Of a stretch of DNA of 64,000 nucleotides, positions 1-64,000 are shown piece by piece (within the stretch, counting starts at the first letter, position 1; each line of letters starts with the position of its first letter). Position numbers and translations under genes: made by a program. The stretch comes from a virus: IMG/VR virus record IMGVR_UViG_3300045988_119396; one strand, written 5' to 3'. The notes beneath the pieces were generated by a model, which ran no database searches, was not told where the DNA came from, and worked only from the letters and a program-made list of their open reading frames with translations.

Positions 1-114
1 TAAATTTAACTTAATTATTATAACATATTACTTACTAAAAGTCAATAAATATTGGCAAAATATTTTCGGTAAATTATGTACAAAAAGCAAGGTAAAACCT
101 TACTTCTTCAATGT

Positions 115-570
115 TTATTCCTTATTGTTGTCCTTGTCATTATCTAACTTATCTTTTAATTCATCATTAGATTTATCTTCTAATTGAGCTAGATATTTAA
201 CTAATGATTTAGGGATGGTTACACCCAACTTACCAGCATTCTCTACAATAGAAATACCTTCGTTTGCTAGTAACGTCATTAATACTGGGAGTCTGGTTAT
301 GTCAGCTCCACCAAAGACTACCATATCAAGACCATGAGCTACGATAATCACGCACCACATACCAGCTTTTTTAAAGATACCTTTTGTAAATATCTTAGAC
401 TCTATTTCACCATTATTAGTGGCATTTGCAAGTCCTGTAAACAAATCAATTAGATTAAACACAAGGAAAAACACTGTTGCTGGGGTAAATCCTCCGATTA
501 AAAAGCTAACTGCTCCCATTATCATACCGACATAACCCCCGATATCATAAACCATGAGTTTTCCTTTCAT
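115..570 (-). CDS. phage holin (phiLC3/LL-H-type; N-terminal TM helices, charged C-terminal tail)
   Basis: 151 aa. Hydrophobic N-terminal helices (GGYVGMIMGAVSFLIGGF, VFFLVFNLIDLF) and a highly charged tail (DKSNDELKDKLDNDKDNNKE). Last gene of the late operon. Endolysin is expected just beyond the left edge. Confidence 0.7.
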   Translation of the reverse strand: MKGKLMVYDIGGYVGMIMGAVSFLIGGFTPATVFFLVFNLIDLFTGLANATNNGEIESKIFTKGIFKKAGMWCVIIVAHGLDMVVFGGADITRLPVLMTLLANEGISIVENAGKLGVTIPKSLVKYLAQLEDKSNDELKDKLDNDKDNNKE

Positions 571-579
571 AGTACGTCA

Positions 580-888
580 CTACTTCCCTACTGCTTCTGT
601 ACCAGATGTTGTAGCCTCTGTTTTTTCTGTACCAGATGTTGTAGCCTCTGTTTTTTCTGCAATTTCAGCTGCTACTCGGTCTTCATGTTCAAAAACATAA
701 TCTTGGAACTCGTTCATATCTTTACGTACTTGAGTACGGTTCTTATTGTACAATGCCAAGTCTTGCACTGATTGATTAATATAGTTTTGTGTTGGGTCTG
801 TTGAAACCTTAGCTGTTAATCTAACTGCCACTTGTCCATCTACCATTGCTTGACCTGTTAATGTAATTTCCTTTTGCTTTTCTAACAT
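580..888 (-). CDS. hypothetical protein with a perfect 10-aa tandem duplication (EKTEATTSGT x2)
   Basis: 102 aa. The 30-bp unit at 597-626 is repeated exactly at 627-656. Start ATG overlaps the upstream stop (TAATG). Confidence 0.5.
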   Translation of the reverse strand: MLEKQKEITLTGQAMVDGQVAVRLTAKVSTDPTQNYINQSVQDLALYNKNRTQVRKDMNEFQDYVFEHEDRVAAEIAEKTEATTSGTEKTEATTSGTEAVGK

Positions 889-1055
889 TAGTCGTCACCT
901 TTCTTTTCTTGTAATTGTTGTTTTAATGTTTCATTTTCTTGTTGTAACTTATCAACCTTAACTTGTAAGATTGCATTGTCTAAAAGCATTGTCTTTTGAT
1001 TTTCTAATAGTTTTTGCACTACTTCGTCATAGTTTACTTGCACTTGATTATCCAT
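888..1055 (-). CDS. small coiled-coil protein (~56 aa), below ORF-track size cutoff
   Basis: ATG at 1055..1053, heptad-like sequence MDNQVQVNYDEVVQKLLENQKTMLLDNAILQVKVDKLQQENETLKQQLQEKER. Stop overlaps the start of the 580..888 gene. XkdX-like position between fiber and holin. Confidence 0.35.
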   Translation of the reverse strand: MDNQVQVNYDEVVQKLLENQKTMLLDNAILQVKVDKLQQENETLKQQLQEKKGDD

Positions 1056-1365
1056 TGTTTCCTACGCCCTCCTTCTCTGCACCGAAATAATTAACTAAAC
1101 TAGGGTCAACCCCGTTTTCTACGCATAAGTTTTTTTGCTCTTTGATAGCTTCTGCCATCATTTTCTTTTGTTCAATTTCAATTAAGTTGTCAATGTTGTC
1201 ATCTAAGATAACTTCACCATTATCGGCATATCCTACAACGCCGCCCGTTCCGTTGGTTTGGATAATAGGAGTAGAACCATCACCGCTTAAATACGTAATC
1301 ATATTTGCAACTGTATTACCATTTCCATCTTTTACTTCATGTGTTAATATCGTTGTTTTTTCCAT
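1048..1365 (-). CDS. hypothetical virion-associated protein
   Basis: 105-aa ORF directly downstream of the tail fiber gene with tight spacing. Gly/Asn-rich. Confidence 0.45.
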   Translation of the reverse strand: MEKTTILTHEVKDGNGNTVANMITYLSGDGSTPIIQTNGTGGVVGYADNGEVILDDNIDNLIEIEQKKMMAEAIKEQKNLCVENGVDPSLVNYFGAEKEGVGNNG

Positions 1366-1378
1366 TCAGTTTTACCTC

Positions 1379-4300
1379 CTACATTCTGTGATTAATATCC
1401 CAACGCTTACCACCACCGAATAATATTACATTACCGTCATAACCGATAGCGATACCACCAGTGCCTTGAGTTCTTCCCCATTCAGTTCTGTACATTGATG
1501 GTAGTTTACCTGTCCAGTCAGACCAATTTGTCCAACCAAATCTTAGATTAGCTTGTGCATCAGCCATCCATATTCTTGCATCAGTCATGTCAACGCTTCC
1601 AAAAGGCTTTATAGAGTTCCAATAAAGCGTTACACCAGAGTCGCCAAAACTGTTTGCGTTATATCCCAACTGTACCGTAGGTTGAACATAGAAAGGTTGA
1701 GTACTTGTACTCCATTTTCTTCCAGTCCAAAATAATGAGTCACGTGCATTTTCTATATGAGTTAATGTACCTTTACCATGCTTATATTCTTCATCATACC
1801 AATGGAATCCAGTAGCTTTGTTAACACCTGTGGCATTGTAAATCATTCCATTTGCAATTGACATCTTTCCATTGTTAATACTCGTAGCTTTCCCGATTGC
1901 AAACTCGTCACCGCCATAAGGTTTTCCTAATGTTTGTTGCGGTGTTAAAACAACAGTTATACCATTGACATTGTTTTCTGCTGTGTTCGCAGCTGCACTA
2001 ATGCTGCCCAAACGCTCAATGGCGTTATTGGAATTCAAGTCAAACTCAAGAGAGTCTCCCGTTAATCTTGTAGCAAATGAATTGTCATTACTAAATATAC
2101 CCACACCACCATCACCGTTAAGTGCCATAGTAGAGCTTTTACCTTTTAGCACAACATCTTGTGCATTTAGCTCACCATTTATCGTAGTATTACCATTAAT
2201 TGTTACCCCACCAGAGTCCAATCTCATTTGCACATCTGTCATATTAGGCGACCAACTTGTTGGTGGGAGTGGTGATTTAACCAACATATATCCAGCTGTC
2301 CATATAGAACCACCTATATGATTAAATGGTTCAATTCTCCAGTTGTATCTAGTAGTACCATCGCCAGTTAGTTTGAATACATTCCATTTCCATACCTTAG
2401 TTCTACCACCAAAATGTTTATTATAATCAACACTTTCACTGAAGAAACTCTTATTGGGACTATCGCTGGTTTTATTCTTGTCTGTACTTGCATATATAGA
2501 CAAGTTTTCAAATGCCCCAGCGGTACTGTCTGTCATAAGATAAACACCAAACCAGTATGTTTCACCATTTTCTAGGTAAATACCGTCATTTTTGTTATAG
2601 GCACTCCCGTAATCATCCCATACATGCCCCATCATAGTAATGCTTGGTTGATTAGGAACTGCTGGTAATCCACTTCCTTCAATTTTTTGGAAATCGAAAT
2701 TGCTAGTATTATTTTCAGAATACCCATCAAATGTATCGCTATTAGTTAGTAAGTTATTTACTCCACCAGTTGCTGCACCAGCTTGTTGAACTCTTAATAA
2801 GAATTGGCTATTATCTTGTAAGAACTCGGTACGACTATTTAGCGGATTGATTTTGTTATCAACATCTGTCTTGGTATAAACCGTATTAAACTTGTCAGCA
2901 TTGGCTGTGATTTGACCTTGCAAAAGTCCTATTTTATTGTCTGTATCATCTGGGTTAGGTGTCCATGGAGTTGCTACGTTACCAAGTTCAATCTTGAACT
3001 CTTTCCAACCAAATGTAACACTACCACTATCATTTCGCCCTACTGGTATATTCCATGCAGAAAAACCTGTTGGTATAATACCACTGGCAGTACTATATCC
3101 ACTTTGTCCAGCTTTAATTACATTCCCACCAATAGTCTTTTTATCAGTCCATATCTGCACCCATGCGTCTTTACTTGGTTTTTCTATCCATACACGAACT
3201 GTCATATATTTACCTTGATAATCCTGCAAATTATTAAACGATGTTGAAGCAGAACTACCAACAAACAAGCATGGACTAGCAGTTATGTTGGTTAGTTTAT
3301 TACTTGTGTGTTTAGCTAAGTTAATTCCACCGCCATCAGAATTTACTACATCTTGTATACTTGTAAACTTAGTACTCCACTCTTTAGCAGTATTAGTCAT
3401 TTCTTGCCTGTACTGTCCAATGTTTGTTGTATTAGTTCTTACAGTACTTTCTAAGTCACCAATCTTGTTTGTCAATGTTTGTGTAGCAGATTGTAGCTTT
3501 TTATCACTATCTGTCTGTATTGCACTAATCTTTTCTTGTGTACCATTGGCTAATTCAGTAATCTTATGTTCATACTTCCCGATTTCGCCAGTACTATCGT
3601 TGTATTGTATCTGACTAATCATACGCTCAAACTTCGTATCAGTTTGCGTAGCCTTAGTAGTAGCTGTGTTAATTCCTTCTTGTAAATCCTCTGGCGCTGG
3701 CGACCAATCTGTTGCTACGTCGCCTTTCTCTAGCTTGAGTTCTTTCCAACTTAATGAAACAGATAGCCCATCACCAGCACCAATGACCAAGTTAGCACCA
3801 GTAATGTCGTTGTTAAGTGTTCCATGAACTTCACTATATCCACTTTGTCCAGCTTTAATTACATTGCCCTTGAATAGACCATTACCACCAACATATGCTT
3901 GTAGCCAACTATCCTTATTAGGCTTTTCTATCCAAACCTTTGCTGTGAAATTGTCTAATGGATATATGCTCCTAAAGAAATCAGTATCGTAAGGCAATCT
4001 CACCCAATCATTAGTAGTACTCTTTTGTTGTAAATCACGACTTGTACCTTTCAACAAATTAGTTCCACCAACCTTGATGTTATCTACTTTATCATTGACC
4101 CCATCAATTTTTTGGCTTACTTTACTAACTTCACTCTTAATTTTATCTGGGAATACTTTAATATCTGCCTCGTTCTTAGACACCCTATTGGTTAAATCAT
4201 TAACTATTGATTGCGAAGCTTTTAAATCAACTTCACCTTTTAATACTCCAATACTTGCGTTAGTAGCCTTTATATCATTACCTAACTTTTCTGTTTGTGT

Positions 4301-6511
4301 ATTAAGAAGATTAATCTTTTCAGAGTCTTGTTCGATTTTAGTTCTTTGCTTAATTAAACTAGCTTGTTGGTCTAATGGATTTACTTCATAAGTCCCATCA
4401 TTTACATCAGAAAACTTAGCAAAGAAATTAGTTAAATACATATCATATCCAGTAACTGTTTCTGGAACTACGATACATGTTTTTACCACATCGCTTCTAT
4501 CATTACTTGTTTTGTACACACCACGAGCACATCTAAAATTGCTACCAGATTTAGTAACTTGGTTTGTAGATAAACCTAAATTTTGTAATGTAACATCTAC
4601 GTAATTCACCCTATTATTTGAAACGTCATAATATTCAATGCGTAAAATGTAAGGTAAAATATCACCACTTCCATCTAATGCTATATCTACTCCAATAACT
4701 AATTTACCTTGTTTTACTGGGAAGTAATTCGTTCTAGCACCTAACAGCGTTCCAGTAGTTGAACGATTAGATTTAATCCATATTCCATCTAGTCCACTTG
4801 GTGTTGTTAAACCAACTTTAGCACTTACATCTTGCCAATTATCAAAACTAGGATTACCATTATCATCTGTAATAAGGAATGAACTGTTAAGAATTAGGTT
4901 CGTCCCACCGTCAGCCAAAGCCCCTATCTTAGCATTGGTTTGTTTCTCATATTCAGCACTCAATTCCTGTGATGTAGCCTTTAACTTACCACTAAATTCT
5001 TCTGCTAAACCAGTAGTCTTATCATCTGTATACTTTTTAGAATTAGCCTCAATTCCATCTGCCCTTTGTGTAAATGTAGAGCTTACGTTTTCTATCTTCT
5101 TATCTGTTTCAGTTTGCCTTTGTACAATTCCACTAATTTGGTTGTCATACACATCAAACTGTGCTTCTGTGTGTTCCACACGTTTGTATATGTCTTGTGC
5201 ATTATCTTCCCAAGCATAAACCTTGTCCCCTACTTCTAATTTAGGTCTATTGAGGTATAAGATAGTATCGCTTGTCACACCACTTCTATCAAAAACAAAC
5301 TTCATTGTAGTTGCACTAGCCACAATAGTTGCATAGTATCGTTGCCAGTTATTTGTAACCTTAGTATCGTGTGGAGTATACACAGTCTTCATAACACCCA
5401 AGAAAGATGTCCCATTATCAACCATAAGTTGTACACCACCAGAACCACTATTCGTATGGTCTACTTTTGCAAAGATAGAAACAGAATATATCTTACCGAC
5501 TTCTAAGCCATCTACCGTCATGCTTAGATTAGAACCATTGTGCAATTCAGCCACCTTAGAATGATTGTAAATATCATCGTTAACTCTACCTAAAGCATTA
5601 TTGCTAAATTGCCAACCCATAAATTCTCTTGTACCAGTAAAGATATTAGCTTTCTTGACTTGGAAATCATCAATATCATTAGCTAAAGTGTCCTTGGACA
5701 CCTTTTCTTCAATCTTGCCCGCTAACTGTGTAATATCACTTCCTTGTGTTGTAACAGTGCCAGTTAATATATCTAAGTCTTGTTTTGTAGCTTTTGATTG
5801 TAATTCATTTTTAGTTTGTGTAATTTCTGTTTCGTTACGTTCAATACGTTCTTTATATTCATCAAAGTCTGTATTAGACATCTTACTATCTAACTTGCCA
5901 TTGATATTAGTGATTTCTGTTCTAACCTTACCCCAGTCCATTTGTGCATTGGTTAGGTCATTTCTAACACTAGCTAATTGAGCTGATGTAGCAGTTAAAT
6001 CACTCTTAGTACTTTCAATAACCGCATTGATTTGTTTAATTTCAGTATTCTTTTGGTCTATGTCACCTTGAATATCGGTTTTAGCTTGTTCCAACTCTTT
6101 ATTGATAGCCTTTTGGTCTTCCATGAATTGAGCCATGCTATCGTCTAATTCTTTTTGAGCGTCTTTATAAGCCTGTAATGCCTCTGTCTGTGTTCTCTTA
6201 GCGTCTTCCACAGCTTGATTGATAAGCTTTTGTGCTTCTTCTTCACTTAACCCTACATTTTGAGCTACTTCATCAAGTTTTTGTTGAAGTTTATCTGCAG
6301 CTTGTTGTGCATTTTTAGCAGCTTGCGTACTCTCGTCTACCTTTTGTTGTAGGTCGCTAAAACCTTTGCCACCACCTAAAAAGATTTCGTTGATGGCTTC
6401 TACTAAATTATCCTTGCTTTCGGTTTTTAATTCCTCGATAGTACCAACGTCTTTTACGGTAGCGTCATGGTATTCTCCGTTTTCTAAATATTTAATAGTC
6501 TTCTTAGCCAT
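1379..6511 (-). CDS. tail fiber / receptor-binding protein (1710 aa) with coiled-coil N-terminus and repeated carbohydrate-binding-like domains
   Basis: Long N-terminal coiled coil (QQKLDEVAQ..., KELEQAKTDIQ...). Internally duplicated domain (VWIEKPNKDSWLQAYVGGNGLFKGNVIKAGQSGYSEVHG vs VRVWIEKPSKDAWVQIWTDKKTIGGNVIKAGQSGYSTASG). Galactose-binding-like segment (FMGWQFSNN...KVTNNWQRYYATIV). Largest gene of the late operon. Confidence 0.7.
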   Translation of the reverse strand: MAKKTIKYLENGEYHDATVKDVGTIEELKTESKDNLVEAINEIFLGGGKGFSDLQQKVDESTQAAKNAQQAADKLQQKLDEVAQNVGLSEEEAQKLINQAVEDAKRTQTEALQAYKDAQKELDDSMAQFMEDQKAINKELEQAKTDIQGDIDQKNTEIKQINAVIESTKSDLTATSAQLASVRNDLTNAQMDWGKVRTEITNINGKLDSKMSNTDFDEYKERIERNETEITQTKNELQSKATKQDLDILTGTVTTQGSDITQLAGKIEEKVSKDTLANDIDDFQVKKANIFTGTREFMGWQFSNNALGRVNDDIYNHSKVAELHNGSNLSMTVDGLEVGKIYSVSIFAKVDHTNSGSGGVQLMVDNGTSFLGVMKTVYTPHDTKVTNNWQRYYATIVASATTMKFVFDRSGVTSDTILYLNRPKLEVGDKVYAWEDNAQDIYKRVEHTEAQFDVYDNQISGIVQRQTETDKKIENVSSTFTQRADGIEANSKKYTDDKTTGLAEEFSGKLKATSQELSAEYEKQTNAKIGALADGGTNLILNSSFLITDDNGNPSFDNWQDVSAKVGLTTPSGLDGIWIKSNRSTTGTLLGARTNYFPVKQGKLVIGVDIALDGSGDILPYILRIEYYDVSNNRVNYVDVTLQNLGLSTNQVTKSGSNFRCARGVYKTSNDRSDVVKTCIVVPETVTGYDMYLTNFFAKFSDVNDGTYEVNPLDQQASLIKQRTKIEQDSEKINLLNTQTEKLGNDIKATNASIGVLKGEVDLKASQSIVNDLTNRVSKNEADIKVFPDKIKSEVSKVSQKIDGVNDKVDNIKVGGTNLLKGTSRDLQQKSTTNDWVRLPYDTDFFRSIYPLDNFTAKVWIEKPNKDSWLQAYVGGNGLFKGNVIKAGQSGYSEVHGTLNNDITGANLVIGAGDGLSVSLSWKELKLEKGDVATDWSPAPEDLQEGINTATTKATQTDTKFERMISQIQYNDSTGEIGKYEHKITELANGTQEKISAIQTDSDKKLQSATQTLTNKIGDLESTVRTNTTNIGQYRQEMTNTAKEWSTKFTSIQDVVNSDGGGINLAKHTSNKLTNITASPCLFVGSSASTSFNNLQDYQGKYMTVRVWIEKPSKDAWVQIWTDKKTIGGNVIKAGQSGYSTASGIIPTGFSAWNIPVGRNDSGSVTFGWKEFKIELGNVATPWTPNPDDTDNKIGLLQGQITANADKFNTVYTKTDVDNKINPLNSRTEFLQDNSQFLLRVQQAGAATGGVNNLLTNSDTFDGYSENNTSNFDFQKIEGSGLPAVPNQPSITMMGHVWDDYGSAYNKNDGIYLENGETYWFGVYLMTDSTAGAFENLSIYASTDKNKTSDSPNKSFFSESVDYNKHFGGRTKVWKWNVFKLTGDGTTRYNWRIEPFNHIGGSIWTAGYMLVKSPLPPTSWSPNMTDVQMRLDSGGVTINGNTTINGELNAQDVVLKGKSSTMALNGDGGVGIFSNDNSFATRLTGDSLEFDLNSNNAIERLGSISAAANTAENNVNGITVVLTPQQTLGKPYGGDEFAIGKATSINNGKMSIANGMIYNATGVNKATGFHWYDEEYKHGKGTLTHIENARDSLFWTGRKWSTSTQPFYVQPTVQLGYNANSFGDSGVTLYWNSIKPFGSVDMTDARIWMADAQANLRFGWTNWSDWTGKLPSMYRTEWGRTQGTGGIAIGYDGNVILFGGGKRWDINHRM

Positions 6512-6650
6512 TCAATGAAATCTTCCTCTCTATATTCTAAATCTCTCTATAATTTCTTGAATACTTTCTATTCAATTTTCTGATATGTACGATAGTTTCT
6601 ATTCCAATGATAGAAACTACTTATGATAACGCTTATATTTTATAGCTTAA

Positions 6651-7751
6651 TTAGTCAATAAATGTGTATTCAGCGATTGAGTTGTTTTCATCTGGGAACA
6701 AGTCAACCTTAATAGATAAGGAAGTTGGTTCTTTAGATGATTGGTTGAATGTGAAGTCAGATTGTGGACGTGCGTTCATGTAGTGAACTTGTGCAAAGTG
6801 GTCTTCACCAGTTTCAACTTGACGAATTTGTGCGTCTGCGTAGATTTCAAAACTCTTAGGGAACTTGTCAGCAGAAACAGTTAACTTGCTTGCACCTTGT
6901 ACTTTTGTTTCGTAGTATGCAACGAAGTCTGCATTTACTGGAGCTGCGTCTGATAATTGTACCAACCCGCCTTCTTTTAATTCGTATGTCAATGCTGTTT
7001 CTGTTGTAGCTGTTGCAGCTCTTTGTGCAGCTGTCTTAGCTTCTTCTGTTGCTTTAACTGTTGCACCAGCTTCTTGTGTACCTAAAGCTGTTGTTGTCAC
7101 TTCAACTTCTGCAGATAGAGCTGATTGTCCTTTTTCTGGACTTGCAGCACGAACTGTGTACTTGTATTTTGTTTGTGGTGCTAAGTCTGTATCGTTGTAG
7201 CTGTTTGTAGCAACGTCAGCAACTTTAGAACCATTGCGATATAGGATATAAGTAGCAGCACCATCAACTTTGTTCCATGTAATTGTAGCTGTCTTATCTT
7301 TTGCTGTAACAGCAACTTCTTGTGGCATAGCTAATGCTTGGTCACCACTTGCTACCTTTTCAAGAACTTCAGCTTTGTGTGAAATTCCGTCATTATCTAA
7401 TTGGAATACAGATAATGTACCTTTTTTAGGAACTAAGGATAGTTTTAATTGCTTAGAAACAGAACTTTGTAGACGTTCTTTCTTAAAGATGTCGCCTTCA
7501 CCTTCTTCAATATCACTACCCATAACCATAGCAAGTAACTTGTTGTCAAAGATTTCACTTTCGATTGTTAATGTACCTTGACGTCCAGAGTCAAATGCTA
7601 CCGCGTTGTTATTTTTCTTCTTTGCGTATACTCGGTCTGCCTTATATTCAGCGTTTGTTGCGTTTGCGTAATCTGCATAGAAGAAGATACGTCCTGTTGC
7701 TTTATCAATCACTGTAAAGTTAGCAGCGTCTTTCATAGCGTATGTTGCCAT
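6651..7751 (-). CDS. virion structural protein with C-terminal FN3/Ig-like domain (possible tail tube / major tail protein)
   Basis: 366 aa. N-terminus MATYAMKDAANFTVIDKATGRIFFYADYANATNAEYKADRVYA resembles tail-tube N-termini. FN3-like segment TATITWNKVDGAATYILYRNG...YKYTVRAA. Confidence 0.45.
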   Translation of the reverse strand: MATYAMKDAANFTVIDKATGRIFFYADYANATNAEYKADRVYAKKKNNNAVAFDSGRQGTLTIESEIFDNKLLAMVMGSDIEEGEGDIFKKERLQSSVSKQLKLSLVPKKGTLSVFQLDNDGISHKAEVLEKVASGDQALAMPQEVAVTAKDKTATITWNKVDGAATYILYRNGSKVADVATNSYNDTDLAPQTKYKYTVRAASPEKGQSALSAEVEVTTTALGTQEAGATVKATEEAKTAAQRAATATTETALTYELKEGGLVQLSDAAPVNADFVAYYETKVQGASKLTVSADKFPKSFEIYADAQIRQVETGEDHFAQVHYMNARPQSDFTFNQSSKEPTSLSIKVDLFPDENNSIAEYTFID

Positions 7752-7772
7752 AATTTGTAACCACCTTTGGTA

Positions 7773-8570
7773 TTAATTTTTATTATTTTTAATTAGCTTG
7801 ACTTTAGATTGCCAGCTAGTTAATTTCATATCTTTAGTATCGAACTTGCTTGATGTATAGAATGCTAATTCTTCCATATGTGCTTCACGTTCCATATAAC
7901 CGTTTAGCATGTTAACGAATTGGTAGTAAGTTAGGTTTTCAATCACATCTGCTGTCACAAACGACCCAGTTGCGATTTGTAAAATCAATATTTTATCTCC
8001 AAACTCCCCGCCATTATCATTCTGTTGTTTCTGTAAACGACCAGCGTAAACTTTCTTCCATATATCAAGTTTCCTGTCATTGCTTGCTACATTCTTAGGA
8101 GCAATTAAATCTGGGTTCTCTTGATAAAGGGTTATAACCTTGATGTAGTCACTGAACTTTTTATATTCTTCTACATCTATAATCCAATCTAGTTTCTCAC
8201 TAACTATCTTTTTACTAGCTGGCAAGAGTTGGAAATCTTCTGGGTCACATTCTACCCAATAAGCTAAGCTCTCAATTATATAATCACTAAGCAAAATCTT
8301 ATTACCAGTAAGCAATTCACCTACTTCATTATTTGCTTCTTCATCAAATGCCAGTAGTAATAGTGATGGGAATTGTTTCTCCATTTCATCTACGATTTCT
8401 GGCATACCAGAGAATATCTTTCGTACTGAGTCTGTGAAAGGTCTAGCCTTCATCATGAACTCACTTTCGCCATTCTCTATAATTTCCTTAATCTTTGGGA
8501 CGTGTATCTTGAACTTATCCTCGTACTCAACATCTCGACCTAAAATCAATTTTGTATAGTTAATTCCCAT
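7773..8570 (-). CDS. hypothetical virion/morphogenesis protein
   Basis: 265-aa ORF in the structural operon, no recognisable motif. Confidence 0.4.
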   Translation of the reverse strand: MGINYTKLILGRDVEYEDKFKIHVPKIKEIIENGESEFMMKARPFTDSVRKIFSGMPEIVDEMEKQFPSLLLLAFDEEANNEVGELLTGNKILLSDYIIESLAYWVECDPEDFQLLPASKKIVSEKLDWIIDVEEYKKFSDYIKVITLYQENPDLIAPKNVASNDRKLDIWKKVYAGRLQKQQNDNGGEFGDKILILQIATGSFVTADVIENLTYYQFVNMLNGYMEREAHMEELAFYTSSKFDTKDMKLTSWQSKVKLIKNNKN

Positions 8571-8575
8571 AGTTA

Positions 8576-9250
8576 TTACCTCATCAAGTCAATAACTTTC
8601 ATTTGTAATACATAACCACCAAATTTATTGTTTTGGTCGAATAGTTCTGTTAAGTTGCCCTCTTTGATATGTCCCATACCATAATCATCAGAGTCTTGGA
8701 ATAAGTCATATACACGCATTAGTAATAGGTCACGTCTATCACCATAATCGGTATTCATAATGGATATATCGTTCAAAATATAGAACCAAATGTACCCCAT
8801 TGTGAATTGTTGTGAGAATTGTCGCCATGACTCTTGTGGGATAAAACCAGATATACCCAAACTAATAAATGCCTTTTGAGTTTCTACCGTTTGTGGAATA
8901 TATCTATAACTAAAGATGTTTTGATTAATCAAATCGTAACTTTCATCTTCGGTTAAGTCTGGTCTATCCAAAGCGTCTGGTGTGCTATATTTCAACAACT
9001 TACCGATTTGCTTATCTAAACACAATGTTTCCATAATCTTTTGTCGCCAATCAACTATCTTCATAATTGAGTTTTGATGTTGAAATGGATAACGCCTATC
9101 CATTGTCATACCAGAATCACCAAGTTGTTTTACACGCTTTTCTTCTGGTACCGTGCTAGGGTCAACAATCATAGGATTATAGTTTTCTTCTGTCTTAGCA
9201 CGTACATCTCTTAACCTGTCTTCTCTAGTATCAATACCTATGTTTGTCAA
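8576..9250 (-). CDS. hypothetical virion/morphogenesis protein
   Basis: 224-aa ORF, tightly packed within the late operon. Confidence 0.4.
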   Translation of the reverse strand: MTNIGIDTREDRLRDVRAKTEENYNPMIVDPSTVPEEKRVKQLGDSGMTMDRRYPFQHQNSIMKIVDWRQKIMETLCLDKQIGKLLKYSTPDALDRPDLTEDESYDLINQNIFSYRYIPQTVETQKAFISLGISGFIPQESWRQFSQQFTMGYIWFYILNDISIMNTDYGDRRDLLLMRVYDLFQDSDDYGMGHIKEGNLTELFDQNNKFGGYVLQMKVIDLMR

Positions 9251-9261
9251 AAACTAACCCC

Positions 9262-10383
9262 CTAGAACATATTTACAATAGTTATTGCTAAATTCTTAAC
9301 TACACCATTAGCGTCTTTAGCCATGATATTTGATTTCTGACCTACCAATCTCCTATCTTTCTTAACCCTAATTGCTAAGGTATTTTCTGTTCTGTCTTGT
9401 ATAGTGAATGGTAAATCTTCAATATCAGCAGCCACCCATTCTGTTACGTTATAAGGTTGTTCCACACCTTGTTCATCAGTGTAAATACTCTTATATACAT
9501 AATTTCTACCTAGCTTAGCCCTATCTTCACCGACTATCTTCCAGTCAATTTGTGTTTGTCTAGGTTTTTCTGGTGTATCGCCTGTATTGCCATGATTTTC
9601 GTCATCTTTAGGCTTATCATCTGTATTTGGATTTGTAGGTGTCGCATCTTTTCCACCCTTATCTTTATCTTTATAATCATCTTTTTGCCAATAATCAGCT
9701 ATTCCCAGTTTATAATTGTCTATTTCTGGATTCTTAGTATCTTCATCAAGTAAGAAGTTAATCAACCCTACACGAGAGATATTGTCGGCAAATTCAATCT
9801 TATAAACGTTACTACCGATAAATAATCTAGTCCCGATACCTAATTTTCTTGTTTCTTCATTATCTTGTAGATATAACATCATCTTGGCATTAACCAATGA
9901 AGTATAGTTACCAGCAAAGCTAACACCCAATGTATATAATGTCTGGTTTTGTACGTAAGCTCCCCAGCCTTCACCGTTGTTACATACCTTATGACCGTCA
10001 TAATCTACAATCCATTTCAATCTTTGGTTTACTTGTTTAATCTTTAATTGTTGATGAGTTGGAATTGTTTTGTGTTCTTCTGTAAATACAAGCCATTCAG
10101 ACTCACCCCATTGTGGTACGTCCCATTGAAGATAACTACCAACGTTACATTCAACATCATTGTCTAAGATAAGATACTTATCATCTGACAAGTCTTTGTT
10201 ATTAGCTTGTGAATGGTCTTGGAATATAGCATATTCTTTATGACCATCAATGTAACAAGGAAATCTGTTCAATGTATTTTCTGAATAAACCTTGTATTCA
10301 TGTGCTTTACGCTTAAAGTTACGCTCATAAGTATTGTCACCTAGAGCTTTCATTCTTCTAAGATACATATCTGAATATCCCAT
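9262..10383 (-). CDS. hypothetical structural protein with a Lys/Asp/Pro-rich linker
   Basis: 373 aa. Low-complexity linker KDDYKDKDKGGKDATPTNPNTDDKPKDDENHG. Stop overlaps the upstream gene start at 10383. Confidence 0.4.
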   Translation of the reverse strand: MGYSDMYLRRMKALGDNTYERNFKRKAHEYKVYSENTLNRFPCYIDGHKEYAIFQDHSQANNKDLSDDKYLILDNDVECNVGSYLQWDVPQWGESEWLVFTEEHKTIPTHQQLKIKQVNQRLKWIVDYDGHKVCNNGEGWGAYVQNQTLYTLGVSFAGNYTSLVNAKMMLYLQDNEETRKLGIGTRLFIGSNVYKIEFADNISRVGLINFLLDEDTKNPEIDNYKLGIADYWQKDDYKDKDKGGKDATPTNPNTDDKPKDDENHGNTGDTPEKPRQTQIDWKIVGEDRAKLGRNYVYKSIYTDEQGVEQPYNVTEWVAADIEDLPFTIQDRTENTLAIRVKKDRRLVGQKSNIMAKDANGVVKNLAITIVNMF

Positions 10384-10922
10384 TAAGCCATATCCTCTAA
10401 CACATCTGGATTTCCAAACTCAACTCGTTGTATCATAATATCAATTTCTTTAACTAATTGTTTCTCCATAGATTGTAATTGCTCTAAATATTTATAACCT
10501 TGTACAGCTGCGTAATCTCTATCACCGATAGCCTTAACCATTAATTCTTCTGAATACTTCTTGTTACGCACCCATTCTAGTTTCATGGCTTTAGCTAACA
10601 TGATTTCTTCATATCTTGTAAGCCCAACATTGAATTGACCTTTCTTATAATCAACATCAAGTAAATCTTTGGCAATATAGTTTACAAAACCACCCAAAGC
10701 ATTGCTTAGGAAACCTTGTAATACTTCATCCAATTCACCATCAGCATTCTTAGCAATCGCAGCTATTTCATAACTGTCTATAGAATCTAGAAACAACTTA
10801 TATACTTTTTCAAAACTTGTATGTGGCTTTTCTCCCTCAACCACCGTTTCATTTTCATCAGTTGTTACTTCTTTATTTGCAATAGGTTGTTTCTCTACTA
10901 CTTTTTCTTCTTTATTATCCAA
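10383..10922 (-). CDS. hypothetical head-tail joining/structural protein
   Basis: 179-aa acidic ORF between the capsid and tail-associated genes. Confidence 0.35.
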   Translation of the reverse strand: MDNKEEKVVEKQPIANKEVTTDENETVVEGEKPHTSFEKVYKLFLDSIDSYEIAAIAKNADGELDEVLQGFLSNALGGFVNYIAKDLLDVDYKKGQFNVGLTRYEEIMLAKAMKLEWVRNKKYSEELMVKAIGDRDYAAVQGYKYLEQLQSMEKQLVKEIDIMIQRVEFGNPDVLEDMA

Positions 10923-10950
10923 TGACTAACACTCCCTTTCCAATGGAAGA

Positions 10951-11517
10951 TTAGCCTTTAACATATTCCAAGAATGTTTCATGCTCACTTTTAGGTCTTG
11001 TTGCCTTTAATGCTTGTAACTTGCTATAATCATTCAATTCATCGTTACGATATAAAACAACAGAACGTTCAATGATAGCTTTCTTGATACGACTTGATAG
11101 CTGTTCTTTATATTCTTCTAAAGAGCTATCTAAGATAAAATCATCAAGTTCTTCAAGGTCAATGTCGTATTCTTCTTCCATTTCTTCATCTGAAAGCCCA
11201 AGAATAGACTTAAAATATTCTTCATAACTGCGGTTCACACGTAAGCTACGTGCAATATCAATAACTGAATACTCGTCAGAATTTACGTCCACAATGACTA
11301 ATGAAAAGTCTTCTAAGTATCTCTTTAATTGACGTAAATCTTCAAAATTTACAAATTCTTCATCACCATGTTTTTCTAAATTTAGTGTTAATACTTTATT
11401 TGGTGATTGATATTCAAACATTCCATCTGTGTTATTTGCCACAGTAACTTCTAAATCTGCTGGAATTTGTTTTCTTACTCTCTTTTTTCTTTCATGATTT
11501 CTAGCCAACTCACTCAC
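10951..11517 (-). CDS. hypothetical structural protein
   Basis: 188-aa ORF downstream of the major capsid gene. Confidence 0.35.
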   Translation of the reverse strand: MSELARNHERKKRVRKQIPADLEVTVANNTDGMFEYQSPNKVLTLNLEKHGDEEFVNFEDLRQLKRYLEDFSLVIVDVNSDEYSVIDIARSLRVNRSYEEYFKSILGLSDEEMEEEYDIDLEELDDFILDSSLEEYKEQLSSRIKKAIIERSVVLYRNDELNDYSKLQALKATRPKSEHETFLEYVKG

Positions 11518-11593
11518 TCCAATCTCAATAGTTGCTAAAATCTTTACACATGATAAAGGAGTCGAACCTTTACCATGTAATCGCTTACAATAA

Positions 11594-12640
11594 TTAGCCT
11601 AATTTAGCCATACCGTAAACACGCATTTGCAATACTCCAACACCGAGTTTTCTACGTGTTGCAAATCCTAATTGCATAGATGTGTTAGATGTTTGGTCTG
11701 CTTCGTACACTTCTGTTGTACCTTCTGTAACAACACCAACAATCTTTTCGCCAGCTGGTAATACAATAACTTTGTCATCACCAATAGCAAATTCATCTGA
11801 GTTTGTCTTAAATGCTTGTGGAATTTCAATTAATTTCAAGCCACGAACCATACCTAAGTAACCTTTTTGGTTAAGTTCGTTCTTCATATCGCCACTGTAT
11901 AATTGAACATTGTCTAAAGCAGCAATCTTAGCTAATGCGGAAGCTGTACCATAAACAGCAACTTCTTTACCGCCAGACTTAATCTTGATACGTTGTGCTA
12001 ACTTAACAAGGCCATCAAGTGTTAGACTACCTTCAATTTTATCTGGTGTTCCTAACAATGTGTATGCTTGTTCTAAGCCTTCAGCAATACGTTCTTCAAT
12101 AAATGCTACAAAACCGTCAGCAACACGATTTACAAGGTCTGTCCAGTCAATATCACCAGCCATGAATTGTTCAAATTCAGCATATACAGCTGTTCCATAC
12201 CATTCTGTGTCGATTTTGAATGAACGACCTGTTACTGTTTGTCTACGCATATCGTTAGCGCCAGCAGCAATACGTCCTACACGTACGGCACGTGGGTCAT
12301 TGTATGTGAACAATGGTTTGTCGCCAAAGTTAGCTGTACGATAATCAGCAAATTGGTCTAATTGGTTCTTTAAACGTTCTGGGATAACAACATCTAATGC
12401 TGTTTGTAGAATACTAAATACTTCCCATTTGTTCTTTCCCCAAGATACTGAATTAAATACACCACCCATAGCGTCTTTAACAGCGTTACGTAATGCATCA
12501 GAAGCAGAAACGTTGTTAAATTCAAGGCTACGATTATGATAAGCGTCTTTAGCTAATTTTGCTAAATCATTCATTTGAACTGCCATACTTTTTAATCTCT
12601 CCCTTTCATTAACCGAATGCAATAACGAATACTTCGCCAT
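11594..12640 (-). CDS. major capsid protein (HK97-fold candidate)
   Basis: 348 aa, follows the protease-scaffold gene. Glycine/alanine-rich C-terminal half (GVVTEGTTEVYEADQ..LGFATRRKLGVGVLQMRVYGMAKLG) typical of HK97-like coat proteins. Confidence 0.55.
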   Translation of the reverse strand: MAKYSLLHSVNERERLKSMAVQMNDLAKLAKDAYHNRSLEFNNVSASDALRNAVKDAMGGVFNSVSWGKNKWEVFSILQTALDVVIPERLKNQLDQFADYRTANFGDKPLFTYNDPRAVRVGRIAAGANDMRRQTVTGRSFKIDTEWYGTAVYAEFEQFMAGDIDWTDLVNRVADGFVAFIEERIAEGLEQAYTLLGTPDKIEGSLTLDGLVKLAQRIKIKSGGKEVAVYGTASALAKIAALDNVQLYSGDMKNELNQKGYLGMVRGLKLIEIPQAFKTNSDEFAIGDDKVIVLPAGEKIVGVVTEGTTEVYEADQTSNTSMQLGFATRRKLGVGVLQMRVYGMAKLG

Positions 12641-13055
12641 CTACACCATGATTTTCTTTACCGATTACTAAGCCAACACCGTTGCCAGATGGAGCTTTCT
12701 TAAATCCTAAACCAGCGTCACCAACATCAACATGGTCGCCAACTACTGCACCAGATACTAAGTCTTTTGTTACAGAAATGATTGTACCTTCATCTTTGTG
12801 GTATGCACGTCCTGTATCTCCGTCTTTCAATGTAACGTTTGTTACGTCAAAGTGTGGGTCACCATAGCTAATTACTTCTGGTGCTAAGAATACATTTGCG
12901 TCTGCATTTCCTGTTGCTTTTTCTACCAAGCGGCGTTCTCCATCAGCGTCTAATACACCTAATTTGAAGAATTGTCCTGGCTTAACTTCTTCTTTGATTG
13001 CGATAGATTCTACGTGAGCTGTTGCAGCTACTCTATCTAAAAATACTTGTGCCAT
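12609..13055 (-). CDS. putative head decoration / minor capsid protein
   Basis: 148-aa Gly/Val/Asp-rich beta-type sequence located between the scaffold and capsid genes. 32-bp overlap with the capsid gene start. Confidence 0.3.
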   Translation of the reverse strand: MAQVFLDRVAATAHVESIAIKEEVKPGQFFKLGVLDADGERRLVEKATGNADANVFLAPEVISYGDPHFDVTNVTLKDGDTGRAYHKDEGTIISVTKDLVSGAVVGDHVDVGDAGLGFKKAPSGNGVGLVIGKENHGVDGEVFVIAFG

Positions 13056-13075
13056 ATTTAATAACTACGTCCTTT

Positions 13076-14644
13076 CTAATTATGGAATAAAGCGTTCGCA
13101 GCACCGTAACCAAAATCTTCACTAAAGTTATGGGCTTGTACTGCTACTTTTTTGTTGTTTTCTGTATTTGCACTAAAGTTTGCTCCAGACTTGTAAAGAG
13201 TAAGAGCAATTTCCTTTTGTACGTCTTCAAATGACATAGCAGAGAAGTTATTTTGAATACTTTCGTATGCTTCCTTGCTCATCAATGACTTGGATTTATC
13301 CAATTCTTTTTGTTTTTTATCTTTTTCATTGTCAGCTTGATATTGTTCAAGTTCTGCCAAGCGTGCTTGTAATTCTGCTACTTCTTGACGTTGAGCTTCT
13401 ACTTTTGCCACTTCGTCAAGTGTTAAGTAAGTTGGAACTACTTCTGTGTATTCACCCAATTTAACTGAACCGTCAGCATTCAATGAGTAGTTGTAGTCGT
13501 AGTATTTGTTTTTTTCTTCGCCCCATGTACGAACGATTACATGGTCATCAAAGACATCAACTACATACGCACTAGAATTTGTTGCATCATAAACAGCGTT
13601 CTCAACAGCATTAATTTTATTTCTAAGAGATAATTCAAATTCTGACTTACCTTTTTCTTTTTCATCATCTTCGCTACCCTCGTCTTCTGTGTCTTCTGGG
13701 TCTTTTTCATCATCTGCAAAGTCTTTCTTTTTCTTACTCTTTGAGCCACCACATGAAAAATCCTCATTACCTTCATTTGAAACACTTTCATCTTTGTCTT
13801 TATTATCACCTGATTTAGGTTCTTCTGTGGACATTTCAGTGTGGTCGTCACCAGAACTTTCTTTGCCATTATCTTTGGATTCTGATTCGGACTTGCCTTC
13901 AACAGTAGCCTTTGCTGGTTCTTTTTCAGTTGCTTTTTCTTCGTGCTTTTCTGTGTCTTCAACAACTTCTTTGTTGTTTTTCTTCTTGTTGCTTTCAGCC
14001 AAGACCATTTCTCCTTTCTGGGCTGCAAATTCAGCCATCATGGTTTTGATTGTTTCTTTAATTTCATTTCTTTCAAACTCTGTTGAGATTGTTGAACCTG
14101 TCATAGCTGGTGGAACATCGTCACCTAAGATACATAAGCCAGCAAACTTACCATCTTCAAAAACAATACGTCCTTGATTGTCTATATATCCGTCAGTGTC
14201 AATGATTTCCATAGATTGACCTTTAGAACCATTTGAGTTTTCAAACAATCCCATAACTTCATCAAATCTAGTCCATAGATAACCATCTGCTACTAACCAT
14301 TCCTTACCACCTGTTGTTTCAAAGTGAGCATTGTGGTCTTCACCAATAAAACCATAAGCATTGGTCTTAAAGTTAATTTCTATGTCATGACCGTTCCAAG
14401 TAATCTCTTTGCCATGCCCTCTAAAATCATCTTCATCATTACCGTTCTTACCGATAACACCTAAGATAGGAACATGGGCTAGAGTAGGACTCATCTTTTC
14501 TAATACTTCTTTTGAAAAGACTGAATTATTAAGGTTCTCCCCTGTATGAGCGATATAGATTTTAACCTTTTGAAATCTGGTATCGGGCTCAACCTCACCA
14601 ATTTCAAAGTGAGTGGGAAGGTTAATGTTTTTTAATCTAATCAT
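13076..14644 (-). CDS. prohead protease-scaffolding fusion protein
   Basis: 522 aa. The N-terminal ~200 aa resemble caudoviral prohead proteases (AHVPILGVIGKNG...ADGYLW). The middle is an acidic low-complexity linker. The C-terminal is coiled coil (VEAQRQEVAELQARLAELEQYQADNEKDKKQKELDK). Sits immediately after the portal gene. Confidence 0.5.
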   Translation of the reverse strand: MIRLKNINLPTHFEIGEVEPDTRFQKVKIYIAHTGENLNNSVFSKEVLEKMSPTLAHVPILGVIGKNGNDEDDFRGHGKEITWNGHDIEINFKTNAYGFIGEDHNAHFETTGGKEWLVADGYLWTRFDEVMGLFENSNGSKGQSMEIIDTDGYIDNQGRIVFEDGKFAGLCILGDDVPPAMTGSTISTEFERNEIKETIKTMMAEFAAQKGEMVLAESNKKKNNKEVVEDTEKHEEKATEKEPAKATVEGKSESESKDNGKESSGDDHTEMSTEEPKSGDNKDKDESVSNEGNEDFSCGGSKSKKKKDFADDEKDPEDTEDEGSEDDEKEKGKSEFELSLRNKINAVENAVYDATNSSAYVVDVFDDHVIVRTWGEEKNKYYDYNYSLNADGSVKLGEYTEVVPTYLTLDEVAKVEAQRQEVAELQARLAELEQYQADNEKDKKQKELDKSKSLMSKEAYESIQNNFSAMSFEDVQKEIALTLYKSGANFSANTENNKKVAVQAHNFSEDFGYGAANALFHN

Positions 14645-14665
14645 TTCTAACTTCCTTTTTCTCCG

Positions 14666-16174
14666 CTATTTCTCGCCATCTAACCTATCAGTATCATCAG
14701 TTGGGTTATCCGTTACTGGTCTGCCTCGACCCTGCTCACTCACTTCATTAGCCGAGATTGTGTTAGATGTTGGTTTTACAATCATCAAATCGTCAATACC
14801 TAATGCTTGTTGTTCAAAACTTAATTGGGAAACTATTTCAGAAGGTGAGAAACCATTAGCAGCTAGATAATTCAAGCGTGAACCGCCATAAGATAATTGG
14901 TCTTTTTGTAGTGCCACATCATCTTTTAAGGTAAATGTCGTTTGTCTTACGAACTTAATGGCCCACTTGACCTTATCCTTCGTTTTAACTTGTGCTATTT
15001 CACTGTTGTAATAGTTCTCTAATAATGGGAATAGGTTTGTATAAACCCAATTTGCGTCTTTTTGAATGGAAGTTTTGACAATGTTGGCACTTGTTGTATC
15101 GCCACCGAATAATGGGGCTGGTGTACCAACATCAAAGAATAGTTGCTCGGTTGATTTTTTAACTGTATCAAGAGCGTTTGTGTTACCAGAATTGGTTAAA
15201 GGAACGTTTTCCAATTTAGTAGGCGTTGTAACATTAACTACACCTTTTGGAAGTCTTGAACGAATTGCACTGTCATAAACTTTAGCTTCCTTAGCTGTCA
15301 TAAGAATACGACCATCATTATCGACTGGAATTTTAGAATGTAAAATACGAGTGGTGTCAATACCATCTTTGATATCGACATTGTTTTTAGCTTGTGCCAC
15401 AGACATAATATCCAGTAATACACCAGCAAACGGTGAAACTGCTAAGCCACCATAATCTAATACACTAGAGTCAAATGTAAATGCGACACCTTTTTCTGAT
15501 ACAAAGTAATATCTGTTGTTATACCAAGAGTTTTCATCAGTTGCATTACCGTTTTGATATTGCTCATAAGCTGTTTGTAATTCTTCTGGTAATGTTGTTA
15601 AAAAGTCTTGCTTGAATTTTGTGACGTCTATCATAAAGCGATAAACACCATTTTCAATACCACGAATTTTGCACCATTCAATAGGAAACTTCATAAATGA
15701 TATTCCGTCTGAGTCTTCTACCTTGTAGTAGAAAGTAACTCCTTCTATAAGTGTGTCCCTAAAAAATATGGGTGCGTAATACTTGATATTGTATTGTTCC
15801 AATGCGTATGCAATATCTATATAATCATTACGCATATTCACTGTGTCTATGTCATAGACTTTGTTACCTAAGATAGGTTTAATTGCGAAATTGTATGTGG
15901 GTAATGATTGATAGTAATCAATTACTTTGGCCAAAACACCATACTTATTAACACTATCTCGAATAGTCGCAGCTATCTGTGGTGCATTGTCATATGGTCG
16001 TTGCAGATAAGTAGCAACGTTACTCTTTTCAGTAGCTCCAGTAGTTGTAGGTTTTAACCCAGCTTTAGGGTCTGCTACAATATTTGCAAACTCTTCACGT
16101 TTTGCTTGGATAGCTCTAAAATTACGTCTTGGCTTTTTTCTTTGTCCTCTCACATCTTCACCTACCTTATACAA
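14666..16174 (-). CDS. portal protein
   Basis: 502 aa, directly downstream of and overlapping (8 bp) the terminase large subunit gene. Size and position are typical of a portal. Confidence 0.6.
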   Translation of the reverse strand: MYKVGEDVRGQRKKPRRNFRAIQAKREEFANIVADPKAGLKPTTTGATEKSNVATYLQRPYDNAPQIAATIRDSVNKYGVLAKVIDYYQSLPTYNFAIKPILGNKVYDIDTVNMRNDYIDIAYALEQYNIKYYAPIFFRDTLIEGVTFYYKVEDSDGISFMKFPIEWCKIRGIENGVYRFMIDVTKFKQDFLTTLPEELQTAYEQYQNGNATDENSWYNNRYYFVSEKGVAFTFDSSVLDYGGLAVSPFAGVLLDIMSVAQAKNNVDIKDGIDTTRILHSKIPVDNDGRILMTAKEAKVYDSAIRSRLPKGVVNVTTPTKLENVPLTNSGNTNALDTVKKSTEQLFFDVGTPAPLFGGDTTSANIVKTSIQKDANWVYTNLFPLLENYYNSEIAQVKTKDKVKWAIKFVRQTTFTLKDDVALQKDQLSYGGSRLNYLAANGFSPSEIVSQLSFEQQALGIDDLMIVKPTSNTISANEVSEQGRGRPVTDNPTDDTDRLDGEK

Positions 16175-17723
16175 ATATGAAATCTAATAAATTACGACTA
16201 GCTTCTTCTGCTCTTAAATCTTTTTCCAATTCATTAGCATAGAAGTTACCGTATGCGATAGAACTGTATCTATCTTTTGTTGTTGTACCTACTTCTCTGA
16301 TACGGATTTTACCTTCACGTACTTCGTATTCTAGGTTAACCAACTCATTAACTAGAGCTGTTGCTTGGTTAAATGAATACAATTCTCTTTGTTGTTCCTC
16401 TACTGATTTCTTCATAAAACCACCAGAGTTAACTAAATCTTCACGCTTTTCAATGTGGTTAATTGGTAATCTCAATTTTCCACTTTCAATAGCTGAATTT
16501 AGTGATTGAGCAATTTCGTTGTTAAATGCTGCGGAAGCCTTAACCGTATATACAATAGGTAAACCATGTGTTTTTGTACGTTCATTAGTTGCTTCATCAT
16601 TCATACTTGCCCAAGCTGGATAATCTTCATCACGTTCTTGGTCATGTAGAACTGTTGCACATGCGTCAAAAACACCTAAACCATTTCCGTTTGCGTCCAT
16701 TACTACATAATCGGCTTGGAAGTCGTTATATAGTTGTTTCAATCTAATAGCTAAATTCTGACTGGAGATACTATCGTTAATACTTTCAAGGTAAACGACC
16801 TCTCTACGATAACTATCACCATCTCTTATTAATCTGAAACATGTAAATGCGGAAGTATCGTTTTTAACGTTTTTATTACCACCCATAAGAGCAATATCCA
16901 GTGAGATAATTCTTATTTCATCAATATCCCTACGTTTAGGCATATTTGATAACTTTTTAGGTTGTGATAAGTTCTTATTCTCTAGATATTCTCGATTTGT
17001 AGGTGGAATAAATGTCTTATTTAATGTTCTAATCTTGTTTAATTTGTCTAATTTGAAGTAAGCCTTGTCATTTTCACCGACAAATATAGCTTCATATTCC
17101 ATATCAAAACCATTTTGGTCGAAACTATCACTGGTTCTTTCATCATTAACAATCTGTTTTGTTAACAAACCATGATGTATTGATAACTGATATGGTAAAT
17201 CTGCTACGAAATATTTGTCGCCTTTGAGCATTTTCTTTAAATATGCTTGAAATTCGTCCCAAGACCAATGTGATTTCCACCATGCAGATGAAATATAAAT
17301 CTGTTTATTTTCTTCTTTTGGATAATCTTTATATTCTGGCAAAGTTAAATATCTTGGTTGTCTAACTACGTTTAAGAATGGCTTTAAAACCTTATCTAAT
17401 ACTGTTTTGTTAACCATACGGAACTCATCAACAATTAAGATATTGGCACGAATACCACGTGAATTATCGTTAGAAGTTACAGCTTGTATCTTAGAACCGT
17501 TTTTAAACTTAACATAGGCTTCATTGTAACTTGTTTTGATATTATCTCGTCTATTTCCTATTTCAAATCGCAACGCTGCATTTTCATCATAGAATTTGTC
17601 AATCTTTTCAGATATGATTTTTGCAGCCTGTCCTTTTGTACCAGCGGCAAGTGCAATGTTCGTTCCTGGATATAAAACACAGCGAACAATGCAATACCAC
17701 GCAATCAAAAAGCTCTTACCTTG
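16167..17723 (-). CDS. terL: terminase large subunit, exon 2 (Walker A GKS onward, Walker B ILIVDEF, nuclease domain)
   Basis: The reading frame stays open upstream of the ORF-track TTG start and reads QGKSFLIAWYCIV (Walker A lysine/serine). Walker B ANILIVDEFRMV. The N-terminal part of the protein is encoded separately at 18003-18197. Confidence 0.75.
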   Translation of the reverse strand, partial: QGKSFLIAWYCIVRCVLYPGTNIALAAGTKGQAAKIISEKIDKFYDENAALRFEIGNRRDNIKTSYNEAYVKFKNGSKIQAVTSNDNSRGIRANILIVDEFRMVNKTVLDKVLKPFLNVVRQPRYLTLPEYKDYPKEENKQIYISSAWWKSHWSWDEFQAYLKKMLKGDKYFVADLPYQLSIHHGLLTKQIVNDERTSDSFDQNGFDMEYEAIFVGENDKAYFKLDKLNKIRTLNKTFIPPTNREYLENKNLSQPKKLSNMPKRRDIDEIRIISLDIALMGGNKNVKNDTSAFTCFRLIRDGDSYRREVVYLESINDSISSQNLAIRLKQLYNDFQADYVVMDANGNGLGVFDACATVLHDQERDEDYPAWASMNDEATNERTKTHGLPIVYTVKASAAFNNEIAQSLNSAIESGKLRLPINHIEKREDLVNSGGFMKKSVEEQQRELYSFNQATALVNELVNLEYEVREGKIRIREVGTTTKDRYSSIAYGNFYANELEKDLRAEEASRNLLDFIFV

Positions 17724-18002
17724 CTTTGCCCCTTATTAAGCGGGTTTGAGAGTTTTTTATCTCCCAACCCTAATCTTTCAACTAGGAATGGCATATCTTT
17801 TCACCCACAACGTTACTTGCTAGGGTGGTGCGACCTCGTGGCAACATTATATTCTCAGTGAGTTTCAGTTGCTATGCTCTGCCCCTGTCTAGTCTTTTAA
17901 AACTAGCCTTCGGTTCTGATTACCATATCTTTCGACTTAGGCTTCCAGCTTAATTTCGCACTAATAATCTAACCAATTACTTGACTAGACGACCAATTTA
18001 AG
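17724..18002 (-). ncRNA. group-I-like self-splicing intron interrupting terL (boundaries +/- a few nt)
   Basis: ~279 nt with no ORF, splitting the terminase Walker A motif. Exon 1 ends ..YIAARG with U at the splice site. The insert ends in G before CAAGGTAAGAGC. Joining gives YIAARGQGKSF. The insert contains paired elements resembling group I P7/R-S sequences (AGACUAGACAGG ... AAGAUAUGCCAUUCCUAGUUG). Confidence 0.55.
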
Positions 18003-18197
18003 ACCACGTGCTGCGATATACATGAATTTGTCGTCCTTATTCATCATATAGAACAAGAAACGTTGGAATGGATGCAGATGAGTACCAAAATAGTCTTCCA
18101 TGAAACGATGTGGGTTTTGTCTATAAAAACCTATCCATTCAGCAAAATTCTCGGCTTTCTTTTGGAGATAACTACTCTGTTCCCTCATACAATTCAT
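18003..18197 (-). CDS. terL: terminase large subunit, exon 1 (N-terminal region up to Walker A AARG)
   Basis: 70-aa ORF ending ..HPFQRFLFYMMNKDDKFMYIAARG, the classic terminase N-terminus preceding GKS/T. SD GAGGTG sits upstream. The in-frame stop lies within the intron. Confidence 0.7.
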
Positions 18198-18960
18198 TCA
18201 CCTCTTCTTCACTTGCCATACCAAAGTTGCGTTTGAGTGGGGTGATATACCACTTAGTTAAGTATTCGGCATATCCATCTACGTCTTCATACTCTTTACG
18301 AGTAGGAACAGGCTTTGTTGCTTCCCAGTGTCTAATGCTTTCGCCCACGCTTTCGATTTTATCTTCTTTGGTATTTAATACTGCTTCTAGTCCCAATGTC
18401 TTACAATCATCTTCGTACGCTTTACGTAACGCTGGGATAGCCTTCACATCATTTTCTTCAAACGCTCTATCTAAAGCAATCTTTAACTTGACATTGGAGA
18501 TGTATTTTTCAACCTCAAACTTGGTTGCTGGTTCTTTAATTGCATAAAGGTTTCGTAGTGACAATTCCAAAACTTCAATTTCGCTAGTTTCATAGCCCGT
18601 ACCCCAACGAGCTTTCATTTCATCGGTTATTACGAAGCCTTCTTGTTTATCTTGGTCTTCGTATTCAAAAACGGAACTGGCAAAGCCATCCATCCAAACC
18701 TTACTAATGCGTGATTTGTAAGTAGACCATGCTACATTCTTCTTTCCGCTTTCTACCGTATTTTCGTATTTGTCAATCAAGAAAGGCATGTTGAGTAGAA
18801 GACACATATCAATAAATGATTGTTTGTTTTCTAGTTCAACATTTCGATTTGAACAACTTCGACAAACTCCGAAACCATTTTCAGATAAAAGAGTATTGTT
18901 GCTATCAATCAAACTCTTTTTATTGTGGCAGAATACGCATATTCCTTCTTTATTCGCCAT
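18172..18960 (-). CDS. putative terminase small subunit (N-terminal Zn-ribbon CVFC...CRSC)
   Basis: 262 aa, immediately upstream of terL and overlapping it. Assigned by position and size. Cys4 motif at the N-terminus. Confidence 0.4.
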   Translation of the reverse strand: MANKEGICVFCHNKKSLIDSNNTLLSENGFGVCRSCSNRNVELENKQSFIDMCLLLNMPFLIDKYENTVESGKKNVAWSTYKSRISKVWMDGFASSVFEYEDQDKQEGFVITDEMKARWGTGYETSEIEVLELSLRNLYAIKEPATKFEVEKYISNVKLKIALDRAFEENDVKAIPALRKAYEDDCKTLGLEAVLNTKEDKIESVGESIRHWEATKPVPTRKEYEDVDGYAEYLTKWYITPLKRNFGMASEEEVNELYEGTE

Positions 18961-19138
18961 CTAAATCACTCTCTCTCAATTCTAATGTATGTAGTGCATT
19001 TACTAGGTTATTCAAAGTTTTTGCGTAACGTTCTAGGTCTGCCATATCATGAATATCTAAGTCAGCCTTATTTGCTAAAACTGATATTTTATTCATGATA
19101 TTCTTAATGTCGCAACGGAGCTGAATAATTTCTTTCAA
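18950..19138 (-). CDS. hypothetical small protein
   Basis: 62-aa ORF, first gene of the late operon. Overlaps the downstream gene start. Confidence 0.35.
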   Translation of the reverse strand: MKEIIQLRCDIKNIMNKISVLANKADLDIHDMADLERYAKTLNNLVNALHTLELRESDLDGE

Positions 19139-19380
19139 ATATTCTCTTCTCCTTTCTTCTACGATTTCAAAAACATAGAAGCCAGTTAATTGCTAAGCTG
19201 TTTTTATTTATAAAGGAGGTGTCTTCAACTACTGGTCTATGCTCATGAAATCGCAGAAGGACTGCGATATATTAAATATGGCTATGATTTGAACCCTAAA
19301 CCCTCTCACAGCTCTCACGTTGGTTTTCTTATCTCATGCTATGTTGTAGCCACAAGATAAAGGAGTGTTTCAAGTATTTC

Positions 19381-19659
19381 TTATTTCTTCAACTTTTCAG
19401 CTAACTTAACTTTATGACGATAACCAGCTGGTACTATAACAGTTTCACCTGTGAATCCTAACTTACGGTCATGTTCTTCTTGGTATACTGTTTCAAAAGT
19501 TGCAAAGCCTGTTAAACGTAATGTCTTGTTTTCTGCTAAGACATCTTTAACACCAGAAATAACGATTTCTAATGCTTCCGCTGCAACTTTCTTTGTAATT
19601 TGGTTATCTGCTGCGATTTTTGCTACAAAATCTGCTTTGTTTAATGTTTCTACTGCCAT
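19381..19659 (-). CDS. HU/IHF-family histone-like DNA-binding protein
   Basis: MAVETLNKADFVAKIAA...KKVAAEALE...GFATFETVYQEEHDRKLGFTGETVIVPAGYRHKVKLAEKL matches the HU fold signature (GFGxFE..R..RNP.TGE..I.A). SD AAGAAAGAGG precedes the ATG at 19659. The ORF track started further upstream. Confidence 0.75.
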   Translation of the reverse strand: MAVETLNKADFVAKIAADNQITKKVAAEALEIVISGVKDVLAENKTLRLTGFATFETVYQEEHDRKLGFTGETVIVPAGYRHKVKLAEKLKK

Positions 19660-20024
19660 AAAATGAACCTCTTTCTTGCCTCTCACTCTCTCATGAGGCA
19701 CTTTAATTATTATTGGAAACGCTTACATTATTAAACGTAAGCAAACCCTCCTTCTATATACTTTGCAAAGTTATGTGTAATATATACACTTTTTTAGGAC
19801 ATTTTTGCTAAATTTTTTTCAAAAAAAATAGAATAATCACGAAAAATCATGACTATTCTAAGGTTATTTCATATTAAAAAATACACATTCCGTAATTGTC
19901 CAAGAGCTTAATTACCGACATTCAAAAATCAGACTTAAATAGTTTTGAGTATAATTATACTTGGCGGATAGGTTACGTTATTTTCGCTCCAAACGTTTGG
20001 GCATTCTACAGAAATTACGACATT

Positions 20025-20342
20025 CTAACGTTTATTTCTTTTAAGATTTTCAGCCAACTTTTGTCTTTGCTTTTCAGTTAGTTTTCTCTTCTTACTTATT
20101 CCAACGTTACCATCAATAATATATCCTTCTACCATCACTAATTGCCCACTATTGACGCTGTAACCTTTTCTATATCTCTTACTTTCATCAATAAATTTCT
20201 CATACTTTCGAGCATGTTTTGGAACATCACTGTAGATATGCCATTGGTCGACCTCTTCTTCATAGGTCAAAATCGTTTCTCGTTCTTCCCTACTTGGGAC
20301 TTGCCAATCTTTGATGATTTGTTCTGTCATTTTATTGCTCAT
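20025..20342 (-). CDS. hypothetical basic protein
   Basis: 105-aa ORF with a basic tail, KKRKLTEKQRQKLAENLKRNKR. Confidence 0.4.
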   Translation of the reverse strand: MSNKMTEQIIKDWQVPSREERETILTYEEEVDQWHIYSDVPKHARKYEKFIDESKRYRKGYSVNSGQLVMVEGYIIDGNVGISKKRKLTEKQRQKLAENLKRNKR

Positions 20343-20354
20343 TAACTAACCTCT

Positions 20355-20933
20355 TTACTCTTTTTCTTGCAGATTTTTCTTAATTTTGTCGCATACTCTA
20401 GTCAGCTTATTACTTACTGCCTGTGATGATACATTTAATTCTTTTGAAATATCAGCGATTTTATCGTATTTTTTGAATAGGGAAACGAAATCTAAGTCTT
20501 TTTCACTAAGACTATCTTTCAACACATCTTCAAACCATTCAAATGCTGATAGTAGTTCTTTACTTGTAACCTTTTCAATTTTACCTATGTTCATTATGAT
20601 TTTTCTAATCTCCATTCTGTCAAGATTATCTGTGTTAAACAATCTATTCAGATAACCATTGATACTGGAATAATCATTCAATACGCTGTCCTCAATGGTT
20701 TGTTCATTCATCTTCCATTCAGTCAAGTCTGTATCAACAGCTGTGTTTTTACCCATTGCATATGAACTCTTATAATGTTTTTCATTGCGGTAAAATGTAT
20801 CTTCAATTTTTCTACCCGAGTCAATGTCTTTACTTTCCAAAAGGTAGTTGGCTACATCATCTAAGAAGTTCCCAAAACTTGTGTTAGATATATTTTCTCC
20901 ACCTTTAATTTTATTAGTTACCACTTTATTCAA
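20355..20933 (-). CDS. putative late-gene transcriptional regulator with sigma-70 region-4-like HTH (ArpU/RinA-like)
   Basis: C-terminal IADISKELNVSSQAVSNKLTRVCDKIKKNL resembles a sigma region 4 HTH. Located just upstream of the packaging genes, as ArpU-type activators are. Confidence 0.35.
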   Translation of the reverse strand: MNKVVTNKIKGGENISNTSFGNFLDDVANYLLESKDIDSGRKIEDTFYRNEKHYKSSYAMGKNTAVDTDLTEWKMNEQTIEDSVLNDYSSINGYLNRLFNTDNLDRMEIRKIIMNIGKIEKVTSKELLSAFEWFEDVLKDSLSEKDLDFVSLFKKYDKIADISKELNVSSQAVSNKLTRVCDKIKKNLQEKE

Positions 20934-21372
20934 TTTATTTACATCAAATGTATCTTCTATGTACTTAGCTTTATCAGCGTAAGACTTTAAATCATTATCA
21001 AACTTAAAAATACTAGGAACTACCCACCTTATTATTTATTCAGACCAACAAAAAAGGACACACTACCGCTATTAGTAATGTGTCCTTACTCATTTAATAT
21101 CATTATTATATCATTGTATCTGAATAAAGTCAATATATATTCATGATTTCGATATGAAGTTTTAGTGTTTTTGTTGAAATTTCACAAATAATTCCCAATA
21201 TAATATATAATAAATTATTTGTGAAATTCAAATCACCGTTTAATTTACGTTTTTATACACTTTAACATATTTGCTTGTAAATTATACTTGAAACTATTTA
21301 AAACGCCTTAGGAATGATTCTAGAGCCATTGTCGAATGTATTATATTGTTTATACCCTAGACTTTTAGATTG

Positions 21373-22371
21373 TCATCTTGGTTGCACACTATCTGACATT
21401 TTCTGACAATACTCGTTTGTTATGATATTCTTTGGATTTTTGTTGGGATAGAACCTTAAAGCGTCTACCTCATTTAGCTTTGCATATTGATTATATTCTG
21501 AATAGATATAAGACTCATAGAAGTGTTTAAGCCCATCTATATTCCTTAACGCTGTATAGAATACAACCTCCTCATACCTTTGTGTAGAAACATGCTGGTA
21601 GTCATAGATATGAATAGTGGCTATGAGTCTGTTCTCCTCGAGCCAAGCAAGAGCTTTATTTATCTTTTGATTTGAATATTCCGTAATATTCTTATCGTCA
21701 TCTGGTTTGTTTGGTGGGATTGATTTGATAGTTGTGATTGTGGCAGCTGATAATGAACGAATTGAACGTGGTGCAATAACAATACCGTTTGTACTGCCAT
21801 TGAATTTCTTAGTATTTTCAGAATAGTTGGTGGAAATCATTAACATGTAAGTGCCTAGAGCCTCAATATATTTATTGTGTCTAGTCTTTCTCATAATCAT
21901 TGTAGCTGTTATTCTTTCCATATCTATGTGAGCGATATAGGCATATCTTTCTTCAACAAATGGAATTTTAACCTTATTTGATATGAATTGGATTAGACCT
22001 TCTTTTTCCAAGTTGTCAATACTGTTATCTATTTTGGTGGATATTCTTAAATCAGAAGGTGATTTTCTAAATACATGCTTTAGTCGTGTTGCTAAATCTT
22101 TTTTAGTTGTTATATCAATCCAGTTAGTATTCATACTGGTTCTATTAACGATACTATTGATTAAGACATAAACCCCTAAGTCAAATAGGGTTATGTCATA
22201 ATCACTGTATTGTAATTTAGGTACTTTAAAGTAACTACCTTTACCTTCATAACTCTCTTCAAAATTTAAATTGTCGAAGAGAGTTTTATATTTATTCTCT
22301 ACTAACTGAGTAGAGTACTCCTTATACCATGGAGTATTAGGAGTAATAGTATTATATATATTATTATTCAT
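21373..22371 (-). CDS. RepA_N-like replication-initiator paralog
   Basis: YFKVPKLQYSDYDITLFDLGVYVLINS ... NLEKEGLIQF matches the RepA_N architecture (YFkvP.flf.d..Ls..akllY...l ... LeE.GLI). Own promoter TTGACT-17-TATAAT plus a conserved upstream element at 21127-21180. Confidence 0.4.
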   Translation of the reverse strand: MNNNIYNTITPNTPWYKEYSTQLVENKYKTLFDNLNFEESYEGKGSYFKVPKLQYSDYDITLFDLGVYVLINSIVNRTSMNTNWIDITTKKDLATRLKHVFRKSPSDLRISTKIDNSIDNLEKEGLIQFISNKVKIPFVEERYAYIAHIDMERITATMIMRKTRHNKYIEALGTYMLMISTNYSENTKKFNGSTNGIVIAPRSIRSLSAATITTIKSIPPNKPDDDKNITEYSNQKINKALAWLEENRLIATIHIYDYQHVSTQRYEEVVFYTALRNIDGLKHFYESYIYSEYNQYAKLNEVDALRFYPNKNPKNIITNEYCQKMSDSVQPR

Positions 22372-22628
22372 ATAGTGTAGCTACCCTCTCTCTTAATCTA
22401 ATAATAGTAACCTTTAGGTTCTTATATCTAATATTTATTCTATTACTTTATCTATCGGCTTTAAAAACCCAGTATTTTCAACGGTTCTAGCGATTTTACG
22501 CTATAAAGATGTGCAATTTTTCGGACATTTCACTATAACATAGCGAGTGAAATAAAATAAATGTATCTTTTATTTCCTACAAAATTTTCAAAAATTAAAA
22601 ACATGCCCCTATATTGAACCAAGCATTT

Positions 22629-23546
22629 TTAATACAAATGTCGGATTACAGTTTTGAGTTGTCCAAAATTTCTTGGGAAGGTATATATGACAAATTTAAT
22701 CCCATTCTCTCGAATTGATGTCGATACAATTACACCTAATTCCTCCAAGATGTCCATATATTCTTGAATGCCTTTCTTTCTAACACTACCTGTTAGTTTC
22801 AAACCAAATGTAAAGTCAATTCTGTTAGCATATCTTGTACTTGCCATCGTTGACACCGTAACAATACCGTTTTTTAGAGGAATTTCACTCTTATCGGTCT
22901 TTTCATTGTATTCTTTGTAAAAGGTTAGGCAAGCCACAGCATAAACCCCTAGCAACTCTAAGAACTCTTTAACACCGAATTTTCTGCCACCATTTTTGAT
23001 ATTAGTTAACAAAGTGTGCATATCAAAGTTGGGAAACCTAAAAAAGCCTTCTCTGCTATTGAGTTGGTCGTTTTTAAACGGGATAGTTATATCTTCATAA
23101 AACGTAGTTCTGGCAGTTTGTCTAATATTGCATTTAATTAAACCGAGTTTTTCAAGTCTATAAAATGACTCTTTGACACGATTTGAACTGCTAGAGTCAG
23201 TTCTAGTCTTGTTTAATAGCTCTTTAATTAACATTTTGATATGCTCACTGTTTAATATTGCAATCTTAGCACCATCTTTGGGTGAAATGTCTTCTGCCAT
23301 GAAGTTTAAGAGTAAATATAACCCAACATCAGCCATTTTTAGAATAACTCCATCTTCGCCTATTGGTGTTCTATCTGCGTCTAAGATAAAACGATACAAT
23401 CTAAAGAACGCATGCTTTGTGTATTTTGTACGCAAGCCACCCTCTTCACCAACACGATATTTACTTTCGAGAGCTTTGATTTTTTTATCTGCCCTAGACA
23501 AGTTTTTATTTTCCAAATACATACCTACTTTCAATAAAATTCTCAA
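22629..23546 (-). CDS. RepA_N-like replication-initiator paralog
   Basis: FFRLYRFILDADRTPIGEDGVILKMADVGLYLLLN ... FYRLEKLGLIKC parallels the neighbouring RepA_N genes. Promoter TTGACT-16-TACAAT plus the conserved upstream element at 23672-23720. Confidence 0.4.
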   Translation of the reverse strand: MRILLKVGMYLENKNLSRADKKIKALESKYRVGEEGGLRTKYTKHAFFRLYRFILDADRTPIGEDGVILKMADVGLYLLLNFMAEDISPKDGAKIAILNSEHIKMLIKELLNKTRTDSSSSNRVKESFYRLEKLGLIKCNIRQTARTTFYEDITIPFKNDQLNSREGFFRFPNFDMHTLLTNIKNGGRKFGVKEFLELLGVYAVACLTFYKEYNEKTDKSEIPLKNGIVTVSTMASTRYANRIDFTFGLKLTGSVRKKGIQEYMDILEELGVIVSTSIRENGIKFVIYTFPRNFGQLKTVIRHLY

Positions 23547-23723
23547 TATTTAGGTGTAAAACATCAATTTTAATGTATAAAAAATTGACACTTTTGAAAA
23601 TTTATGTAGGAAAAAAGTCCTACTTTTATTTTTACACGTAAACATTTATTATAACTAAATTGTATCAAATTTTAGAGCGAAGTCAATATATATTCATGTT
23701 TTTGGTATAAAGTTTTATGTTTT

Positions 23724-24755
23724 TTAAGCTACAAATGCTGCTGGCGTTCTAAAATTCATGAGCATATTCAATTCGATTTCGTCATCATCAACAAGTTCGT
23801 AATTGTCTTTGATATAGTTTTTTACAGCACTAGCCATGAAGTTACGAATGTAAACATAAATAAAGCTGCTGGCATTTCTGATAGTTTCTTTGCCACGATA
23901 TACATGTTCAGCGATTTGTAATAATGCAGATTCCAACCCTTTAGACAATAATTCGTTAGTTTCAAAACGTGTAGCCTCCTTGCTTGCTGGTGAATATAAC
24001 CATGTATCACTAGATAGTAACTTGCTTTCAACTTGACTCTTTGCTTTGAAGATAGTGTCTACAAACCACTTAGCTTTACTGTAACTACCTTGTGATAGTG
24101 TCTTAATACGTCCAAATGTAGACTTAGTTAGTACTGGAGCTACCTTATCTTCCAATGATTTAATTGCCATATCGTCTAAATCTTGTTCAGTGGGTTGAGA
24201 AACAGGGTTAACACCAGAATTTTGTGCGGGAGTGTCTGTTTCATTTGTTTCTCTTGTAATATTATTTGTATTTCTCTCTAGGTATTTCTCACTTGTAGGA
24301 ACATTTTTCACGCTCGTGCATGAAATATTTTCACTCACGATTGTATCAACGATTTCAGCCAATTCTTTTTGAGTATCATTTACTTCGACTATTTCTTTAT
24401 TAGCTGCCACTGTTGCTTGTGGTTCATGTACATAAATCTTGTAGTGTCGTAGACCATATCTCTTAACAGTAATTAGACCATACTTCACCAATTCTTTACG
24501 TAAGCTAGATACAGTTCTAGCAGTTGTACGAACTTTTTTAGCAGCCTCTTCATTTGTGAAGAAGATAAATGGTGTTCCATCTGGGTCAACAAACTTACTA
24601 TTTCCATTTTGTGCATTATTAATAGAGCAAGACAATCTTCTTGCATAGAATGAATATAGTAATATTGCTAAACCATTTAATTCCTTGTATCTTTCATCTT
24701 CAACTAATACATCTGATACCATTGAGAATGTATCTTTTCTTTTCAATTCCATCAT
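23724..24755 (-). CDS. plasmid-type replication initiator, RepA_N family
   Basis: N-terminal LAILLYSFYARRLSCSINNAQNGNSKFVDPDGTPFIFFTNEEAAKKVRTTARTVSSLRKELVKYGLITVKRYGLRHYKIYV is a close match to the RepA_N pattern (akilYsll.drl..S..n.w.DenG.vYi.ft.eel.e.l..s..tv.k..keLe..gLI...r.g....iYv). Divergent from parA across a repeat-rich AT-rich region. Confidence 0.6.
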   Translation of the reverse strand: MMELKRKDTFSMVSDVLVEDERYKELNGLAILLYSFYARRLSCSINNAQNGNSKFVDPDGTPFIFFTNEEAAKKVRTTARTVSSLRKELVKYGLITVKRYGLRHYKIYVHEPQATVAANKEIVEVNDTQKELAEIVDTIVSENISCTSVKNVPTSEKYLERNTNNITRETNETDTPAQNSGVNPVSQPTEQDLDDMAIKSLEDKVAPVLTKSTFGRIKTLSQGSYSKAKWFVDTIFKAKSQVESKLLSSDTWLYSPASKEATRFETNELLSKGLESALLQIAEHVYRGKETIRNASSFIYVYIRNFMASAVKNYIKDNYELVDDDEIELNMLMNFRTPAAFVA

Positions 24756-25840
24756 AATTATTTACCTCTTTCAATGAATATTTTTATGATGAAAATCAAA
24801 AAACAATGTGCTATAATGTAGATAACGTATTTAAAAAACACGTTTTCAACTAATATTGTTATTTTTGAAGTTCATCATTTTAATGACTTTTAGTAACGAT
24901 ATTTTTATTTAGCTTATCGTTCGCCAAAACGTAAGCTATTCAATTTAATAGATTTATTTAATTTGTTTACAAACCGTAGTTCGCCAAAACTGACGGTTAT
25001 TTTTTTGTCTAAATTTTATATCAATTTATTTTAATGTACACCCACGTAGTTATCTTAGAGGTACTTACGTGGGTTATTTTATTAGCATAATATATCTTAC
25101 CAGGAAAATGAAGATATGTTAAGTTTTTCCTGGTTTTAAATCGTTTTGAGCACTTTACATGAAGTCTGGCTAACTCACTCATGTACTTTCAAAGTTGCTC
25201 ACGTGTGACTATATGAAGCCTGGTAGAGTTATGTGGTGTGAGATATGTAACCGCCCTACCCTACTTCTATATGTTCAATATAGCACAAAAGAAAACGGAA
25301 TAAAAGAAGTTTCTTGTAATATGCTATTTAATCATAATGATGTTATTTATTATTATTAATATAATAGTATTAACATCATATAAATGCTATATAAGTTATA
25401 TATATAAAGATTATTATTAATATAATCATCATTAATGAATATTAACCATATTAATCTTTAATAAGGTATATATCTTAACATCAATATTATTAATAATACT
25501 AAAAAGATATATATGATATAACAATCAATATTGATTAGTTTTGTAAAGTGTAAATACCTATACAATAGCAATAATAAACACTTCAAGATAAATATACATT
25601 GTTATTAATTCTATTAAGTATACTAAAAAGATATATTTATTCTTATTATTCTTTTTAGTATACTTTCATATTTATTATATATAGTATATATAAATATTAC
25701 AACACAGCGTCAATAATTGGCTATATTAAAAAGATATATTTCACCTAAAGATTAATTTTATTAATAAGATAAACAAATGTTGACCTTAATTTATTTTGGT
25801 GGTACTCTTAACACATAAAGAAAAACTGGAAGTGATTTTA
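24756..25840. promoter_or_regulatory. origin/centromere-like intergenic region (hairpins, direct repeats, parS-like iterons)
   Basis: GTTCGCCAAAAC x2 (24906, 24972). Hairpins ACCCACGTA..TTACGTGGGT (25041-25076) and ACCAGGAAAA..TTTTTCCTGGT (25100-25140). Motif AAAAAGATATAT at 25500, 25625 and 25730, with a fourth copy at ~27165 after parB. 14-bp inverted repeat AGTATACTAAAAAG/CTTTTTAGTATACT at 25612-25665. Confidence 0.45.
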
Positions 25841-26731
25841 ATGAAGTACGATAAAAAGGTTTTCGACAAATTAAAAGAACATATTAGTAAAAAGGGTGAA
25901 GCTATATCAATAGTTATTGGTAATCAAAAAGGTGGTGTTGGTAAGACAGCTAATTCAACTTTAATTTCTTATATATTAGCTGAGAATGGTATCAAAACAC
26001 TTGTAATCGACTTAGACCCACAGGGTGACGCAAGTAAGACAATGACCTTGACTGGTGTTAGGGCTGCAAGAGAAAGGAAAGCTCCAGAGTCAGAATATCC
26101 TGTAATGAGAAAAACTATCTTATTAGGGATTAAAGAAGGGGACTTAACTACGTTACCAATGAAGATAAAGGACAACCTTTACTTACTTCCTAGCTATGTT
26201 GATTTTGAAGGTTTCCCAAAACTACTATATAGAGAAACAAATAACGATAGAGAAGAAACACATTTCTTGAAGAAACTGCTAGACCCATTAAAAGCAGACT
26301 ACGAAGTTATCATTATTGACACTCCACCTCAAGTTAAAGCTGTGACAGACAATGCTATTGTATTTGCTGATTATGTAACTATTTCTTTGCAGACACAAAA
26401 AGACTCTTTAGAAGGTGCTGAAAATTACATAGATACATTAGCAGACCTAAAAGGTGAGTATGATTTACCAATTCAATTATTGGGAATTATCGCAGTATTG
26501 AATGATAAGTATAGTAGTGTTGATGAAGCTATGCTAGAACGTGTACGTGATGAAATATCAGAAAACATCTTATTGGACACAATCGTACCAAATATGGCTA
26601 GGGTCAAACGTTTCCCACTTCAAGGTATTGGGGAGTCTGATAGATACGACAAGAGTGTATTAGACGTTTATAGAGAAGTTGCTACTGACTTCTGCAGCAG
26701 AATATTAGAATTTGAAGAAGATGAAGATTAG
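25841..26731 (+). CDS. parA: ParA/Soj-family partition ATPase
   Basis: Deviant Walker A KGGVGKT (IVIGNQKGGVGKTANS). Walker A' LVIDLDPQGD. Walker B VIIIDTPP. ATG at 25841 with SD GGAAGTGA. The ORF track began at an upstream GTG. Confidence 0.8.
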   Translation: MKYDKKVFDKLKEHISKKGEAISIVIGNQKGGVGKTANSTLISYILAENGIKTLVIDLDPQGDASKTMTLTGVRAARERKAPESEYPVMRKTILLGIKEGDLTTLPMKIKDNLYLLPSYVDFEGFPKLLYRETNNDREETHFLKKLLDPLKADYEVIIIDTPPQVKAVTDNAIVFADYVTISLQTQKDSLEGAENYIDTLADLKGEYDLPIQLLGIIAVLNDKYSSVDEAMLERVRDEISENILLDTIVPNMARVKRFPLQGIGESDRYDKSVLDVYREVATDFCSRILEFEEDED

Positions 26732-26742
26732 AAGGTGAAATA

Positions 26743-27156
26743 ATGGCAAAAGGTGTAGAGGATATTCTTGGTGCAAAGGTTTCTGAAAAGAAGAAGAATA
26801 AAGGTGTAGATAAATTAAGAAAAGAAATGGACGCAAATAAGGATAGAATTAAGCCAGAAACAACTTATGATGTAGACCAAGATTACAAAGATGGAAACAA
26901 TGATAAGACTAAAAAGAGCTTAAAGCGTGCCAAGAAAACTATGGCTAAGGGTATTGTAAATCAAAAAATCAATATCAAAGTTAGCGAAGATATTAAATTA
27001 GACCTAGAAGTCTTTAAAATGATGAATGGGATTAAGTTTGATTATGAAGCTATTGCAAGGCTGCTTGATAGCTGGGCTGTTAGCATAGAGCCAGACCAAA
27101 GAATGTTGTATGACACTATGCGTAAGAATAACAGAAGAAATAGCGATAATGATTAA
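26743..27156 (+). CDS. putative ParB-like/centromere-binding partner of ParA (small, basic)
   Basis: 137 aa, 12 nt after parA, Lys-rich N-terminus. Shares the C-terminal motif LLDSW with the next two genes. Confidence 0.4.
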   Translation: MAKGVEDILGAKVSEKKKNKGVDKLRKEMDANKDRIKPETTYDVDQDYKDGNNDKTKKSLKRAKKTMAKGIVNQKINIKVSEDIKLDLEVFKMMNGIKFDYEAIARLLDSWAVSIEPDQRMLYDTMRKNNRRNSDND

Positions 27157-27258
27157 TATTAATAAAAAGATATATTTGATATTATATCAATTTTATTAAT
27201 AAAGTATTATTAGTATAATTATCATAAAGAATATTTTAGCATAAAATGAGGTGTTTAC

Positions 27259-27648
27259 ATGACTTGTAAGAATTGCGGTAATTTAAATCCAGAAGGCTCT
27301 AATTATTGTAATAACTGTGGTGCATTCCTTTACAATATCGACATTAACGAACTTATGAAACGACACGAAGATGAAGTTAAGAATGCTAACATCAAGAAAA
27401 GAATGATTAATAAAATGCGTATGGATATTAGGGATATGCCAAAAGTAAGCGAAAAGAGATATTCATCAGCAAGATTGAAGACAGGTACAAGAAGAGAGTT
27501 TGATGTCTATAAAAGAATAAAACATATCAATTTTGATAATGATGGTCTAGCTTCATTATTGGATAATTGGATTTACAATCCTGACACTCCAGTAAGTGAA
27601 GTTGATATGTTTGACAGATTTAATAGATTAGATTGCGAAGTACAATAA
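27259..27648 (+). CDS. Zn-ribbon protein (CxxC-x9-CxxC), paralog family with LLDNW motif
   Basis: MTCKNCGNLNPEGSNYCNNCG zinc ribbon at the N-terminus. C-terminal LASLLDNWIYNPD motif. Confidence 0.45.
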   Translation: MTCKNCGNLNPEGSNYCNNCGAFLYNIDINELMKRHEDEVKNANIKKRMINKMRMDIRDMPKVSEKRYSSARLKTGTRREFDVYKRIKHINFDNDGLASLLDNWIYNPDTPVSEVDMFDRFNRLDCEVQ

Positions 27649-27669
27649 AAGAATAGGTGAGTGTTTAAT

Positions 27670-27933
27670 ATGAAAATTTGTTATAATTGTAAAAAAGAAG
27701 TACCCGAAGATAGTATCTATTGCATGTATTGTGCAGCACCACTTAATGGTGAAGAAGTAACTAAGCAAATAAAAGAACAATTAGATGGTTTTAAGCGTGT
27801 GACAGGCGATAAGACAGATAATGAAGCTGTAAAACATCTATTGAGTTACTGGTACGATAACTTAAACGATGAAAAGAAGGAAAAATACGACAAAATAGAA
27901 CGTGAAGACAAGCAACAAGAGCTATCTAACTAA
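27670..27933 (+). CDS. Zn-ribbon protein (CxxC-x10-CxxC), paralog family with LLSYW motif
   Basis: MKICYNCKKEVPEDSIYCMYCAAP. C-terminal VKHLLSYWYDNLN. ATG at 27670 after SD GGTGAG. Confidence 0.45.
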   Translation: MKICYNCKKEVPEDSIYCMYCAAPLNGEEVTKQIKEQLDGFKRVTGDKTDNEAVKHLLSYWYDNLNDEKKEKYDKIEREDKQQELSN

Positions 27934-28088
27934 TCTAAATAGTGTTATAATAAAAGACGATACAGAGGCTTTATCCTTTTGCCCATCTGTATCACCAATA
28001 TGATATTTTTCCGATTAACCCTTTTGCCTATAGGGGTGTCTTAAGATACTAGCAACATTCCATATAACTTGTTGCTAAATTGAGTTTT

Positions 28089-28124
28089 AGACCGTTGTAT
28101 CCTTCTGCAACGGTCTTTTTATTT
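28089..28124 (+). terminator. rho-independent terminator ending the par operon
   Basis: AGACCGTTG-tatccttctg-CAACGGTCT followed by TTTTTATTT. Confidence 0.6.
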
Positions 28125-28379
28125 AGGTAGACTTCTGTGATTTTTGTCATTTATATTTACATATTTTTATGATAGAATACTAGAAATAGAAAGCCTTTGA
28201 GTATTGAATACACAATGAATGGGAGTCTTGTGTGCGATATAGGGTTATTTTAGACCATTACATTAACTTGTAGTGGTCTTTTCTTTTGTCTTAATTAAGG
28301 ATGTATTATCATAGTCGTATCATAAACTACCCTATAATAAGCTACATTATAGATTTACATACGGTGTTTTAACGTATGA

Positions 28380-29330
28380 TAAGGTAGTATTTGTCATGTA
28401 GGTCTTAAAAACCATACAAATAAGGTTTATTTAGCATTTGTAGGTATTTTATTTTTAGAATTTCGTTTTGAAAACTCAATGTAAGCGTGATAATAAGGGG
28501 CTAATATGATAACTTCTGGAATGAGTGATTTTAGGGGTAAAAACATAAGGTTTACAACCTTGTAAAGCTAGATGTAGATGTGTCGCTTATTAAGGTTCAT
28601 TTTAGAGCTACGAATATAAAATCTGAATAAAAACTAGGTAATAAGTTAATAAAGATAGGATAAATTTATAGTAAAGTTTGGAGAAAAGAAAATTGGGGTG
28701 AGTGAAAAATTCACTGTTTACATGGGCATATTAAGGTAGGTTTTTTGGAAGAATGAAAGAACAATCGAAACTTTTCATTTTTGCACCAGTAGAATGGCTG
28801 CAAGTATATTGTTACAAGGGTGTGACTCACAGGAACTTTTGTCAATGATTTATAGACAAAACTTGATGTGTCTTAGTGCGTATTTTGAGTGGTTTTTGAG
28901 CATGTTTGGAGAGAGCTAAAAGGGGCAAAATCTGTGAAAATGCAAAATATGTGATAAAAGCAGTGGTGATTTGCAGCTGGGAATTGTGAAGATTTTGTGA
29001 AGATTATAATTGGAGTGATTGTGATAGGTGGAATTAATTTTGTGGAATTATAAGATTATTGTTATGTAGTGAGTTAGATTTAGTGTATGGGTATTATAGG
29101 AGTGTAGGGGAGAGAATGAGTGAATTGGAGCTTATTATGGTCGTTAGAGTAGGATATGGCAGTAGGGGAGGGTGAAATAGCGTAGAATAGGGCATAGCAA
29201 GGGGTATTTTGGGTGATATTAGGGTGGAATGGGGAGTGAAATTGGGGTGTGTGGGGTGAGCTACTGTTTCTGAAAGGTTTTGAAAAATTTAAAAGATTTG
29301 AGACAATGTAGGGGGCTTCCAGATGCAAAA
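28380..29330. other. C-depleted (G/T/A-only) noncoding segment with G-tract runs
   Basis: Almost no C on the plus strand, e.g. 28900-29290. Many G3-4 runs (TAGGGGAGGGTG, TGGGGAGTG, GGGGTGTGTGGGGTGAG). No credible ORF on either strand. Confidence 0.6.
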
Positions 29331-29399
29331 TAATTCTAGTTATTTTTTGAAATCTAAAAAAGTATATATTTTGTACCTTGAAAAAGATTAAAAATGAAA

Positions 29400-30300
29400 G
29401 CGTTTACAGAATTAATTCAAGTATTAATATAAATTAATATAAGAAGACGCGTATATAAGTAAAATTTATGGTATCTATAAGAATAACTTATATTTTGCAC
29501 TATTAATAAAATTTGATACACAAAACTTTTATTATACCACACTCCACACAATAACACAATACTATATTTAAAATAATATGTTTCACGTGAAACACGTCTA
29601 GTTTATAACAATTCTAAACCAATAAAAACTCTAACTTACTAAAATTTACTACTTTAAAATTATTCTAAACTAATACAAATTCTAACATTTAAAACATTCT
29701 AAACTGATAAAGATTATAAACTAATAATAAATACAGGTTAATATCATTTACAACATTATAAGAATTATCAATTTATAACTATTCTAAACTACTACTTTAC
29801 TTACTATTAGTTAGTAATAACTCTATATCTTTGATATAGTACATCTACTTGAGGCGGCTGCTACTAATTTACTTACAATAAGTAAGTAACATATACTTAT
29901 ATAACTAGATGTAACACCCTTAACACGTACATAATACTAAAATGTATATTATAGTAGAAACAACACAATAAGCACTAATAACGATAAGCACACGCTTATA
30001 TATGTATCTACACCTATACGCACGTTACTGTATACACTCAAGCCCTTGATGTATCAACGTTTATCACGCTTACATTATATATAATATACATACATAGTGC
30101 ATACATATACATATACTAGATACATCAAACACTAACTATATTTAACACGTTATAAAGCCTATTGCATCAACGATTATCGCACTTATCTAATAATAATCTA
30201 TAATAAAATACTTATAAGAATAAAATAAGCATAAATAAAAGCTCTTATAATTCTACCAATACAAAACACTAATGTGTCAAGTTTTCATAATGTTTTCATA
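29400..30300. other. G-depleted (A/C/T-only) noncoding segment with iteron-like repeats
   Basis: Plus strand nearly devoid of G. Four copies of ATTCTAAAC (29611, 29662, 29696, 29781). Palindrome CACGTGAAACACGTG (~29584). (CATA)n-like low complexity around 30060-30120. Confidence 0.6.
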
Positions 30301-30371
30301 AAGTAAATGAAAGCGGATAAAGCCTTATGAAATAAGGCTTTATAGCCAGTTGAATAATATCATCTTATAAT

Positions 30372-30731
30372 TTACTTACTGGAAGTCAACCCTTGTAAAA
30401 ACGCTTTAAGTGCTATTATATCAGTGTTTGAAAGGGCTTTACCATTGTATGTAACACCAGTTTTCAAAATGGTATCCAATTCATTATTATTGATAAGATT
30501 TTTATTATCTTTATTATCAGATAGACCGTATAAATAATCTAAACTTACATTATACAAGTTAGCTAATTTTAAAGCGTTTGTGCTGGTTAATATGTTTTTA
30601 CCGTGTTCAATATCTGAATAAGTACCGTGACTTTTTAAGTCAATTTTTTTAGCTATATCTTGCATTGTGTAACCTTTTTCAATTCTTAACTCTTTCAAAC
30701 GGGAAGCAGCCGTAAATCTATTGTACAACAT
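30372..30731 (-). CDS. XRE-family HTH transcriptional repressor (CI-like)
   Basis: ASRLKELRIEKGYTMQDIAKKIDLKSHGTYSDIEHGKNI matches the HTH_XRE pattern. Transcribed divergently from the tandem promoter-operator array. Confidence 0.7.
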   Translation of the reverse strand: MLYNRFTAASRLKELRIEKGYTMQDIAKKIDLKSHGTYSDIEHGKNILTSTNALKLANLYNVSLDYLYGLSDNKDNKNLINNNELDTILKTGVTYNGKALSNTDIIALKAFLQGLTSSK

Positions 30732-30883
30732 ATAAATTATTTTAACCTTTCATTTTTTAATATAATAGTAGAAACTATTTAATTGTTACTTTTTATTATA
30801 CCTTACAAACGTTATTATATCAAGGTTTTAACGGGTTTTTATAGTAGATGTTAGCAAACTTTTCAAAAAACATCAAAAAAGTG

Positions 30884-31348
30884 TTGACAAGCTACTAACA
30901 AGGGTTTATAGTGTTTATTGTCGATAAAGTCGACAACACAAAAACATATTTTTTAATTGTAAGCTTCCAATTTTTAAAAATTTTGAAAAAAGGAATTGAC
31001 AAGAAAAAACATATATGTTTTAATAACGTTGTCAATAAGGTCGACAAGTTGGAAGCCGTGAATTGACGGTATATAATATCAATTCATACTTAATTTAATA
31101 AATGCTTCCAGTAAAGGAAGCTACAAAATAAAGATTTTAAAAATCTTTAAAAAGTAGTTGACAAAATGGAAGTTATAAATTATATTAAGAGCGTCGATTA
31201 AATCGACAACTTATATAATAATTTTAGGAAGCTTCCACTTCCTAACCTTGAAAAATCAAGGGTAAAAAGATTTTTAAAATCTTTTTAAAAAGCTCTTGAC
31301 AAAATTCAAGGAAGCAATTATTATATAAATTGTCGATAAGGTCGACAA
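30884..31348 (+). promoter_or_regulatory. array of four tandem promoter + palindromic operator + hairpin modules (rightward)
   Basis: TTGACA at 30884, 30996, 31158 and 31296. Each is followed after 17 nt by a -10 (TATAGT, TTTAAT, TATATT, TTATAT). Each is then followed by the operator TTGTCGA-N5-TCGACAA at 30918-30936, 31029-31047, 31191-31209 and 31330-31348. GGAAGC/GCTTCC hairpins and A/T palindromes (AAAGATTTTTAAAATCTTT) lie between units. Confidence 0.6.
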
Positions 31349-31349
31349 A

Positions 31350-31800
31350 AAAATAAAGCCTCTGAGTTGGGGCTTCCGATAATACCAACTCAATAAGTCA
31401 AAATTTATTTTGTTTGGAAGTACGCCCCGTACGTGGGGCGGGGGTATAAATAGCGTACAAAACACCACTCTTCAGGTGGGGGTGGTGGGTAAAATAAACT
31501 ACTATCTAACCCCTGGGTAGCCCTGGGCGTTCTTTGGACAACTGAATAAAATTTCAAGGGTAGCTCCTTGAGAGTGGAAGCCGTCTTCACTATAAATAAT
31601 ACGGAAGAGCCACGGCAAGCATAGCCGTGACACTCGGCTCAAAGCGGGTTCAATAGGTGGAGTGCATCCTCCCTCGCTTTACTAGCAATGGTAAAGCGGT
31701 ACTATTGTACGTCAATAAAATGGAGAACCTGGCGGGGCTTGCTTAATAACCCGATACGGTAGGGGTTAGCCAGAACGGGCATGAAAACATTAATTCTACC
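31350..31800 (+). ncRNA. GC-rich, densely structured noncoding RNA candidate (~450 nt)
   Basis: No ORF. Sharply higher GC than the flanking sequence. At least ten local helices, including GAGTTGG/CCAACTC, GCCCC-GTACGT-GGGGC, CACCAC/GTGGTG, CTCAAGG/CCTTGAG, GAGCC..CACGGC/GCCGTG..GGCTC, AAAGCGGG/CCTCGCTTT and CTGGC/GCCAG. Downstream of the four tandem promoters and upstream of the first early gene. Confidence 0.45.
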
Positions 31801-31952
31801 AGACTATATATAAATATAGTTTAATGTTTGACAAAACTTGAGTAATCATACAACCTCTAATTTAACAAAATCAATAAATTGATTTTGTTATTAAGCACTA
31901 TGCAAGTAGTGTTTAATATAAAAATCAATAAAATTTAGAGGAGGTACTTATT

Positions 31953-32195
31953 ATGAGTACTAGATTACAAGAAACAACATACGTAAGAAGTGGTAAAGGT
32001 AAACGCTGGAGTTTGAAAGAAACAGAATACATTGATGATTACAGTATCAAGCTATTTGAAAAGCGTATCATTGGTACGGTAGGTTTCTTCAGAAATTTAG
32101 GTGGTACTGAAATTGTATCACGTACTGAATACATGGTGACGTCAATCAGTCCAGACAGTACCAAGAAAGTTGTAAGAAAATTATTATTGTATTAA
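31953..32195 (+). CDS. hypothetical early protein (first gene of early operon)
   Basis: 80 aa, SD AGAGGAGG 8 nt upstream of the ATG. Confidence 0.5.
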   Translation: MSTRLQETTYVRSGKGKRWSLKETEYIDDYSIKLFEKRIIGTVGFFRNLGGTEIVSRTEYMVTSISPDSTKKVVRKLLLY

Positions 32196-32213
32196 AAGTC
32201 TAGAGAAGAACTG

Positions 32214-32268
32214 AGGGTAGGTTAGTACATAGAAAAAATTCTATCAAGGTGCAAATCCTTGCTATCCT
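32214..32268 (+). ncRNA. miniature tRNA-like element (acceptor stem + T-arm, no anticodon loop)
   Basis: AGGGTAG...CAAGG-TGCAAAT-CCTTG-CTATCCT. 7-bp acceptor pairing with one G-U. T-arm with a 7-nt loop close to the TTCRANY consensus. Internal TAGAA-aaaa-TTCTA hairpin. 55 nt. Confidence 0.35.
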
Positions 32269-32319
32269 ATATCACTAGATTTTTCTAGTGAAAAAATAAA
32301 CATTGTGGAGGTAGTCAAA

Positions 32320-32565
32320 ATGATAGACTATATGGAATTATCACTAGATGAAAGAAGAAACTTATACAATGAATGGTGTAAAAATAAAAATAGATTGCTA
32401 TTCATGGATGAGTTCGCATACCGTGATTTTAAAAAAGAATTAGACAACGACAACGATGTGTGGGTTATATTTTGTGACGGTTTAGTGCTTGAAATAGTGC
32501 CAATGGATAAACTAGATGAAACACTAGAGGATTTAGTGGAATGTGGATATGAATTAGAGGACTAA
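32320..32565 (+). CDS. hypothetical acidic early protein
   Basis: ATG at 32320 after SD GTGGAGG. 81 aa. Confidence 0.5.
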   Translation: MIDYMELSLDERRNLYNEWCKNKNRLLFMDEFAYRDFKKELDNDNDVWVIFCDGLVLEIVPMDKLDETLEDLVECGYELED

Positions 32566-32591
32566 AAATAAATTTTAGGAGGTACATTACT

Positions 32592-32858
32592 ATGTACGAT
32601 AACAAAATAATTTTAGAGGCTACAATTTCATATACAGTTGATAGTGACCATCCAGACTGGCAATACATGAATGAAAAACAACAAAACGGTATAAATAAAT
32701 TTAGTGATGATTACTATTTTGACAAGAATTACTATTCAATCAGTGATAAAGATTACATGATTGAACATGCTAAACATGATTTACTGTTGGTTGCTGGTGG
32801 TGGATACAATTACGACCACGTACACAATGCAAAATTTAAATTCAAGTTTTATGATTAA
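32592..32858 (+). CDS. hypothetical early protein
   Basis: 88 aa, SD AGGAGG upstream. Confidence 0.5.
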   Translation: MYDNKIILEATISYTVDSDHPDWQYMNEKQQNGINKFSDDYYFDKNYYSISDKDYMIEHAKHDLLLVAGGGYNYDHVHNAKFKFKFYD

Positions 32859-32918
32859 AAGAATTTTTAGGTAGTAATTTCAGTCAAGAAAAGAATTTAA
32901 AGAATAGAGGTAATTAAA

Positions 32919-33302
32919 ATGAATGCACAAAAAGAAAAATTATATCTATCAAAGCCAGTATATGAAGTAAGAGTACGTTATAAAGGCGGTGGATGGTTTA
33001 GTGGTGATGAATTTAAAAGTGAAAGTTTAGATATAGCAAAAAAGACAGGGCTTGAAAATTATACACGTTGTGGAGCTTGTAACGGTGGATACCTTAAAAT
33101 AGAAAAAATTCAATATATCAACGGTTTAAAATCACTACCAATAAAAGAATTATTAGAATTTGTTGGTAGTGAAAAAGAATTTTTACTCAACAATAAAGTA
33201 ACTATTGAGGAGTATAAAGAAAAATTAGTAGATGACAATAGATTTAGCTACAGGGTAGCACCATCTTTTATAGAAATTGAAAAGAAACATACAAAAAAAT
33301 AA
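32919..33302 (+). CDS. hypothetical early protein
   Basis: 127 aa, SD AGAGGTAATTAAAATG. Confidence 0.5.
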   Translation: MNAQKEKLYLSKPVYEVRVRYKGGGWFSGDEFKSESLDIAKKTGLENYTRCGACNGGYLKIEKIQYINGLKSLPIKELLEFVGSEKEFLLNNKVTIEEYKEKLVDDNRFSYRVAPSFIEIEKKHTKK

Positions 33303-33321
33303 ATTTAGTGAGGTAAATATA

Positions 33322-33594
33322 ATGAATAAAAAGAATTTAGCAAAAAAATATTTAATGGATAACGTTGTAATTGACCTTGATTATATTGATGAAATTAAAT
33401 CACAACCTAGAGAACAAATTATATACATGGGTGGGGTCAAACACTGGTATATCAAAACAAAAACTAATTATGAAATTTTACAGAATGCAATCAACTATGC
33501 AAACTATAAAAATAAAATTAGTGATAGAAACTGGCGAACTGTAATTGCATTGTGGCAAGAAGTAGTTTATAGCAAATTAGAAAAGTTAGTGTAA
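33322..33594 (+). CDS. hypothetical early protein
   Basis: ATG at 33322 after SD AGTGAGG. The ORF track's upstream start overlaps the previous gene. Confidence 0.45.
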   Translation: MNKKNLAKKYLMDNVVIDLDYIDEIKSQPREQIIYMGGVKHWYIKTKTNYEILQNAINYANYKNKISDRNWRTVIALWQEVVYSKLEKLV

Positions 33595-33621
33595 AAAAGA
33601 ATTTTTTAGGAGGACTTTATC

Positions 33622-33828
33622 ATGAAAAATAAAATTGAATATGTAGGGTTTACTTATGATATAGATAACATTGATGTTGAATTTATCGTTAATGGTATAA
33701 AAAAGAATTTATACATTAGTGGTAAAGGTGTAGAAGAAATTTTAGACTTTATGGATTATCAAGAAAACGAAGATGTAGATATGATATTAGACAGTTATTT
33801 TGAAACATATAAGCAAGAAATATTTTAA
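33622..33828 (+). CDS. hypothetical acidic early protein
   Basis: 68 aa, SD AGGAGG. Confidence 0.5.
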   Translation: MKNKIEYVGFTYDIDNIDVEFIVNGIKKNLYISGKGVEEILDFMDYQENEDVDMILDSYFETYKQEIF

Positions 33829-33860
33829 CAAAAAAGAATTAATCAAGGGTGGTAATTGGG

Positions 33861-34073
33861 ATGAAAGTAACTTTAAAAAGAAATAATAGCTATGTAGCAA
33901 ACTATGAAGATATGTATTTTAGAGATTGCAAAGTGTTGGTATATAACACTTTATACGACAATATAGACAGTATGGAGGGTGCGAACGAAGAATTAAATTC
34001 AATTAGAAGTTGGGTTGACTTGGTAGACTTTGCAAACTCTCACGGTGGCAAAATGTTTATTGATGAAGATTAA
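33861..34073 (+). CDS. hypothetical early protein
   Basis: ATG at 33861 after GGGTGGTAATTGGG. 70 aa. Confidence 0.45.
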   Translation: MKVTLKRNNSYVANYEDMYFRDCKVLVYNTLYDNIDSMEGANEELNSIRSWVDLVDFANSHGGKMFIDED

Positions 34074-34107
34074 GCTAGAAAAGAATTTTTAAAGGTGGTA
34101 ATTAATC

Positions 34108-34494
34108 ATGAAAAAAATTAACGGTTTAAAAGTAGCTAATGTAATAACAATAATAGGTGTAGTTTGCTTAGGTGTATCTAATCATGAATACATTAAACAA
34201 AATAAGCAACTGAAAAAAGAAAATTTACACCAAGAAAAAGTAATTAAAAAGCAACGTCAAGAATTGACTTATAACGTCAAGAATTTAGACTTGCAAAGTG
34301 GCAGCATACTCAAAACAAGTAAATTTACGCTTGAATACTATGATGATAATAAAAAAGATTTTCACATGGTTATCTATCCTAACGATAAGAATTTAAGAGT
34401 AGTTAGTGAACAAGGTCAAGGTGCAAAGGGTGTAGAAATTGAAAGTGTACCTAGTGAATTTAAAGGCACTACTACAATAATTCAAGAAAAATAA
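34108..34494 (+). CDS. membrane-anchored early protein (N-terminal TM helix, coiled coil)
   Basis: VANVITIIGVVCLGV TM segment. SD AAAGGTGGTAATTAATCATG. Confidence 0.5.
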   Translation: MKKINGLKVANVITIIGVVCLGVSNHEYIKQNKQLKKENLHQEKVIKKQRQELTYNVKNLDLQSGSILKTSKFTLEYYDDNKKDFHMVIYPNDKNLRVVSEQGQGAKGVEIESVPSEFKGTTTIIQEK

Positions 34495-34605
34495 ATTTTA
34501 GTGTTGACAAGGAAAAATAAAGAAGTTATAATTCAGTTGTCAAGTTAAGAGTACAGAGAATAACTTGATAGCAAAAAATAAAATAATTTGAAAGAGGTAA
34601 TTATT

Positions 34606-35250
34606 ATGACAAACGAAGAAATTTTTGAAATTATGGGTGATGTGGTTAATGAATGGGGTTTATATATCGAAGATATAAATATATATACCAATGACCTAGA
34701 GGCTACTATTGTAGGTCAATATGATAGTAGAATTTACTACACTTACAACGATATAGATGAATTAGAAGGTAAGTCAGAAAAAGAAATTTTTGCAAGTTTA
34801 GAAAGTCAACTTATGGAAACACTAGAAGATTTTGATGCCGAAGAAGAGTTTGAAAACCTAGACATGAATGACGTAAGCATTTTAGAAAACATGAAACTTG
34901 ACGAAAAAGATTTTAAAGAAACCGTGTGGATGTATGAACAGAAACAGAAAGGTAAAGAAGTGTCAAGTTTTGAAATAGCTTTGACACATGAATTGCAAAA
35001 ACTAGGTCAATTAATGAATGATGAAGTTTATCCTGGTATGGTAGCTAGTTACGCTGTGGATATTTCAAGAGTTAGATGGTCAAATGAAATTTATGAGTAC
35101 ATGAAAGAAAAAAATATTGATATGACAAATGTAGATTATTATGACGTTAATTTCTTTAGCATTGTAAAAAGAGATAGTTTAATAACTGAGTTGTGGACTC
35201 AAGGCAAGAAAGATGAGGCAGTAAAACAATTTCAAAAACACGTATTTTAA
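34606..35250 (+). CDS. hypothetical highly acidic early protein
   Basis: ATG at 34606 after AAAGAGGTAATTATT. Asp/Glu-rich. Confidence 0.45.
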   Translation: MTNEEIFEIMGDVVNEWGLYIEDINIYTNDLEATIVGQYDSRIYYTYNDIDELEGKSEKEIFASLESQLMETLEDFDAEEEFENLDMNDVSILENMKLDEKDFKETVWMYEQKQKGKEVSSFEIALTHELQKLGQLMNDEVYPGMVASYAVDISRVRWSNEIYEYMKEKNIDMTNVDYYDVNFFSIVKRDSLITELWTQGKKDEAVKQFQKHVF

Positions 35251-35287
35251 AGAAATATATATATTTAGAGTCTAGAGAAGAAATAAA

Positions 35288-35344
35288 AAAGGTATCTAGT
35301 CGGTAGAAAGTTTACAACTTGTAAGGTTCGAATCCTTACTACCT
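35288..35344 (+). ncRNA. miniature tRNA-like element (acceptor stem, short D-like and stem-tetraloop arms, canonical T-arm)
   Basis: AAGGTAT-CTAGTCGGTAGA-AAGTTTACAACTTG-TAAGGTTCGAATCCTTA-CTACCTT. T-loop GGTTCGAATCC. D-loop-like AGTCGGTAG. 57 nt. Confidence 0.35.
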
Positions 35345-35395
35345 TATATATCCTAATTAGGATAGAAAAATAATTTTATATAGGAGGTATCTATC

Positions 35396-36022
35396 ATGAA
35401 AAAGTTTATAGATACAAACAAAAAAGAATTTTTAGTAAGTGAGAATTTATATCACGTTGACAACTACATTGATGAGTTGAAAAGCAATGGTATTCATGTA
35501 GTAAGTAATGTAGATATTCTTGATTATACAGAGGCTTTAGAAGATATTACTGAGGCTTTTCTTGATATAGTTGATGATTTAGAAGAAGGAAATAATTATT
35601 TCAGACTACCAACTCAAGAAGAATTAATACAAAAGTGGGTAGATAGTGGGTGGAAAGATTTAAACGAGCCATTCGACAAAGAGTTAGCAACTAGCTTTTA
35701 TTATAGTGATTGCATACGTGACGCTTTGAGTGAAGAGCCTTGCGAGTTTCTAAGTTGGTTAGATAGTGAAAGTAGATTTTTCACTTATGAAACAGTAAGT
35801 GAAGGTATGGATTTCTATGACTTAATAGAATATCATCCACTAACCAATGTAGAAAGCGATATGTTGCTAACTTATGATGATGAATTAAGAAAAAATTTAT
35901 TTGATGATTGGTTTTTTGTAGAAGATAAAGAAGGCAACCAAGAAGAATTTAGCTTAGAAAGTTTTCAATCATTAAACATGTATATGTTAAAAAACTACAA
36001 TGCGTTAGAAGTAACTAAGTAA
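35396..36022 (+). CDS. hypothetical highly acidic early protein
   Basis: 208 aa, SD AGGAGG, pervasive Asp/Glu. Confidence 0.5.
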   Translation: MKKFIDTNKKEFLVSENLYHVDNYIDELKSNGIHVVSNVDILDYTEALEDITEAFLDIVDDLEEGNNYFRLPTQEELIQKWVDSGWKDLNEPFDKELATSFYYSDCIRDALSEEPCEFLSWLDSESRFFTYETVSEGMDFYDLIEYHPLTNVESDMLLTYDDELRKNLFDDWFFVEDKEGNQEEFSLESFQSLNMYMLKNYNALEVTK

Positions 36023-36084
36023 AGAAAATTTTCTAAGAATTTCAGTAACAAAAAATAATTCAAATTAAAAGGGTGGTAATCAAT

Positions 36085-36282
36085 ATGTACGGACAAGAAT
36101 TTTACGGTGGTTTATTTATGATGAGTTTTGTTGCCTTGGTAATAATTTTGATGGGTAGCTATCATGCTGTTTGTTGGTTGTATAAAAGAAAAAGATTTAT
36201 TTTCAAGCTAATGTTATTCATACCATATACAATTTTGACTTTATTGTTGGTTGGTATCAAAGCATTAAACAATAGAATATAA
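36085..36282 (+). CDS. small membrane protein (2 TM)
   Basis: ATG at 36085 after AAAGGGTGGTAATCAAT. Hydrophobic. Confidence 0.45.
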   Translation: MYGQEFYGGLFMMSFVALVIILMGSYHAVCWLYKRKRFIFKLMLFIPYTILTLLLVGIKALNNRI

Positions 36283-36311
36283 AAAAATAATTATTAAAGG
36301 TGGTAATCAAA

Positions 36312-37139
36312 ATGACAAAAGAATTAGTAGAAACAGTAGTAGTAAAAGTAAATGCAAAAGATTTAGTTAGAAGTTATAAAGAAATTTTAGTACATGTTCA
36401 AAAGAAAGACTTTAGACCAATACTAGCAACAGTTAATCATGTAGTAGAAAACAATAAATTAACTTTAGTTGCTACTGATACACATTCACTAGGCAAGTTC
36501 ACTTTAGATTGTGAAAGTGACAGTGATGTTGAGTTTGCAGTACCTAGAAAAGTAATTCAAGCATTATCTAAGCTAAAAAATAAAGAATTAGTTAATGAAG
36601 AAATTATCCTTGAATTTTCTGATGACAAAATCAATTACATTGTGAATGGTAAGGAATTTATTAGCTCAATGACAGAAAGTAATTATCCAAGTGTTGAAAG
36701 AATTTTACCAGTAGTAAACGAAGATAGAAATATTACGTTCAATATTCGTGAATTAAAAGAATTTATCAAACATATTAAAGAAACTGGCTACCACAGAAAA
36801 GAGTGGAGCAATAAAACAATTCAATCAAATATTAAATTCATCAAAGGTCAATTCGTATTTAGTTATGAATACGAAGATGAAGAAGGTAAGGTATTCTACA
36901 AAAAAGAAAATATTAATTGCAATGTAACTAAGGGGTTCACTGATGATTATGATATTAATCTCAATATCTATGAATTAGAAAGACATGTAAATAAATTCTT
37001 AGTTGGTAACAAAACAATTACATTAGCTTTTGTTGAAAAAGAATTTATGAATAGTCAAAACGTAAGACCAATTCAAGTAACATACAACGGTATGAATAAT
37101 TACATTGGTGTGTTAGCACCAATGCGAGCATTTAAATAG
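36312..37139 (+). CDS. DnaN-like sliding clamp (beta-clamp homolog, 2-3 domain)
   Basis: LATVNHVVENNKLTLVATDTHSLGKF and MTESNYPSVERILPV match the DnaN signatures (l.atDg.rla ; EGNYPDY..viP). Confidence 0.55.
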   Translation: MTKELVETVVVKVNAKDLVRSYKEILVHVQKKDFRPILATVNHVVENNKLTLVATDTHSLGKFTLDCESDSDVEFAVPRKVIQALSKLKNKELVNEEIILEFSDDKINYIVNGKEFISSMTESNYPSVERILPVVNEDRNITFNIRELKEFIKHIKETGYHRKEWSNKTIQSNIKFIKGQFVFSYEYEDEEGKVFYKKENINCNVTKGFTDDYDINLNIYELERHVNKFLVGNKTITLAFVEKEFMNSQNVRPIQVTYNGMNNYIGVLAPMRAFK

Positions 37140-37211
37140 TAGAAAAATAAAAGAAAAATTAGTTAGAAAATCAATAACAAAAATAATTTAAAAATTAAAG
37201 GGTGGTTAATT

Positions 37212-37601
37212 ATGATGGAAAATAACTTATTTGTAGCACCAATGTTAGGCTGTGGCACTTTAGACTTAAATATCTTTTTTGAAAAATTAGACAATTACGA
37301 AGATACAGTGTTTTTGCATGATGAAGAATTTTCATATCAAAAATTAATAGAAGAAACAAAATTTAGGGCTGGTGATGACTGGAGTTTTAATGACCTAATG
37401 GAAACTTTAGACTACATGGCTGTTGATAGTGCATTAGGTCAAGTAACAAAATCAGAAAAATTTAATGAGTTTGATGACCTAGTACGTGAAAGTATAAACG
37501 GTTGGTATAACTACGCAGATAATAATTTATATTTTGACAATGAAGAAGAATTAGAAAAATTTGATGAATGGAAAGAATTTTCAGAATTATTAGATTTATA
37601 A
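37212..37601 (+). CDS. hypothetical acidic early protein
   Basis: 129 aa, SD AAAGGGTGGTTAATT. Confidence 0.45.
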   Translation: MMENNLFVAPMLGCGTLDLNIFFEKLDNYEDTVFLHDEEFSYQKLIEETKFRAGDDWSFNDLMETLDYMAVDSALGQVTKSEKFNEFDDLVRESINGWYNYADNNLYFDNEEELEKFDEWKEFSELLDL

Positions 37602-37614
37602 AGGGTGGTTAATT

Positions 37615-37854
37615 ATGAAAGTAAGAAATTTTAAAGAATTAAATAATGAATATCCAATGGTTGAGGAATTGGTAGTGTATAAACCAACTTTTAGGAAACG
37701 TGTTGATATTGTTGTAAATCAAGAAATAACTTTAGCTTTAGCAAGTAATATTGTTGCTTATGTAATACCAAGAAGTCTAAACAATAGAGTGAGAAAAGTT
37801 TGGGATATGGATTATATAGACAATCAGACAATCATTACAGTTGATTATGAATAA
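37615..37854 (+). CDS. hypothetical early protein
   Basis: 79 aa, SD AAGGGTGGTTAATT. Confidence 0.45.
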   Translation: MKVRNFKELNNEYPMVEELVVYKPTFRKRVDIVVNQEITLALASNIVAYVIPRSLNNRVRKVWDMDYIDNQTIITVDYE

Positions 37855-37883
37855 AGATTAAGAATTAAAAGGTGGTAATTGAA

Positions 37884-38123
37884 ATGAAAGAAAGAAAATT
37901 TAATGTGTACGTGAAAAATAGATTAGTGGGTCAAATAACATATGACAACTGGGTTTACTTTGATGATTATCGTACCAATGAATATGAAATTGATCTAGAT
38001 ATAAAAGATTTAGATGAGGCAATGGAAACTTTAATAGACTACTACATTAAAGATATACCTTGCAATTATGAAGATGTTGGTTTTGTTGAGTTAGTTAATA
38101 AAGAAAATTTAGTTGAAATTTAG
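37884..38123 (+). CDS. hypothetical early protein
   Basis: ATG at 37884 after AAAGGTGGTAATTGAA. Confidence 0.45.
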   Translation: MKERKFNVYVKNRLVGQITYDNWVYFDDYRTNEYEIDLDIKDLDEAMETLIDYYIKDIPCNYEDVGFVELVNKENLVEI

Positions 38124-38171
38124 TGTTCGGATAAAATAACGATTTTATAAACGTTATAAACGTTGTTATGT

Positions 38172-38236
38172 AGGGTAATTGGTATAATACAATAAAATAA
38201 TTTATTGCATTTTAAGGTTCGATTCCTTTTTATCCT
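38172..38236 (+). ncRNA. miniature tRNA-like element
   Basis: AGGGTAA ... AAGGTTCGATTCCTT-T-TTATCCT. Acceptor pairing with one G-U. T-loop GGTTCGATTCC. ~65 nt. Confidence 0.3.
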
Positions 38237-38287
38237 ATCAGTTTGAAACACAATTCAAACTAGAAAAATAATTTTAGGAGTGATTAT

Positions 38288-38884
38288 ATGCAAGCTATAC
38301 GATATGGTGAAGCCTTGAATTATCTGTTTGAGTTTTGCTTGTCTACTGGTAAAGAATTTCCGAAAGACTGGCGAAGGATAGACAATAGATTTTTCAATGG
38401 CATAAAGGATAACAAATTGAAAGATGAAGTGAAGATGTGTGTTGAGGTTATAAGCAACCATTCAATTAATAAGAATGGAAAAATTATACCTAAATCAAAA
38501 CGTGAAAGAAAAATTAATAGAGTGTTTAGACTGCAAAAAATAATCGAGCATGATATTAACTTTCATTACGGTAGACATACAAAAAGTATTTTAGAAAGAG
38601 AAGGATTACGTTTGAGCAACATGTACTCGGCATTAGGTAATCATGATGATTATATATCACAAAGAGAAAACGGTAAAAGAATTTTCTTGATTGATAGAGA
38701 AATGATTATCCACAAAACATATGATGATGTACACGTTGCTAGTAAAGAATACGGTGTCCAACCTTACAATGTTTACGATTGGTGCAATCGAGGTGCTTAT
38801 CGTTTTGATGGAAAAAGAATGATTAAAGCACATGTGTACAGTAATCTAGTTTGCAAAAATAAAGAATTTCATTATCAATTTTAG
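38288..38884 (+). CDS. homing-endonuclease-like protein with NUMOD1-type C-terminal DNA-binding helix
   Basis: KTYDDVHVASKEYGVQPYNVYDWCNRGAYRFDGKRM resembles the NUMOD1/IENR-type HTH of free-standing HEGs (tYdsi.eAak.lgi....i...c.gk...agGy.w). No GIY-YIG or HNH catalytic motif was recognised. Confidence 0.35.
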   Translation: MQAIRYGEALNYLFEFCLSTGKEFPKDWRRIDNRFFNGIKDNKLKDEVKMCVEVISNHSINKNGKIIPKSKRERKINRVFRLQKIIEHDINFHYGRHTKSILEREGLRLSNMYSALGNHDDYISQRENGKRIFLIDREMIIHKTYDDVHVASKEYGVQPYNVYDWCNRGAYRFDGKRMIKAHVYSNLVCKNKEFHYQF

Positions 38885-38923
38885 GAAACAAAAACAACTT
38901 GAATTTGAAAGGGTGTCTTAATT

Positions 38924-39202
38924 ATGGAAAACAGAGAAGAATTAGCAACAAAATTATTAAACGTATCACTAAAAGCAATCAACGACAAAGATTTAAACCT
39001 AGAAGAAAAGAGTGTTGTATACATTCTGGTAAACAAAATCTTAACTATTGGATATGAAAATGCAATGGGTGAACTACTACATGAAGAAAAATTTTATGAA
39101 GGCTTCGGCTTTACATACAACTATCTAACGTTAGTAACTAAGTTTTTGATGAGTAAATACTTTAATGAAATTCGTGAAATTTTAGATGGTGGTGAAAAAT
39201 AA
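38924..39202 (+). CDS. hypothetical early protein
   Basis: 92 aa, SD AAAGGGTG. Confidence 0.45.
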   Translation: MENREELATKLLNVSLKAINDKDLNLEEKSVVYILVNKILTIGYENAMGELLHEEKFYEGFGFTYNYLTLVTKFLMSKYFNEIREILDGGEK

Positions 39203-39894
39203 TGGAAAAAGAAAAAATTTTGGTAGAAGTCAAACAATTTGAACGTGAGCTACAAATGCAAAACAGGGTGCTTGCAGCTTTAAATACAGTAGATGATGTT
39301 AAGTTAGTTGTTATTGAAAATGAATTATTAGATATGTTCAAAAAGAAATTAAACGTAAAATTAAGGGCTTGGGGTGCAAAAGAAGGTTTGGCAGACAACT
39401 ACATCAATACTGAATGGAAAGATAGACTTTTGGTAATGTCGCTAGACCAGAAAAAAATAAAAGACAGATTAGGTATTGGCAAGAAGAAACGTTTTGACTT
39501 TGACGCTTATAGTTTGGACGAAGTGATGATGATTGTTAAAAAAGAAATTATCCGTCAAGGTATCGAAGATAATCCATCACAAAGTCTGTATTACAAGAAT
39601 TTGAAAGTAGGTTCAGCACCAACTCCACCAGCAATTCAACGTAAATACGGTATGAATTGGAATGATGTACTGGATTACATTGGAATTGAACCAACACCAT
39701 TAAAAACATATGAAGATACAGAAGAAATATTACGTGAATTGAAAGCAGAAATTGAAAGATTGAATATGAAATATCCCTTTAGAAAAAATGAATATGAAGA
39801 AAAAAGAGATAAAGAAAACAGTCCTTCATCAACAACAGCAATAGTTCGTACTGGTAAGGGGTGGAGAGAAATTATTAATGAAATTATGGACTAG
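39202..39894 (+). CDS. hypothetical protein, shares a ~50-aa domain with 41044..41790
   Basis: VKKEIIRQGIEDNPSQ...GSAPTPPAIQRKYGMNWNDVLDYIGI parallels VRNEIIRLGIQDNPKV...GKAPSPSFIFSKSKMTWIEFIEEIGF. Confidence 0.45.
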   Translation: MEKEKILVEVKQFERELQMQNRVLAALNTVDDVKLVVIENELLDMFKKKLNVKLRAWGAKEGLADNYINTEWKDRLLVMSLDQKKIKDRLGIGKKKRFDFDAYSLDEVMMIVKKEIIRQGIEDNPSQSLYYKNLKVGSAPTPPAIQRKYGMNWNDVLDYIGIEPTPLKTYEDTEEILRELKAEIERLNMKYPFRKNEYEEKRDKENSPSSTTAIVRTGKGWREIINEIMD

Positions 39895-40065
39895 AAAATA
39901 AATCGAATTTAAAAGGATGTCATCACTTTAAGGAGGTGGTTAAATTGATTGATTTTGCTGTGTAGTTGTAACTACGGAGCTAAAACTATAAACATTTAAA
40001 TATAGTATTCATAATTAATTAATTATAAATAAAAATAAATTTTAAATATACAGGAGGGCATATAT

Positions 40066-40779
40066 ATGTCAAATGAGTTACAAAAATTTAATTTTGAAGG
40101 TCAAGATTTAGCAGTTAAGGAAATTGATGGACAAGTTTATTTTAATGCAGAACAAGCTGCCATTGGGTTAGGCATTACCTCAACTTCAAATGGCTATACC
40201 AACGTAAGATGGTCTAGAATCAACAATTATTTAAATTCTGCCACAAGTGGCAGAAAAATTTCAAAGGGTGATTTCATCACAGAACCACAATTTTATAAGC
40301 TCGCAATCAAGGCGAATAATCCAGTTGCAGAAAAATTTCAAGATTGGGTAACTGGTGAAGTTTTACCATCAATTCGTAAACATGGTGCTTACATGACAGA
40401 AGAAACTGTGGAAGAAATTTTAACTAATCCAGATACAATTATTAAATTAGCTACACAGTTAAAAGAAGAAAGATTAGCACATCAAAAGACAAAAGAAGAA
40501 AAATTAATTGTTGAACAACAACTAAGTGAAGCCAAACCAAAAGTTAGTTACTACGACATTATTTTACAAAATCCATCGCTTGTATCAATCACACAAATTG
40601 CTAAGGATTATGGTATGAGTGGTAAAGGTATGAACCAGAAGTTAAAAGAATTAAAAATCCAATACAAGCAAAGCGGAACATGGTTCTTATATTCTAAATA
40701 CCAAGATAAAGGTTGGACTTCATCAGAAACAAAAATTATTCCAACTAGCTATGGTGACAAGGTAACAATGTCCACTTAG
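40066..40779 (+). CDS. phage antirepressor (Bro-N/KilA-N domain + ANT C-terminal domain)
   Basis: N-terminal FNFEGQDLAVKEIDGQVYFNAEQAAIGLG matches Bro-N. C-terminal ITQIAKDYGMSGKGMNQKLKELKIQYKQSGTWFLYSKYQDKGW matches the P22 Ant/ORF6C C-terminus. Confidence 0.6.
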   Translation: MSNELQKFNFEGQDLAVKEIDGQVYFNAEQAAIGLGITSTSNGYTNVRWSRINNYLNSATSGRKISKGDFITEPQFYKLAIKANNPVAEKFQDWVTGEVLPSIRKHGAYMTEETVEEILTNPDTIIKLATQLKEERLAHQKTKEEKLIVEQQLSEAKPKVSYYDIILQNPSLVSITQIAKDYGMSGKGMNQKLKELKIQYKQSGTWFLYSKYQDKGWTSSETKIIPTSYGDKVTMST

Positions 40780-41043
40780 TGGACACAAAAAGGTCGTTTG
40801 GCGTTGTATGACATTTTAAAAGAAAAAGGTATCTTACCTATGATTGAAAGAAACAATCAAGATTAAGATACCAAAATAAAAATAATTTTGAAAAATTATC
40901 TTTAGACCAACACCTAAAGATTAACACAAAAAATTATTTTTTCCCAGTGTTCTGGGTTTTTAAATATTCCCTAGAAATAGGGGGTATCTAAAAGTTCAGA
41001 ACAATGAGCTTTAAAAATAAACAAAAGAAAGTAGGAATTAATC

Positions 41044-41790
41044 ATGGAAAAATTTGAATACAAGGATTTAGAACATATGAAAGAAGTTGTTAGAAACGAA
41101 ATTATACGATTGGGCATTCAAGATAACCCAAAGGTGCAATCTTACAACGATGGGTACATTCGTGGCAAAGCACCGAGTCCAAGTTTTATCTTTTCAAAAT
41201 CTAAGATGACATGGATTGAATTTATAGAAGAAATCGGTTTTAAGTCAATCTCACGAAAAGAAAGTAGTGAAACAGGTAAACGTAATTTAGGTAAGAAGTA
41301 TGCAAAAGTAGGTAAACAAGCATGGAAAAGTGATAGCTTTAGAAAAAGAATTATGGACGAAGCGGTAACAGCTATGCACGAAGGTGGGTACGGTATGCAA
41401 AATGAATTGCACAAAAAATTTAAGAATGATATTGGCATTGGTTTTGGAACATTCTTAAATCATGATTTTAATTACGGTGATTTCATTCATGCTTACGTGG
41501 AAAAATATGGTGAACTACCACATGGTGTGAGAAGTGTTTGGAAATACGCTACAGATAAAGAATTAATTGATGGCATGGAAAACTTATTTAAGAAATATGA
41601 ATGTACTAGCTTCTGGGACTACATCAGAAAAAATCACGACTCACTTGCACCAGACCCAAAGTTATTGATTAGAAGATTGGGTAAAAAGAATGTTTATGTA
41701 TTAGCAAATGGCTTTGCAGAACAATATGGAAAATTTAGCAAAACTAAAAGTATTAATAAAAATAAAAATATGGGTAAGAGATGGGCATAA
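41044..41790 (+). CDS. hypothetical protein, paralogous N-terminal domain with 39202..39894
   Basis: See above. 248 aa. Confidence 0.45.
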   Translation: MEKFEYKDLEHMKEVVRNEIIRLGIQDNPKVQSYNDGYIRGKAPSPSFIFSKSKMTWIEFIEEIGFKSISRKESSETGKRNLGKKYAKVGKQAWKSDSFRKRIMDEAVTAMHEGGYGMQNELHKKFKNDIGIGFGTFLNHDFNYGDFIHAYVEKYGELPHGVRSVWKYATDKELIDGMENLFKKYECTSFWDYIRKNHDSLAPDPKLLIRRLGKKNVYVLANGFAEQYGKFSKTKSINKNKNMGKRWA

Positions 41791-41805
41791 CAAGGAGGAA
41801 TTAAC

Positions 41806-42102
41806 ATGGAATTAACATTCGCAGATAAAAACACAGAAATGATTTATAAGAAAAAGTTTTCTAAGAAGATACCACATCAGATACAGAAAACAGCATACAA
41901 GAAGTTGGCATTATTAGATGAGGCAGATAGCGTAGGTGATTTAAAAGTAATACCTTCTAATCGCTTAGAATTTCTAAAAGGCAGCATGAAGGGTGGTAAG
42001 AAAAATAAATATAGTATTAGGGTAAATAAGCAATACAGAATTTTATTTGAATACATCGCAGATATGTTTTGTAATGTTGAGTTGGTAGACTACCACATCT
42101 AA
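41806..42102 (+). CDS. higB: HigB-like (RelE/ParE superfamily) mRNA-interferase toxin, no adjacent HigA
   Basis: 98 aa with the HigB pattern KKFSKKIPHQIQKTAYKKLALLDEA..DLKVIPSNRLEFLKGSMKGGKKNKYSIRVNKQYRILFEY...VELVDYH. No HTH ORF immediately downstream. Confidence 0.55.
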   Translation: MELTFADKNTEMIYKKKFSKKIPHQIQKTAYKKLALLDEADSVGDLKVIPSNRLEFLKGSMKGGKKNKYSIRVNKQYRILFEYIADMFCNVELVDYHI

Positions 42103-42349
42103 CAGTTACAAAAAGAAAAGAATTTTTACCAAAAAATACAAATGAAAATATTTTTTAAATTAAAAGGGTGTCAGCGTGTTACTTGGGTAAGTTGGCATAT
42201 AAAATAGCTCAGACAACGAAGTTATCATAACATAGATAGTAAAGTAAAAATAACTCGAATAGCGTTATTTTTATTATTGACAGTAGTTAAAAATGTGGTA
42301 GAATTACGTTATAAAGTTAAAAGTTAAAAGAATAAAGGGGTGATACAGT

Positions 42350-42601
42350 ATGAAAAAGAATTTAATCACAGTGATATCCAGTCAAGGCGAAAACAATGAA
42401 GTGAGATTGCATATCAATTATGAAAACAATGTGTACTATAAAGGTACTCCAGCAACAGATGATGATATTTATGTTAACTTTCATGAATATCCAGCTGTTA
42501 ATGTAATGAATGAAGATGAGTTAAATAATCAAGTTTCAGAATTAAATGCTAATGGTTTTAGAAGTGTTAGCAAGTCGGACTATCAAAGATTAATGAACTA
42601 A
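42350..42601 (+). CDS. hypothetical protein
   Basis: 83 aa. Promoter TTGACA-N17-TAGAAT at ~42282. Not HTH-like. Confidence 0.4.
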   Translation: MKKNLITVISSQGENNEVRLHINYENNVYYKGTPATDDDIYVNFHEYPAVNVMNEDELNNQVSELNANGFRSVSKSDYQRLMN

Positions 42602-42654
42602 AAGATAAAAACAAAACAACAATAAAGATTAAGAATTAAAGGGTGGTAATTATT

Positions 42655-43671
42655 ATGGAAATTAGAGATGTATACACAAGTTGGTTGGAAAGTAAATCAG
42701 AAAACACAAGAACAAAATATCAAGCAAAGGTAGATAACTTTTCTGAAATGGTATTTGGGAAAGAGGCTTGGGAACTAACAGAAGAAGATTTGGTTAACTT
42801 AACATATCATGATGTTTATGGTAAATATATCAAAACATTCTTAACAGGTAGTAAACCAACTAAAGAAACAACTATTGTTAACTACCTACGTTCAATCAAA
42901 TCATATTTTGGTGCTATCAGACGTGCGGGTATTTATCCTAACGTTAATTTCGACCATCTGGTTAACGATGTATTATATACGAAAGATTTATCTGCTAAAG
43001 ATGGTGGACATAACGAACAAATTTCCAAATCAGAAGTTAAGGAAATGGAAAGTTGGTTGATTGATAACAAGCCAAATGGATATAAGTATGCTACATTGAT
43101 TGATTTCATGTTTCATACAGCAGTTCGTGTTTCAGCTGCATTCACTATCCGTTGGAGTGGCTTTACAGTTTATGAAAGTCCTTATGGTGGTACTTTTGCT
43201 AAGTTAAAAGTAATTGATAAGGGACGTAAATTGAACGATAAGGATATTCCAGTAAAACACTTTAACAACCTAAAGGAAACTATGGGGTATGATGGAAATG
43301 ATGATGAGTTAGTGTTTAAGGGTATGAAACAAACAACCTTGCGTAATTACATGAAGGAATTTAGTGACCTTCGTGGACGTAACTGGACTCCACATTCATT
43401 AAAGGTTGGTGCTGCTACTACATTTTATAGCATTACTAAAGACATTGTTGCTACATCAAGACTATTAGACCATGAAAGTTTAGATACAACAATGACTTAT
43501 ATTAGAAACAATCCTAACCCAAATGATAGTGGTACAACAATCTTATATAGTTCAGATACACACGTTGACTTCAGCAAATTAAAGAAGGAACAACTATTGA
43601 TGTTGATTAATAATAGACCAGAAGTTGCCGATATGTTATCACGTGACGCAGAACGTATGGGAGTGAATTAA
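42655..43671 (+). CDS. tyrosine recombinase/integrase-like protein with Arg-II replaced by Lys
   Basis: Box I HTAVRVSAAFTIRW. HSLKVGAATTFY, with K where HxxR is expected. LLDHESLDTTMTYIRN carries the catalytic Tyr. Confidence 0.55.
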   Translation: MEIRDVYTSWLESKSENTRTKYQAKVDNFSEMVFGKEAWELTEEDLVNLTYHDVYGKYIKTFLTGSKPTKETTIVNYLRSIKSYFGAIRRAGIYPNVNFDHLVNDVLYTKDLSAKDGGHNEQISKSEVKEMESWLIDNKPNGYKYATLIDFMFHTAVRVSAAFTIRWSGFTVYESPYGGTFAKLKVIDKGRKLNDKDIPVKHFNNLKETMGYDGNDDELVFKGMKQTTLRNYMKEFSDLRGRNWTPHSLKVGAATTFYSITKDIVATSRLLDHESLDTTMTYIRNNPNPNDSGTTILYSSDTHVDFSKLKKEQLLMLINNRPEVADMLSRDAERMGVN

Positions 43672-43750
43672 TTTATTCATTAGACTCCTAATTAGTGCCA
43701 GCACCTAGACCTGTAATACAAGTCTTTGGTATAATTGATGGGGACAGGTG

Positions 43751-45091
43751 ATGAAAATGAAGAGAACTTTTAATGAAATTCACATAAGAATGGTGACGCA
43801 TGAAGAGTATGAAAAAATCATGCGTCTTTGTCATAATCTGACTTATGAAGCAAAGAAAAAAGATGATATTGAATACCTAAATGAAATGCTAGATGAATAT
43901 TACGTTATTCGTGATTACTTTTATAGTCTACATTCTGACGAATATTGGTATAAAAGATTGGATGGAATGTCAGATGAGGAGTTTTTAAAAGAGAAAATTA
44001 AGATTGTTCATTTCCCTAATTACCAAAATATTTCTAATGAAATGGTACTTAGGAGGGCTGTGCGTAATATAAAAATCATAGACTATACAGTATATGCGGG
44101 CTACAATCTAGCGTTTAAAAATTCGTATGTTTTAAGAGCTAATGACCGAGATGTAAAAAAGAAGAAGATAGCTAATAAAATGACTTGGATAGGGGAGGTA
44201 GAAGAAAAAGAAGGTAAGCCTTTATCCAAAATACCAGTAGAAGATTTTTGTAAATATTTTTATTCAGAAAAAATAGCAACAGCTGGTTTTGAAAGAAGCG
44301 AGTTTTTGTGGTGTGTTAAAGGGTTATTGAAACTCGGTGGCATGACAGAAACAGAAATAGAAGAATACGCAGATACTTATATAAAGCATGTTGTAAAAGA
44401 AGTGGCAGAACGTTCTAATGCAGAACTTGAAAGCAGTCAAACTTTATATGGTGAAATAGATAAAGTATTAAGGACAGTATATAACAGGGGCAAAAGTTTT
44501 AAATATAGGTTTACTAATGCACGTGACCAAGTTATTATCTGCCTTATATTGTTAGGTGTAACAATAGATGAGTTCCAATACTTAGACGAGAAAGATTTCA
44601 ATTCAAAGGGCTTTAGTGATAACGGTGTCCTAACAATCAGAAATCTCAAGATGGGAACTAGAACTATAGAAATACCATTAGGTTTAAAGTTGAAAATAAA
44701 CGAATACTTAGGTATGGTGCATACAAAATCTTCTGATGGTTCTTTAATAGTCGGTGCAAGAGCTGTAAATAATGAGTATGTACGAATTACAGAAAGACAA
44801 GTGCGTGTTGTTGCGTTGAAATATGATGATAAGATAAAAAAAGCTACTGACCTAACACAAATAGGTAGAATGTTAAACTTTATGGACGTAGTTCGTGAGT
44901 ACGAAGAGGAACATGGTGAAAAACCAAAAGGTGATTATTTTGAAGATAAAGAGAATTTAGATTTAATAGCAAATAACATGAGAAGGTATGGCATGCTCCA
45001 TGCAGATGATTTTATTACTGTTGACGACATGAAATTTATAAAATTACAGTACCATAAGCTTTATTCAAATTATCTTGGGACTAGGGTCTAG
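43751..45091 (+). CDS. second tyrosine-recombinase-like protein (degenerate catalytic motifs)
   Basis: TNARDQVIICLILLGVTIDEFQYL resembles box I. No canonical HxxR/HxxxY was recognised. Confidence 0.35.
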   Translation: MKMKRTFNEIHIRMVTHEEYEKIMRLCHNLTYEAKKKDDIEYLNEMLDEYYVIRDYFYSLHSDEYWYKRLDGMSDEEFLKEKIKIVHFPNYQNISNEMVLRRAVRNIKIIDYTVYAGYNLAFKNSYVLRANDRDVKKKKIANKMTWIGEVEEKEGKPLSKIPVEDFCKYFYSEKIATAGFERSEFLWCVKGLLKLGGMTETEIEEYADTYIKHVVKEVAERSNAELESSQTLYGEIDKVLRTVYNRGKSFKYRFTNARDQVIICLILLGVTIDEFQYLDEKDFNSKGFSDNGVLTIRNLKMGTRTIEIPLGLKLKINEYLGMVHTKSSDGSLIVGARAVNNEYVRITERQVRVVALKYDDKIKKATDLTQIGRMLNFMDVVREYEEEHGEKPKGDYFEDKENLDLIANNMRRYGMLHADDFITVDDMKFIKLQYHKLYSNYLGTRV

Positions 45092-45135
45092 TAAACGTGT
45101 GAGAAATTGCACGTTTATTTTTTTGTTTATAATTA

Positions 45136-45195
45136 TTGACTTATAATTATTGTATGTTATAATATAATAGTTGAGTTAAGAGTTTAGAGAATAAA
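45136..45195 (+). promoter_or_regulatory. promoter (TTGACT-16-TATAAT) + conserved leader motif GTTAAGAGTTTAGAGAATAAA (copy 1)
   Basis: -35 at 45136-45141, -10 at 45158-45163. Motif at 45175-45195. Near-identical ~60-bp block at 52806-52865. Confidence 0.55.
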
Positions 45196-45878
45196 TGATT
45201 AACTTGCAAGAATTTGATAAAGGAGGTTTGTTTATCAATTTCGGAATTATGGCTTCCAGTGGTGGAAGTGGTAAAGATACAGTAGCAGATATGTTGTTGG
45301 CTTACCTAGCAAGCTATGATAGACATTCTAAAAAATACGCTTTAGCAGATGGTATTTATGATGTTTGTTATTCAATTCTAGGTAATGAAGATGACATTAA
45401 GCGTAGTCATCTACAAGGTGTAGGTGAGTCATTAAGACTTGTTTTTGGCAAAGATGTTTGGATTAACGATACAGACAAGAGAATTAAATCAGACCAACAA
45501 TTCCTTGATGATGTTATCGTAACAGACATTCGTAAGCTAAGAGAGTTCTCACATTACTTTGTAGATAAAGGTTTTGTTCCACTATATATCAAGGTTGATA
45601 AGGATATTGCCTTAGCACGTTTAAAAGAACGTGATGGTTATGTTCAAACAGAAAACTTTGGTAACAAAATCGAAAAGGAACTTAACTTTATTGAAAGTTT
45701 ACCTATTATCAAGACTAATATTCCAAATGTTAGCAAGGTAAATGTTCCAAACAATTCAGTGCTTAACAGCATTTATATCATTGACAATAACAGTGATGTA
45801 GATGAGTTGAGAGTTACAATCTCAATGTTGGTTGATAATTTAGCTCAGGAAGAAGGGTGGAATAAATTACAATGGTAG
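45195..45878 (+). CDS. dNMP kinase (T4 gp1-like P-loop kinase)
   Basis: MASSGGSGKDTVADMLLAYL parallels T4 gp1 GVKRSGKDTTADF. The start codon is uncertain (TTG 45235 or ATG 45249). Confidence 0.55.
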   Translation: MINLQEFDKGGLFINFGIMASSGGSGKDTVADMLLAYLASYDRHSKKYALADGIYDVCYSILGNEDDIKRSHLQGVGESLRLVFGKDVWINDTDKRIKSDQQFLDDVIVTDIRKLREFSHYFVDKGFVPLYIKVDKDIALARLKERDGYVQTENFGNKIEKELNFIESLPIIKTNIPNVSKVNVPNNSVLNSIYIIDNNSDVDELRVTISMLVDNLAQEEGWNKLQW

Positions 45879-46564
45879 AAGGTAAAAACTACACACATAT
45901 TCTCAATATCAAAGTTGGTATGAATATTGACGAAGCTATCAGTCCAGAAAATATTCATGGTGTAATGTATATGCTTGGTGTTAATAACCCAGATGATGTT
46001 GAGAAAGTATTTCTACAACGCAAGTATGATGAAATACAAACTACATTAGGTGCATTACATTTTGATGTGTTGCAAGGCGAAGTAGAACCTTTAAATCAAG
46101 GTCAAGCTGTTGATACTAAACCAGAAACAATACAAGAAATGAAACCAGTTGAACCAGAAGTGGAAAAATTACCAGAAGAAAATGGTGAAATTGCTGGTGC
46201 AACAGCCACACATATCGAACCTAATGAAAACATGGAAGATGACGGAATGTTCATGACAGAACCACCAGAAAATTTACATGATGACGACAAAATCGTACAG
46301 GATATGACAGATGAAGAACAAGAGTTAATCGGTGATTACTTTGGTTACTTACAAAACCACGAAGCAGATGATGTGTTAGCTTTTGTCGTCAATAAATCTT
46401 ACAAAGATAAGATTAACGAAGATGTTGTCAAAGCATTTGTCAGTGGCTTAACTGTAGTACCTTTTATGTACAAAGATTTAGGCGAACATGTATTAGCTGG
46501 CATTAAATACCTAAATAAAGAAACAAATAAGGTTGAAACAATTAAGTACGACACAACATTGTAA
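45872..46564 (+). CDS. hypothetical acidic protein
   Basis: 230 aa, Asp/Glu-rich centre. Confidence 0.45.
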   Translation: MVEGKNYTHILNIKVGMNIDEAISPENIHGVMYMLGVNNPDDVEKVFLQRKYDEIQTTLGALHFDVLQGEVEPLNQGQAVDTKPETIQEMKPVEPEVEKLPEENGEIAGATATHIEPNENMEDDGMFMTEPPENLHDDDKIVQDMTDEEQELIGDYFGYLQNHEADDVLAFVVNKSYKDKINEDVVKAFVSGLTVVPFMYKDLGEHVLAGIKYLNKETNKVETIKYDTTL

Positions 46565-46590
46565 AAAGTAATAAGGAGGGATAGCCTTAG

Positions 46591-47745
46591 TTGGCAGAAT
46601 TAGAAAAAGAATTGAAAAGTGGTCAAGCACGTTTTGAAGTGTTTGGCGAATTAAGAGTAAATGAAGACTCATGGGGTGAAGTTAGACAATCAACTTCATC
46701 AACATATAAATATCGTAGAGCTGCTTTGTCCGTAGACTTAGGAGAAGGACGCTCAACTTTCGTAGAATTGATGGGTGGGTATGACCCCAACCGTCCTATC
46801 TTACGTAGACTTTCTAAAACACAAGGCGAAGGCTTAATGGATATTCCCTGGGCTAACCGCCTTAACGAAAACATTGTAGCTAATGTTTCACCACAAAGTT
46901 TATTTTCAGTAGGTAAATTAGACGAAAATGGTAACATCGCTCGTAAAGTTTTTGTATCTGAATTAGACGCTATCGAAGAAATGGAAAAGACCTTTAAGAA
47001 TGGTGACTCAGTTCACATTTGGGGTGATGTTGAATATCATCGCTACAACGGTCAAATCCAAAGACGTCTAAGTATTCGTGGTATCTCTCAAATCGTACCA
47101 GATAGTTCATCAGCTGGTCGCCACGAAGCAACACTTAGACAATCATTCTTATTTTCTAAGAACTCAATTTCCCCAGATTATGAAGATGAATTAGAAGAAA
47201 AAGGTAAGACAACAATTACAGTACACGTACCACAATATGTTGGTAAAGAAGAAGGTGTAGAAGTACGTAAAGTCTTACCATTCCCACAAACATTAGTATA
47301 TAAAGCTAATAATGAAGATGAAATCAAACGTGCAAAATTTGTTATTGAAAAATTCATGACAGTTGAAGATGACGATTTAGTACGTGAAGTTATCTTAGTC
47401 GTTGATATGTATGACGGTGTTGAAACATCTACTGGCGACTTTGAATTAACAGATGATTTGAAAGACTTATTAGATTTAGGTGTGGTTACAGAAGATGAAT
47501 TGAAACGCACATCAACTGTAAGTGGCAAGCGTATTCGTGAAAATATTGTATTAAAACCATACGTATACAAAGACCCACGCACACAACAAATCACAGTAAT
47601 GTCTAAAGACCGTTACGATATTTCAGTCTTAGATACATCTGTTAAGGAAGAAGAACCAGAAGAGGCTTCAATCGCAGATATGTTTGGTGAAAGTGATGTT
47701 GACACACCAAGCGAAAGTGAATTAGATGAATTAGATTTATTCTAA
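46591..47745 (+). CDS. putative ssDNA-binding/annealing protein with SSB-like acidic C-terminal tip (..DELDLF)
   Basis: 384 aa. Adjacent to the Sak4-like ATPase. The C-terminus ESDVDTPSESELDELDLF mimics the SSB DDDIPF tail. Confidence 0.35.
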   Translation: MAELEKELKSGQARFEVFGELRVNEDSWGEVRQSTSSTYKYRRAALSVDLGEGRSTFVELMGGYDPNRPILRRLSKTQGEGLMDIPWANRLNENIVANVSPQSLFSVGKLDENGNIARKVFVSELDAIEEMEKTFKNGDSVHIWGDVEYHRYNGQIQRRLSIRGISQIVPDSSSAGRHEATLRQSFLFSKNSISPDYEDELEEKGKTTITVHVPQYVGKEEGVEVRKVLPFPQTLVYKANNEDEIKRAKFVIEKFMTVEDDDLVREVILVVDMYDGVETSTGDFELTDDLKDLLDLGVVTEDELKRTSTVSGKRIRENIVLKPYVYKDPRTQQITVMSKDRYDISVLDTSVKEEEPEEASIADMFGESDVDTPSESELDELDLF

Positions 47746-47768
47746 ATTAAATTGCGTAACACAAATAA

Positions 47769-48770
47769 ATAATAAGGTGGGATTTAGGAAAAATAGCATT
47801 AAAATTTAGAAAACCAGAAAAGAAGAAAAAAGGTGCAACATTCTTAGTTTACGGAGAAAGTGGTTCTGGCAAGACATTGTTTGCTTTAGGTTTCCCTAAG
47901 TCAGCATACATTGACGCAGAAAATGGTACTACTTTCTATGAAGGTACTGATAAAGCAGAACAAGTAGTAGGTTTCTTGGAAACACAATCATTCAAAGATA
48001 TTACACAACAAACAAAAGAGTTGGTTAAGTTAATGAAGAAAGGTGATAAGACCTTTGAAACATTAGTAATTGACTCTGAAACAAAAATCTACGAAAACTT
48101 ACAAGAAGCATTGTTAACAGTTGATGAAAAGCGTGCTAGAGAAAAAGGTCAAGACGTATTAGACGCAAATATTTCTATGCGTTCTTGGGGTAAGATTAAA
48201 CAAAAGGCACGTTCAATGCAAAACTTGAAGTTACAATTAGCTTCTACTGGTATGAACGTTGTTTCTATTGCACAACCTAAAGACACAATGGAAGATTTAG
48301 GTAATGGCAAGCGTATCAAGGTTGGTATTGAACCAGATATGAAGAAACAAGCTAAATTTGATTATGATGTAGTGTTACGTTTCTATACGGAAGATGGCAA
48401 GTATTATGCACAAGTTGAAAAAGACCGTACAGAAGCACATTTACGAGATGAAATCATTGAAAACCCTAGCTTTGAAGATTGGGCAGAAGTAATTGCAGAC
48501 CGTAAAGATTTAAAGGCGGTTGACGTTGATTACAATGTTGATACAGAAAAAGCTAAGGAAAGTTATGAAAAAGAATTAGATAACGAAGACTTGGATAGTT
48601 TACCAAAGACAGAACAAATCAAGGTTATGTTGGGTAAGTTATCACAAGATGATAAGAAAGAGTTCGCTGGACGAATTAAAACAGAAATTGGTATTACAGG
48701 CACATTAAGTAAAGCTAGTGACGACCAATTAACACAAGCATTAGAACTCCTAAAGACTGATTTTGCTTAA
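47769..48770 (+). CDS. Sak4-like RecA-fold ATPase (AAA_24); 5' end lacks a canonical start codon
   Basis: The Walker A LVYGESGSGKTLFALGFPKSAYIDAENG is encoded upstream of the first ATG/GTG/TTG. The open frame from the stop at 47766 has SD AAGGTGG (47773-47779) but only ATA/TTA-type codons before the P-loop. Confidence 0.5.
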   Translation: MIRWDLGKIALKFRKPEKKKKGATFLVYGESGSGKTLFALGFPKSAYIDAENGTTFYEGTDKAEQVVGFLETQSFKDITQQTKELVKLMKKGDKTFETLVIDSETKIYENLQEALLTVDEKRAREKGQDVLDANISMRSWGKIKQKARSMQNLKLQLASTGMNVVSIAQPKDTMEDLGNGKRIKVGIEPDMKKQAKFDYDVVLRFYTEDGKYYAQVEKDRTEAHLRDEIIENPSFEDWAEVIADRKDLKAVDVDYNVDTEKAKESYEKELDNEDLDSLPKTEQIKVMLGKLSQDDKKEFAGRIKTEIGITGTLSKASDDQLTQALELLKTDFA

Positions 48771-48828
48771 TAAAAAGGGACTCACTTCGATAGTGGGTTC
48801 TTTTCATATTAATAGATAAGGTGGTTTT

Positions 48829-49002
48829 ATGAAAGATTTCAAGAAGATATAAGAATAGCAAAGGCAAAACGGTTGCTGTAAGTGACGAACATCTCGCTGC
48901 TGCGATTAAAATCAAAGAAGAACTACAAAAAGCCAGTCCTGGTAGACGTACAAACTGGAAAGAACACAAAAAGTTGATGATAAAATCAGGATTTTATGAT
49001 AG
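48829..49002 (+). CDS. small ORF (57 aa) overlapping the start of the phosphoesterase gene
   Basis: ATG at 48829 with SD AAGGTGG 5 nt upstream. MKDFRRYKNSKGKTVAVSDEHLAAAIKIKEELQKASPGRRTNWKRTQKVDDKIRIL. Confidence 0.35.
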
Positions 49003-50080
49003 CGACTCAAACGAAAGTTATCGCTGTTTAATCAAAGCTGTACAAAAAGAACGTGGTAGTTTACCAAGTGTAGAGAAACACGCTGATATGTTGTCTAGCA
49101 ACAAGCTACAGGGCTTAAAAGAGAAAATAGGCGAACTACATTACGCTAAGTTTGCTGAGCAACAGGAACGTAGAGAACTAAACAAGGTTAAACGTGATAT
49201 GTCTAAGGGTGCTTTAGTGGCAGATAGTATCAGTAATTTAGTTGCTGATATGAATTTTGCTGAATTACCCAAGAGTAAGATTTACAAAAATCAAGTTAAA
49301 TCGCCTAGTTCATTAATCATCTGCTTATCTGATATTCATTATGGGGCTGATTTCTCAATTCCACAAAACGAATACAACCCAGAAATGTCTGCTAGATTAC
49401 TAGATGAATATGCTGGGAAATTAATTAGTTTCATCAAAATGCGTAAGGATATTATCCACGTACATGTAGTTAATTTAGGTGACTCCATTGAACATGCTCA
49501 AATGCGTCAACAAAATACATTTGAGGTACGTAAGACTGTATCAGAACAAGTCACAGAAATTGCTAGATTGATTTGGAAATTCTTAGCACGATTAAGTGAA
49601 GTAGCGTATGTAACCTATGAAGGTATTGCTGGTAATCATGACAGATTAAATGGTAACTACAAAAATGCTTTAACTGGTGATACAGCCTCCACATTGATTA
49701 ATCAAATCATTCGTAGCTTGGCAGAAGTTACTGATGGACGTGTAGAATATGTCGAGGCTAAAGATTACTACTTTACTGATATTGACTTAATGGGACATAG
49801 CTTTGCTTTTGTGCATGGGGACAAACATAGAGTAGATAGCAATAACAGTGTGTTATCTAAGTTAGGTGACATTCATAATAAGCATTATGACGCTGTAATT
49901 GCGGGACATATTCACCATTACAAGATGACAGAAGTTGGAGAAAATCGTTTCCAAGTTAACTTTGGCTCATTTAAAGGTATTGACCCTTATGCAGTGCAAC
50001 AAGGTTTTGCATCCAGTCGGTCACAAGGAATAATTGTAGTAAACAAAAAAGGCTACGAAATCAGACGTGTAACTCTTTAG
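48977..50080 (+). CDS. calcineurin-like metallophosphoesterase (Mre11/SbcD-like nuclease)
   Basis: Motifs LSDIHYGAD, NLGDSIEH, GNHD, GHIHH. Confidence 0.6.
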   Translation: MIKSGFYDSDSNESYRCLIKAVQKERGSLPSVEKHADMLSSNKLQGLKEKIGELHYAKFAEQQERRELNKVKRDMSKGALVADSISNLVADMNFAELPKSKIYKNQVKSPSSLIICLSDIHYGADFSIPQNEYNPEMSARLLDEYAGKLISFIKMRKDIIHVHVVNLGDSIEHAQMRQQNTFEVRKTVSEQVTEIARLIWKFLARLSEVAYVTYEGIAGNHDRLNGNYKNALTGDTASTLINQIIRSLAEVTDGRVEYVEAKDYYFTDIDLMGHSFAFVHGDKHRVDSNNSVLSKLGDIHNKHYDAVIAGHIHHYKMTEVGENRFQVNFGSFKGIDPYAVQQGFASSRSQGIIVVNKKGYEIRRVTL

Positions 50081-50091
50081 GTAGGTGGAAT

Positions 50092-50943
50092 ATGGCAAAG
50101 AGAGCTAAAACGTGTTTCTACTGTGGTGGAACTTTTGAAGATGAAATGGATATTGTGGAGTTTAGAGTTCCTTATACAAGTGGGAAATCAGCTCACAGAA
50201 GATTTCATGAGAAATGTTTGCCAGAATTTAAGAAGGTATTAGAGGAACAAGGCGGGGAAATCGAATCGGCTTCATATCGTAAGAAGTTGAACGAAAGAAG
50301 AACCGCACAGAAAAAGCCTAATTGTACGTATTGTGGAAGATTGTTCGTTGATACAGACGAGTCATTGGTGTTGTATAACCAGTTTGGTAATAGTTATGGC
50401 AAGTATCACCCTAATTGTTATATCAAGTACATTAACAATATGCAAAATGCAGACTTGAGAAAGCAAGAAAACAAGGAATGGGAAGAAGTGTACGACTACT
50501 TTGCTTATGAAATTCTAAATATGCGACCATCACAAGCAAGAGAGAATAAAGCTATTGTTTATAGGCTTGCAGCATTACGAATTGGTAAGAAAAGACTTAA
50601 CCGAGGTGACGTTATTATGGGTGTTGAGGCTGGTTATTCTTATAAGACTATCCTTTACACTATGAAATATGTTAGAACACAAATCACCGAAGAATTTGCA
50701 AGTCGTAGATTTCATGATATGAACCACAAGATTAACTATGCGATGGTTATCATCTGGAACAACATTGACTTTATTAACGGTAGAGTTAAAGCGATGGAAC
50801 GTCAAAAGGAATTGACTGAAATTGAAACCAAGAAACGCTTGGCAGAAAAAGAGAGATTGAGCAACGTTGAGAAACTACCATATCAACGCAAGTCTAAAAC
50901 AAGTGGTAAAGCTAGATGGGTTTGGCTTGAAGATGAGGAATAA
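50092..50943 (+). CDS. replication-associated protein with two CCHC zinc fingers
   Basis: CFYCGG..(27)..HEKC and CTYCGR..(27)..HPNC. Precedes the helicase gene. Confidence 0.4.
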   Translation: MAKRAKTCFYCGGTFEDEMDIVEFRVPYTSGKSAHRRFHEKCLPEFKKVLEEQGGEIESASYRKKLNERRTAQKKPNCTYCGRLFVDTDESLVLYNQFGNSYGKYHPNCYIKYINNMQNADLRKQENKEWEEVYDYFAYEILNMRPSQARENKAIVYRLAALRIGKKRLNRGDVIMGVEAGYSYKTILYTMKYVRTQITEEFASRRFHDMNHKINYAMVIIWNNIDFINGRVKAMERQKELTEIETKKRLAEKERLSNVEKLPYQRKSKTSGKARWVWLEDEE

Positions 50944-50960
50944 GGAGGCTATGTTTGTAG

Positions 50961-51275
50961 TTGGATAGAACTAGCGAATTAGAGTATGTAAAGCACGAGC
51001 TTGAACGTAACAAGATGTTGTTGCTATCAAGTTTTGGATTAGAAGGTATTGTTAAATCAGAAAACAAGGAACGTATTTTCATGAAGGTTATAGACAATAC
51101 ACATAAATATTTTAATATTTCTAATGGGGAAGTGTTAAACATGTTGTTTAATGCTTTGGAAATTATGTATCGAAGTGATAAAACACTTAAATCATTATAC
51201 GACCCAGAAACATTAAGTAAATTTGCAGCCGAAGAAAAGGCTTATATAACCAATAATTTAATGAAAGTGGGATAG
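50961..51275 (+). CDS. hypothetical protein (possible helicase loader/accessory)
   Basis: 104 aa, immediately upstream of the dnaB-like gene. Confidence 0.35.
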   Translation: MDRTSELEYVKHELERNKMLLLSSFGLEGIVKSENKERIFMKVIDNTHKYFNISNGEVLNMLFNALEIMYRSDKTLKSLYDPETLSKFAAEEKAYITNNLMKVG

Positions 51276-51279
51276 AAAC

Positions 51280-52761
51280 TTGCCAAAAAAAATAGAAGAG
51301 TTGTCAGATTTTGAAAAGAACTTAGTATACGACCAACAACGTGAAGAAGGTCTGTATGTATTATCCATATACAAGGACACAGAATTGTATTATGAATACA
51401 AACTAAAACCAACAATGTTCGCTAGTAAAGGTTGGAAAATGTTCTATGGAATTGCACAAGACTTAATAGATAACGGTGGTGTGCATAAATTAGACGCTGT
51501 TACGGTAGGTACTTATGTATCTGGACAAAGTGATAAATTACAAGAGCTATATAATGCCTTTGGTGGATTTCAAGAAATTGCTGATGGTATGGAATTGGTT
51601 GAAGAAAGCAATATCGAAACATACTACAACAATATTCAAAAATACCAAGTGTTGAGAATTTTGTACAAGAAAGGTTTTCCTATCGAAAGTCAATGGAAGA
51701 ACCTTAAAAGTATGCCTTTGGAAGAACTCAACGACTATTTTACTAATGTAATCAACAATGCTTTTATTGATACAGATAGTCAAAATGAAAAGGTTGGGGA
51801 TATTTTTAGAGGTATGGACGAAATGATAGAGTCCGCTAATCTCGGCAAGGAAGCTGGTTTGCCACTAAAGTCAAAGCTAATGGAAGATATACAACATGGC
51901 TTACGTTTAGGTAATATCACTATGCTGGCAGCTCATTCTGGTGTTGGTAAAAGTTTCTTAACAACATTAATTCATGTTCAATCATGTATTGAAAACAAAG
52001 AACCTGTATTAATTATTGCCAACGAAGAAGACAGAAGTAAATGGCAACAGGAATTGTTGGTTAGATTTATTAATACAAAACATAAGAATGCTTATTTCAA
52101 TAAGAACCGTTTCTTTGATGGTAATTTTTCAGACAAGGAAATGGAATACCTTAAAGAAGCAAGCGATTGGTATAAAGCTAATATCGAAGAAAATACTATA
52201 CGATTTGTAAGCATGGAAAGTTTTAGCATGGCTAAGACAATCAGATTAATTAAGAAGTACGCAACAATGTATGGTGTTAAATACTTTGTGTTAGATACAT
52301 TAAAGTTAGATAATGATACAGGCTCACATGTTAGTGATAAAAGTTGGTTGGTTATGCAACAAAACATGGTTAGATTGTATAACGTTATCAAGGAATCCAG
52401 TTTGAATGTTCATGTCTGGGTTACAGCTCAATTATCTAAAGGTGGACGCAATTCAAGATATTTAGACCAATCACAATTAGGGGTTTCTAAAAATATCATT
52501 GACGTTGCCTCATCTGTTATGTTAGTTCGTGATGTAACTCAAAGTGAAAAAGACCCAGAGGCTAAGGCTTCTGAAAGATTAACAGTGCATAATGCAGCTG
52601 GATATGAAGTTGAATTGCAACCAGAAGAAGATTATGTAATCATATTCTGGGACAAGAACCGTCAAGGAACAACTAATGAACAAGTTGTATTAAAGGTAAA
52701 TCGAGGGTTAAATACCTTTACAGATGTAGGGACTTGTCGTTTAGATAGAGCATTGGTATAA
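51280..52761 (+). CDS. DnaB-family replicative helicase
   Basis: Walker A LAAHSGVGKSFLTT. Walker B FVLDTLK. RecA-like C-terminal domain. TTG start. Confidence 0.65.
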   Translation: MPKKIEELSDFEKNLVYDQQREEGLYVLSIYKDTELYYEYKLKPTMFASKGWKMFYGIAQDLIDNGGVHKLDAVTVGTYVSGQSDKLQELYNAFGGFQEIADGMELVEESNIETYYNNIQKYQVLRILYKKGFPIESQWKNLKSMPLEELNDYFTNVINNAFIDTDSQNEKVGDIFRGMDEMIESANLGKEAGLPLKSKLMEDIQHGLRLGNITMLAAHSGVGKSFLTTLIHVQSCIENKEPVLIIANEEDRSKWQQELLVRFINTKHKNAYFNKNRFFDGNFSDKEMEYLKEASDWYKANIEENTIRFVSMESFSMAKTIRLIKKYATMYGVKYFVLDTLKLDNDTGSHVSDKSWLVMQQNMVRLYNVIKESSLNVHVWVTAQLSKGGRNSRYLDQSQLGVSKNIIDVASSVMLVRDVTQSEKDPEAKASERLTVHNAAGYEVELQPEEDYVIIFWDKNRQGTTNEQVVLKVNRGLNTFTDVGTCRLDRALV

Positions 52762-52768
52762 GAAAAGT

Positions 52769-52794
52769 AGCACTCAAAAACGAGTGCTTTTTTC
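52769..52794 (+). terminator. rho-independent terminator
   Basis: TAGCACTC-aaaaac-GAGTGCT followed by TTTTTTC. Confidence 0.6.
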
Positions 52795-52805
52795 ATTTTT
52801 AATCA

Positions 52806-52865
52806 TTGACTTAATATGTATATATGTTATAATATAATAGTTAAGTTAAGAGTTTAGAGAATAAA
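52806..52865 (+). promoter_or_regulatory. promoter (TTGACT-N17-TATAAT) + conserved leader motif (copy 2)
   Basis: Motif at 52845-52865. Near-identical to 45136-45195. Confidence 0.55.
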
Positions 52866-53062
52866 CAATTAGCTTACAAGCACACAATAAGGAAGGTGAT
52901 TTTCTGCTTAGTAACTCTTTCTACGAGCATTTAAAAAACGCAGAGTATAAGAATGGTTTAGATGTTGAATGGACATTAGATGATAATGACCCAGACCTAG
53001 TATGGTGCAGAGAATATCTAAGCAATCGTTATTTCTATCAAAGATATTTCGCATTTGCAAAT

Positions 53063-53398
53063 ATGGTGATGGAGAACTTAACTCTACGTACAAAACCAAC
53101 TCTCAAGCAAGTCCTTTCTAAATTTGCTGGTAAAAAGACGGACAAGCCATTCATAAAGAAGTTGAAAACAGATAAACACTTCAAAGAATATGCAAGTCTT
53201 GTCAAGAAACACCAAAATCATTACGTATTATCTAGTTCACTCGGCATAGATGATACTACTATCTTTTCTAGTAAGGCAAAAGCCCTTAAATATATCCGTA
53301 CAAATAATTTACAAGGCTATGTTCCTTACCCTTATACCAAGTTACTTTGTAAGAAATACTTGAGAGGGAGGAGGGACATTGATGGAAATTGTAACTGA
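53063..53398 (+). CDS. hypothetical basic protein
   Basis: 111 aa, Lys-rich. Confidence 0.4.
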   Translation: MVMENLTLRTKPTLKQVLSKFAGKKTDKPFIKKLKTDKHFKEYASLVKKHQNHYVLSSSLGIDDTTIFSSKAKALKYIRTNNLQGYVPYPYTKLLCKKYLRGRRDIDGNCN

Positions 53399-53684
53399 TG
53401 AAGGTCGTGGAACTTTTAAGTTAAGACGTGATTTTAACATGGCAAAGTTCAAGTCGATTATTCATTACGAGATGTTCACAACTCTTGACCTTAAAGAGTA
53501 TCACCGTTCCAAAGGTGCTATATCAGCTGTTTTAAGTAAAGATGATGTGGACAGGGCTATTGAGTCTGGTAGACCTATTTTGGTTTATCACGAAACAAGT
53601 AATCATGTAGCAGATATGCTAGATTATTACAACGTTGATGACGCTCAAGCGATGCAAATAGTAAAGGCTGTGAAAAGCTCATGA
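53382..53684 (+). CDS. hypothetical protein
   Basis: ATG at 53382 after SD GGAGG. 100 aa. Confidence 0.45.
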   Translation: MEIVTDEGRGTFKLRRDFNMAKFKSIIHYEMFTTLDLKEYHRSKGAISAVLSKDDVDRAIESGRPILVYHETSNHVADMLDYYNVDDAQAMQIVKAVKSS

Positions 53685-56002
53685 GAGATGGAATTAAATT
53701 TGTAGGAACACTTAATAACTATATTTTTTCTTCCAAAACAAGTGATTTTAAAATTGCTAGTATTAACGTTCTTGATGAGCTAGAAGGCTTATTCAGATAC
53801 AACAATTATGGCAATATCACTCTTAAAGGTGGTATGGAGCTACTACCAAAAACAGAGTATGAAATTGTTGCCTCGTATATTGTTGATAAGAAATATGGTG
53901 AGCAATATAATATCGAGTCATATAAGCGTACACGTGCTATTGAAGATATGAGTACAGAAGACTTTAACGAGTTTATGGCTAGTCTAGGTAATAGTGCTGA
54001 TAAGGTCGCTGAATACTTTGGTGAAAAGACTAAAGATGTTATGAATAAGGCCCTTGAACAAAACGATACCAGTGAACTTGAAAAGGTAAACGGTATTGGT
54101 AAGGTTAAGGCTACAAAGATATTAGATAAGTATGGCAGTCAACGTGATTATAGTATGGCTATTGCAGTGTTTGGTAAGTGGGGTTTTACTCATTCTAAGA
54201 TTAAAACTATCGTTAACAAGTATCGTAACCAAGATTTAGCTATCAAAAAGCTGAATGAAAATCCATACAATCTATATCTTGACCGTATTTCTGGCATAGG
54301 GTTTAAGACTATTGATAACAAAGCGTTAGAAAATGGTATTGCTCCCAATGACAGAAGACGTGTTGAGGCTTATATCTATAATTTCTTTGATGATTTAAGC
54401 ATGTCTGGTGACTCATATATTCCTATTGAAAAGCTACGTAATCATCTACGTACAGAAGTCTACAATGCTGATTTAGATAGTGCTACTAACTTTATCTTAG
54501 ACAATGAAGACTTTAAGATATTCAAAAAAGATGGTGTTAATTGCGTAGCTTTAAGGGAAATATATGAACTTGAGAAGAAAACAGCTTATGAATTATTAAG
54601 GGTTCAAAATGCTTGGGATAACAAAAAGAGTATTGATGATATTGATACCTACATATCAGAAGTCGAAAAGGAACAAGGATGGAAGTATGGTAAGCAACAA
54701 TTAGAAGCTATCCATACCATCGCCACAAACAACGTCTTCTTATTACAAGGTTATTCTGGTACAGGTAAATCATCTTTGCTTAAAGCAGTAGTAAGAGCTA
54801 TGCAAGCTAACAACTTTACAATAGCTCAATGTGCTTTGTCTGGTAAGGCAGCGGATAACTTAACCAAAGTTACAGGGTTGCAAGGTATGACTATTCATAG
54901 ATTATTACAATACAATCCTAGCTCAGACTCCATGTTTAATTATTGGAAGAAGAACCCATTGCCTTATGATGTAATTATTTTAGATGAAGTTTCAATGGTT
55001 AGTTTAGACCTGTTTTATAGTTTGGTTAGTGCAATCAAAGATGGGGCTAAGTTAATCATGGTAGGTGACTCGGGTCAGCTTGACTCAATCGGTATCGGTG
55101 TCATGTCTGGTATTTTGGACTCGCAAGTTATTCCTACAATCACCTTGACTGAAATCCATAGACAAGCAGAAGAAAGTGCCATTATATCTCATTCTATTAC
55201 GTATCGTAAAGGTGCTATGCCAAAGGAAGTAAATAAAGAAGGCTTGTTCCTATGTGGTACTAAAAAGGACTTAGTATATAAGTTACTTGAGAATGAGAAG
55301 GAACATGATGGGCAAGGTAAAGTGGTAGATAATCTAACTCCTAACGCTTTAGTCTTTTTCAAGAAAGCCTTGAGTAAGTATGAAGTAAAGGATATACAGA
55401 TTATCACACAAACTACAAAGAATTGTAATGCGTTAAATGCACTTTGCCAACAGATTGCTAACCCTAAGAATAGGGAAAAGGAAGAGTATGTCGTTTCATT
55501 CCAAAACAAAGATGATGATTATGTTTTACGTGTAGGTGATAAGGTTATCAATACAGTAAACAATAGACGTACTGTTTCTGCTGAAAAAGGCAATCCTATT
55601 ACACCTATCTATAATGGCAACACTGGAATAATCGAGTCTATTACAAAGCAAGTTGACGAAGATGGCGATGAATATATCGAGTCTGTAATCAACTTTGACG
55701 GTATCGGTAGGGTTCTTTTGAGCAGTGCCGATTTGAGAAGTATTAGACTTGGTTATGCAATTACAGTACATAAGTCACAGGGTTCAACTATCCCATGTGT
55801 GATTGTAGTATTACCATTCCAATTCATGTTAAACAGTCGTGAGTTGGTTTATACAGCTATTACACGTACAAGTGAATTATGTTTTGTAATTTCCAGTTAT
55901 GCTACTTTGGCTAAGGCTATTAAGAAGTCTACAAACAAGGTGCATAAAACAAATCTATCTGCATTCATGTCTTTGGAAGCTAGAAAGAGAGGTGAAATTT
56001 AG
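53681..56002 (+). CDS. RecD/TraA-family (SF1) DNA helicase
   Basis: Walker A LLQGYSGTGKSSL. Walker B VIILDEVSMV. GDSGQLDSIG. TVHKSQGST. HhH-like N-terminal region. Confidence 0.7.
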   Translation: MRDGIKFVGTLNNYIFSSKTSDFKIASINVLDELEGLFRYNNYGNITLKGGMELLPKTEYEIVASYIVDKKYGEQYNIESYKRTRAIEDMSTEDFNEFMASLGNSADKVAEYFGEKTKDVMNKALEQNDTSELEKVNGIGKVKATKILDKYGSQRDYSMAIAVFGKWGFTHSKIKTIVNKYRNQDLAIKKLNENPYNLYLDRISGIGFKTIDNKALENGIAPNDRRRVEAYIYNFFDDLSMSGDSYIPIEKLRNHLRTEVYNADLDSATNFILDNEDFKIFKKDGVNCVALREIYELEKKTAYELLRVQNAWDNKKSIDDIDTYISEVEKEQGWKYGKQQLEAIHTIATNNVFLLQGYSGTGKSSLLKAVVRAMQANNFTIAQCALSGKAADNLTKVTGLQGMTIHRLLQYNPSSDSMFNYWKKNPLPYDVIILDEVSMVSLDLFYSLVSAIKDGAKLIMVGDSGQLDSIGIGVMSGILDSQVIPTITLTEIHRQAEESAIISHSITYRKGAMPKEVNKEGLFLCGTKKDLVYKLLENEKEHDGQGKVVDNLTPNALVFFKKALSKYEVKDIQIITQTTKNCNALNALCQQIANPKNREKEEYVVSFQNKDDDYVLRVGDKVINTVNNRRTVSAEKGNPITPIYNGNTGIIESITKQVDEDGDEYIESVINFDGIGRVLLSSADLRSIRLGYAITVHKSQGSTIPCVIVVLPFQFMLNSRELVYTAITRTSELCFVISSYATLAKAIKKSTNKVHKTNLSAFMSLEARKRGEI

Positions 56003-56385
56003 TGACAAAACCATATCGTTGGTATAAAGGTGAACCTGTTATCATGAAAAAAGTCTATTACATAGGCAATCAAATGTTTACTAGATTGGAACACTTCTAT
56101 ACTAAGGAGGTAATTCCAGCAGTTGATGTTCATGATGTTAAAGATACTTGTGAAGAAAGCCTAGAAATTGCTAGTGATTTACAGGAAGAACCGAAGCAAG
56201 AAGAACAAACACAAGTCAATAAGATTAAGTTTACTGATGTAAATGGTAATGAAAATGCGTTTGAAGAAAACAGCAAAGAATACCAAAAGTTTGTTGATGA
56301 TAACAAGCTAAAAGATGAGTTTATTGGACGTGTCTTAGATGGCAAAATCAATAAACATAAAGGTTTTAATATCGAACGTGTATAG
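56002..56385 (+). CDS. hypothetical acidic protein
   Basis: 127 aa, translationally coupled to the helicase gene. Confidence 0.4.
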   Translation: MTKPYRWYKGEPVIMKKVYYIGNQMFTRLEHFYTKEVIPAVDVHDVKDTCEESLEIASDLQEEPKQEEQTQVNKIKFTDVNGNENAFEENSKEYQKFVDDNKLKDEFIGRVLDGKINKHKGFNIERV

Positions 56386-56860
56386 CCTTAACATTCGGGA
56401 AGTGTGCAAGGTTGTGAGATGTTTGATGATTATGAAACGTCTGAATTATTAGATGTACTCAATTACATTTTACGTTCTGGGAGATGGAAAGAGTTAGAGT
56501 ATGTCTATTCAGAGTTAGTTTTAGAGCTACGGAAGCGTAGTGAGTTGTTGGGTATGATTTATTAAAAGGTATAAAAATAGGATAGCCTTATCAGAAATCA
56601 GCTATCCTAGAACATCGTGAGTGTACCGACCCTTTTTAATTCCGAACATTTGATTAAATTACAGATGGAAATAGAAAGGTGTTTTTGACATTTTTCGTTT
56701 CAGTTTCAGTATGTTAAATCAATTAGAAGTACACTCGGTTCATGCCTATTATACCTTACATTCATTACGTTTTCTATACAAAATTAAGAAGCGATGTTAA
56801 TCGTGGATAAGCAAGTCGTAAGACTGAAAGCTAAAGAGAAGAAAGAAGAGGTAATTCATT

Positions 56861-57625
56861 TTGGAAAACAATACAGTAGATAAGTTTGATAACACAGGTG
56901 CATGGTATAACGTGTTGAAACCAACATGGTATCTAGAACAAATGAAAGGCTGGTCTTTCCCTAGCTACATGTTATTGATGTTTGGCTTAGGTGCAATTAT
57001 TGGTATGACAGCTGCTAGTGGTATCAATGGTATCTCAATTTTAACTTTATTGGCTGGTACATTAGGCTTTACATGTACTATTTCTATTACAAATGCTAAA
57101 CCATTAAACGGTATTTTTGGTTTGGTTAGTGCTTTGATTTACATTACAGTAGCTATTCATGCCAAAAACTTTAATGATGTTCTATTGCAAACTGTTTATA
57201 TCTTGTTATTGGACTTACCAGTATTGCTTATGCCATCTTGGGCAAAGAACGTTGAAGAAAAGGTGCGTTTCTTACATGAAGGTGGTAAAGGTAAGCGTAA
57301 TTGGTTATTAACATTAGTATTCTTCGTAGTAGTTGCTTTAGTATTGTACTACTCAGATACACATTGGTTCATTAGCCCACGTCCAGTTGTAGATAGTGTG
57401 GCAGCAGCTATCGGTATTACAGGTGCTATGTTAACTACATTACGTTTTTCAGAAAGCTACTATTTTTGGATTGCACAAGGTCTTTCTTCTGTTATCTTAT
57501 GGGGAATTACCGCAGCAAGTGGAGCAGTTAACTGGGTATTATTCGTAACATACCTATTGTACTTATCTAATGACGCAGTTGCATTATTTGATGAGAAGAT
57601 TAGCTGGTTCCATCATAATAAATAG
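56861..57625 (+). CDS. PnuC-like nicotinamide riboside transporter (multi-TM membrane protein)
   Basis: 254 aa, ~7 TM helices. Trp-rich termini resembling PnuC (..ESYYFWIAQGLSSVILWGI..NWVLFVTYLLY). TTG start after SD GAGGT. Confidence 0.4.
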   Translation: MENNTVDKFDNTGAWYNVLKPTWYLEQMKGWSFPSYMLLMFGLGAIIGMTAASGINGISILTLLAGTLGFTCTISITNAKPLNGIFGLVSALIYITVAIHAKNFNDVLLQTVYILLLDLPVLLMPSWAKNVEEKVRFLHEGGKGKRNWLLTLVFFVVVALVLYYSDTHWFISPRPVVDSVAAAIGITGAMLTTLRFSESYYFWIAQGLSSVILWGITAASGAVNWVLFVTYLLYLSNDAVALFDEKISWFHHNK

Positions 57626-57755
57626 GGCTCCCTAATGCTAAAAGTTAGTTAAGTGGTTGTTACTAACGGTTATTAAAGTATGGTTGTTAGACTGGGTTTT
57701 CCAGTCTTTTAGAAGCGGTAGATATAAGCTACTGTTTCTAAAAGGAGGGAAAGTA

Positions 57756-57989
57756 ATGGAAGATTGGAATTGGAAACAAATTAGAAGGCAATCCATTATT
57801 GGTTTGATTATTGGTTTCATTGTCATCAATATTTATGCTGTGTTATATGTGATGTTTCATGGAACAAGTAAAATGGCAGATACTCTGTTGGACGTAAATA
57901 TGTTTATGATTATTGCACCTTGTAGTGTAGTATTCATGATGAGTTTTCTGGGGTTAATAGTGTCGATGGGAGTTGAAGATGATGAATGA
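57756..57989 (+). CDS. small membrane protein
   Basis: ATG at 57756 after AAAGGAGGG. 2 TM. Confidence 0.45.
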   Translation: MEDWNWKQIRRQSIIGLIIGFIVINIYAVLYVMFHGTSKMADTLLDVNMFMIIAPCSVVFMMSFLGLIVSMGVEDDE

Positions 57990-58008
57990 TAAAAAGGAAG
58001 TGATATAA

Positions 58009-58188
58009 ATGGAAGTTTTGAAACTATTCGTAGGAACTTGTGCCTTCACATTAGCTTTCCTTTTCTTGTACATATCGAGTAGAGCATTTATGGTAGGTAT
58101 GTTTATGCTTGGTTTCATGTCTGCATTGATTGGAATAGGCATGGGTCATCTATCATATTCAATGTTTATAGATTTGTTTGAAGATTAA
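58009..58188 (+). CDS. small membrane protein (59 aa), below ORF-track cutoff
   Basis: ATG at 58009 after AAGGAAGTGA. MEVLKLFVGTCAFTLAFLFLYISSRAFMVGMFMLGFMSALIGIGMGHLSYSMFIDLFED. Confidence 0.4.
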   Translation: MEVLKLFVGTCAFTLAFLFLYISSRAFMVGMFMLGFMSALIGIGMGHLSYSMFIDLFED

Positions 58189-58414
58189 AGGAGTGGTATT
58201 CATAGTAGGAAAGATAATTGATGGAATATTATTGGGGCTATTAACACTTGTATATTTAGCTCTATTAGCTTGTGTAATATATTTCTTTCCACATGTAATT
58301 CATGTATATTTTGGATTGGGTTGGTTAATACTATATTGGTTGTTCTTTGGAATACAAACTATATTAGGTTTAGTTGTAGTGCTGCTAATTATTATAGGTA
58401 GCTTAGGTGATTAG
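58178..58414 (+). CDS. small membrane protein (2 TM); start uncertain
   Basis: Hydrophobic 78-aa ORF. Confidence 0.35.
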   Translation: MKIKGVVFIVGKIIDGILLGLLTLVYLALLACVIYFFPHVIHVYFGLGWLILYWLFFGIQTILGLVVVLLIIIGSLGD

Positions 58415-58472
58415 TCCAATGCAACTATAATAAATTGAGATAAATAAATGTGTTAACAGAGGAGGTGTAGGT

Positions 58473-58886
58473 ATGACATTACATTTGGGAAAATTTGACG
58501 ATTTGACGTTAGATACCAAGTATGAGTACAAATATTGTATGCTTGTCTATATTAAAAGTAGCTTGTATGATACACACGTTGTTCAGTTCACATATTTCAA
58601 TAGTCTTTTTGAATTAGAAAAGGGATATAAAACACTTGTTGACGCATTAGAAGGTCGTAGTAAATGGGTTAATACCGAGGCTGGCGTTTTTCGTGTAGAA
58701 GATATTGAACATATTGCTCCAGTGGTTGCCTATAATGTCCCATCTGACGAATTTGACGAGGGGACATACAAAAGATGTTTGGACTTTGACATAAGCAAAG
58801 GTGACGTTTTTGACGGTCGATACAATCATATTAAACACGTTCCTATTGATTTGATACGTGCTAGTGAAAGATGGGTGCGTGAATAA
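58473..58886 (+). CDS. hypothetical protein
   Basis: 137 aa, SD GAGGAGGTG. Confidence 0.45.
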   Translation: MTLHLGKFDDLTLDTKYEYKYCMLVYIKSSLYDTHVVQFTYFNSLFELEKGYKTLVDALEGRSKWVNTEAGVFRVEDIEHIAPVVAYNVPSDEFDEGTYKRCLDFDISKGDVFDGRYNHIKHVPIDLIRASERWVRE

Positions 58887-58912
58887 AATGGATATTTTAT
58901 AAGGAGATTTTT

Positions 58913-59182
58913 ATGGAAATAATAGACAATCGCAACATAATTGTTGATGAAAATATCAAAACTGGTGACGTCTTAGAGGTCATTGACCCAGAAGACCATA
59001 GACATGAGTATTGGATTGTTGGTTGTCATGGTGATATTGACGAAGAAAAAGCTGGATACTCACTTATTAACTTGGAAACTGGTGTGGCATTATTAGCAAC
59101 AGACCTTGACTCAGCACTTAAATACTATTGCTTAGGCTGTGATATTAGAGTAGTAGATACGGAATTGCATATAGTTGAATAG
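58913..59182 (+). CDS. small paralog family member 1
   Basis: Shares the pattern GDV..VID.....EYWIV......YSLINLETG with the next three genes. Confidence 0.45.
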   Translation: MEIIDNRNIIVDENIKTGDVLEVIDPEDHRHEYWIVGCHGDIDEEKAGYSLINLETGVALLATDLDSALKYYCLGCDIRVVDTELHIVE

Positions 59183-59192
59183 GGGTGTGTTC

Positions 59193-59450
59193 ATGGAAAT
59201 TGTACAAGGATTAAAACGTAATTTAATAGTTGGTGACGTAATCAAAATTTATCGCACCAAATACGCAGATGAATATGTAGATTATATAATGGTAGCACAT
59301 CACGAAAACATAAAAACATACTATTTGGTTGACTTAGAGTCTGGGACTTTTATATATACAACTCGTGATTTTGAGAGTATTCGTGAGTTTTTAGATACAG
59401 ATGTTAACGATTGGGAAATTGTAGACGCTAAGTTAATTGTATCTAAGTAG
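59193..59450 (+). CDS. small paralog family member 2
   Basis: GDVIKIYRTKYADEYVDYIMVAHHENIKTYYLVDLESG. Confidence 0.45.
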   Translation: MEIVQGLKRNLIVGDVIKIYRTKYADEYVDYIMVAHHENIKTYYLVDLESGTFIYTTRDFESIREFLDTDVNDWEIVDAKLIVSK

Positions 59451-59460
59451 AGGTGTAAGT

Positions 59461-59718
59461 ATGTCATTACGTAGAAATGTGAATGTGATAAAAAGTCTTA
59501 GAAGTGGAGATATAATTGACCTCGGCTTGAATGGGCATAGCGAATACTACATAGTAGCGTACCAAGCGGTTGGTGGAAGGTATTGTTTAGTCAACCTACA
59601 AGATGGCTACACAAGTGTATATGGGGATAGCCTAGCGTATATTGAAGACTTCTTGCGTGGCTTAGGTTATGAAATTATAGAAGATACAGAAGTACGTGTT
59701 AGTGATTTTAGCTTTTAG
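59461..59718 (+). CDS. small paralog family member 3
   Basis: GDIIDLGLNGHSEYYIVAYQAVGGRYCLVNLQDG. Confidence 0.45.
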   Translation: MSLRRNVNVIKSLRSGDIIDLGLNGHSEYYIVAYQAVGGRYCLVNLQDGYTSVYGDSLAYIEDFLRGLGYEIIEDTEVRVSDFSF

Positions 59719-59730
59719 GAGGTGTACATA

Positions 59731-60009
59731 TTGGATATTAAAGAGATATTGGATAGAGAAGACTTGCGTTTGGGTGATGTAATCTACGATAAAACTCTTG
59801 ACAAACACTTCATGTTGGCGGTGAATTGGGCTGAATTTGACACTTTCGCATGTGTTATTGATTTGGAATATGGTGCAGTTATTAAAGACTATACGGTAGG
59901 TAATTCCATTGGGTTTTGGGAAGACTTCTTTGGTGATGATGATGTGGAACTTGTAGATGAGCTTACAGCTGTTAGAGAAACGGAGGAAGAAGACGATAAT
60001 GAAGATTGA
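59731..60009 (+). CDS. small paralog family member 4 (acidic tail)
   Basis: GDVIYDKTLDKHFMLAVNWAEFDTFACVIDLEYG. TTG start 9 nt after AGGAGG. Confidence 0.4.
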   Translation: MDIKEILDREDLRLGDVIYDKTLDKHFMLAVNWAEFDTFACVIDLEYGAVIKDYTVGNSIGFWEDFFGDDDVELVDELTAVRETEEEDDNED

Positions 60010-60157
60010 GCTAGAGAAAATCCTAACAACAATAGTCTTTTTGATAATTGTAGTTGGTTTAATTTTTTTACAGATAGATACAGTCATGAAATTTTCAGCT
60101 GCAATGTTGGTTTTAATTTATTGGGAACTTGAAGATATTTTGAGAAAACTTGATTAG
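59999..60157 (+). CDS. small membrane protein (52 aa)
   Basis: ATG at 59999 after GGAGGAAG. One TM. Confidence 0.35.
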   Translation: MKIELEKILTTIVFLIIVVGLIFLQIDTVMKFSAAMLVLIYWELEDILRKLD

Positions 60158-60169
60158 GAGGAATAGCTC

Positions 60170-60580
60170 ATGGATAGACCATTACAGAACATAAACGATA
60201 TAGATACATCTAAAATTGTTGAAGTCTATGATAATCTAGTGTGGTACAAATTATCATTAGATAATGGTTGGACATCTTATACGCTGCGTGCACATGATTG
60301 TATGCACGACAACGTGGAAATCTACAACAAGGATAATATCTATTCTGATGATGGATATACCCTCGGTGTTAATTTCTCTCATATTCCATCTGAACGCTAT
60401 GATGAACTACGTCCCATTGTTAAGTGGTATGGCTGTAAGATTGAAGATGATGGGGAAGTTGTATTGCATACTAATAAGATGAGATTTGGGAATCCGTTAT
60501 TAAATATGACGTTAGCCCTTAGTACAATCGAAAACTACTTCGAGTTTAGTGGCAAGAAGGGAGATTATCCATACGAATGA
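60170..60580 (+). CDS. hypothetical protein
   Basis: 136 aa, SD AGGAGG. Confidence 0.45.
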   Translation: MDRPLQNINDIDTSKIVEVYDNLVWYKLSLDNGWTSYTLRAHDCMHDNVEIYNKDNIYSDDGYTLGVNFSHIPSERYDELRPIVKWYGCKIEDDGEVVLHTNKMRFGNPLLNMTLALSTIENYFEFSGKKGDYPYE

Positions 60581-60951
60581 CAAGTGCTGAAAGAGAGTTT
60601 AATAAGTCAGTGCGTAATCTATCTACATACCTTGAGAGTGATGACATGATTTCTGCTGATAACGAACTAAAAGTTATGCGTAAAGTATATGACGAGATGA
60701 AAAAGATAGAAAGCCATAGCATTACATTATGGCTATTTGTTACAGCGGCTTTGGTTGTGTATATTGGTATGGGATGGGGTAAGTACGAAATACTAACCAT
60801 GCTAATGACAGGACTAGAGGCATTTTCATTTGCTCTAATGACTTATACTTCTAATATAGTAGATAATTTTATTGACAATATCGAATATTGGGAAGACAAG
60901 TATAATTTACATAAGGGGGTGAACAGACGAGTTGACAACAGTATCAACTAA
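60577..60951 (+). CDS. membrane protein (2 TM)
   Basis: LWLFVTAALVVYIGMGWGKYEILTMLMTGLEAFSFALMTYT. Confidence 0.4.
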   Translation: MTSAEREFNKSVRNLSTYLESDDMISADNELKVMRKVYDEMKKIESHSITLWLFVTAALVVYIGMGWGKYEILTMLMTGLEAFSFALMTYTSNIVDNFIDNIEYWEDKYNLHKGVNRRVDNSIN

Positions 60952-61180
60952 TAATGTAGTAACAGTATATACTAAGAATAATTGTCCGCAATGCAAGATA
61001 ACAAAACGTAAGTTGCATATTTTGGGTATTAACTATCATGAACACAATGTAGATGAAGACCCTAAAGCATTAGAATATCTAATAGAAAGAGGCTTGCGTA
61101 GTTTACCTGTTGTAGTTACAGAAGATGATACATGGACTGGGCTACGAATGGATAAGTTAAACAATCTTCAAAAAAGATGA
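60932..61180 (+). CDS. nrdH: NrdH-like glutaredoxin (CPQC active site)
   Basis: VTVYTKNNCPQCKITKRKL..INYHEHNVDEDP..LPVVVTEDDTWTG. Confidence 0.7.
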   Translation: MTTVSTNNVVTVYTKNNCPQCKITKRKLHILGINYHEHNVDEDPKALEYLIERGLRSLPVVVTEDDTWTGLRMDKLNNLQKR

Positions 61181-61199
61181 ATATTTCTTAGTTTTTCTG

Positions 61200-61258
61200 T
61201 TGACTTTTATTTTCTATGTGGTATCATAATATATGTAGTTAAGAGTTAAGAGAATAAA
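61200..61258 (+). promoter_or_regulatory. promoter (TTGACT...) + leader motif variant GTTAAGAGTTAAGAGAATAAA (copy 3)
   Basis: Motif at 61238-61258. Left flank of the tRNA-like/TnpB island. Confidence 0.5.
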
Positions 61259-61346
61259 CGAGCAACTCAAAGCTACAACAAAACAATTAAATAAATCTAT
61301 TATATGCGTTGAGCTTACAAAATGTGTCCTGTTAAGTAAGTCAACA

Positions 61347-61424
61347 ATCGGATAGCTTAATGGCAGAGCGTACGAGTATGATAACGATACTTGTAAGGTT
61401 TGATGTTCAATTCATCAATCCGAT
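61347..61424 (+). ncRNA. tRNA-like cloverleaf (78 nt) with non-canonical extended anticodon arm
   Basis: Acceptor ATCGGAT/ATCCGAT (7 bp). D-arm GCT-taatggcag-AGC. 9-bp stem TACGAGTAT/ATACTTGTA with loop GATAACG. T-arm TGATG-TTCAATT-CATCA. No encoded CCA. Confidence 0.35.
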
Positions 61425-61970
61425 ATTTGTCACAGTGATTATTTGACAATAATGTTTATTTTGTACTCATGATGAGTACCTCCTTTTATTTAAACTTATT
61501 TTTCTGAATTATGTAGTACGTATACCTAATCACTGTGGCACACCTCCAAGTTAGATTGGTAGGTGGGTAAGATAACGGTATTGCCCATCTACAAAAGAGT
61601 TGGCACTTCTCCTACATAAAATTAGAATTAATGTTTCATTCCAGTCAGCTCTTTTGTAGGTGAACAAAACTTAGTTTGCCTAAACAATTTTCGCAAGTCT
61701 GAAAGGATTTGTACTTTCCAAATTGATGGTGTTCTATGGTTAGTATTTCTCTAGTCTATTTTGTTAATTATTTTAATACTAATTTTAATATCATCTCTTT
61801 AACACTTTTTATTTTTATATTATTTTGTTTTTATCTGAATGTCAGCCCATTAGGGTTGATATATCAGCGAGTAGACGGTTGACTTTTTGATATATTTTTT
61901 ACGACCTCCGATTTTATGCTTGTTTTTTAAGCTACTCGTTGATATATCCATCTTAGTCGGAGGTGTAAGC

Positions 61971-62186
61971 GTGGATAAATTAAGCAATATAATTGATAAG
62001 TTTCTCTTAACAAGAACATGGTATGTAATACAATGGCTGTTTATCATAGTTATTGCATTTGACCTAATCTTTTACAGCTACGGTTTCTGGACTAAGTTAT
62101 TCTATTTAACTGGTTTGACAGCTGGGTTTAGCAATATTAAGGAATGGCACAAGAAGCGTACCTATTCTGTTAAGAGAAAACATTAA
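61971..62186 (+). CDS. small membrane protein (72 aa, 2 TM)
   Basis: GTG at 61971, 7 nt after GGAGGTG. Sits between a large hairpin (61855-61945) and tnpB. Confidence 0.35.
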   Translation: MDKLSNIIDKFLLTRTWYVIQWLFIIVIAFDLIFYSYGFWTKLFYLTGLTAGFSNIKEWHKKRTYSVKRKH

Positions 62187-62311
62187 TATACATACAACTC
62201 TAAAGCTATAACATATCTTAATTTTTTGCGTGATATGTATCGGCTTACTTTATAAAGTTAGTACAGTATAGAATATAAAATCATTACATCAATTTAGTGA
62301 AGTGAAGCGAG

Positions 62312-63481
62312 GTGAGTAAGATGTTAAAAGGTATTAAATTACGTATATACCCAAATAAGAGACAACGTGAACAGTTGGATATTATGTTTGGTAATAGTCG
62401 TTTTATTTGGAATAATATGTTAGCTACGATGAACGAGCGTTACAAGAATAACAAAGATTTACCTATGTTAACCGAGTATAAATTACATGTTCTACTAAAA
62501 CCTTTGAAAGTTGAATATCCATTCTTGAAAGAGAGTGATAGCACTGCTTTACAAGTAGATTGTCAAAATCTGTATCGAGCGTGGAAGAACTTCTTTAAAT
62601 CTGGTTTTGGTAAGCCTAGATTCAAGTCTAGGAAATTCTACAAGCAATCTTATACAGGTAAGTCGGCACCTAATGTTCATGTAGTAGCTAAAAGATATAT
62701 GAAACTACCTAAGCTAGGCTATATCAAAACTAGCAAAACATTTCAACTCACCGATTGCAAGATTAAACGTTATACGTTAAGTCATGGCACGACTGGTCGT
62801 TATTATTTATCTTTACAGGTAGAATGTGAAAATCAAGCATTGTTACCTAAGACAAATAAATCAGTTGGGTTAGATTTAGGTGTAGCAGATTTAGCTATTT
62901 CTTCTGATGGAATTAAATATGATACATTCCATGTGGGAGATTTAGAACATAAAGCTAACTTGTGGCAACGTAAGTTTTCTAAGCGTAGACATCAAGCTAA
63001 GGTTTGTATCGAAAGTGATAAATACTCAAAAGTATTAGTGCCTAGAGATTTTGATGATTTTAAAAATCTACAAAAGGCTCGAAAGCGCAAAGCGAGATTG
63101 CAAGCTAAGATAGCTAACAAACGTAAAGATTACTTGCATAAATTAACCACTACGTTAGTAAAGCAATACGATACTATCGTTATTGAAGATTTAAAGGCTA
63201 AGAATATGATGAAAAATCATAAACTAGCAAAAGCAATAGCTAACGGTTCATGGTATTTATTCCGTTCTATGTTGGAATATAAGTGTAATTGGTATGGGAA
63301 GCAACTAATAGTAGTTAGTCCTAAATACACTTCACAAGTCTGTTCTAACTGTGGTGTAAATACAGGCAAGAAATCGTTAGATGTTCGTGAGTGGACTTGT
63401 GATAATTGTGGTACACATCACGATAGAGATATTAACGCTGCTAGAAATATCTTGGCTAAAGGATTGAAAGAAGTAGCTTAA
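62312..63481 (+). CDS. tnpB: IS200/IS605-family TnpB (OrfB) RNA-guided nuclease; no TnpA
   Basis: Ruv[18 protein letters not shown]. Ruv[13 protein letters not shown]. Zinc finger CSNCG..CDNCG. Ruv[15 protein letters not shown]. Confidence 0.8.
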
Positions 63482-63700
63482 ATAAGCGCAAAAGGTACGG
63501 GACGTGCCTCGGTAATATATCTAGGTTCTGTAAGTTAGGCTTAGTCCTAAATACTACCTAGAGTTCCCAGAAACCACCGTTTTTAATAGGTGTGTAGTCC
63601 ATATAAGGCAGCTTGATGGTTGCTAAAGGGAACGGGTTGGTTTTTCACATCCTTTCAATGAATACAGATAATTAACCCCTAATACAACTTACAATACTGA
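63440..63700 (+). mobile_element. putative IS right-end / omega-RNA scaffold region downstream of tnpB
   Basis: Structured noncoding sequence overlapping and following the tnpB 3' end. Inferred from the known tnpB/omega-RNA arrangement. Confidence 0.35.
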
Positions 63701-63764
63701 CACAGTTTTTGTCCCGTTCTCTCTAGGAGCTATCAAAAGCTCTCCCAAAACAAGTCTACTACAT

Positions 63765-63785
63765 GTTAAGAGTTTAGAGAATAAA
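63765..63785 (+). repeat. leader motif GTTAAGAGTTTAGAGAATAAA (copy 4), right flank of TnpB island
   Basis: Exact match to copies 1 and 2. No obvious -35 immediately upstream. Confidence 0.5.
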
Positions 63786-64000
63786 TGGTAGACATTTGGT
63801 ATGTAAGGCAGTAGAAAAATGCTAACACACCACAGCATTTACACTAATCAGACGTCCTTGCATACCACGCTCACAGACTTTGGCGCAACGAGGAATGTGG
63901 GAGCGGATAGCTGAGTCACAGGTGGTGTTGTGACAGAGAGCTATGCGTAATTATTTATCTTAGTTGGTAGTCATGTGGTGTATATGTGTAGCACACTCGT

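Follow-up and report, generated by a model that had tools for sequence, protein, structure and literature searches.

Mini tRNA-like elements at gene junctions of a Ligilactobacillus phage-plasmid operon as candidate mRNA processing signals

RNase P and RNase Z cut long transcripts in the tRNA punctuation of animal mitochondria and at the mascRNA and MEN-beta ends of MALAT1 and NEAT1, separating or finishing the flanking RNAs and releasing a small tRNA-like RNA. These systems are eukaryotic, unlike the three elements described here (E1, E2, and E3), to which the Rfam mascRNA model gave no match. In the bacterial host, RNase P is of the RNA-based type B and RNase Z is the short form. In bacteria and phages, some tRNA genes are co-transcribed with mRNAs; elements related to E1-E3 sometimes lie in or beside real tRNA clusters, and the same maturation enzymes would serve them, but unlike such tRNAs, E1-E3 cannot decode. 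The tRNA-like domains of tmRNA and of YrlA (Y RNA-like) also mimic the acceptor and T-arm without an anticodon arm. In contrast to these stand-alone genes, E1-E3 are embedded in mRNA, have no G3-U70, and carry no mRNA-like or Ro60-binding module, and Rfam models of the tmRNA and YrlA kind did not match them.

Two further systems have a similar layout. The t-elements of plant mitochondria (Hanic-Joyce, 1990; Forner et al., 2007, PMC1920247) carry a GGTTCRANYCC motif and are proposed to guide RNase P and RNase Z to the sites where mRNA 5' and 3' ends arise, which has been shown for cox1, nad6, and ccmC (PMC1920247). Like E1-E3, they do not decode, are embedded in mRNA precursors beside coding regions, and fold non-canonically into a tRNA-like shape that has an acceptor stem and a T-arm of the GGTTCRANYCC type. 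They are, however, organellar rather than from a bacterial phage-plasmid, their sequences are unrelated, and they lack the constant downstream hairpin, the fixed ~50-nt 5'UTR, and the upstream leader motif found here, where processing is only proposed. There is about an even chance that E1-E3 are bacterial counterparts of t-elements and substrates of RNase P and RNase Z. The pneumococcal sRNA F41 (Rfam SpF41), with which RNase Z was pulled down (PMC7196914), occurs in strain-specific regions of streptococci and shares the layout of E1 and E2, i.e., an acceptor-like stem around an internal hairpin and a T-arm, followed after ~3 nt by a second hairpin. In SpF41, this second hairpin acts together with a U tract as an intrinsic terminator, whereas in E1-E3 an A-rich tract follows, and SpF41 is an independent sRNA whereas E1-E3 lie inside an operon. 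SpF41_sRNA (RF02435) was the top Rfam match of both E1 (28.6 bits) and E2 (19.6 bits), far under its gathering score of 52, and the two are thus not members of that family.

The window, the whole 64,000-nucleotide stretch analyzed, comes from a replicon related to the Ligilactobacillus salivarius phage-plasmid pMP1046B. Three intergenic elements of 56-66 nt lie on its plus strand at 32214-32269 (E1), 35289-35346 (E2), and 38172-38237 (E3), within 1-2 nt of where the sequence-only reading had placed three tRNA-like elements. Each combines an acceptor stem with a T-arm whose loop is of the tRNA type, and one or two short capped hairpins stand in for the D and anticodon arms. In E1, the acceptor (32214-32220/32262-32268, AGGGTAG/CTATCCT) has 7 bp including one G-U; an unpaired D-like stretch without a real D stem (32221-32228) is followed by a hairpin (32229-32244, ATAGAA-AAAA-TTCTAT), the T-arm (32245-32261, CAAGG-TGCAAAT-CCTTG), and a discriminator A at 32269. 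In E2, the acceptor (35289-35295/35339-35345, AAGGTA(T)/(C)TACCTT) has 6 bp plus a T.C mismatch at pair 7, and base 7 serves as the closing base of a 4-bp D-like hairpin with a GTCGG loop (35295-35307, TCTA-GTCGG-TAGA); a second hairpin (35308-35320, AAGTT-TAC-AACTT), the T-arm (35322-35338, TAAGG-TTCGAAT-CCTTA), and a discriminator A at 35346 complete it. E3 has the acceptor AGGGTAA/TTATCCT (38172-38178/38230-38236), a D-like region TTGGTATAATA that contains TTGG (38179-38189), a hairpin (38190-38207, CAATAAA-ATAA-TTTATTG), the T-arm (T)AAGG-TTCGATT-CCTT(T) (38213-38229), and a discriminator A at 38237; an extended -10 sequence, TGGTATAAT, also occurs within it. The structural description given in the sequence-only reading holds, with one position of the 7-bp acceptor mismatched in E2; the T-loop of E1 carries G55 and so is not a perfect GGTTCGAATCC, and the T-stem of E3 has 4 bp plus U.U. 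Neither the non-canonical T-loop of E1 nor the pairing of E2 base 7 into the D-like hairpin had been remarked upon. The anticodon loop is indeed missing, with no 7-nt loop of that kind in any of the three. Given internal loops of 3-4 nt and sub-threshold ARAGORN and Rfam tRNA scores, decoding is impossible.

Standard tools barely detect these elements. With default settings, ARAGORN called no tRNA. In relaxed searching, E3 was called at 90% thresholds, along with two other aberrant tRNA-likes, and E2 first at 80%, as one among 24 mostly spurious calls, whereas E1 was not called at any threshold tried. No element matched an Rfam family at gathering score, and E3 reached 20 bits against the tRNA model (threshold 29). 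The pattern GGTNCRAWTCC was found with zero mismatches in E1-E3 and at one minus-strand site (39682-39692) inside the ORF 39202-39894, and an acceptor plus T-arm descriptor matched 4 times, where 200 shuffles gave 0.7 matches on average and 4 at most. The proposed comparison of folding energies with shuffled controls gave z values of -2.3 (E1), -1.7 (E2), and -1.35 (E3), a weak thermodynamic stability that only marginally beats the shuffles, so the case rests on family membership and covariation. A covariance model built from six E1/E2-type sequences, with E3 left out, retrieved E1 (65.6 bits, E=5e-13), E2 (75.7 bits, E=2e-15), and also E3 (35.7 bits, E=5e-6; 46.3 bits in a further search), and on both strands of the window it found no strong match beyond them. 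E1, E2, and E3 form a single RNA family.

Homologues had been suggested as a source of covariation, and they provided it. Among 24 distinct sequences, 97.8% of paired cells were complementary, against 41-52% with the partners slid, although fitting the alignment to the model somewhat inflates pairing. Double compensatory changes occurred at 17 of the 20 pairs, and the observed covariation values were reached by 0 of 500 shuffles. Such changes are present in all four helices. The anticodon-like hairpin AAGTT-TAC-AACTT of E2 is TTACA-TAA-TGTAA in one relative, its shape kept with a wholly different sequence; T-stems vary between TAAGG/CCTTA and CAAAG/CTTTG, and in relatives the E3 acceptor shows G-C to A-U compensation. 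G-U pairs are numerous, consistent with folding of the sense strand, and the covariance model scored the reverse strand at 17.9 bits against 75.7 for the sense strand. T54, C56, R57, A58, T60, and G53-C61 were invariant in 24/24 sequences, for part of which the search pattern had fixed these positions, and the middle region varies freely.

These data bear on the proposal that the elements are decaying, currently functionless tRNA genes. The acceptor start AGGG and the E1 D-region look tRNA-derived, the replicon family also carries genuine tRNAs and aberrant near-tRNAs, and, compared with its homologues, the window's E1 is missing 3 nt of its D stem. Decay is nonetheless very improbable, being largely refuted by the compensatory substitutions in all helices. 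The elements are also conserved as much as, or more than, the genes around them (97-100%, vs. ~90% and ~55-65%), and unrelated phage contigs show this truncated design again. The sequence-only reading had likewise held that recurrence argues against random decay, and the E2 hairpin that keeps its shape with another sequence bears it out.

The surroundings of the elements are as regular as their fold. A leader-type motif precedes E1 by 3 nt (AAAAGTCTAGAGAAGAA, 32194-32210, plus strand) and E2 by 6 nt (TAGAGTCTAGAGAAGAA, 35266-35282, plus strand). The shared TCTAGAGAAGAA noticed earlier upstream of two elements is real and part of this longer motif, which also lies 10-12 nt past the -10 box of five strong promoters (34504, 42277, ~45130, ~52800, and ~61200); AAGAGTnnAGAGAAnAA had 11 matches against 1.5 expected. 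On the 3' side, each element is followed on the plus strand by a hairpin: tCACTAGA-TTTT-TCTAGTGa for E1 (32272-32291, 2-3 nt past the discriminator), ATCCT-AATT-AGGAT for E2 (35350-35363, 3 nt), and AGTTTGAA-ACACAA-TTCAAACT for E3 (38240-38261, 2 nt). Beyond the hairpin come an A-rich tract, the SD GGAGG (32307-32311), and an ATG at 32320 for E1; GAAAAATAA, AGGAGG (35382-35387), and an ATG at 35396 for E2; and GAAAAATAA, AGGAG (38276-38280), and an ATG at 38288 for E3. The SD and start codon reported just downstream are thus confirmed, the start lying 49-50 nt past each element. Across 19 junctions in four relatives, the stop codon lies 11-48 nt before every copy, the base right after the discriminator is T and never CCA, and the next start codon follows at 45-53 nt, mostly 49-50. 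At homologous junctions, the hairpin differs in sequence and keeps its position 2-3 nt past the discriminator, and all copies are co-oriented with transcription. The plus strand has no strong terminator between 31.5 and 40.9 kb and the nearest strong promoters upstream of the elements are at 31296 and 34504, which places the elements within long transcription units.

The reading that we favor, with about even confidence, is that the elements mimic the top half of a tRNA and are encoded in cis, within an early polycistronic mRNA. We infer that transcription passes through the element, that both cleavages take place, and that the hairpin is stabilizing. Once transcribed, the element would stack its acceptor and T-arm coaxially, with a T-loop of the tRNA type, and in most copies a GG-containing loop could form the elbow. 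Host RNase P would cut 5' of base 1 and host RNase Z directly past the unpaired discriminator, where the next base is U without CCA, splitting the operon transcript into separate mRNAs and releasing a mini-tRNA of ~57 nt as a by-product. The downstream mRNA would begin 2-3 nt before a stable hairpin, which might shield its 5'-monophosphate end against an RNase J1-type 5' exonuclease, and would have a fixed ~50-nt 5'UTR ending in a strong SD. In Streptococcus and Lactococcus, all tRNA genes are CCA-less, and RNase Z cleaves immediately 3' of the discriminator, leaving a U-starting trailer (PMC8549757); C or CCA past the discriminator inhibits the enzyme (PMC7479834). The role in processing proposed from the sequence is favored by anatomy, namely the U trailer without CCA, the hairpin 2-3 nt past the predicted RNase Z cut, the fixed 5'UTR length, and the related elements inside tRNA clusters, while the cuts themselves are predictions. 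AT-rich spacers and common ancestry alone could explain the preference for U. Several features argue against punctuation. The elbow read by RNase P may be impaired in E1, which has G55 and no D stem, and E2 has the T.C mismatch at acceptor pair 7. With elements at only 3 of ~24 operon gene junctions, punctuation would be only partial; cutting would leave the upstream mRNA without a protective 3' structure; and TGGTATAAT, if active, would start transcripts inside E3.

The presence of elements at a subset of junctions is what gene-specific tuning predicts, and a cis-acting mRNA element that is never cleaved, working without RNase P or RNase Z, either to block 3' exonucleases on behalf of the upstream cistron or to give the downstream one a ribosome stand-by or insulating structure, would also fit the fixed position relative to stop and start codons and the stable hairpin always alongside. 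This is rather unlikely, as simple hairpins would suffice for a generic barrier, for which a tRNA-type T-loop, a 7-bp acceptor stem, an unpaired discriminator, and a CCA-less U trailer are needless, and tRNA mimics are hard to hide from cellular RNase P and RNase Z. We are also doubtful that the excised RNAs act in trans, as abundant, stable decoys or sponges for host tRNA-maturation enzymes, or for enzymes or defense toxins that recognize the acceptor/T-arm half, which are possible targets. Several copies do lie in the earliest expressed operon (three in the window and five in pMP1046B, all of the latter in the same early operon), the retained part of tRNA is that read by acceptor-end enzymes, a HigB-like toxin gene is nearby, and the similar sRNA F41 is stable, binds RNase Z and Cbf1, and has infection phenotypes. 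However, the elements lack promoters and terminators of their own, apart from generic tRNA features they conserve nothing that could serve as a seed or ligand surface, since the middle region is free to vary, no tRNA-targeting defense or counter-defense gene was found next to them (the flanking proteins had no Pfam or PHROG match), and the fixed hairpin and start-codon distance are left unexplained.

Besides their RNA-level role, the elements mark recombination breakpoints between variable gene cassettes. The genes on either side of E2 have discordant identities, 92.7%/53.8% in pMP1046B and 48.7%/100% in the relative L082, and homology breaks at ~35277 (the 5' edge of motif plus E2, the break with L082) and ~35430 (just within the downstream gene). 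Homologues of the genes that follow E1 are missing from three relatives, and the E1 site holds one copy, two in tandem, as in L082, or three interleaved with single small ORFs. Neither these breakpoints, nor the hairpin after every copy, nor the Ligilactobacillus phage-plasmid identity had figured in the sequence-only reading. The breakpoints, discordant identities, and varying copy numbers speak for the view that the module (leader motif, tRNA-like element, hairpin, and RBS) is mainly a portable DNA-level junction for cassette exchange, which could proceed by homologous recombination between copies or by a tyrosine recombinase acting on the T-arm, which forms an inverted repeat around a 7-nt spacer, in the manner of tRNA-targeting integrases; tyrosine recombinase genes are present in both the window and pMP1046B. 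As the main function, this is unlikely. A double-stranded recombination site needs no compensatory changes in four separate helices, no sense-specific G-U pairs, and no invariant T-loop residues matching tRNA tertiary contacts, and the uniform co-orientation and fixed start-codon distance speak against it; breakpoint status may follow from a conserved repeat without being its function. Cassette exchange is compatible with an RNA role.

Similar elements occur in other phage contigs, where T follows the discriminator in 28 of 30 elements and the flanking ORFs are mostly in the same orientation as the element. Five elements, each directly after a small ORF, are present in a further phage contig of 103 kb. 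Several elements lie ~40 nt past a tRNA-Asn, and in the Lactiplantibacillus phage Gut-P1 the matching stretch is unannotated and lies within a tRNA cluster.

The three elements lie on the plus strand of the early operon, E1 at 32214-32269, E2 at 35289-35346 and E3 at 38172-38237, and close reading of the three sites bore out, with small corrections, the description given in a sequence-only reading. All three combine an acceptor stem of seven positions and an unpaired discriminator with a T-arm set directly against the 3' acceptor strand in tRNA fashion. From 5' to 3', E1 consists of AGGGTAG, GTTAGTAC, ATAGAA-AAAA-TTCTAT, CAAGG-TGCAAAT-CCTTG, CTATCCT and A; E2 of AAGGTAT, CTA-GTCGG-TAG, A, AAGTT-TAC-AACTT, G, TAAGG-TTCGAAT-CCTTA, CTACCTT and A; and E3 of AGGGTAA, TTGGTATAATA, CAATAAA-ATAA-TTTATTG, CATTT, TAAGG-TTCGATT-CCTTT, TTATCCT and A. 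Short hairpins with 3-4-nt loops take the place of the D and anticodon arms, and with central loops of just that size the anticodon loop is indeed missing from all three. Two further claims, a 7-bp acceptor pairing and a perfect T-arm, hold in part: seven acceptor positions are found in every element, but pair 7 of E2 is a T.C mismatch, and the T-loop is canonical in E2 and E3, but E1 has a G at T-loop position 55 and E3 a U.U at T-stem pair 1. The D-arm region, whose G18 and G19 dock on the T-loop in a tRNA, forms a 4-bp D-like hairpin with the loop GTCGG in E2, retains TTGG on almost no stem in E3, and in E1, alongside the G55 T-loop, is reduced to a stemless loop, GTTAG. No variation was seen among the 24 family members at T54, C56, R57, A58, T60 or the G53-C61 pair, positions that the search pattern had fixed for part of the 24 sequences. 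As regards a possible aminoacylation identity, A1-U72 and A73 are conserved at the acceptor end, and G3-U70 is absent.

ARAGORN at default settings reported no tRNA gene within the window, and an Rfam scan gave no match at the gathering scores. Judged by score and by the 7-nt anticodon loop, none of E1-E3 is a tRNA; judged by the acceptor and T-arm (7-bp acceptor, unpaired discriminator, 5-bp T-stem), they resemble one, with the two mismatches in E2 and E3 as exceptions. A relaxed search of the kind proposed in the sequence-only reading (ARAGORN, 90% thresholds) called E3 as a doubtful 'tRNA-Ile(aat)' but neither E1 nor E2, its three calls being completed by aberrant tRNA-like loci at 11546-11625 (minus strand) and 61347-61425 (plus strand). 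E2 was called only at 80%, among 24 mostly spurious calls, and E1 never. In permissive Rfam searches, the best match was SpF41_sRNA for E1 (28.6 bits, E=0.27) and for E2 (19.6 bits, E=0.33 in a 111-nt search), neither of which belongs to that family by its gathering score of 52, and tRNA (RF00005) for E3, with 20 bits against a gathering score of 29. The tRNA model gave no permissive match to E1 or E2, and the models of the tmRNA tRNA-like domain, YrlA and mascRNA gave none in 31500-39000 at E up to 10.

Minimum-free-energy folding reproduces the expected structures of E1 and E2. When fold energies were set against those of shuffled sequences, the separation was modest (z = -2.3, -1.7 and -1.35 for E1, E2 and E3), and folding energy alone would not single the elements out. 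The motif GGTNCRAWTCC occurs without mismatch in E1-E3 and at one minus-strand site, 39682-39692, inside the ORF at 39202-39894. A descriptor requiring a T-arm directly before a strand that pairs with 7 nt located 18-50 nt upstream has four matches, against a mean of 0.7 in 200 shuffles. A first covariance model, made from six sequences of the E1/E2 type and none of the E3 type, recovered E3 with 35.7 bits (E=5e-6) and had no other notable match on either strand of the 64 kb; a second model, from 31 homologues, agrees with it.

Searches with the flanking proteins led to three IMG/VR contigs of about 127-129 kb, and the exact flanking protein is also present on several metagenomic contigs. A PLSDB search identified one relative as pMP1046B, a plasmid of Ligilactobacillus salivarius JCM1046 that matched 74% of a 7.1-kb query at 87.9% identity and has been described in print as a 'candidate chromid' carrying two tRNA genes (PMC4165912). 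Its annotation (NZ_CP007648.1) includes ParA, RepA, a tape measure protein, a holin, XkdX, an antirepressor, DnaB and PolIII-beta, as well as three tyrosine recombinases and several copies of TnpB; pMP1046B is therefore a phage-plasmid. The replicon of the window, with genes for RecD2-like and DnaB-like helicases, an integrase, TnpB, ParA, an HTH repressor, Bro/ANT and a HigB-like toxin, is of the same character. With the model, five elements were located in pMP1046B, at 9331, 9677, 10127, 12681 and 15816, all on the plus strand and in annotated intergenic gaps of the counterpart of the early operon; the rest of the 129 kb contains no further one. Among GenBank phages, megablast with the 6.5-kb region gave no match, and a distant search revealed in common only a 73-nt stretch of Streptococcus phage Javan247, which is unannotated there and 80% identical to the surroundings of the promoter at 34504. 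The exact E2 pattern matched nothing in IMG/VR beyond three close relatives, and none of the 24 loci matching the T-arm and acceptor pattern in species-representative genomes came from the replicon family of the window.

Compensatory changes, which the sequence-only reading had suggested looking for, were found among the homologues (24 distinct sequences). The anticodon-like hairpin of E2, AAGTT-TAC-AACTT, is TTACA-TAA-TGTAA in the relative L001 (IMGVR_UViG_2898099943_000001), where the D-like TCTA..TAGA has become GCTA..TAGC, and another copy combines a D-like GATA..TATC with the hairpin AAGT-GCAA-ACTT. In the second of two tandem copies on another related contig, L082, the T-stem TAAGG/CCTTA has changed to CAAAG/CTTTG and acceptor pair 6 from A-U to G-C, and in homologues of E3 an acceptor G-C is replaced by A-U. 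E2 and its L001 counterpart are 73-77% identical between flanks of 90-100% identity, and E2 retains all helices. Over the 24 sequences, standard pairs fill 97.8% of cells, a share that falls to 41-52% once the 3' partners are shifted 1-3 columns out of register. Both sides have changed in 17 of 20 pairs, and none of 500 shuffles reached the observed values; pairing is favoured by an alignment fitted to the model, but the margin is still large and single examples are visible by eye. G-U pairs are numerous, which fits folding of the sense strand (75.7 bits, against 17.9 bits for the reverse strand). Plain decay of tRNA genes, against which the recurrent architecture had already been held to speak, is contradicted by this covariation and must be considered highly improbable. 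A tRNA fragment left behind by an integrase, a remnant of attL, attR or attP that comprises just the tRNA 3' part and borders an integrated element beside the integrase gene, was rejected because both acceptor strands are present and covary; it is also contradicted by the multiple copies inside an operon on a circular plasmid.

The surroundings of the elements are constant. Across the window and three relatives, 19 junctions agree in layout: a stop codon precedes the element by 11-48 nt, T comes directly after the discriminator in all 19, and CCA is encoded in none. The next start codon follows the discriminator at 45-53 nt, mostly at 49-50 nt; this holds for all three copies of the window and agrees with the earlier statement that each lies just upstream of an SD and start codon. 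In every copy a hairpin begins 2-3 nt past the discriminator, with a sequence that varies from copy to copy (CACTAGA..., CTACCAT..., CACTGTAA..., CACTAAAAAT..., ATCCT..., AGTTTGAA..., CCACTT...). The same place and the differing sequences indicate that selection acts on the hairpin itself. Its identification as an intrinsic terminator was rejected, since it is followed by the A-rich GAAAAAATAA rather than by a U tract. Between 31.5 and 40.9 kb, strong terminators are absent from the plus strand. Also rejected was the inclusion in the module of GAAAAATAA, which follows the hairpin, since most element-free genes of the operon are preceded by the same A-rich/RBS context; the A-rich tract with AGGAGG represents the usual ribosome-binding surroundings in this operon and is no special feature of the module. 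Elements are present at only 3 of about 24 operon junctions.

Upstream, the closest strong promoters are those at 31296 and 34504, the latter (34504-34532) being a perfect-consensus TTGACA-17-TATAAT. A separate promoter for each element was rejected, as no acceptable -35/-10 is found upstream of E1, E2 or their homologues, with the caveat that TGGTATAAT within E3 is kept in view. This perfect extended -10 lies inside the D-like region of E3 (38180-38188) and is identical in all E3 homologues; if it is active, transcripts would begin within E3 and be unable to make the tRNA-like fold. As had been noticed, two elements share a preceding motif: AAGAGTCTAGAGAAGAA-like sequences stand before E1 and E2 (32194 and 35266), where a promoter is not seen, and also, at five other places in the window (34547, 42319, 45178, 52848 and 61241), 10-12 nt past the -10 box of a strong promoter. 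Written as (GTT)AAGAGTyTAGAGAAkAA, this leader motif has 11 matches against 1.5 expected. A further copy, at 63768-63784, lies about 290 nt past the stop codon of a TnpB ORF (62312-63481), the expected place of a TnpB omega-RNA guide or of a transposon right-end flank, and the motif could reflect an insertion-site preference or an RNA-guided regulation of leaders. Between the partition/zinc-ribbon genes and the early operon, 4 kb with few ORFs (27933-31953) contain strong terminators at 28089-28116 and 28252-28279, an HTH repressor gene on the minus strand (30372-30731) and near-consensus promoters facing the early operon at 30884, 31158 and 31296, probably making up a lysis/lysogeny or maintenance switch.

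RNase P, RNase Z and the CCA-adding enzyme read the acceptor and T-arm parts of their substrates and do not need the anticodon arm, and in animal mitochondria and mammalian lncRNAs tRNA-like folds direct the cutting of mRNA by RNase P and RNase Z. The parts of a tRNA retained in the elements are the acceptor/T-arm stack, the T-loop, the discriminator and often a GG loop, and the anticodon arm is the part that was lost. With a U after the discriminator and CCA absent, they fit the substrate profile of RNase Z. In Streptococcus and Lactococcus all tRNA genes are CCA-less, and RNase Z cuts directly after the discriminator, the trailer beginning with U (PMC8549757); the host here belongs to the Lactobacillaceae. 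The enzyme is inhibited by C or CCA after the discriminator (PMC7479834).

Plant-mitochondrial t-elements, which are cut by RNase P and RNase Z to yield mRNA ends and whose T-arm motif has been defined as GGTTCRANYCC (PMC1920247), are matched in structure by the elements, which combine a non-canonical tRNA-like fold and the T-arm motif with an intergenic, sense position inside an operon. E2 (GGTTCGAATCC) and E3 (GGTTCGATTCC) match the motif, and E1 (GGTGCAAATCC) is one base off; the T-arm motif is thus common to both systems, whereas cleavage belongs to the t-elements and is only predicted here. SpF41 (RF02435) is a similar-looking bacterial sRNA family in Rfam, functionally uncharacterised, whose layout is shared with E1 and E2 up to the second hairpin (acceptor-like stem, internal hairpin, T-arm); that hairpin is a terminator with a U tract in SpF41, in contrast to the hairpin described here. 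The pneumococcal F41/SpF41 RNA pulled down RNase Z (PMC7196914).

In view of the retained tRNA parts, the U without CCA, the recovery of RNase Z with F41 and the t-elements, the elements are best explained as tRNA-like processing signals in the early mRNA, an explanation to which we would give an even chance. Transcription would run through the elements, and RNase P and RNase Z would both cut at them; the downstream mRNA produced by the RNase Z cut would carry a 5' monophosphate, with a stable hairpin beginning 2-3 nt further on. In the decay of Firmicute mRNAs, 5'-proximal hairpins block RNase J1. Such a block would give a rationale for the constant hairpin and the constant leader of about 50 nt, the 5' hairpin protecting the downstream mRNA from RNase J1. 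A barrier or insulator that works by structure and is left uncleaved would have no need of tRNA-specific features and is rather improbable. Mini-tRNAs acting in trans as decoys are conceivable if the RNAs accumulate, but the neighbourhood points to no target, and we regard them as unlikely; no tRNA-related or defence-related enzyme was found beside the elements, and the flanking proteins gave no informative PHROG or Pfam match.

The elements also coincide with boundaries in the DNA. The gene 5' of E2 has 92.7% identity in pMP1046B and 48.7% in L082, and the gene 3' of E2 has 53.8% and 100%, respectively. Sliding identity places breakpoints at the 5' edge of the motif and E2 (~35277) and just inside the downstream gene (~35430); the interval that they enclose, with element, hairpin and RBS, shows 97-100% identity. 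For the four ORFs that follow E1, three relatives contain no homologue. The number of copies at the E1 site itself differs, with a single one in the window, a tandem pair in L082 and, in pMP1046B, three that are interleaved with single small ORFs. Given the discordant flank identities, the breakpoints and the variable copy number, the elements are conserved islands at cassette boundaries. Variation at the elements is cassette-like, and tyrosine recombinases are encoded. Integron attC sites belong to a cassette array beside an IntI-type integrase and attI/Pc and are imperfect palindromes folded as single-stranded DNA; the elements are cloverleaves with a tRNA T-loop and not hairpins of the attC type. 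These mosaic boundaries speak for a recombination junction at the DNA level, which would nevertheless leave the RNA-type covariation unexplained and is an improbable account of the elements, although it may represent another side of this module.

Both aspects would be united if leader motif, mini-tRNA, 5' hairpin and RBS formed a portable 'expression junction' in large Lactobacillales phages and phage-plasmids, serving both as DNA crossover point and as RNase P/Z cut site, a proposal that we advance tentatively and with more doubt than conviction. On the DNA side, early accessory genes would be swapped there between relatives; on the RNA side, a swapped-in cassette would obtain its own mRNA with a hairpin-protected 50-nt leader, and the released mini-tRNAs may add a decoy function. 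If true, such a junction would be the bacterial-virus counterpart of tRNA punctuation, coupled to cassette exchange.

Similar elements are found beyond this replicon family. A degenerate T-arm and acceptor pattern retrieved 51 stretches from IMG/VR, most of which are not tRNA by ARAGORN, yet are found by the covariance model; none reached an Rfam gathering score except as tRNA. A 103-kb contig, L053 (IMGVR_UViG_2786546475_000032), carries five elements within 4 kb (3694-7655, minus strand), each a few nt past a small co-oriented ORF and designed as a three-way junction of acceptor, one GG-loop hairpin and T-arm, and is an independent example of this punctuation pattern. The GC content over these five elements is ~38-46%. 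Contigs of ~40 kb, apparently from temperate Lactobacillaceae phages, contain a 93-nt and a 54-nt element ~200 nt apart (contigs L035, 5552-5879, and L016, 5794-6140, as well as L009, L021, L049 and others), the second of which shares E1's TGCAAAT loop, with a strong terminator and then the next gene behind it. On some of the contigs, several elements lie ~40 nt 3' of tRNA-Asn, and in Lactiplantibacillus phage Gut-P1 the matching stretch (78760-78862) is unannotated inside a tRNA cluster. T follows the discriminator in 28 of 30 elements from other phage contigs, a set in which some sequences are not independent of one another, and most flanking ORFs run in the same direction as the element.

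Organelles and eukaryotic lncRNAs are known to use tRNA-like folds as signals for RNA processing. The searchable literature yielded no account of punctuation elements of this sort in phages or plasmids, no Rfam family covers E1-E3, and their coupling with a fixed hairpin-leader and with cassette breakpoints appears new. Should processing be confirmed, a phage-plasmid would split a long early transcript into separately stabilised messages with host tRNA enzymes only, dozens of unannotated T-arm spacers in Lactobacillales phage contigs would be accounted for, and a part of ~110 nt (mini-tRNA, hairpin and RBS) could insulate genes in synthetic operons of Gram-positive hosts. The link to breakpoints is also relevant to the shuffling of early accessory genes between related phage-plasmids.

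Some other tRNA-like loci deserve mention. L001 has at 1767-1822, ~1.2 kb 5' of its E1 homologue, a further GC-rich mini tRNA-like element that has no counterpart in the window; it has AACCAC..., the hairpin AACTC-AATA-GAGTT and the T-arm CCACCG-TGCGAGT-CGGTGG, and is followed by TAC, a hairpin and an SD at 45 nt. The plus-strand locus at 61347-61425 is a 79-nt aberrant tRNA-like gene, called 'tRNA-Leu(taa)' by ARAGORN only at 90% thresholds, with a perfect 7-bp acceptor (ATCGGAT/ATCCGAT), the T-arm TGATG-TTCAATT-CATCA, an anticodon stem extendable to 9 bp and a 7-nt loop, GATAACG, without U33; a sigma70-like promoter (~61200-61230) and a leader motif (61241-61257) of its own stand before it. 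In pMP1046B, genuine tRNA-Gln and tRNA-Ser genes lie around a TnpB gene. The minus-strand locus at 11546-11625, between the ORFs 12640..11594 and 11517..10951 at the end of a structural gene, stacks the T-arm AAAGG-TTCGACT-CCTTT on ACATGGT/ATCATGT to form a 12-bp minihelix, preceded by TGTAA-GCGA-TTACA, and is 95% conserved in pMP1046B, where ARAGORN reports a poor 'tRNA-Tyr(gta)'.

Follow-up and report, generated by a model that had tools for sequence, protein, structure and literature searches.

A recurring 21-nt motif in the predicted 5′ leaders of early operons of an SPbeta-like phage-plasmid

A 21-nt motif recurs in the viral DNA analysed here (64,000 nt in all, the window), and two of its copies bracket a region that contains a tnpB gene. 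The question is whether this motif is a regulatory signal of the transcription units in which it lies, and of which kind, or whether it marks the limits of a mobile segment; the initial annotation had considered both. The element that carries it is an SPbeta-like phage-plasmid of Ligilactobacillus salivarius, roughly 127 kb in size, with SPbeta-like gene content. Our tentative answer, to which we give a probability of about 0.4, is that the motif may be a transcribed 5′ leader element common to the early operons and may act in cis as an RNA signal. The motif cassette is a clade-specific phage promoter–leader regulatory cassette, which is a known kind of element.

Motif copies and their promoters

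The motif, GTTAAGAGTTTAGAGAATAAA, has three exact copies on the + strand, at 45175-45195 (copy 1), 52845-52865 (copy 2) and 63765-63785 (copy 4), and copy 3 at 61238-61258 (+) carries one mismatch, T11->A; these are the four copies first reported, including the one with a substitution. Two copies with 3 mismatches, both promoter-linked, lie at 34544-34564 and 42316-42336, and weaker promoter-less copies were found at 32191-32211 (5 mismatches) and 35263-35283 (4 mismatches). The initial annotation had allowed that the copies might be chance occurrences, which they are not: with up to 3 mismatches the window gave 6 hits against 0.02 expected, a count reached in 0 of 100 shuffles. All copies in the window are on the + strand. 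The complete sibling plasmid pMP1046B has 12 copies, two of them on the minus strand, each co-oriented with its own operon. The motif reads as contiguous direct heptads (GTTAAGA-GTTTAGA-GAATAAA) and lacks dyad symmetry. The promoter-linked copies and copy 4 are as follows.

34504-34564, + strand: promoter (TTGACA 34504, TATAAT 34527) and motif variant GTTAAGAGTACAGAGAATAAC (34544-34564)
42277-42336, + strand: promoter (TTGACA 42277, TAGAAT 42299) and motif variant GTTAAAAGTTAAAAGAATAAA (42316-42336)
45136-45205, + strand: promoter (TTGACT 45136, TATAAT 45158), copy 1 and predicted leader hairpin (45173-45205)
52806-52876, + strand: promoter (TTGACT 52806, TATAAT 52828), copy 2 and predicted leader hairpin (52842-52876)
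61200-61276, + strand: promoter P3 (TTGACT 61200, TATCAT 61222), copy 3 and weaker predicted hairpin (61235-61276)
63765-63785, + strand: copy 4, promoter-less, within an RNA-gene region

All five promoters are of the strong sigma-A type and have a TTGACx hexamer followed, after 16-17 nt, by TATAAT, TAGAAT or TATCAT, with a TG extension in several. Copies 1 to 3 indeed stand behind strong promoters of the TTGACT type (45136, 52806 and 61200), as had been noticed. The distance given for them, 12-15 nt, was slightly off: the motif starts 10-11 nt past the −10 hexamer at 5 of 5 promoters in the window and at all eight motif promoters of pMP1046B, which occur on both strands. The promoter spacer sequences differ and the motif distance is fixed. 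The motif most likely corresponds to about +5 to +25 of the predicted early transcripts. No promoter precedes copy 4 at this distance, in agreement with the earlier remark that it lacks a −35 element of its own.

The view that the motif marks operon 5′ leaders was borne out by five operons of the window and by eight of pMP1046B, always along the direction of transcription, and a regulator-binding or processing role appears plausible. Promoter 42277 heads an operon with a YopP-like recombinase-fold protein (42643-43671), promoter 45136 a replication operon extending to a DnaB-like helicase, and promoter 52806 a RecD2-helicase operon; a tRNA-like RNA is predicted as the P3 unit's first product. 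Separate terminators lie upstream of promoters 45136 and 52806, and at 42316 the ribosome-binding site is directly 3′ of the motif. The two degenerate copies stand in front of small modules.

32191-32299, + strand: degenerate copy ATTAAAAGTCTAGAGAAGAAC with no promoter, overlapping the ORF 31953-32195 stop codon, with module
35263-35370, + strand: degenerate promoter-less copy ATTTAGAGTCTAGAGAAGAAA, after ORF 34588-35250, with module

Directly after the first copy come a mini tRNA-like element, made up of an acceptor stem, one arm and a T-arm, then a hairpin and the next ribosome-binding site; its module gave a weak Rfam SpF41-like match (E 0.17). A second mini tRNA-like element and a hairpin follow the other copy, whose orthologue in pMP1046B is GTTAAGAGTCTGGAGAAGAAA.

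Predicted leader hairpins

In 5 of the 7 promoter-linked copies that were folded, the 5′ part of the motif was predicted to pair with a copy-specific downstream complement, and it is because of this hairpin that we read the motif as a transcribed 5′ leader element. The fold z-scores of the five hairpins were −4.65, −2.98, −3.55, −2.05 and −6.32, with 0-5 of 200 shuffles equally stable. The 34544 leader forms a 12-bp hairpin at 34536-34572 (−12.4 kcal/mol, z −4.65) with the motif core in its loop, and all 12 pairs are kept in its orthologue; the hairpins of copies 1 and 2 scored −2.98 and −3.55, and that of copy 3 is weaker (−2.05). Folding predicted no hairpin at 42316, in pMP56419 or at the two degenerate copies. 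In most of the strong copies, the models show the GUUAA... 5′ part paired and the purine-rich core A-R-A-G-A-A-U-A-A-A in or next to the hairpin loop, and they place this loop a few nucleotides from the predicted RNA 5′ end. The stems are short and AU-rich, and since the hairpin register differs between copies, a single consensus structure cannot be written.

The 3′ arms of the hairpins are non-homologous (TAACTTGATAGC; TTAACTT/TTAGCTTA; AACTCTTAAC) and the paired GTTAA and TTAAC blocks stand 17, 24 or 28 nt apart, so that the hairpins do not fit a DNA palindrome of fixed spacing. Substitutions in the stems between orthologues keep the pairing, mostly via G-U and once by an A-U to G-C change; as G-U pairing works only on the sense RNA, the G-U-preserving changes favour the RNA reading. 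Across orthologues, 93.8% and 100% of cells were paired versus 17-58% in slid controls, in a test on the same sequences from which the structures had been derived, and the shuffle control for this pairing was not significant (201/500).

The RNA leader reading is also favoured by the strand-specific, co-oriented arrangement of the copies and by the conservation of the promoter-less copy 4 together with its flanking complements. Among four genomes, copy 4 is conserved at 19-21 of 21 positions (19/21 invariant) versus 70% for its flanks, and copy 3 at 21/21 versus 79%. Copy 4 lies between GTCTAC(T) at 63753 and (A/G)GTAGAC at 63787, so a hairpin around it is possible (−9.4 kcal/mol, z −1.3), and the GUCUAC/GUAGAC complements are retained. 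At the level of sequence conservation, the motif was shown to be under purifying selection.

We propose that the leader hairpin would be read by one phage or host factor, which would bring all early operons under common control, by stabilising the transcripts against 5′-end-dependent decay, by loading an antitermination factor or by a timed shut-off. The promoter-less copies inside operons (copy 4 and those before the tRNA-like modules) may repeat the signal within long transcripts. No RNA-binding partner was recognised, and the early proteins have neither Pfam nor PHROG matches, which counts against this reading.

Lambda nut boxA/boxB and rrn boxA are leader-borne sites of processive antitermination. 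The motif may resemble such sites (lambda nut; rrn leader/spacer boxA) as an oriented, putative RNA signal just after early promoters, repeated in long units, and by a small predicted apical hairpin with the purine pentaloop GAGAA in copies 1, 2 and 4 (GUUUA-GAGAA-UAAAU, found only in copies with TTT). It differs in that each operon has its own promoter and in that copy 3 and the 34544 copy have an interrupted apical stem. No boxA-like sequence was seen by eye in the motif leaders, nor did the early proteins include a recognisable N-like or Q-like one.

Operator, recombination footprint or phage promoter

A position overlapping +1 to +25 is equally classical for a repressor operator, which counts against the RNA leader reading. 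The main rival explanation is a DNA operator over +5 to +25, to which a repressor of the phage-plasmid would bind in plasmid-state lysogeny and so block every early promoter to the host RNA polymerase; we regard it as rather unlikely. The motif would then be equivalent in function to SPBRE, the target of MrpR (YopR) in the Bacillus phage SPbeta, and those copies that lack a promoter would serve as auxiliary operators through looping or as roadblocks, in the manner of lac O2. The SPBRE precedent is a DNA site, repeated in about 10 SPbeta early promoter regions, and its binding by MrpR was observed by ChAP-seq and EMSA (PMC10516654). Like SPBRE, the motif is a short element, co-oriented with the genes, that is repeated at many early promoters (5 in the window, 8 in pMP1046B) in a large temperate element of the SPbeta type, and several of its copies are placed between −10 box and ribosome-binding site, as SPBRE is at yopM and yopV of SPBc2. 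Both precede an operon with a YopP-type recombinase-fold protein: the 42277 operon is partly syntenic with SPBRE-yopMNOPQR and encodes a 342-aa homologue of YopP (2e-13). A second promoter class at 30884-31296, adjoining an XRE-type repressor gene, has a palindromic operator, TTGTCGATAAnGTCGACAA, at the same place relative to −10. The contiguous heptads also speak for an operator, heptad operators being the mode of the omega repressor of pSM19035.

However, SPBRE (AAATACAAAAAATATGTATA) and the motif are unrelated in sequence; the 15-bp SPBRE consensus was not matched, and the SPBc2 copies upstream of aimR, yopM and yopV show no similarity to the motif. SPBRE has a partial dyad and a variable position relative to the promoter, whereas the motif, with its direct heptads and no dyad symmetry, has a fixed spacing and copy-specific RNA-type complements. 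Searches with YopR (tblastn/BLASTP) gave only E > 0.4 in the window, in L080 and across all of pMP1046B, so no MrpR/YopR homologue was found there, and YopP alone has a homologue. The copy-specific complements at variable spacing and the G-U-preserving changes are unexplained at the DNA level.

It is improbable that the motif is mainly an evolutionary footprint, left by terminator–promoter–leader cassettes that would have spread by duplication and recombination without sequence-specific function beyond a good promoter context. Copies 1 and 2 do have a 93-nt block in common (~84% identity; 45118-45210 versus 52788-52880), within which a 42-nt core differs at one base; the "nearly identical ~60-bp block" of the initial annotation is thus roughly right. 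Between one relative (L085) and the window, promoter+motif and motif+tRNA-like modules are the sole homology between non-homologous gene cassettes, and such homology islands probably serve as recombination boundaries as a side effect. PeSLs of T4-type phages, which are documented mobile regulatory cassettes (PMC2839356, PMC4122927), similarly join a strong host-type early promoter to a stem-loop and are repeated in the variable early region as homology islands for gene-module exchange. The motif cassettes likewise have a strong sigma-70-type early promoter and lie at the boundaries of exchanged modules (L085 versus the window), and differ in host and phage type. The PeSL stem-loop is reported to act as a terminator (PMC2839356), whereas the leader hairpin of the motif cassettes is downstream of the promoter, is followed by no U tract and has a conserved loop sequence. 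Unlike what a footprint would leave, the motif is still there when the cassette around it has diverged; promoters 34504, 42277 and 61200 keep motif and spacing despite unrelated spacers and flanks, and in the four genomes copy 4, which has no promoter, is better conserved than its flanks.

A role as promoter for an RNA polymerase or sigma factor encoded by the phage, such as a YonO-type polymerase, is highly improbable. A long, conserved, oriented sequence before genes has the classical look of a phage-polymerase promoter, and a sigma-A promoter is missing at some copies. But the motif is restricted to operons of early genes and of replication, where strong host-type promoters precede it by 10-11 nt; the ribosome-binding site at 42316 follows too closely for a start downstream of the motif; and in SPbeta YonO transcribes a single late operon from one start (PMC5467207).

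The region between copies 3 and 4

The features of this region and of the adjoining end of the window are as follows.

61347-61489, + strand: tRNA-like RNA (61347-61425) and intrinsic-terminator-like hairpin (61463-61479 with T tract, from a terminator scan)
61962-62186, + strand: small ORF of ~74 aa, GTG start after GGAGGTG
62195-63602, + strand: TnpB-only insertion of 1408 bp (tnpB 62321-63481, 386 aa; omegaRNA scaffold end 63602)
63606-63750, + strand: long imperfect hairpin (arms ~30 bp, variable 75-nt middle) between the small ORF and copy 4
63786-64000, + strand: structured leader (63786-63969) and UUA-anticodon tRNA (63970-64042), truncated at the window end

The tRNA-like element, the small ORF and tnpB do lie between copies 3 and 4, and it had been suggested that this 2.5-kb segment was inserted in a promoter–leader unit or mobilised by motif–motif recombination. 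The coordinates are correct, and a motif-bearing sequence of a sibling plasmid adjoins a different TnpB locus, though that sequence is an array spacer; the suggestion nevertheless has very little chance of being right. The proposed motif search in relatives with and without tnpB told against it, since a tnpB-free relative (L078/L125) retains both copies, 1.13 kb apart, with the tRNA-like element, the small ORF and the long hairpin. The same tnpB occupies a different site between the two copies in L002/L124 and lies in unrelated, motif-free DNA in L001, the kind of finding that the initial annotation had named as refuting its suggestion. The 1.1-kb native segment is missing from no relative. 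The insertion spans just 62195-63602: at the empty site of L078, window position 62194 is joined directly to 63603.

The tnpB insertion is evidently a mobile element in its own right, 1.4 kb long, whose ends and guide are unrelated to the motif. Its protein has the Pfam domains PF12323, PF01385 and PF07282, NCBIfam scores of 358 bits for NF040570 (above the cut-off of 100) and 372 bits for NF038281 (below the 425-bit cut-off), and RuvC residues D185, E289 and D370 at the expected motif positions, as assigned by eye from DLGV, IEDL and RDINAA. It resembles IS200/IS605-family TnpB with omegaRNA in this domain set, in the RuvC D/E/D, in a conserved 3′ omegaRNA at the right end and in the empty site, and differs in having no tnpA ORF within 62195-63602 and a very short left end (about 15-60 nt common to L001/L002). 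Conservation with L001/L002/L003 on the 3′ side stops at ...GTAGTCCAT, i.e. at 63602, and the presumed guide is 63603-~63618, ATAAGGCAGCTTGATG. Copy 4 was also considered as the omegaRNA guide, an idea that was rejected because this copy lies 162 nt beyond the conserved omegaRNA end at 63602; the guide sequence is ATAAGGCAGC..., not the motif.

The small ORF (the "small membrane gene" of the initial annotation) has no Pfam match; it is found in all relatives, the tnpB-free one included, and is clearly native phage-plasmid DNA outside the insertion, by its distribution. The long hairpin is native as well, as it occurs in tnpB-free relatives, and nhmmer found it only in this clade; RNAalifold on four genomes detected no covariation in it because the arms are invariant. 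The tRNA-like RNA has a 15-nt anticodon loop and an Rfam tRNA score of 35.5 bits, and ARAGORN reported nothing at 61347-61425. In the structured leader, GGUAUGUAAGG/CCUUGCAUACC form a stem that reads GGUAUGUAAAA/UUUUACAUACC in relatives. A second TnpB, found in the sibling plasmids, has a CRISPR-like array with one spacer that matches the copy-3 promoter–leader junction.

Motif copies and promoters in the phage-plasmid clade

We observed that the motif, GTTAAGAGTTTAGAGAATAAA, is exact at 45175, 52845 and 63765 (copies 1, 2 and 4) and carries one change at 61238 (copy 3), at the positions where the initial annotation had placed it. Once three mismatches were allowed, two further copies appeared in the window, at 34544 and 42316; all six are plus-strand copies, where chance alone would give 0.02. 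With 4–5 mismatches, copies at 35263 and 32191 were also seen, to both of which AGTCTAGAGAAGAA is common. From the flanks, we found that at five copies the motif starts 10–11 nt past the −10 hexamer of a strong host-type promoter, laid out as TTGACx, 16–17 nt, and then TATAAT, TAGAAT or TATCAT. Taking the start of transcription to be ~7 nt past the −10 box, the motif would cover about positions +5 to +25 of the transcript. Copy 4 lacks its own promoter at the canonical distance.

The replication proteins of the window resemble those of SPbeta-like phages, and an antirepressor, a HigB toxin, a YopP-like protein of recombinase fold (42643-43671) and an 83-aa protein (42350-42601) are also encoded.

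Features of the replication and control regions
23724-24755 (−), RepA_N initiator gene, adjoining phage structural and lysis genes
25796-26731 (+), ParA gene, adjoining phage structural and lysis genes
30372-30731 (−), XRE-type repressor gene
30884-31340, four tandem rightward promoters, opposite the repressor gene

The element is a phage-plasmid, given that its RepA_N and ParA genes lie beside genes for phage structure and lysis. Megablast of the region gave no close match among GenBank phages, and a RecD2 scan of genome contigs returned one unrelated MAG only. Megablast against plasmids gave a 95%-identical sibling, pMP1046B of Ligilactobacillus salivarius JCM1046. This circular plasmid of 129,218 bp was presented as a 'candidate chromid' in a 2014 publication (PMC4165912), and a holin and a tail tape-measure protein are among its annotated products (NZ_CP007648.1). 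This identity and the phage genes together indicate that the window derives from a member of the pMP1046B phage-plasmid clade. Two more siblings were found in IMG/VR, and L080, the window's own contig, runs 9.5 kb beyond it.

The four tandem promoters and the XRE-type repressor probably constitute the lysis/lysogeny switch. The palindrome TTGTCGATAA(A/G)GTCGACAA lies 5–6 nt past the −10 box at each of these promoters. Directly downstream, 31380-31800 is a GC-rich stretch of ~420 nt having many apparent helices and no ORF; it gave no Rfam match, even at a relaxed threshold, and is possibly a novel non-coding RNA.

In pMP1046B, eight promoters carry the motif (six on the + strand, two on the −), each copy being co-oriented with its operon and 10–11 nt past the −10 box. 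With the motif following the −10 box at five window and eight pMP1046B promoters, its earlier reading as a promoter-leader element is right, and the observation is real and wider than first reported. The motif also occurs in pMP1046B at three promoter-less sites within operons and once as an array spacer. Among four genomes, 19–21 of its 21 positions are invariant, whereas the flanks are 70–92% invariant. The degenerate window copies (32191, 35263) and their better-preserved pMP1046B counterparts are each found where an ORF ends, with a mini tRNA-like element and a hairpin immediately downstream. The motif offers a handle on early-gene co-regulation in these large L. salivarius phage-plasmids, a family about which little is known: the early regulon is defined by a single short element, which can be mutated, used as pull-down bait or used as a marker for mapping transcription units.

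Downstream of the control locus, the early region holds different genes in pMP1046B and in the window, and only the promoter plus motif and motif plus tRNA-like modules align. The pattern recalls the promoter-early stem-loop (PeSL) cassettes of T4-type phages (PMC2839356). In our view, the mosaic boundaries follow from the sharing of regulatory cassettes and are not what the cassettes are for.

Outside the clade, a degenerate pattern of the motif gave chance matches inside unrelated coding regions only. The exact motif had 0 copies in the species-representative genome collection, and in IMG/VR it was confined to three sibling contigs. The Rfam search of the window gave no gathering-level match and, at relaxed thresholds, nothing over the motif or its flanks.

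Leader hairpin or DNA operator

We folded 53-nt segments around the copies. In these folds, the motif's 5′ part, or else the flank just upstream, is base-paired to a complementary stretch further downstream, which is not the same in each copy.

Predicted hairpins at motif copies
34544, stem of 12 bp, z −4.65
45175, stem of 7+5 bp, z −2.98
52845, stem of 8+5 bp, z −3.55
61238, stem length not given, z −2.05
67952 of pMP1046B, stem of 11 bp, z −6.32
63765 (copy 4), weaker, closed by GUCUAC/GUAGAC, z −1.3

No hairpin was predicted in the segments at 42316, 32191, 35263 and pMP1046B 56419. The spacing between the paired blocks varies among the copies, which argues against a DNA palindrome bound by a dimer. 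Substitutions between orthologues preserve the stem pairs, mostly via G–U and once from A–U to G–C, in a small sample for which the shuffle control was not significant. The copy-specific complements, the variable spacing and the pair-keeping substitutions favor a transcribed leader element, a model to which we assign a probability of about 0.4. Protection against 5′-end-dependent decay is a known role of 5′-proximal hairpins in Firmicutes, and the leader hairpin could shield the RNA in this way. Its conserved purine-rich loop suggests that a factor might recognize the hairpin.

The main rival, which we consider somewhat less likely, is that the motif acts as a DNA operator, by analogy with the repeated element SPBRE and the master repressor MrpR of Bacillus phage SPbeta (PMC10516654). 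At yopM and yopV, SPBRE likewise falls after the −10 box and before the ribosome-binding site, the window operon headed by the promoter at 42277 is partly syntenic with yopMNOPQR, and the other promoter class of the window has a palindromic operator at the same place. However, the motif has neither a dyad nor sequence similarity to SPBRE, and no MrpR homologue was found, even in the whole of pMP1046B. A Pfam and PHROGs search of 30 early proteins for a partner regulator gave only the XRE repressor, the antirepressor and the YopP-like protein, and a sequence search of the latter against the PDB did not reach 8A0A. Whether RNA hairpin or operator, both of which are in play, the motif is a clade-specific case of a known type of phage regulatory cassette.

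Two other candidates were rejected: a YonO-type promoter was set aside on published grounds (PMC5467207), and, for an antisense RNA expressed elsewhere, the reverse complement of the motif gave only matches with at least 5 mismatches.

TnpB loci and the motif

The initial annotation had proposed copies 3 and 4 as the borders of an inserted or mobilized TnpB island. The gene at 62321-63481 encodes a standard TnpB. In the sibling L078/L125, which lacks it, window position 62194 is joined straight to 63603. Motif copies 3 and 4 are kept there, along with the tRNA-like element, small ORF and long hairpin. The same tnpB (91% identical) lies between window positions 61704 and 61863 in the sibling L002/L124, and within unrelated DNA with no motif in L001. 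Comparison of four loci showed that conservation of the 3′ omegaRNA region ends at ...GGTGTGTAGTCCAT (63602); from this end and the empty site, the insertion is 62195-63602, with the guide starting from ATAAGGCAGC. Motif copies are thus present without tnpB and tnpB without the motif, so that the bracketing proposal fails, and the insertion is an ordinary one, independent of the motif; a tempting but wrong link is thereby removed.

Copy 4 was rejected as an omegaRNA guide, as conservation with three other TnpB loci stops at 63602, where the empty site joins. The segment 63603-63764, which folds into one long hairpin, was likewise rejected as an orphan omegaRNA having copy 4 as guide, since nhmmer gave no similarity to ~76 TnpB loci. 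In UViG_2898099943, the first tnpB (L124 18029-19322) replaces 158 bp of native sequence (window 61705-61862), and its left end is merely ~15–25 nt upstream of the ATG, so that this copy either is truncated or reached the site otherwise than by standard transposition.

The more unusual lead comes from the siblings, where a phage-plasmid TnpB is accompanied by a variable array, one spacer of which matches the regulatory cassette. In all three, this second TnpB (418 aa, 32% identical to the first, NCBIfam TnpB family) and its array replace the ROOL RNA of the window's contig.

Second TnpB loci
L123 20100-21760 (pMP1046B record ~44483-46130)
L002 6443-8090 and L129 1-190
L125 20237-21620 and L132 1700-2130

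The gene is followed by ~180 nt and then by a CRISPR-like array of 29–30-nt repeats (GTGTTACCCATATGTRCGTGGGGACAGACT) closed by a degenerate terminal repeat. The spacers, of 32–33 nt, number 3, 5 and 3–4 in the three siblings, with none in common. TnpB-like nucleases with arrays ('TranC') are found in the literature. The last pMP1046B spacer, ATATGTAGTTAAGAGTTTAGCGAACAAACGAAA, is the extra promoter-less motif copy, and matches the junction of promoter P3 (61200/61222, before copy 3) and its leader in the window as well as in both other siblings. The match begins directly after the −10 hexamer, its first 17 nt being exact, and extends to 28/33 in the window and 29/33 in L124/L125 (the latter counted by hand). 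The sibling junction reads ATAAT-ATATGTAGTTAAGAGTTAAG, and P3 of pMP1046B itself has a one-base insertion, ATATGTAAGTTAAG, which breaks the match at position 8. No protospacers were found for the other spacers among phages, plasmids and local loci or, for two of them, in IMG/VR.

It is conceivable, though quite improbable, that the motif is the core of a leader RNA hairpin of a kind not described before, by which a single factor of the phage-plasmid would govern every early operon; being conserved and indispensable, it would then be the target of an RNA-guided, TnpB-array conflict between siblings, with pMP1046B's own copy 3 altered by its 1-nt insertion in the would-be seed.

Two further TnpB genes are present in pMP1046B (NZ_CP007648.1 20705-22646 and 61580-62734), one of which is accompanied by an IS607 transposase, so that this 129-kb phage-plasmid has four in total.

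RNA genes around copies 3 and 4

RNA features
61347-61425, tRNA-like RNA after P3 and copy 3, Rfam 35.5 bits
63970-64000, on to 64042 (L080 11650-11722), tRNA with anticodon UUA, in the window and UViG_2901982107
64456-65043 in window coordinates (L080 12136-12723), ROOL RNA, Rfam RF03087, 245.5 bits, E 9e-56
32213-32299 and 35285-35370; L085 (pMP1046B) 5760-5835 and 6098-6190, repeated intergenic mini tRNA-like modules

The tRNA-like RNA is followed by a terminator-like hairpin, the small ORF, the tnpB insertion, the long hairpin and copy 4. Downstream of copy 4 are a structured leader, in which compensatory changes are seen among the genomes, and the UUA-anticodon tRNA and, past the window end, a tRNA-like element lacking the anticodon arm, the ROOL RNA (245 bits) and a tRNA-Ser. 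With RNA genes on both sides, copy 4 lies inside an RNA-gene cluster. The ROOL RNA is flanked by tRNA-like elements.

The UUA-anticodon tRNA would decode the stop codon UAA, as tRNAs of the ochre-suppressor type do; its orthologue in pMP1046B and UViG_2898099943 is a tRNA-Gln (UUG), and with the standard code the ORFs of the window seem intact. In each mini tRNA-like module, an acceptor stem, one arm and a T-arm precede a hairpin, after which comes a ribosome-binding site. These modules are possibly RNase P/Z processing points in the polycistronic early RNA, and they weakly resemble Rfam SpF41 (E 0.17).
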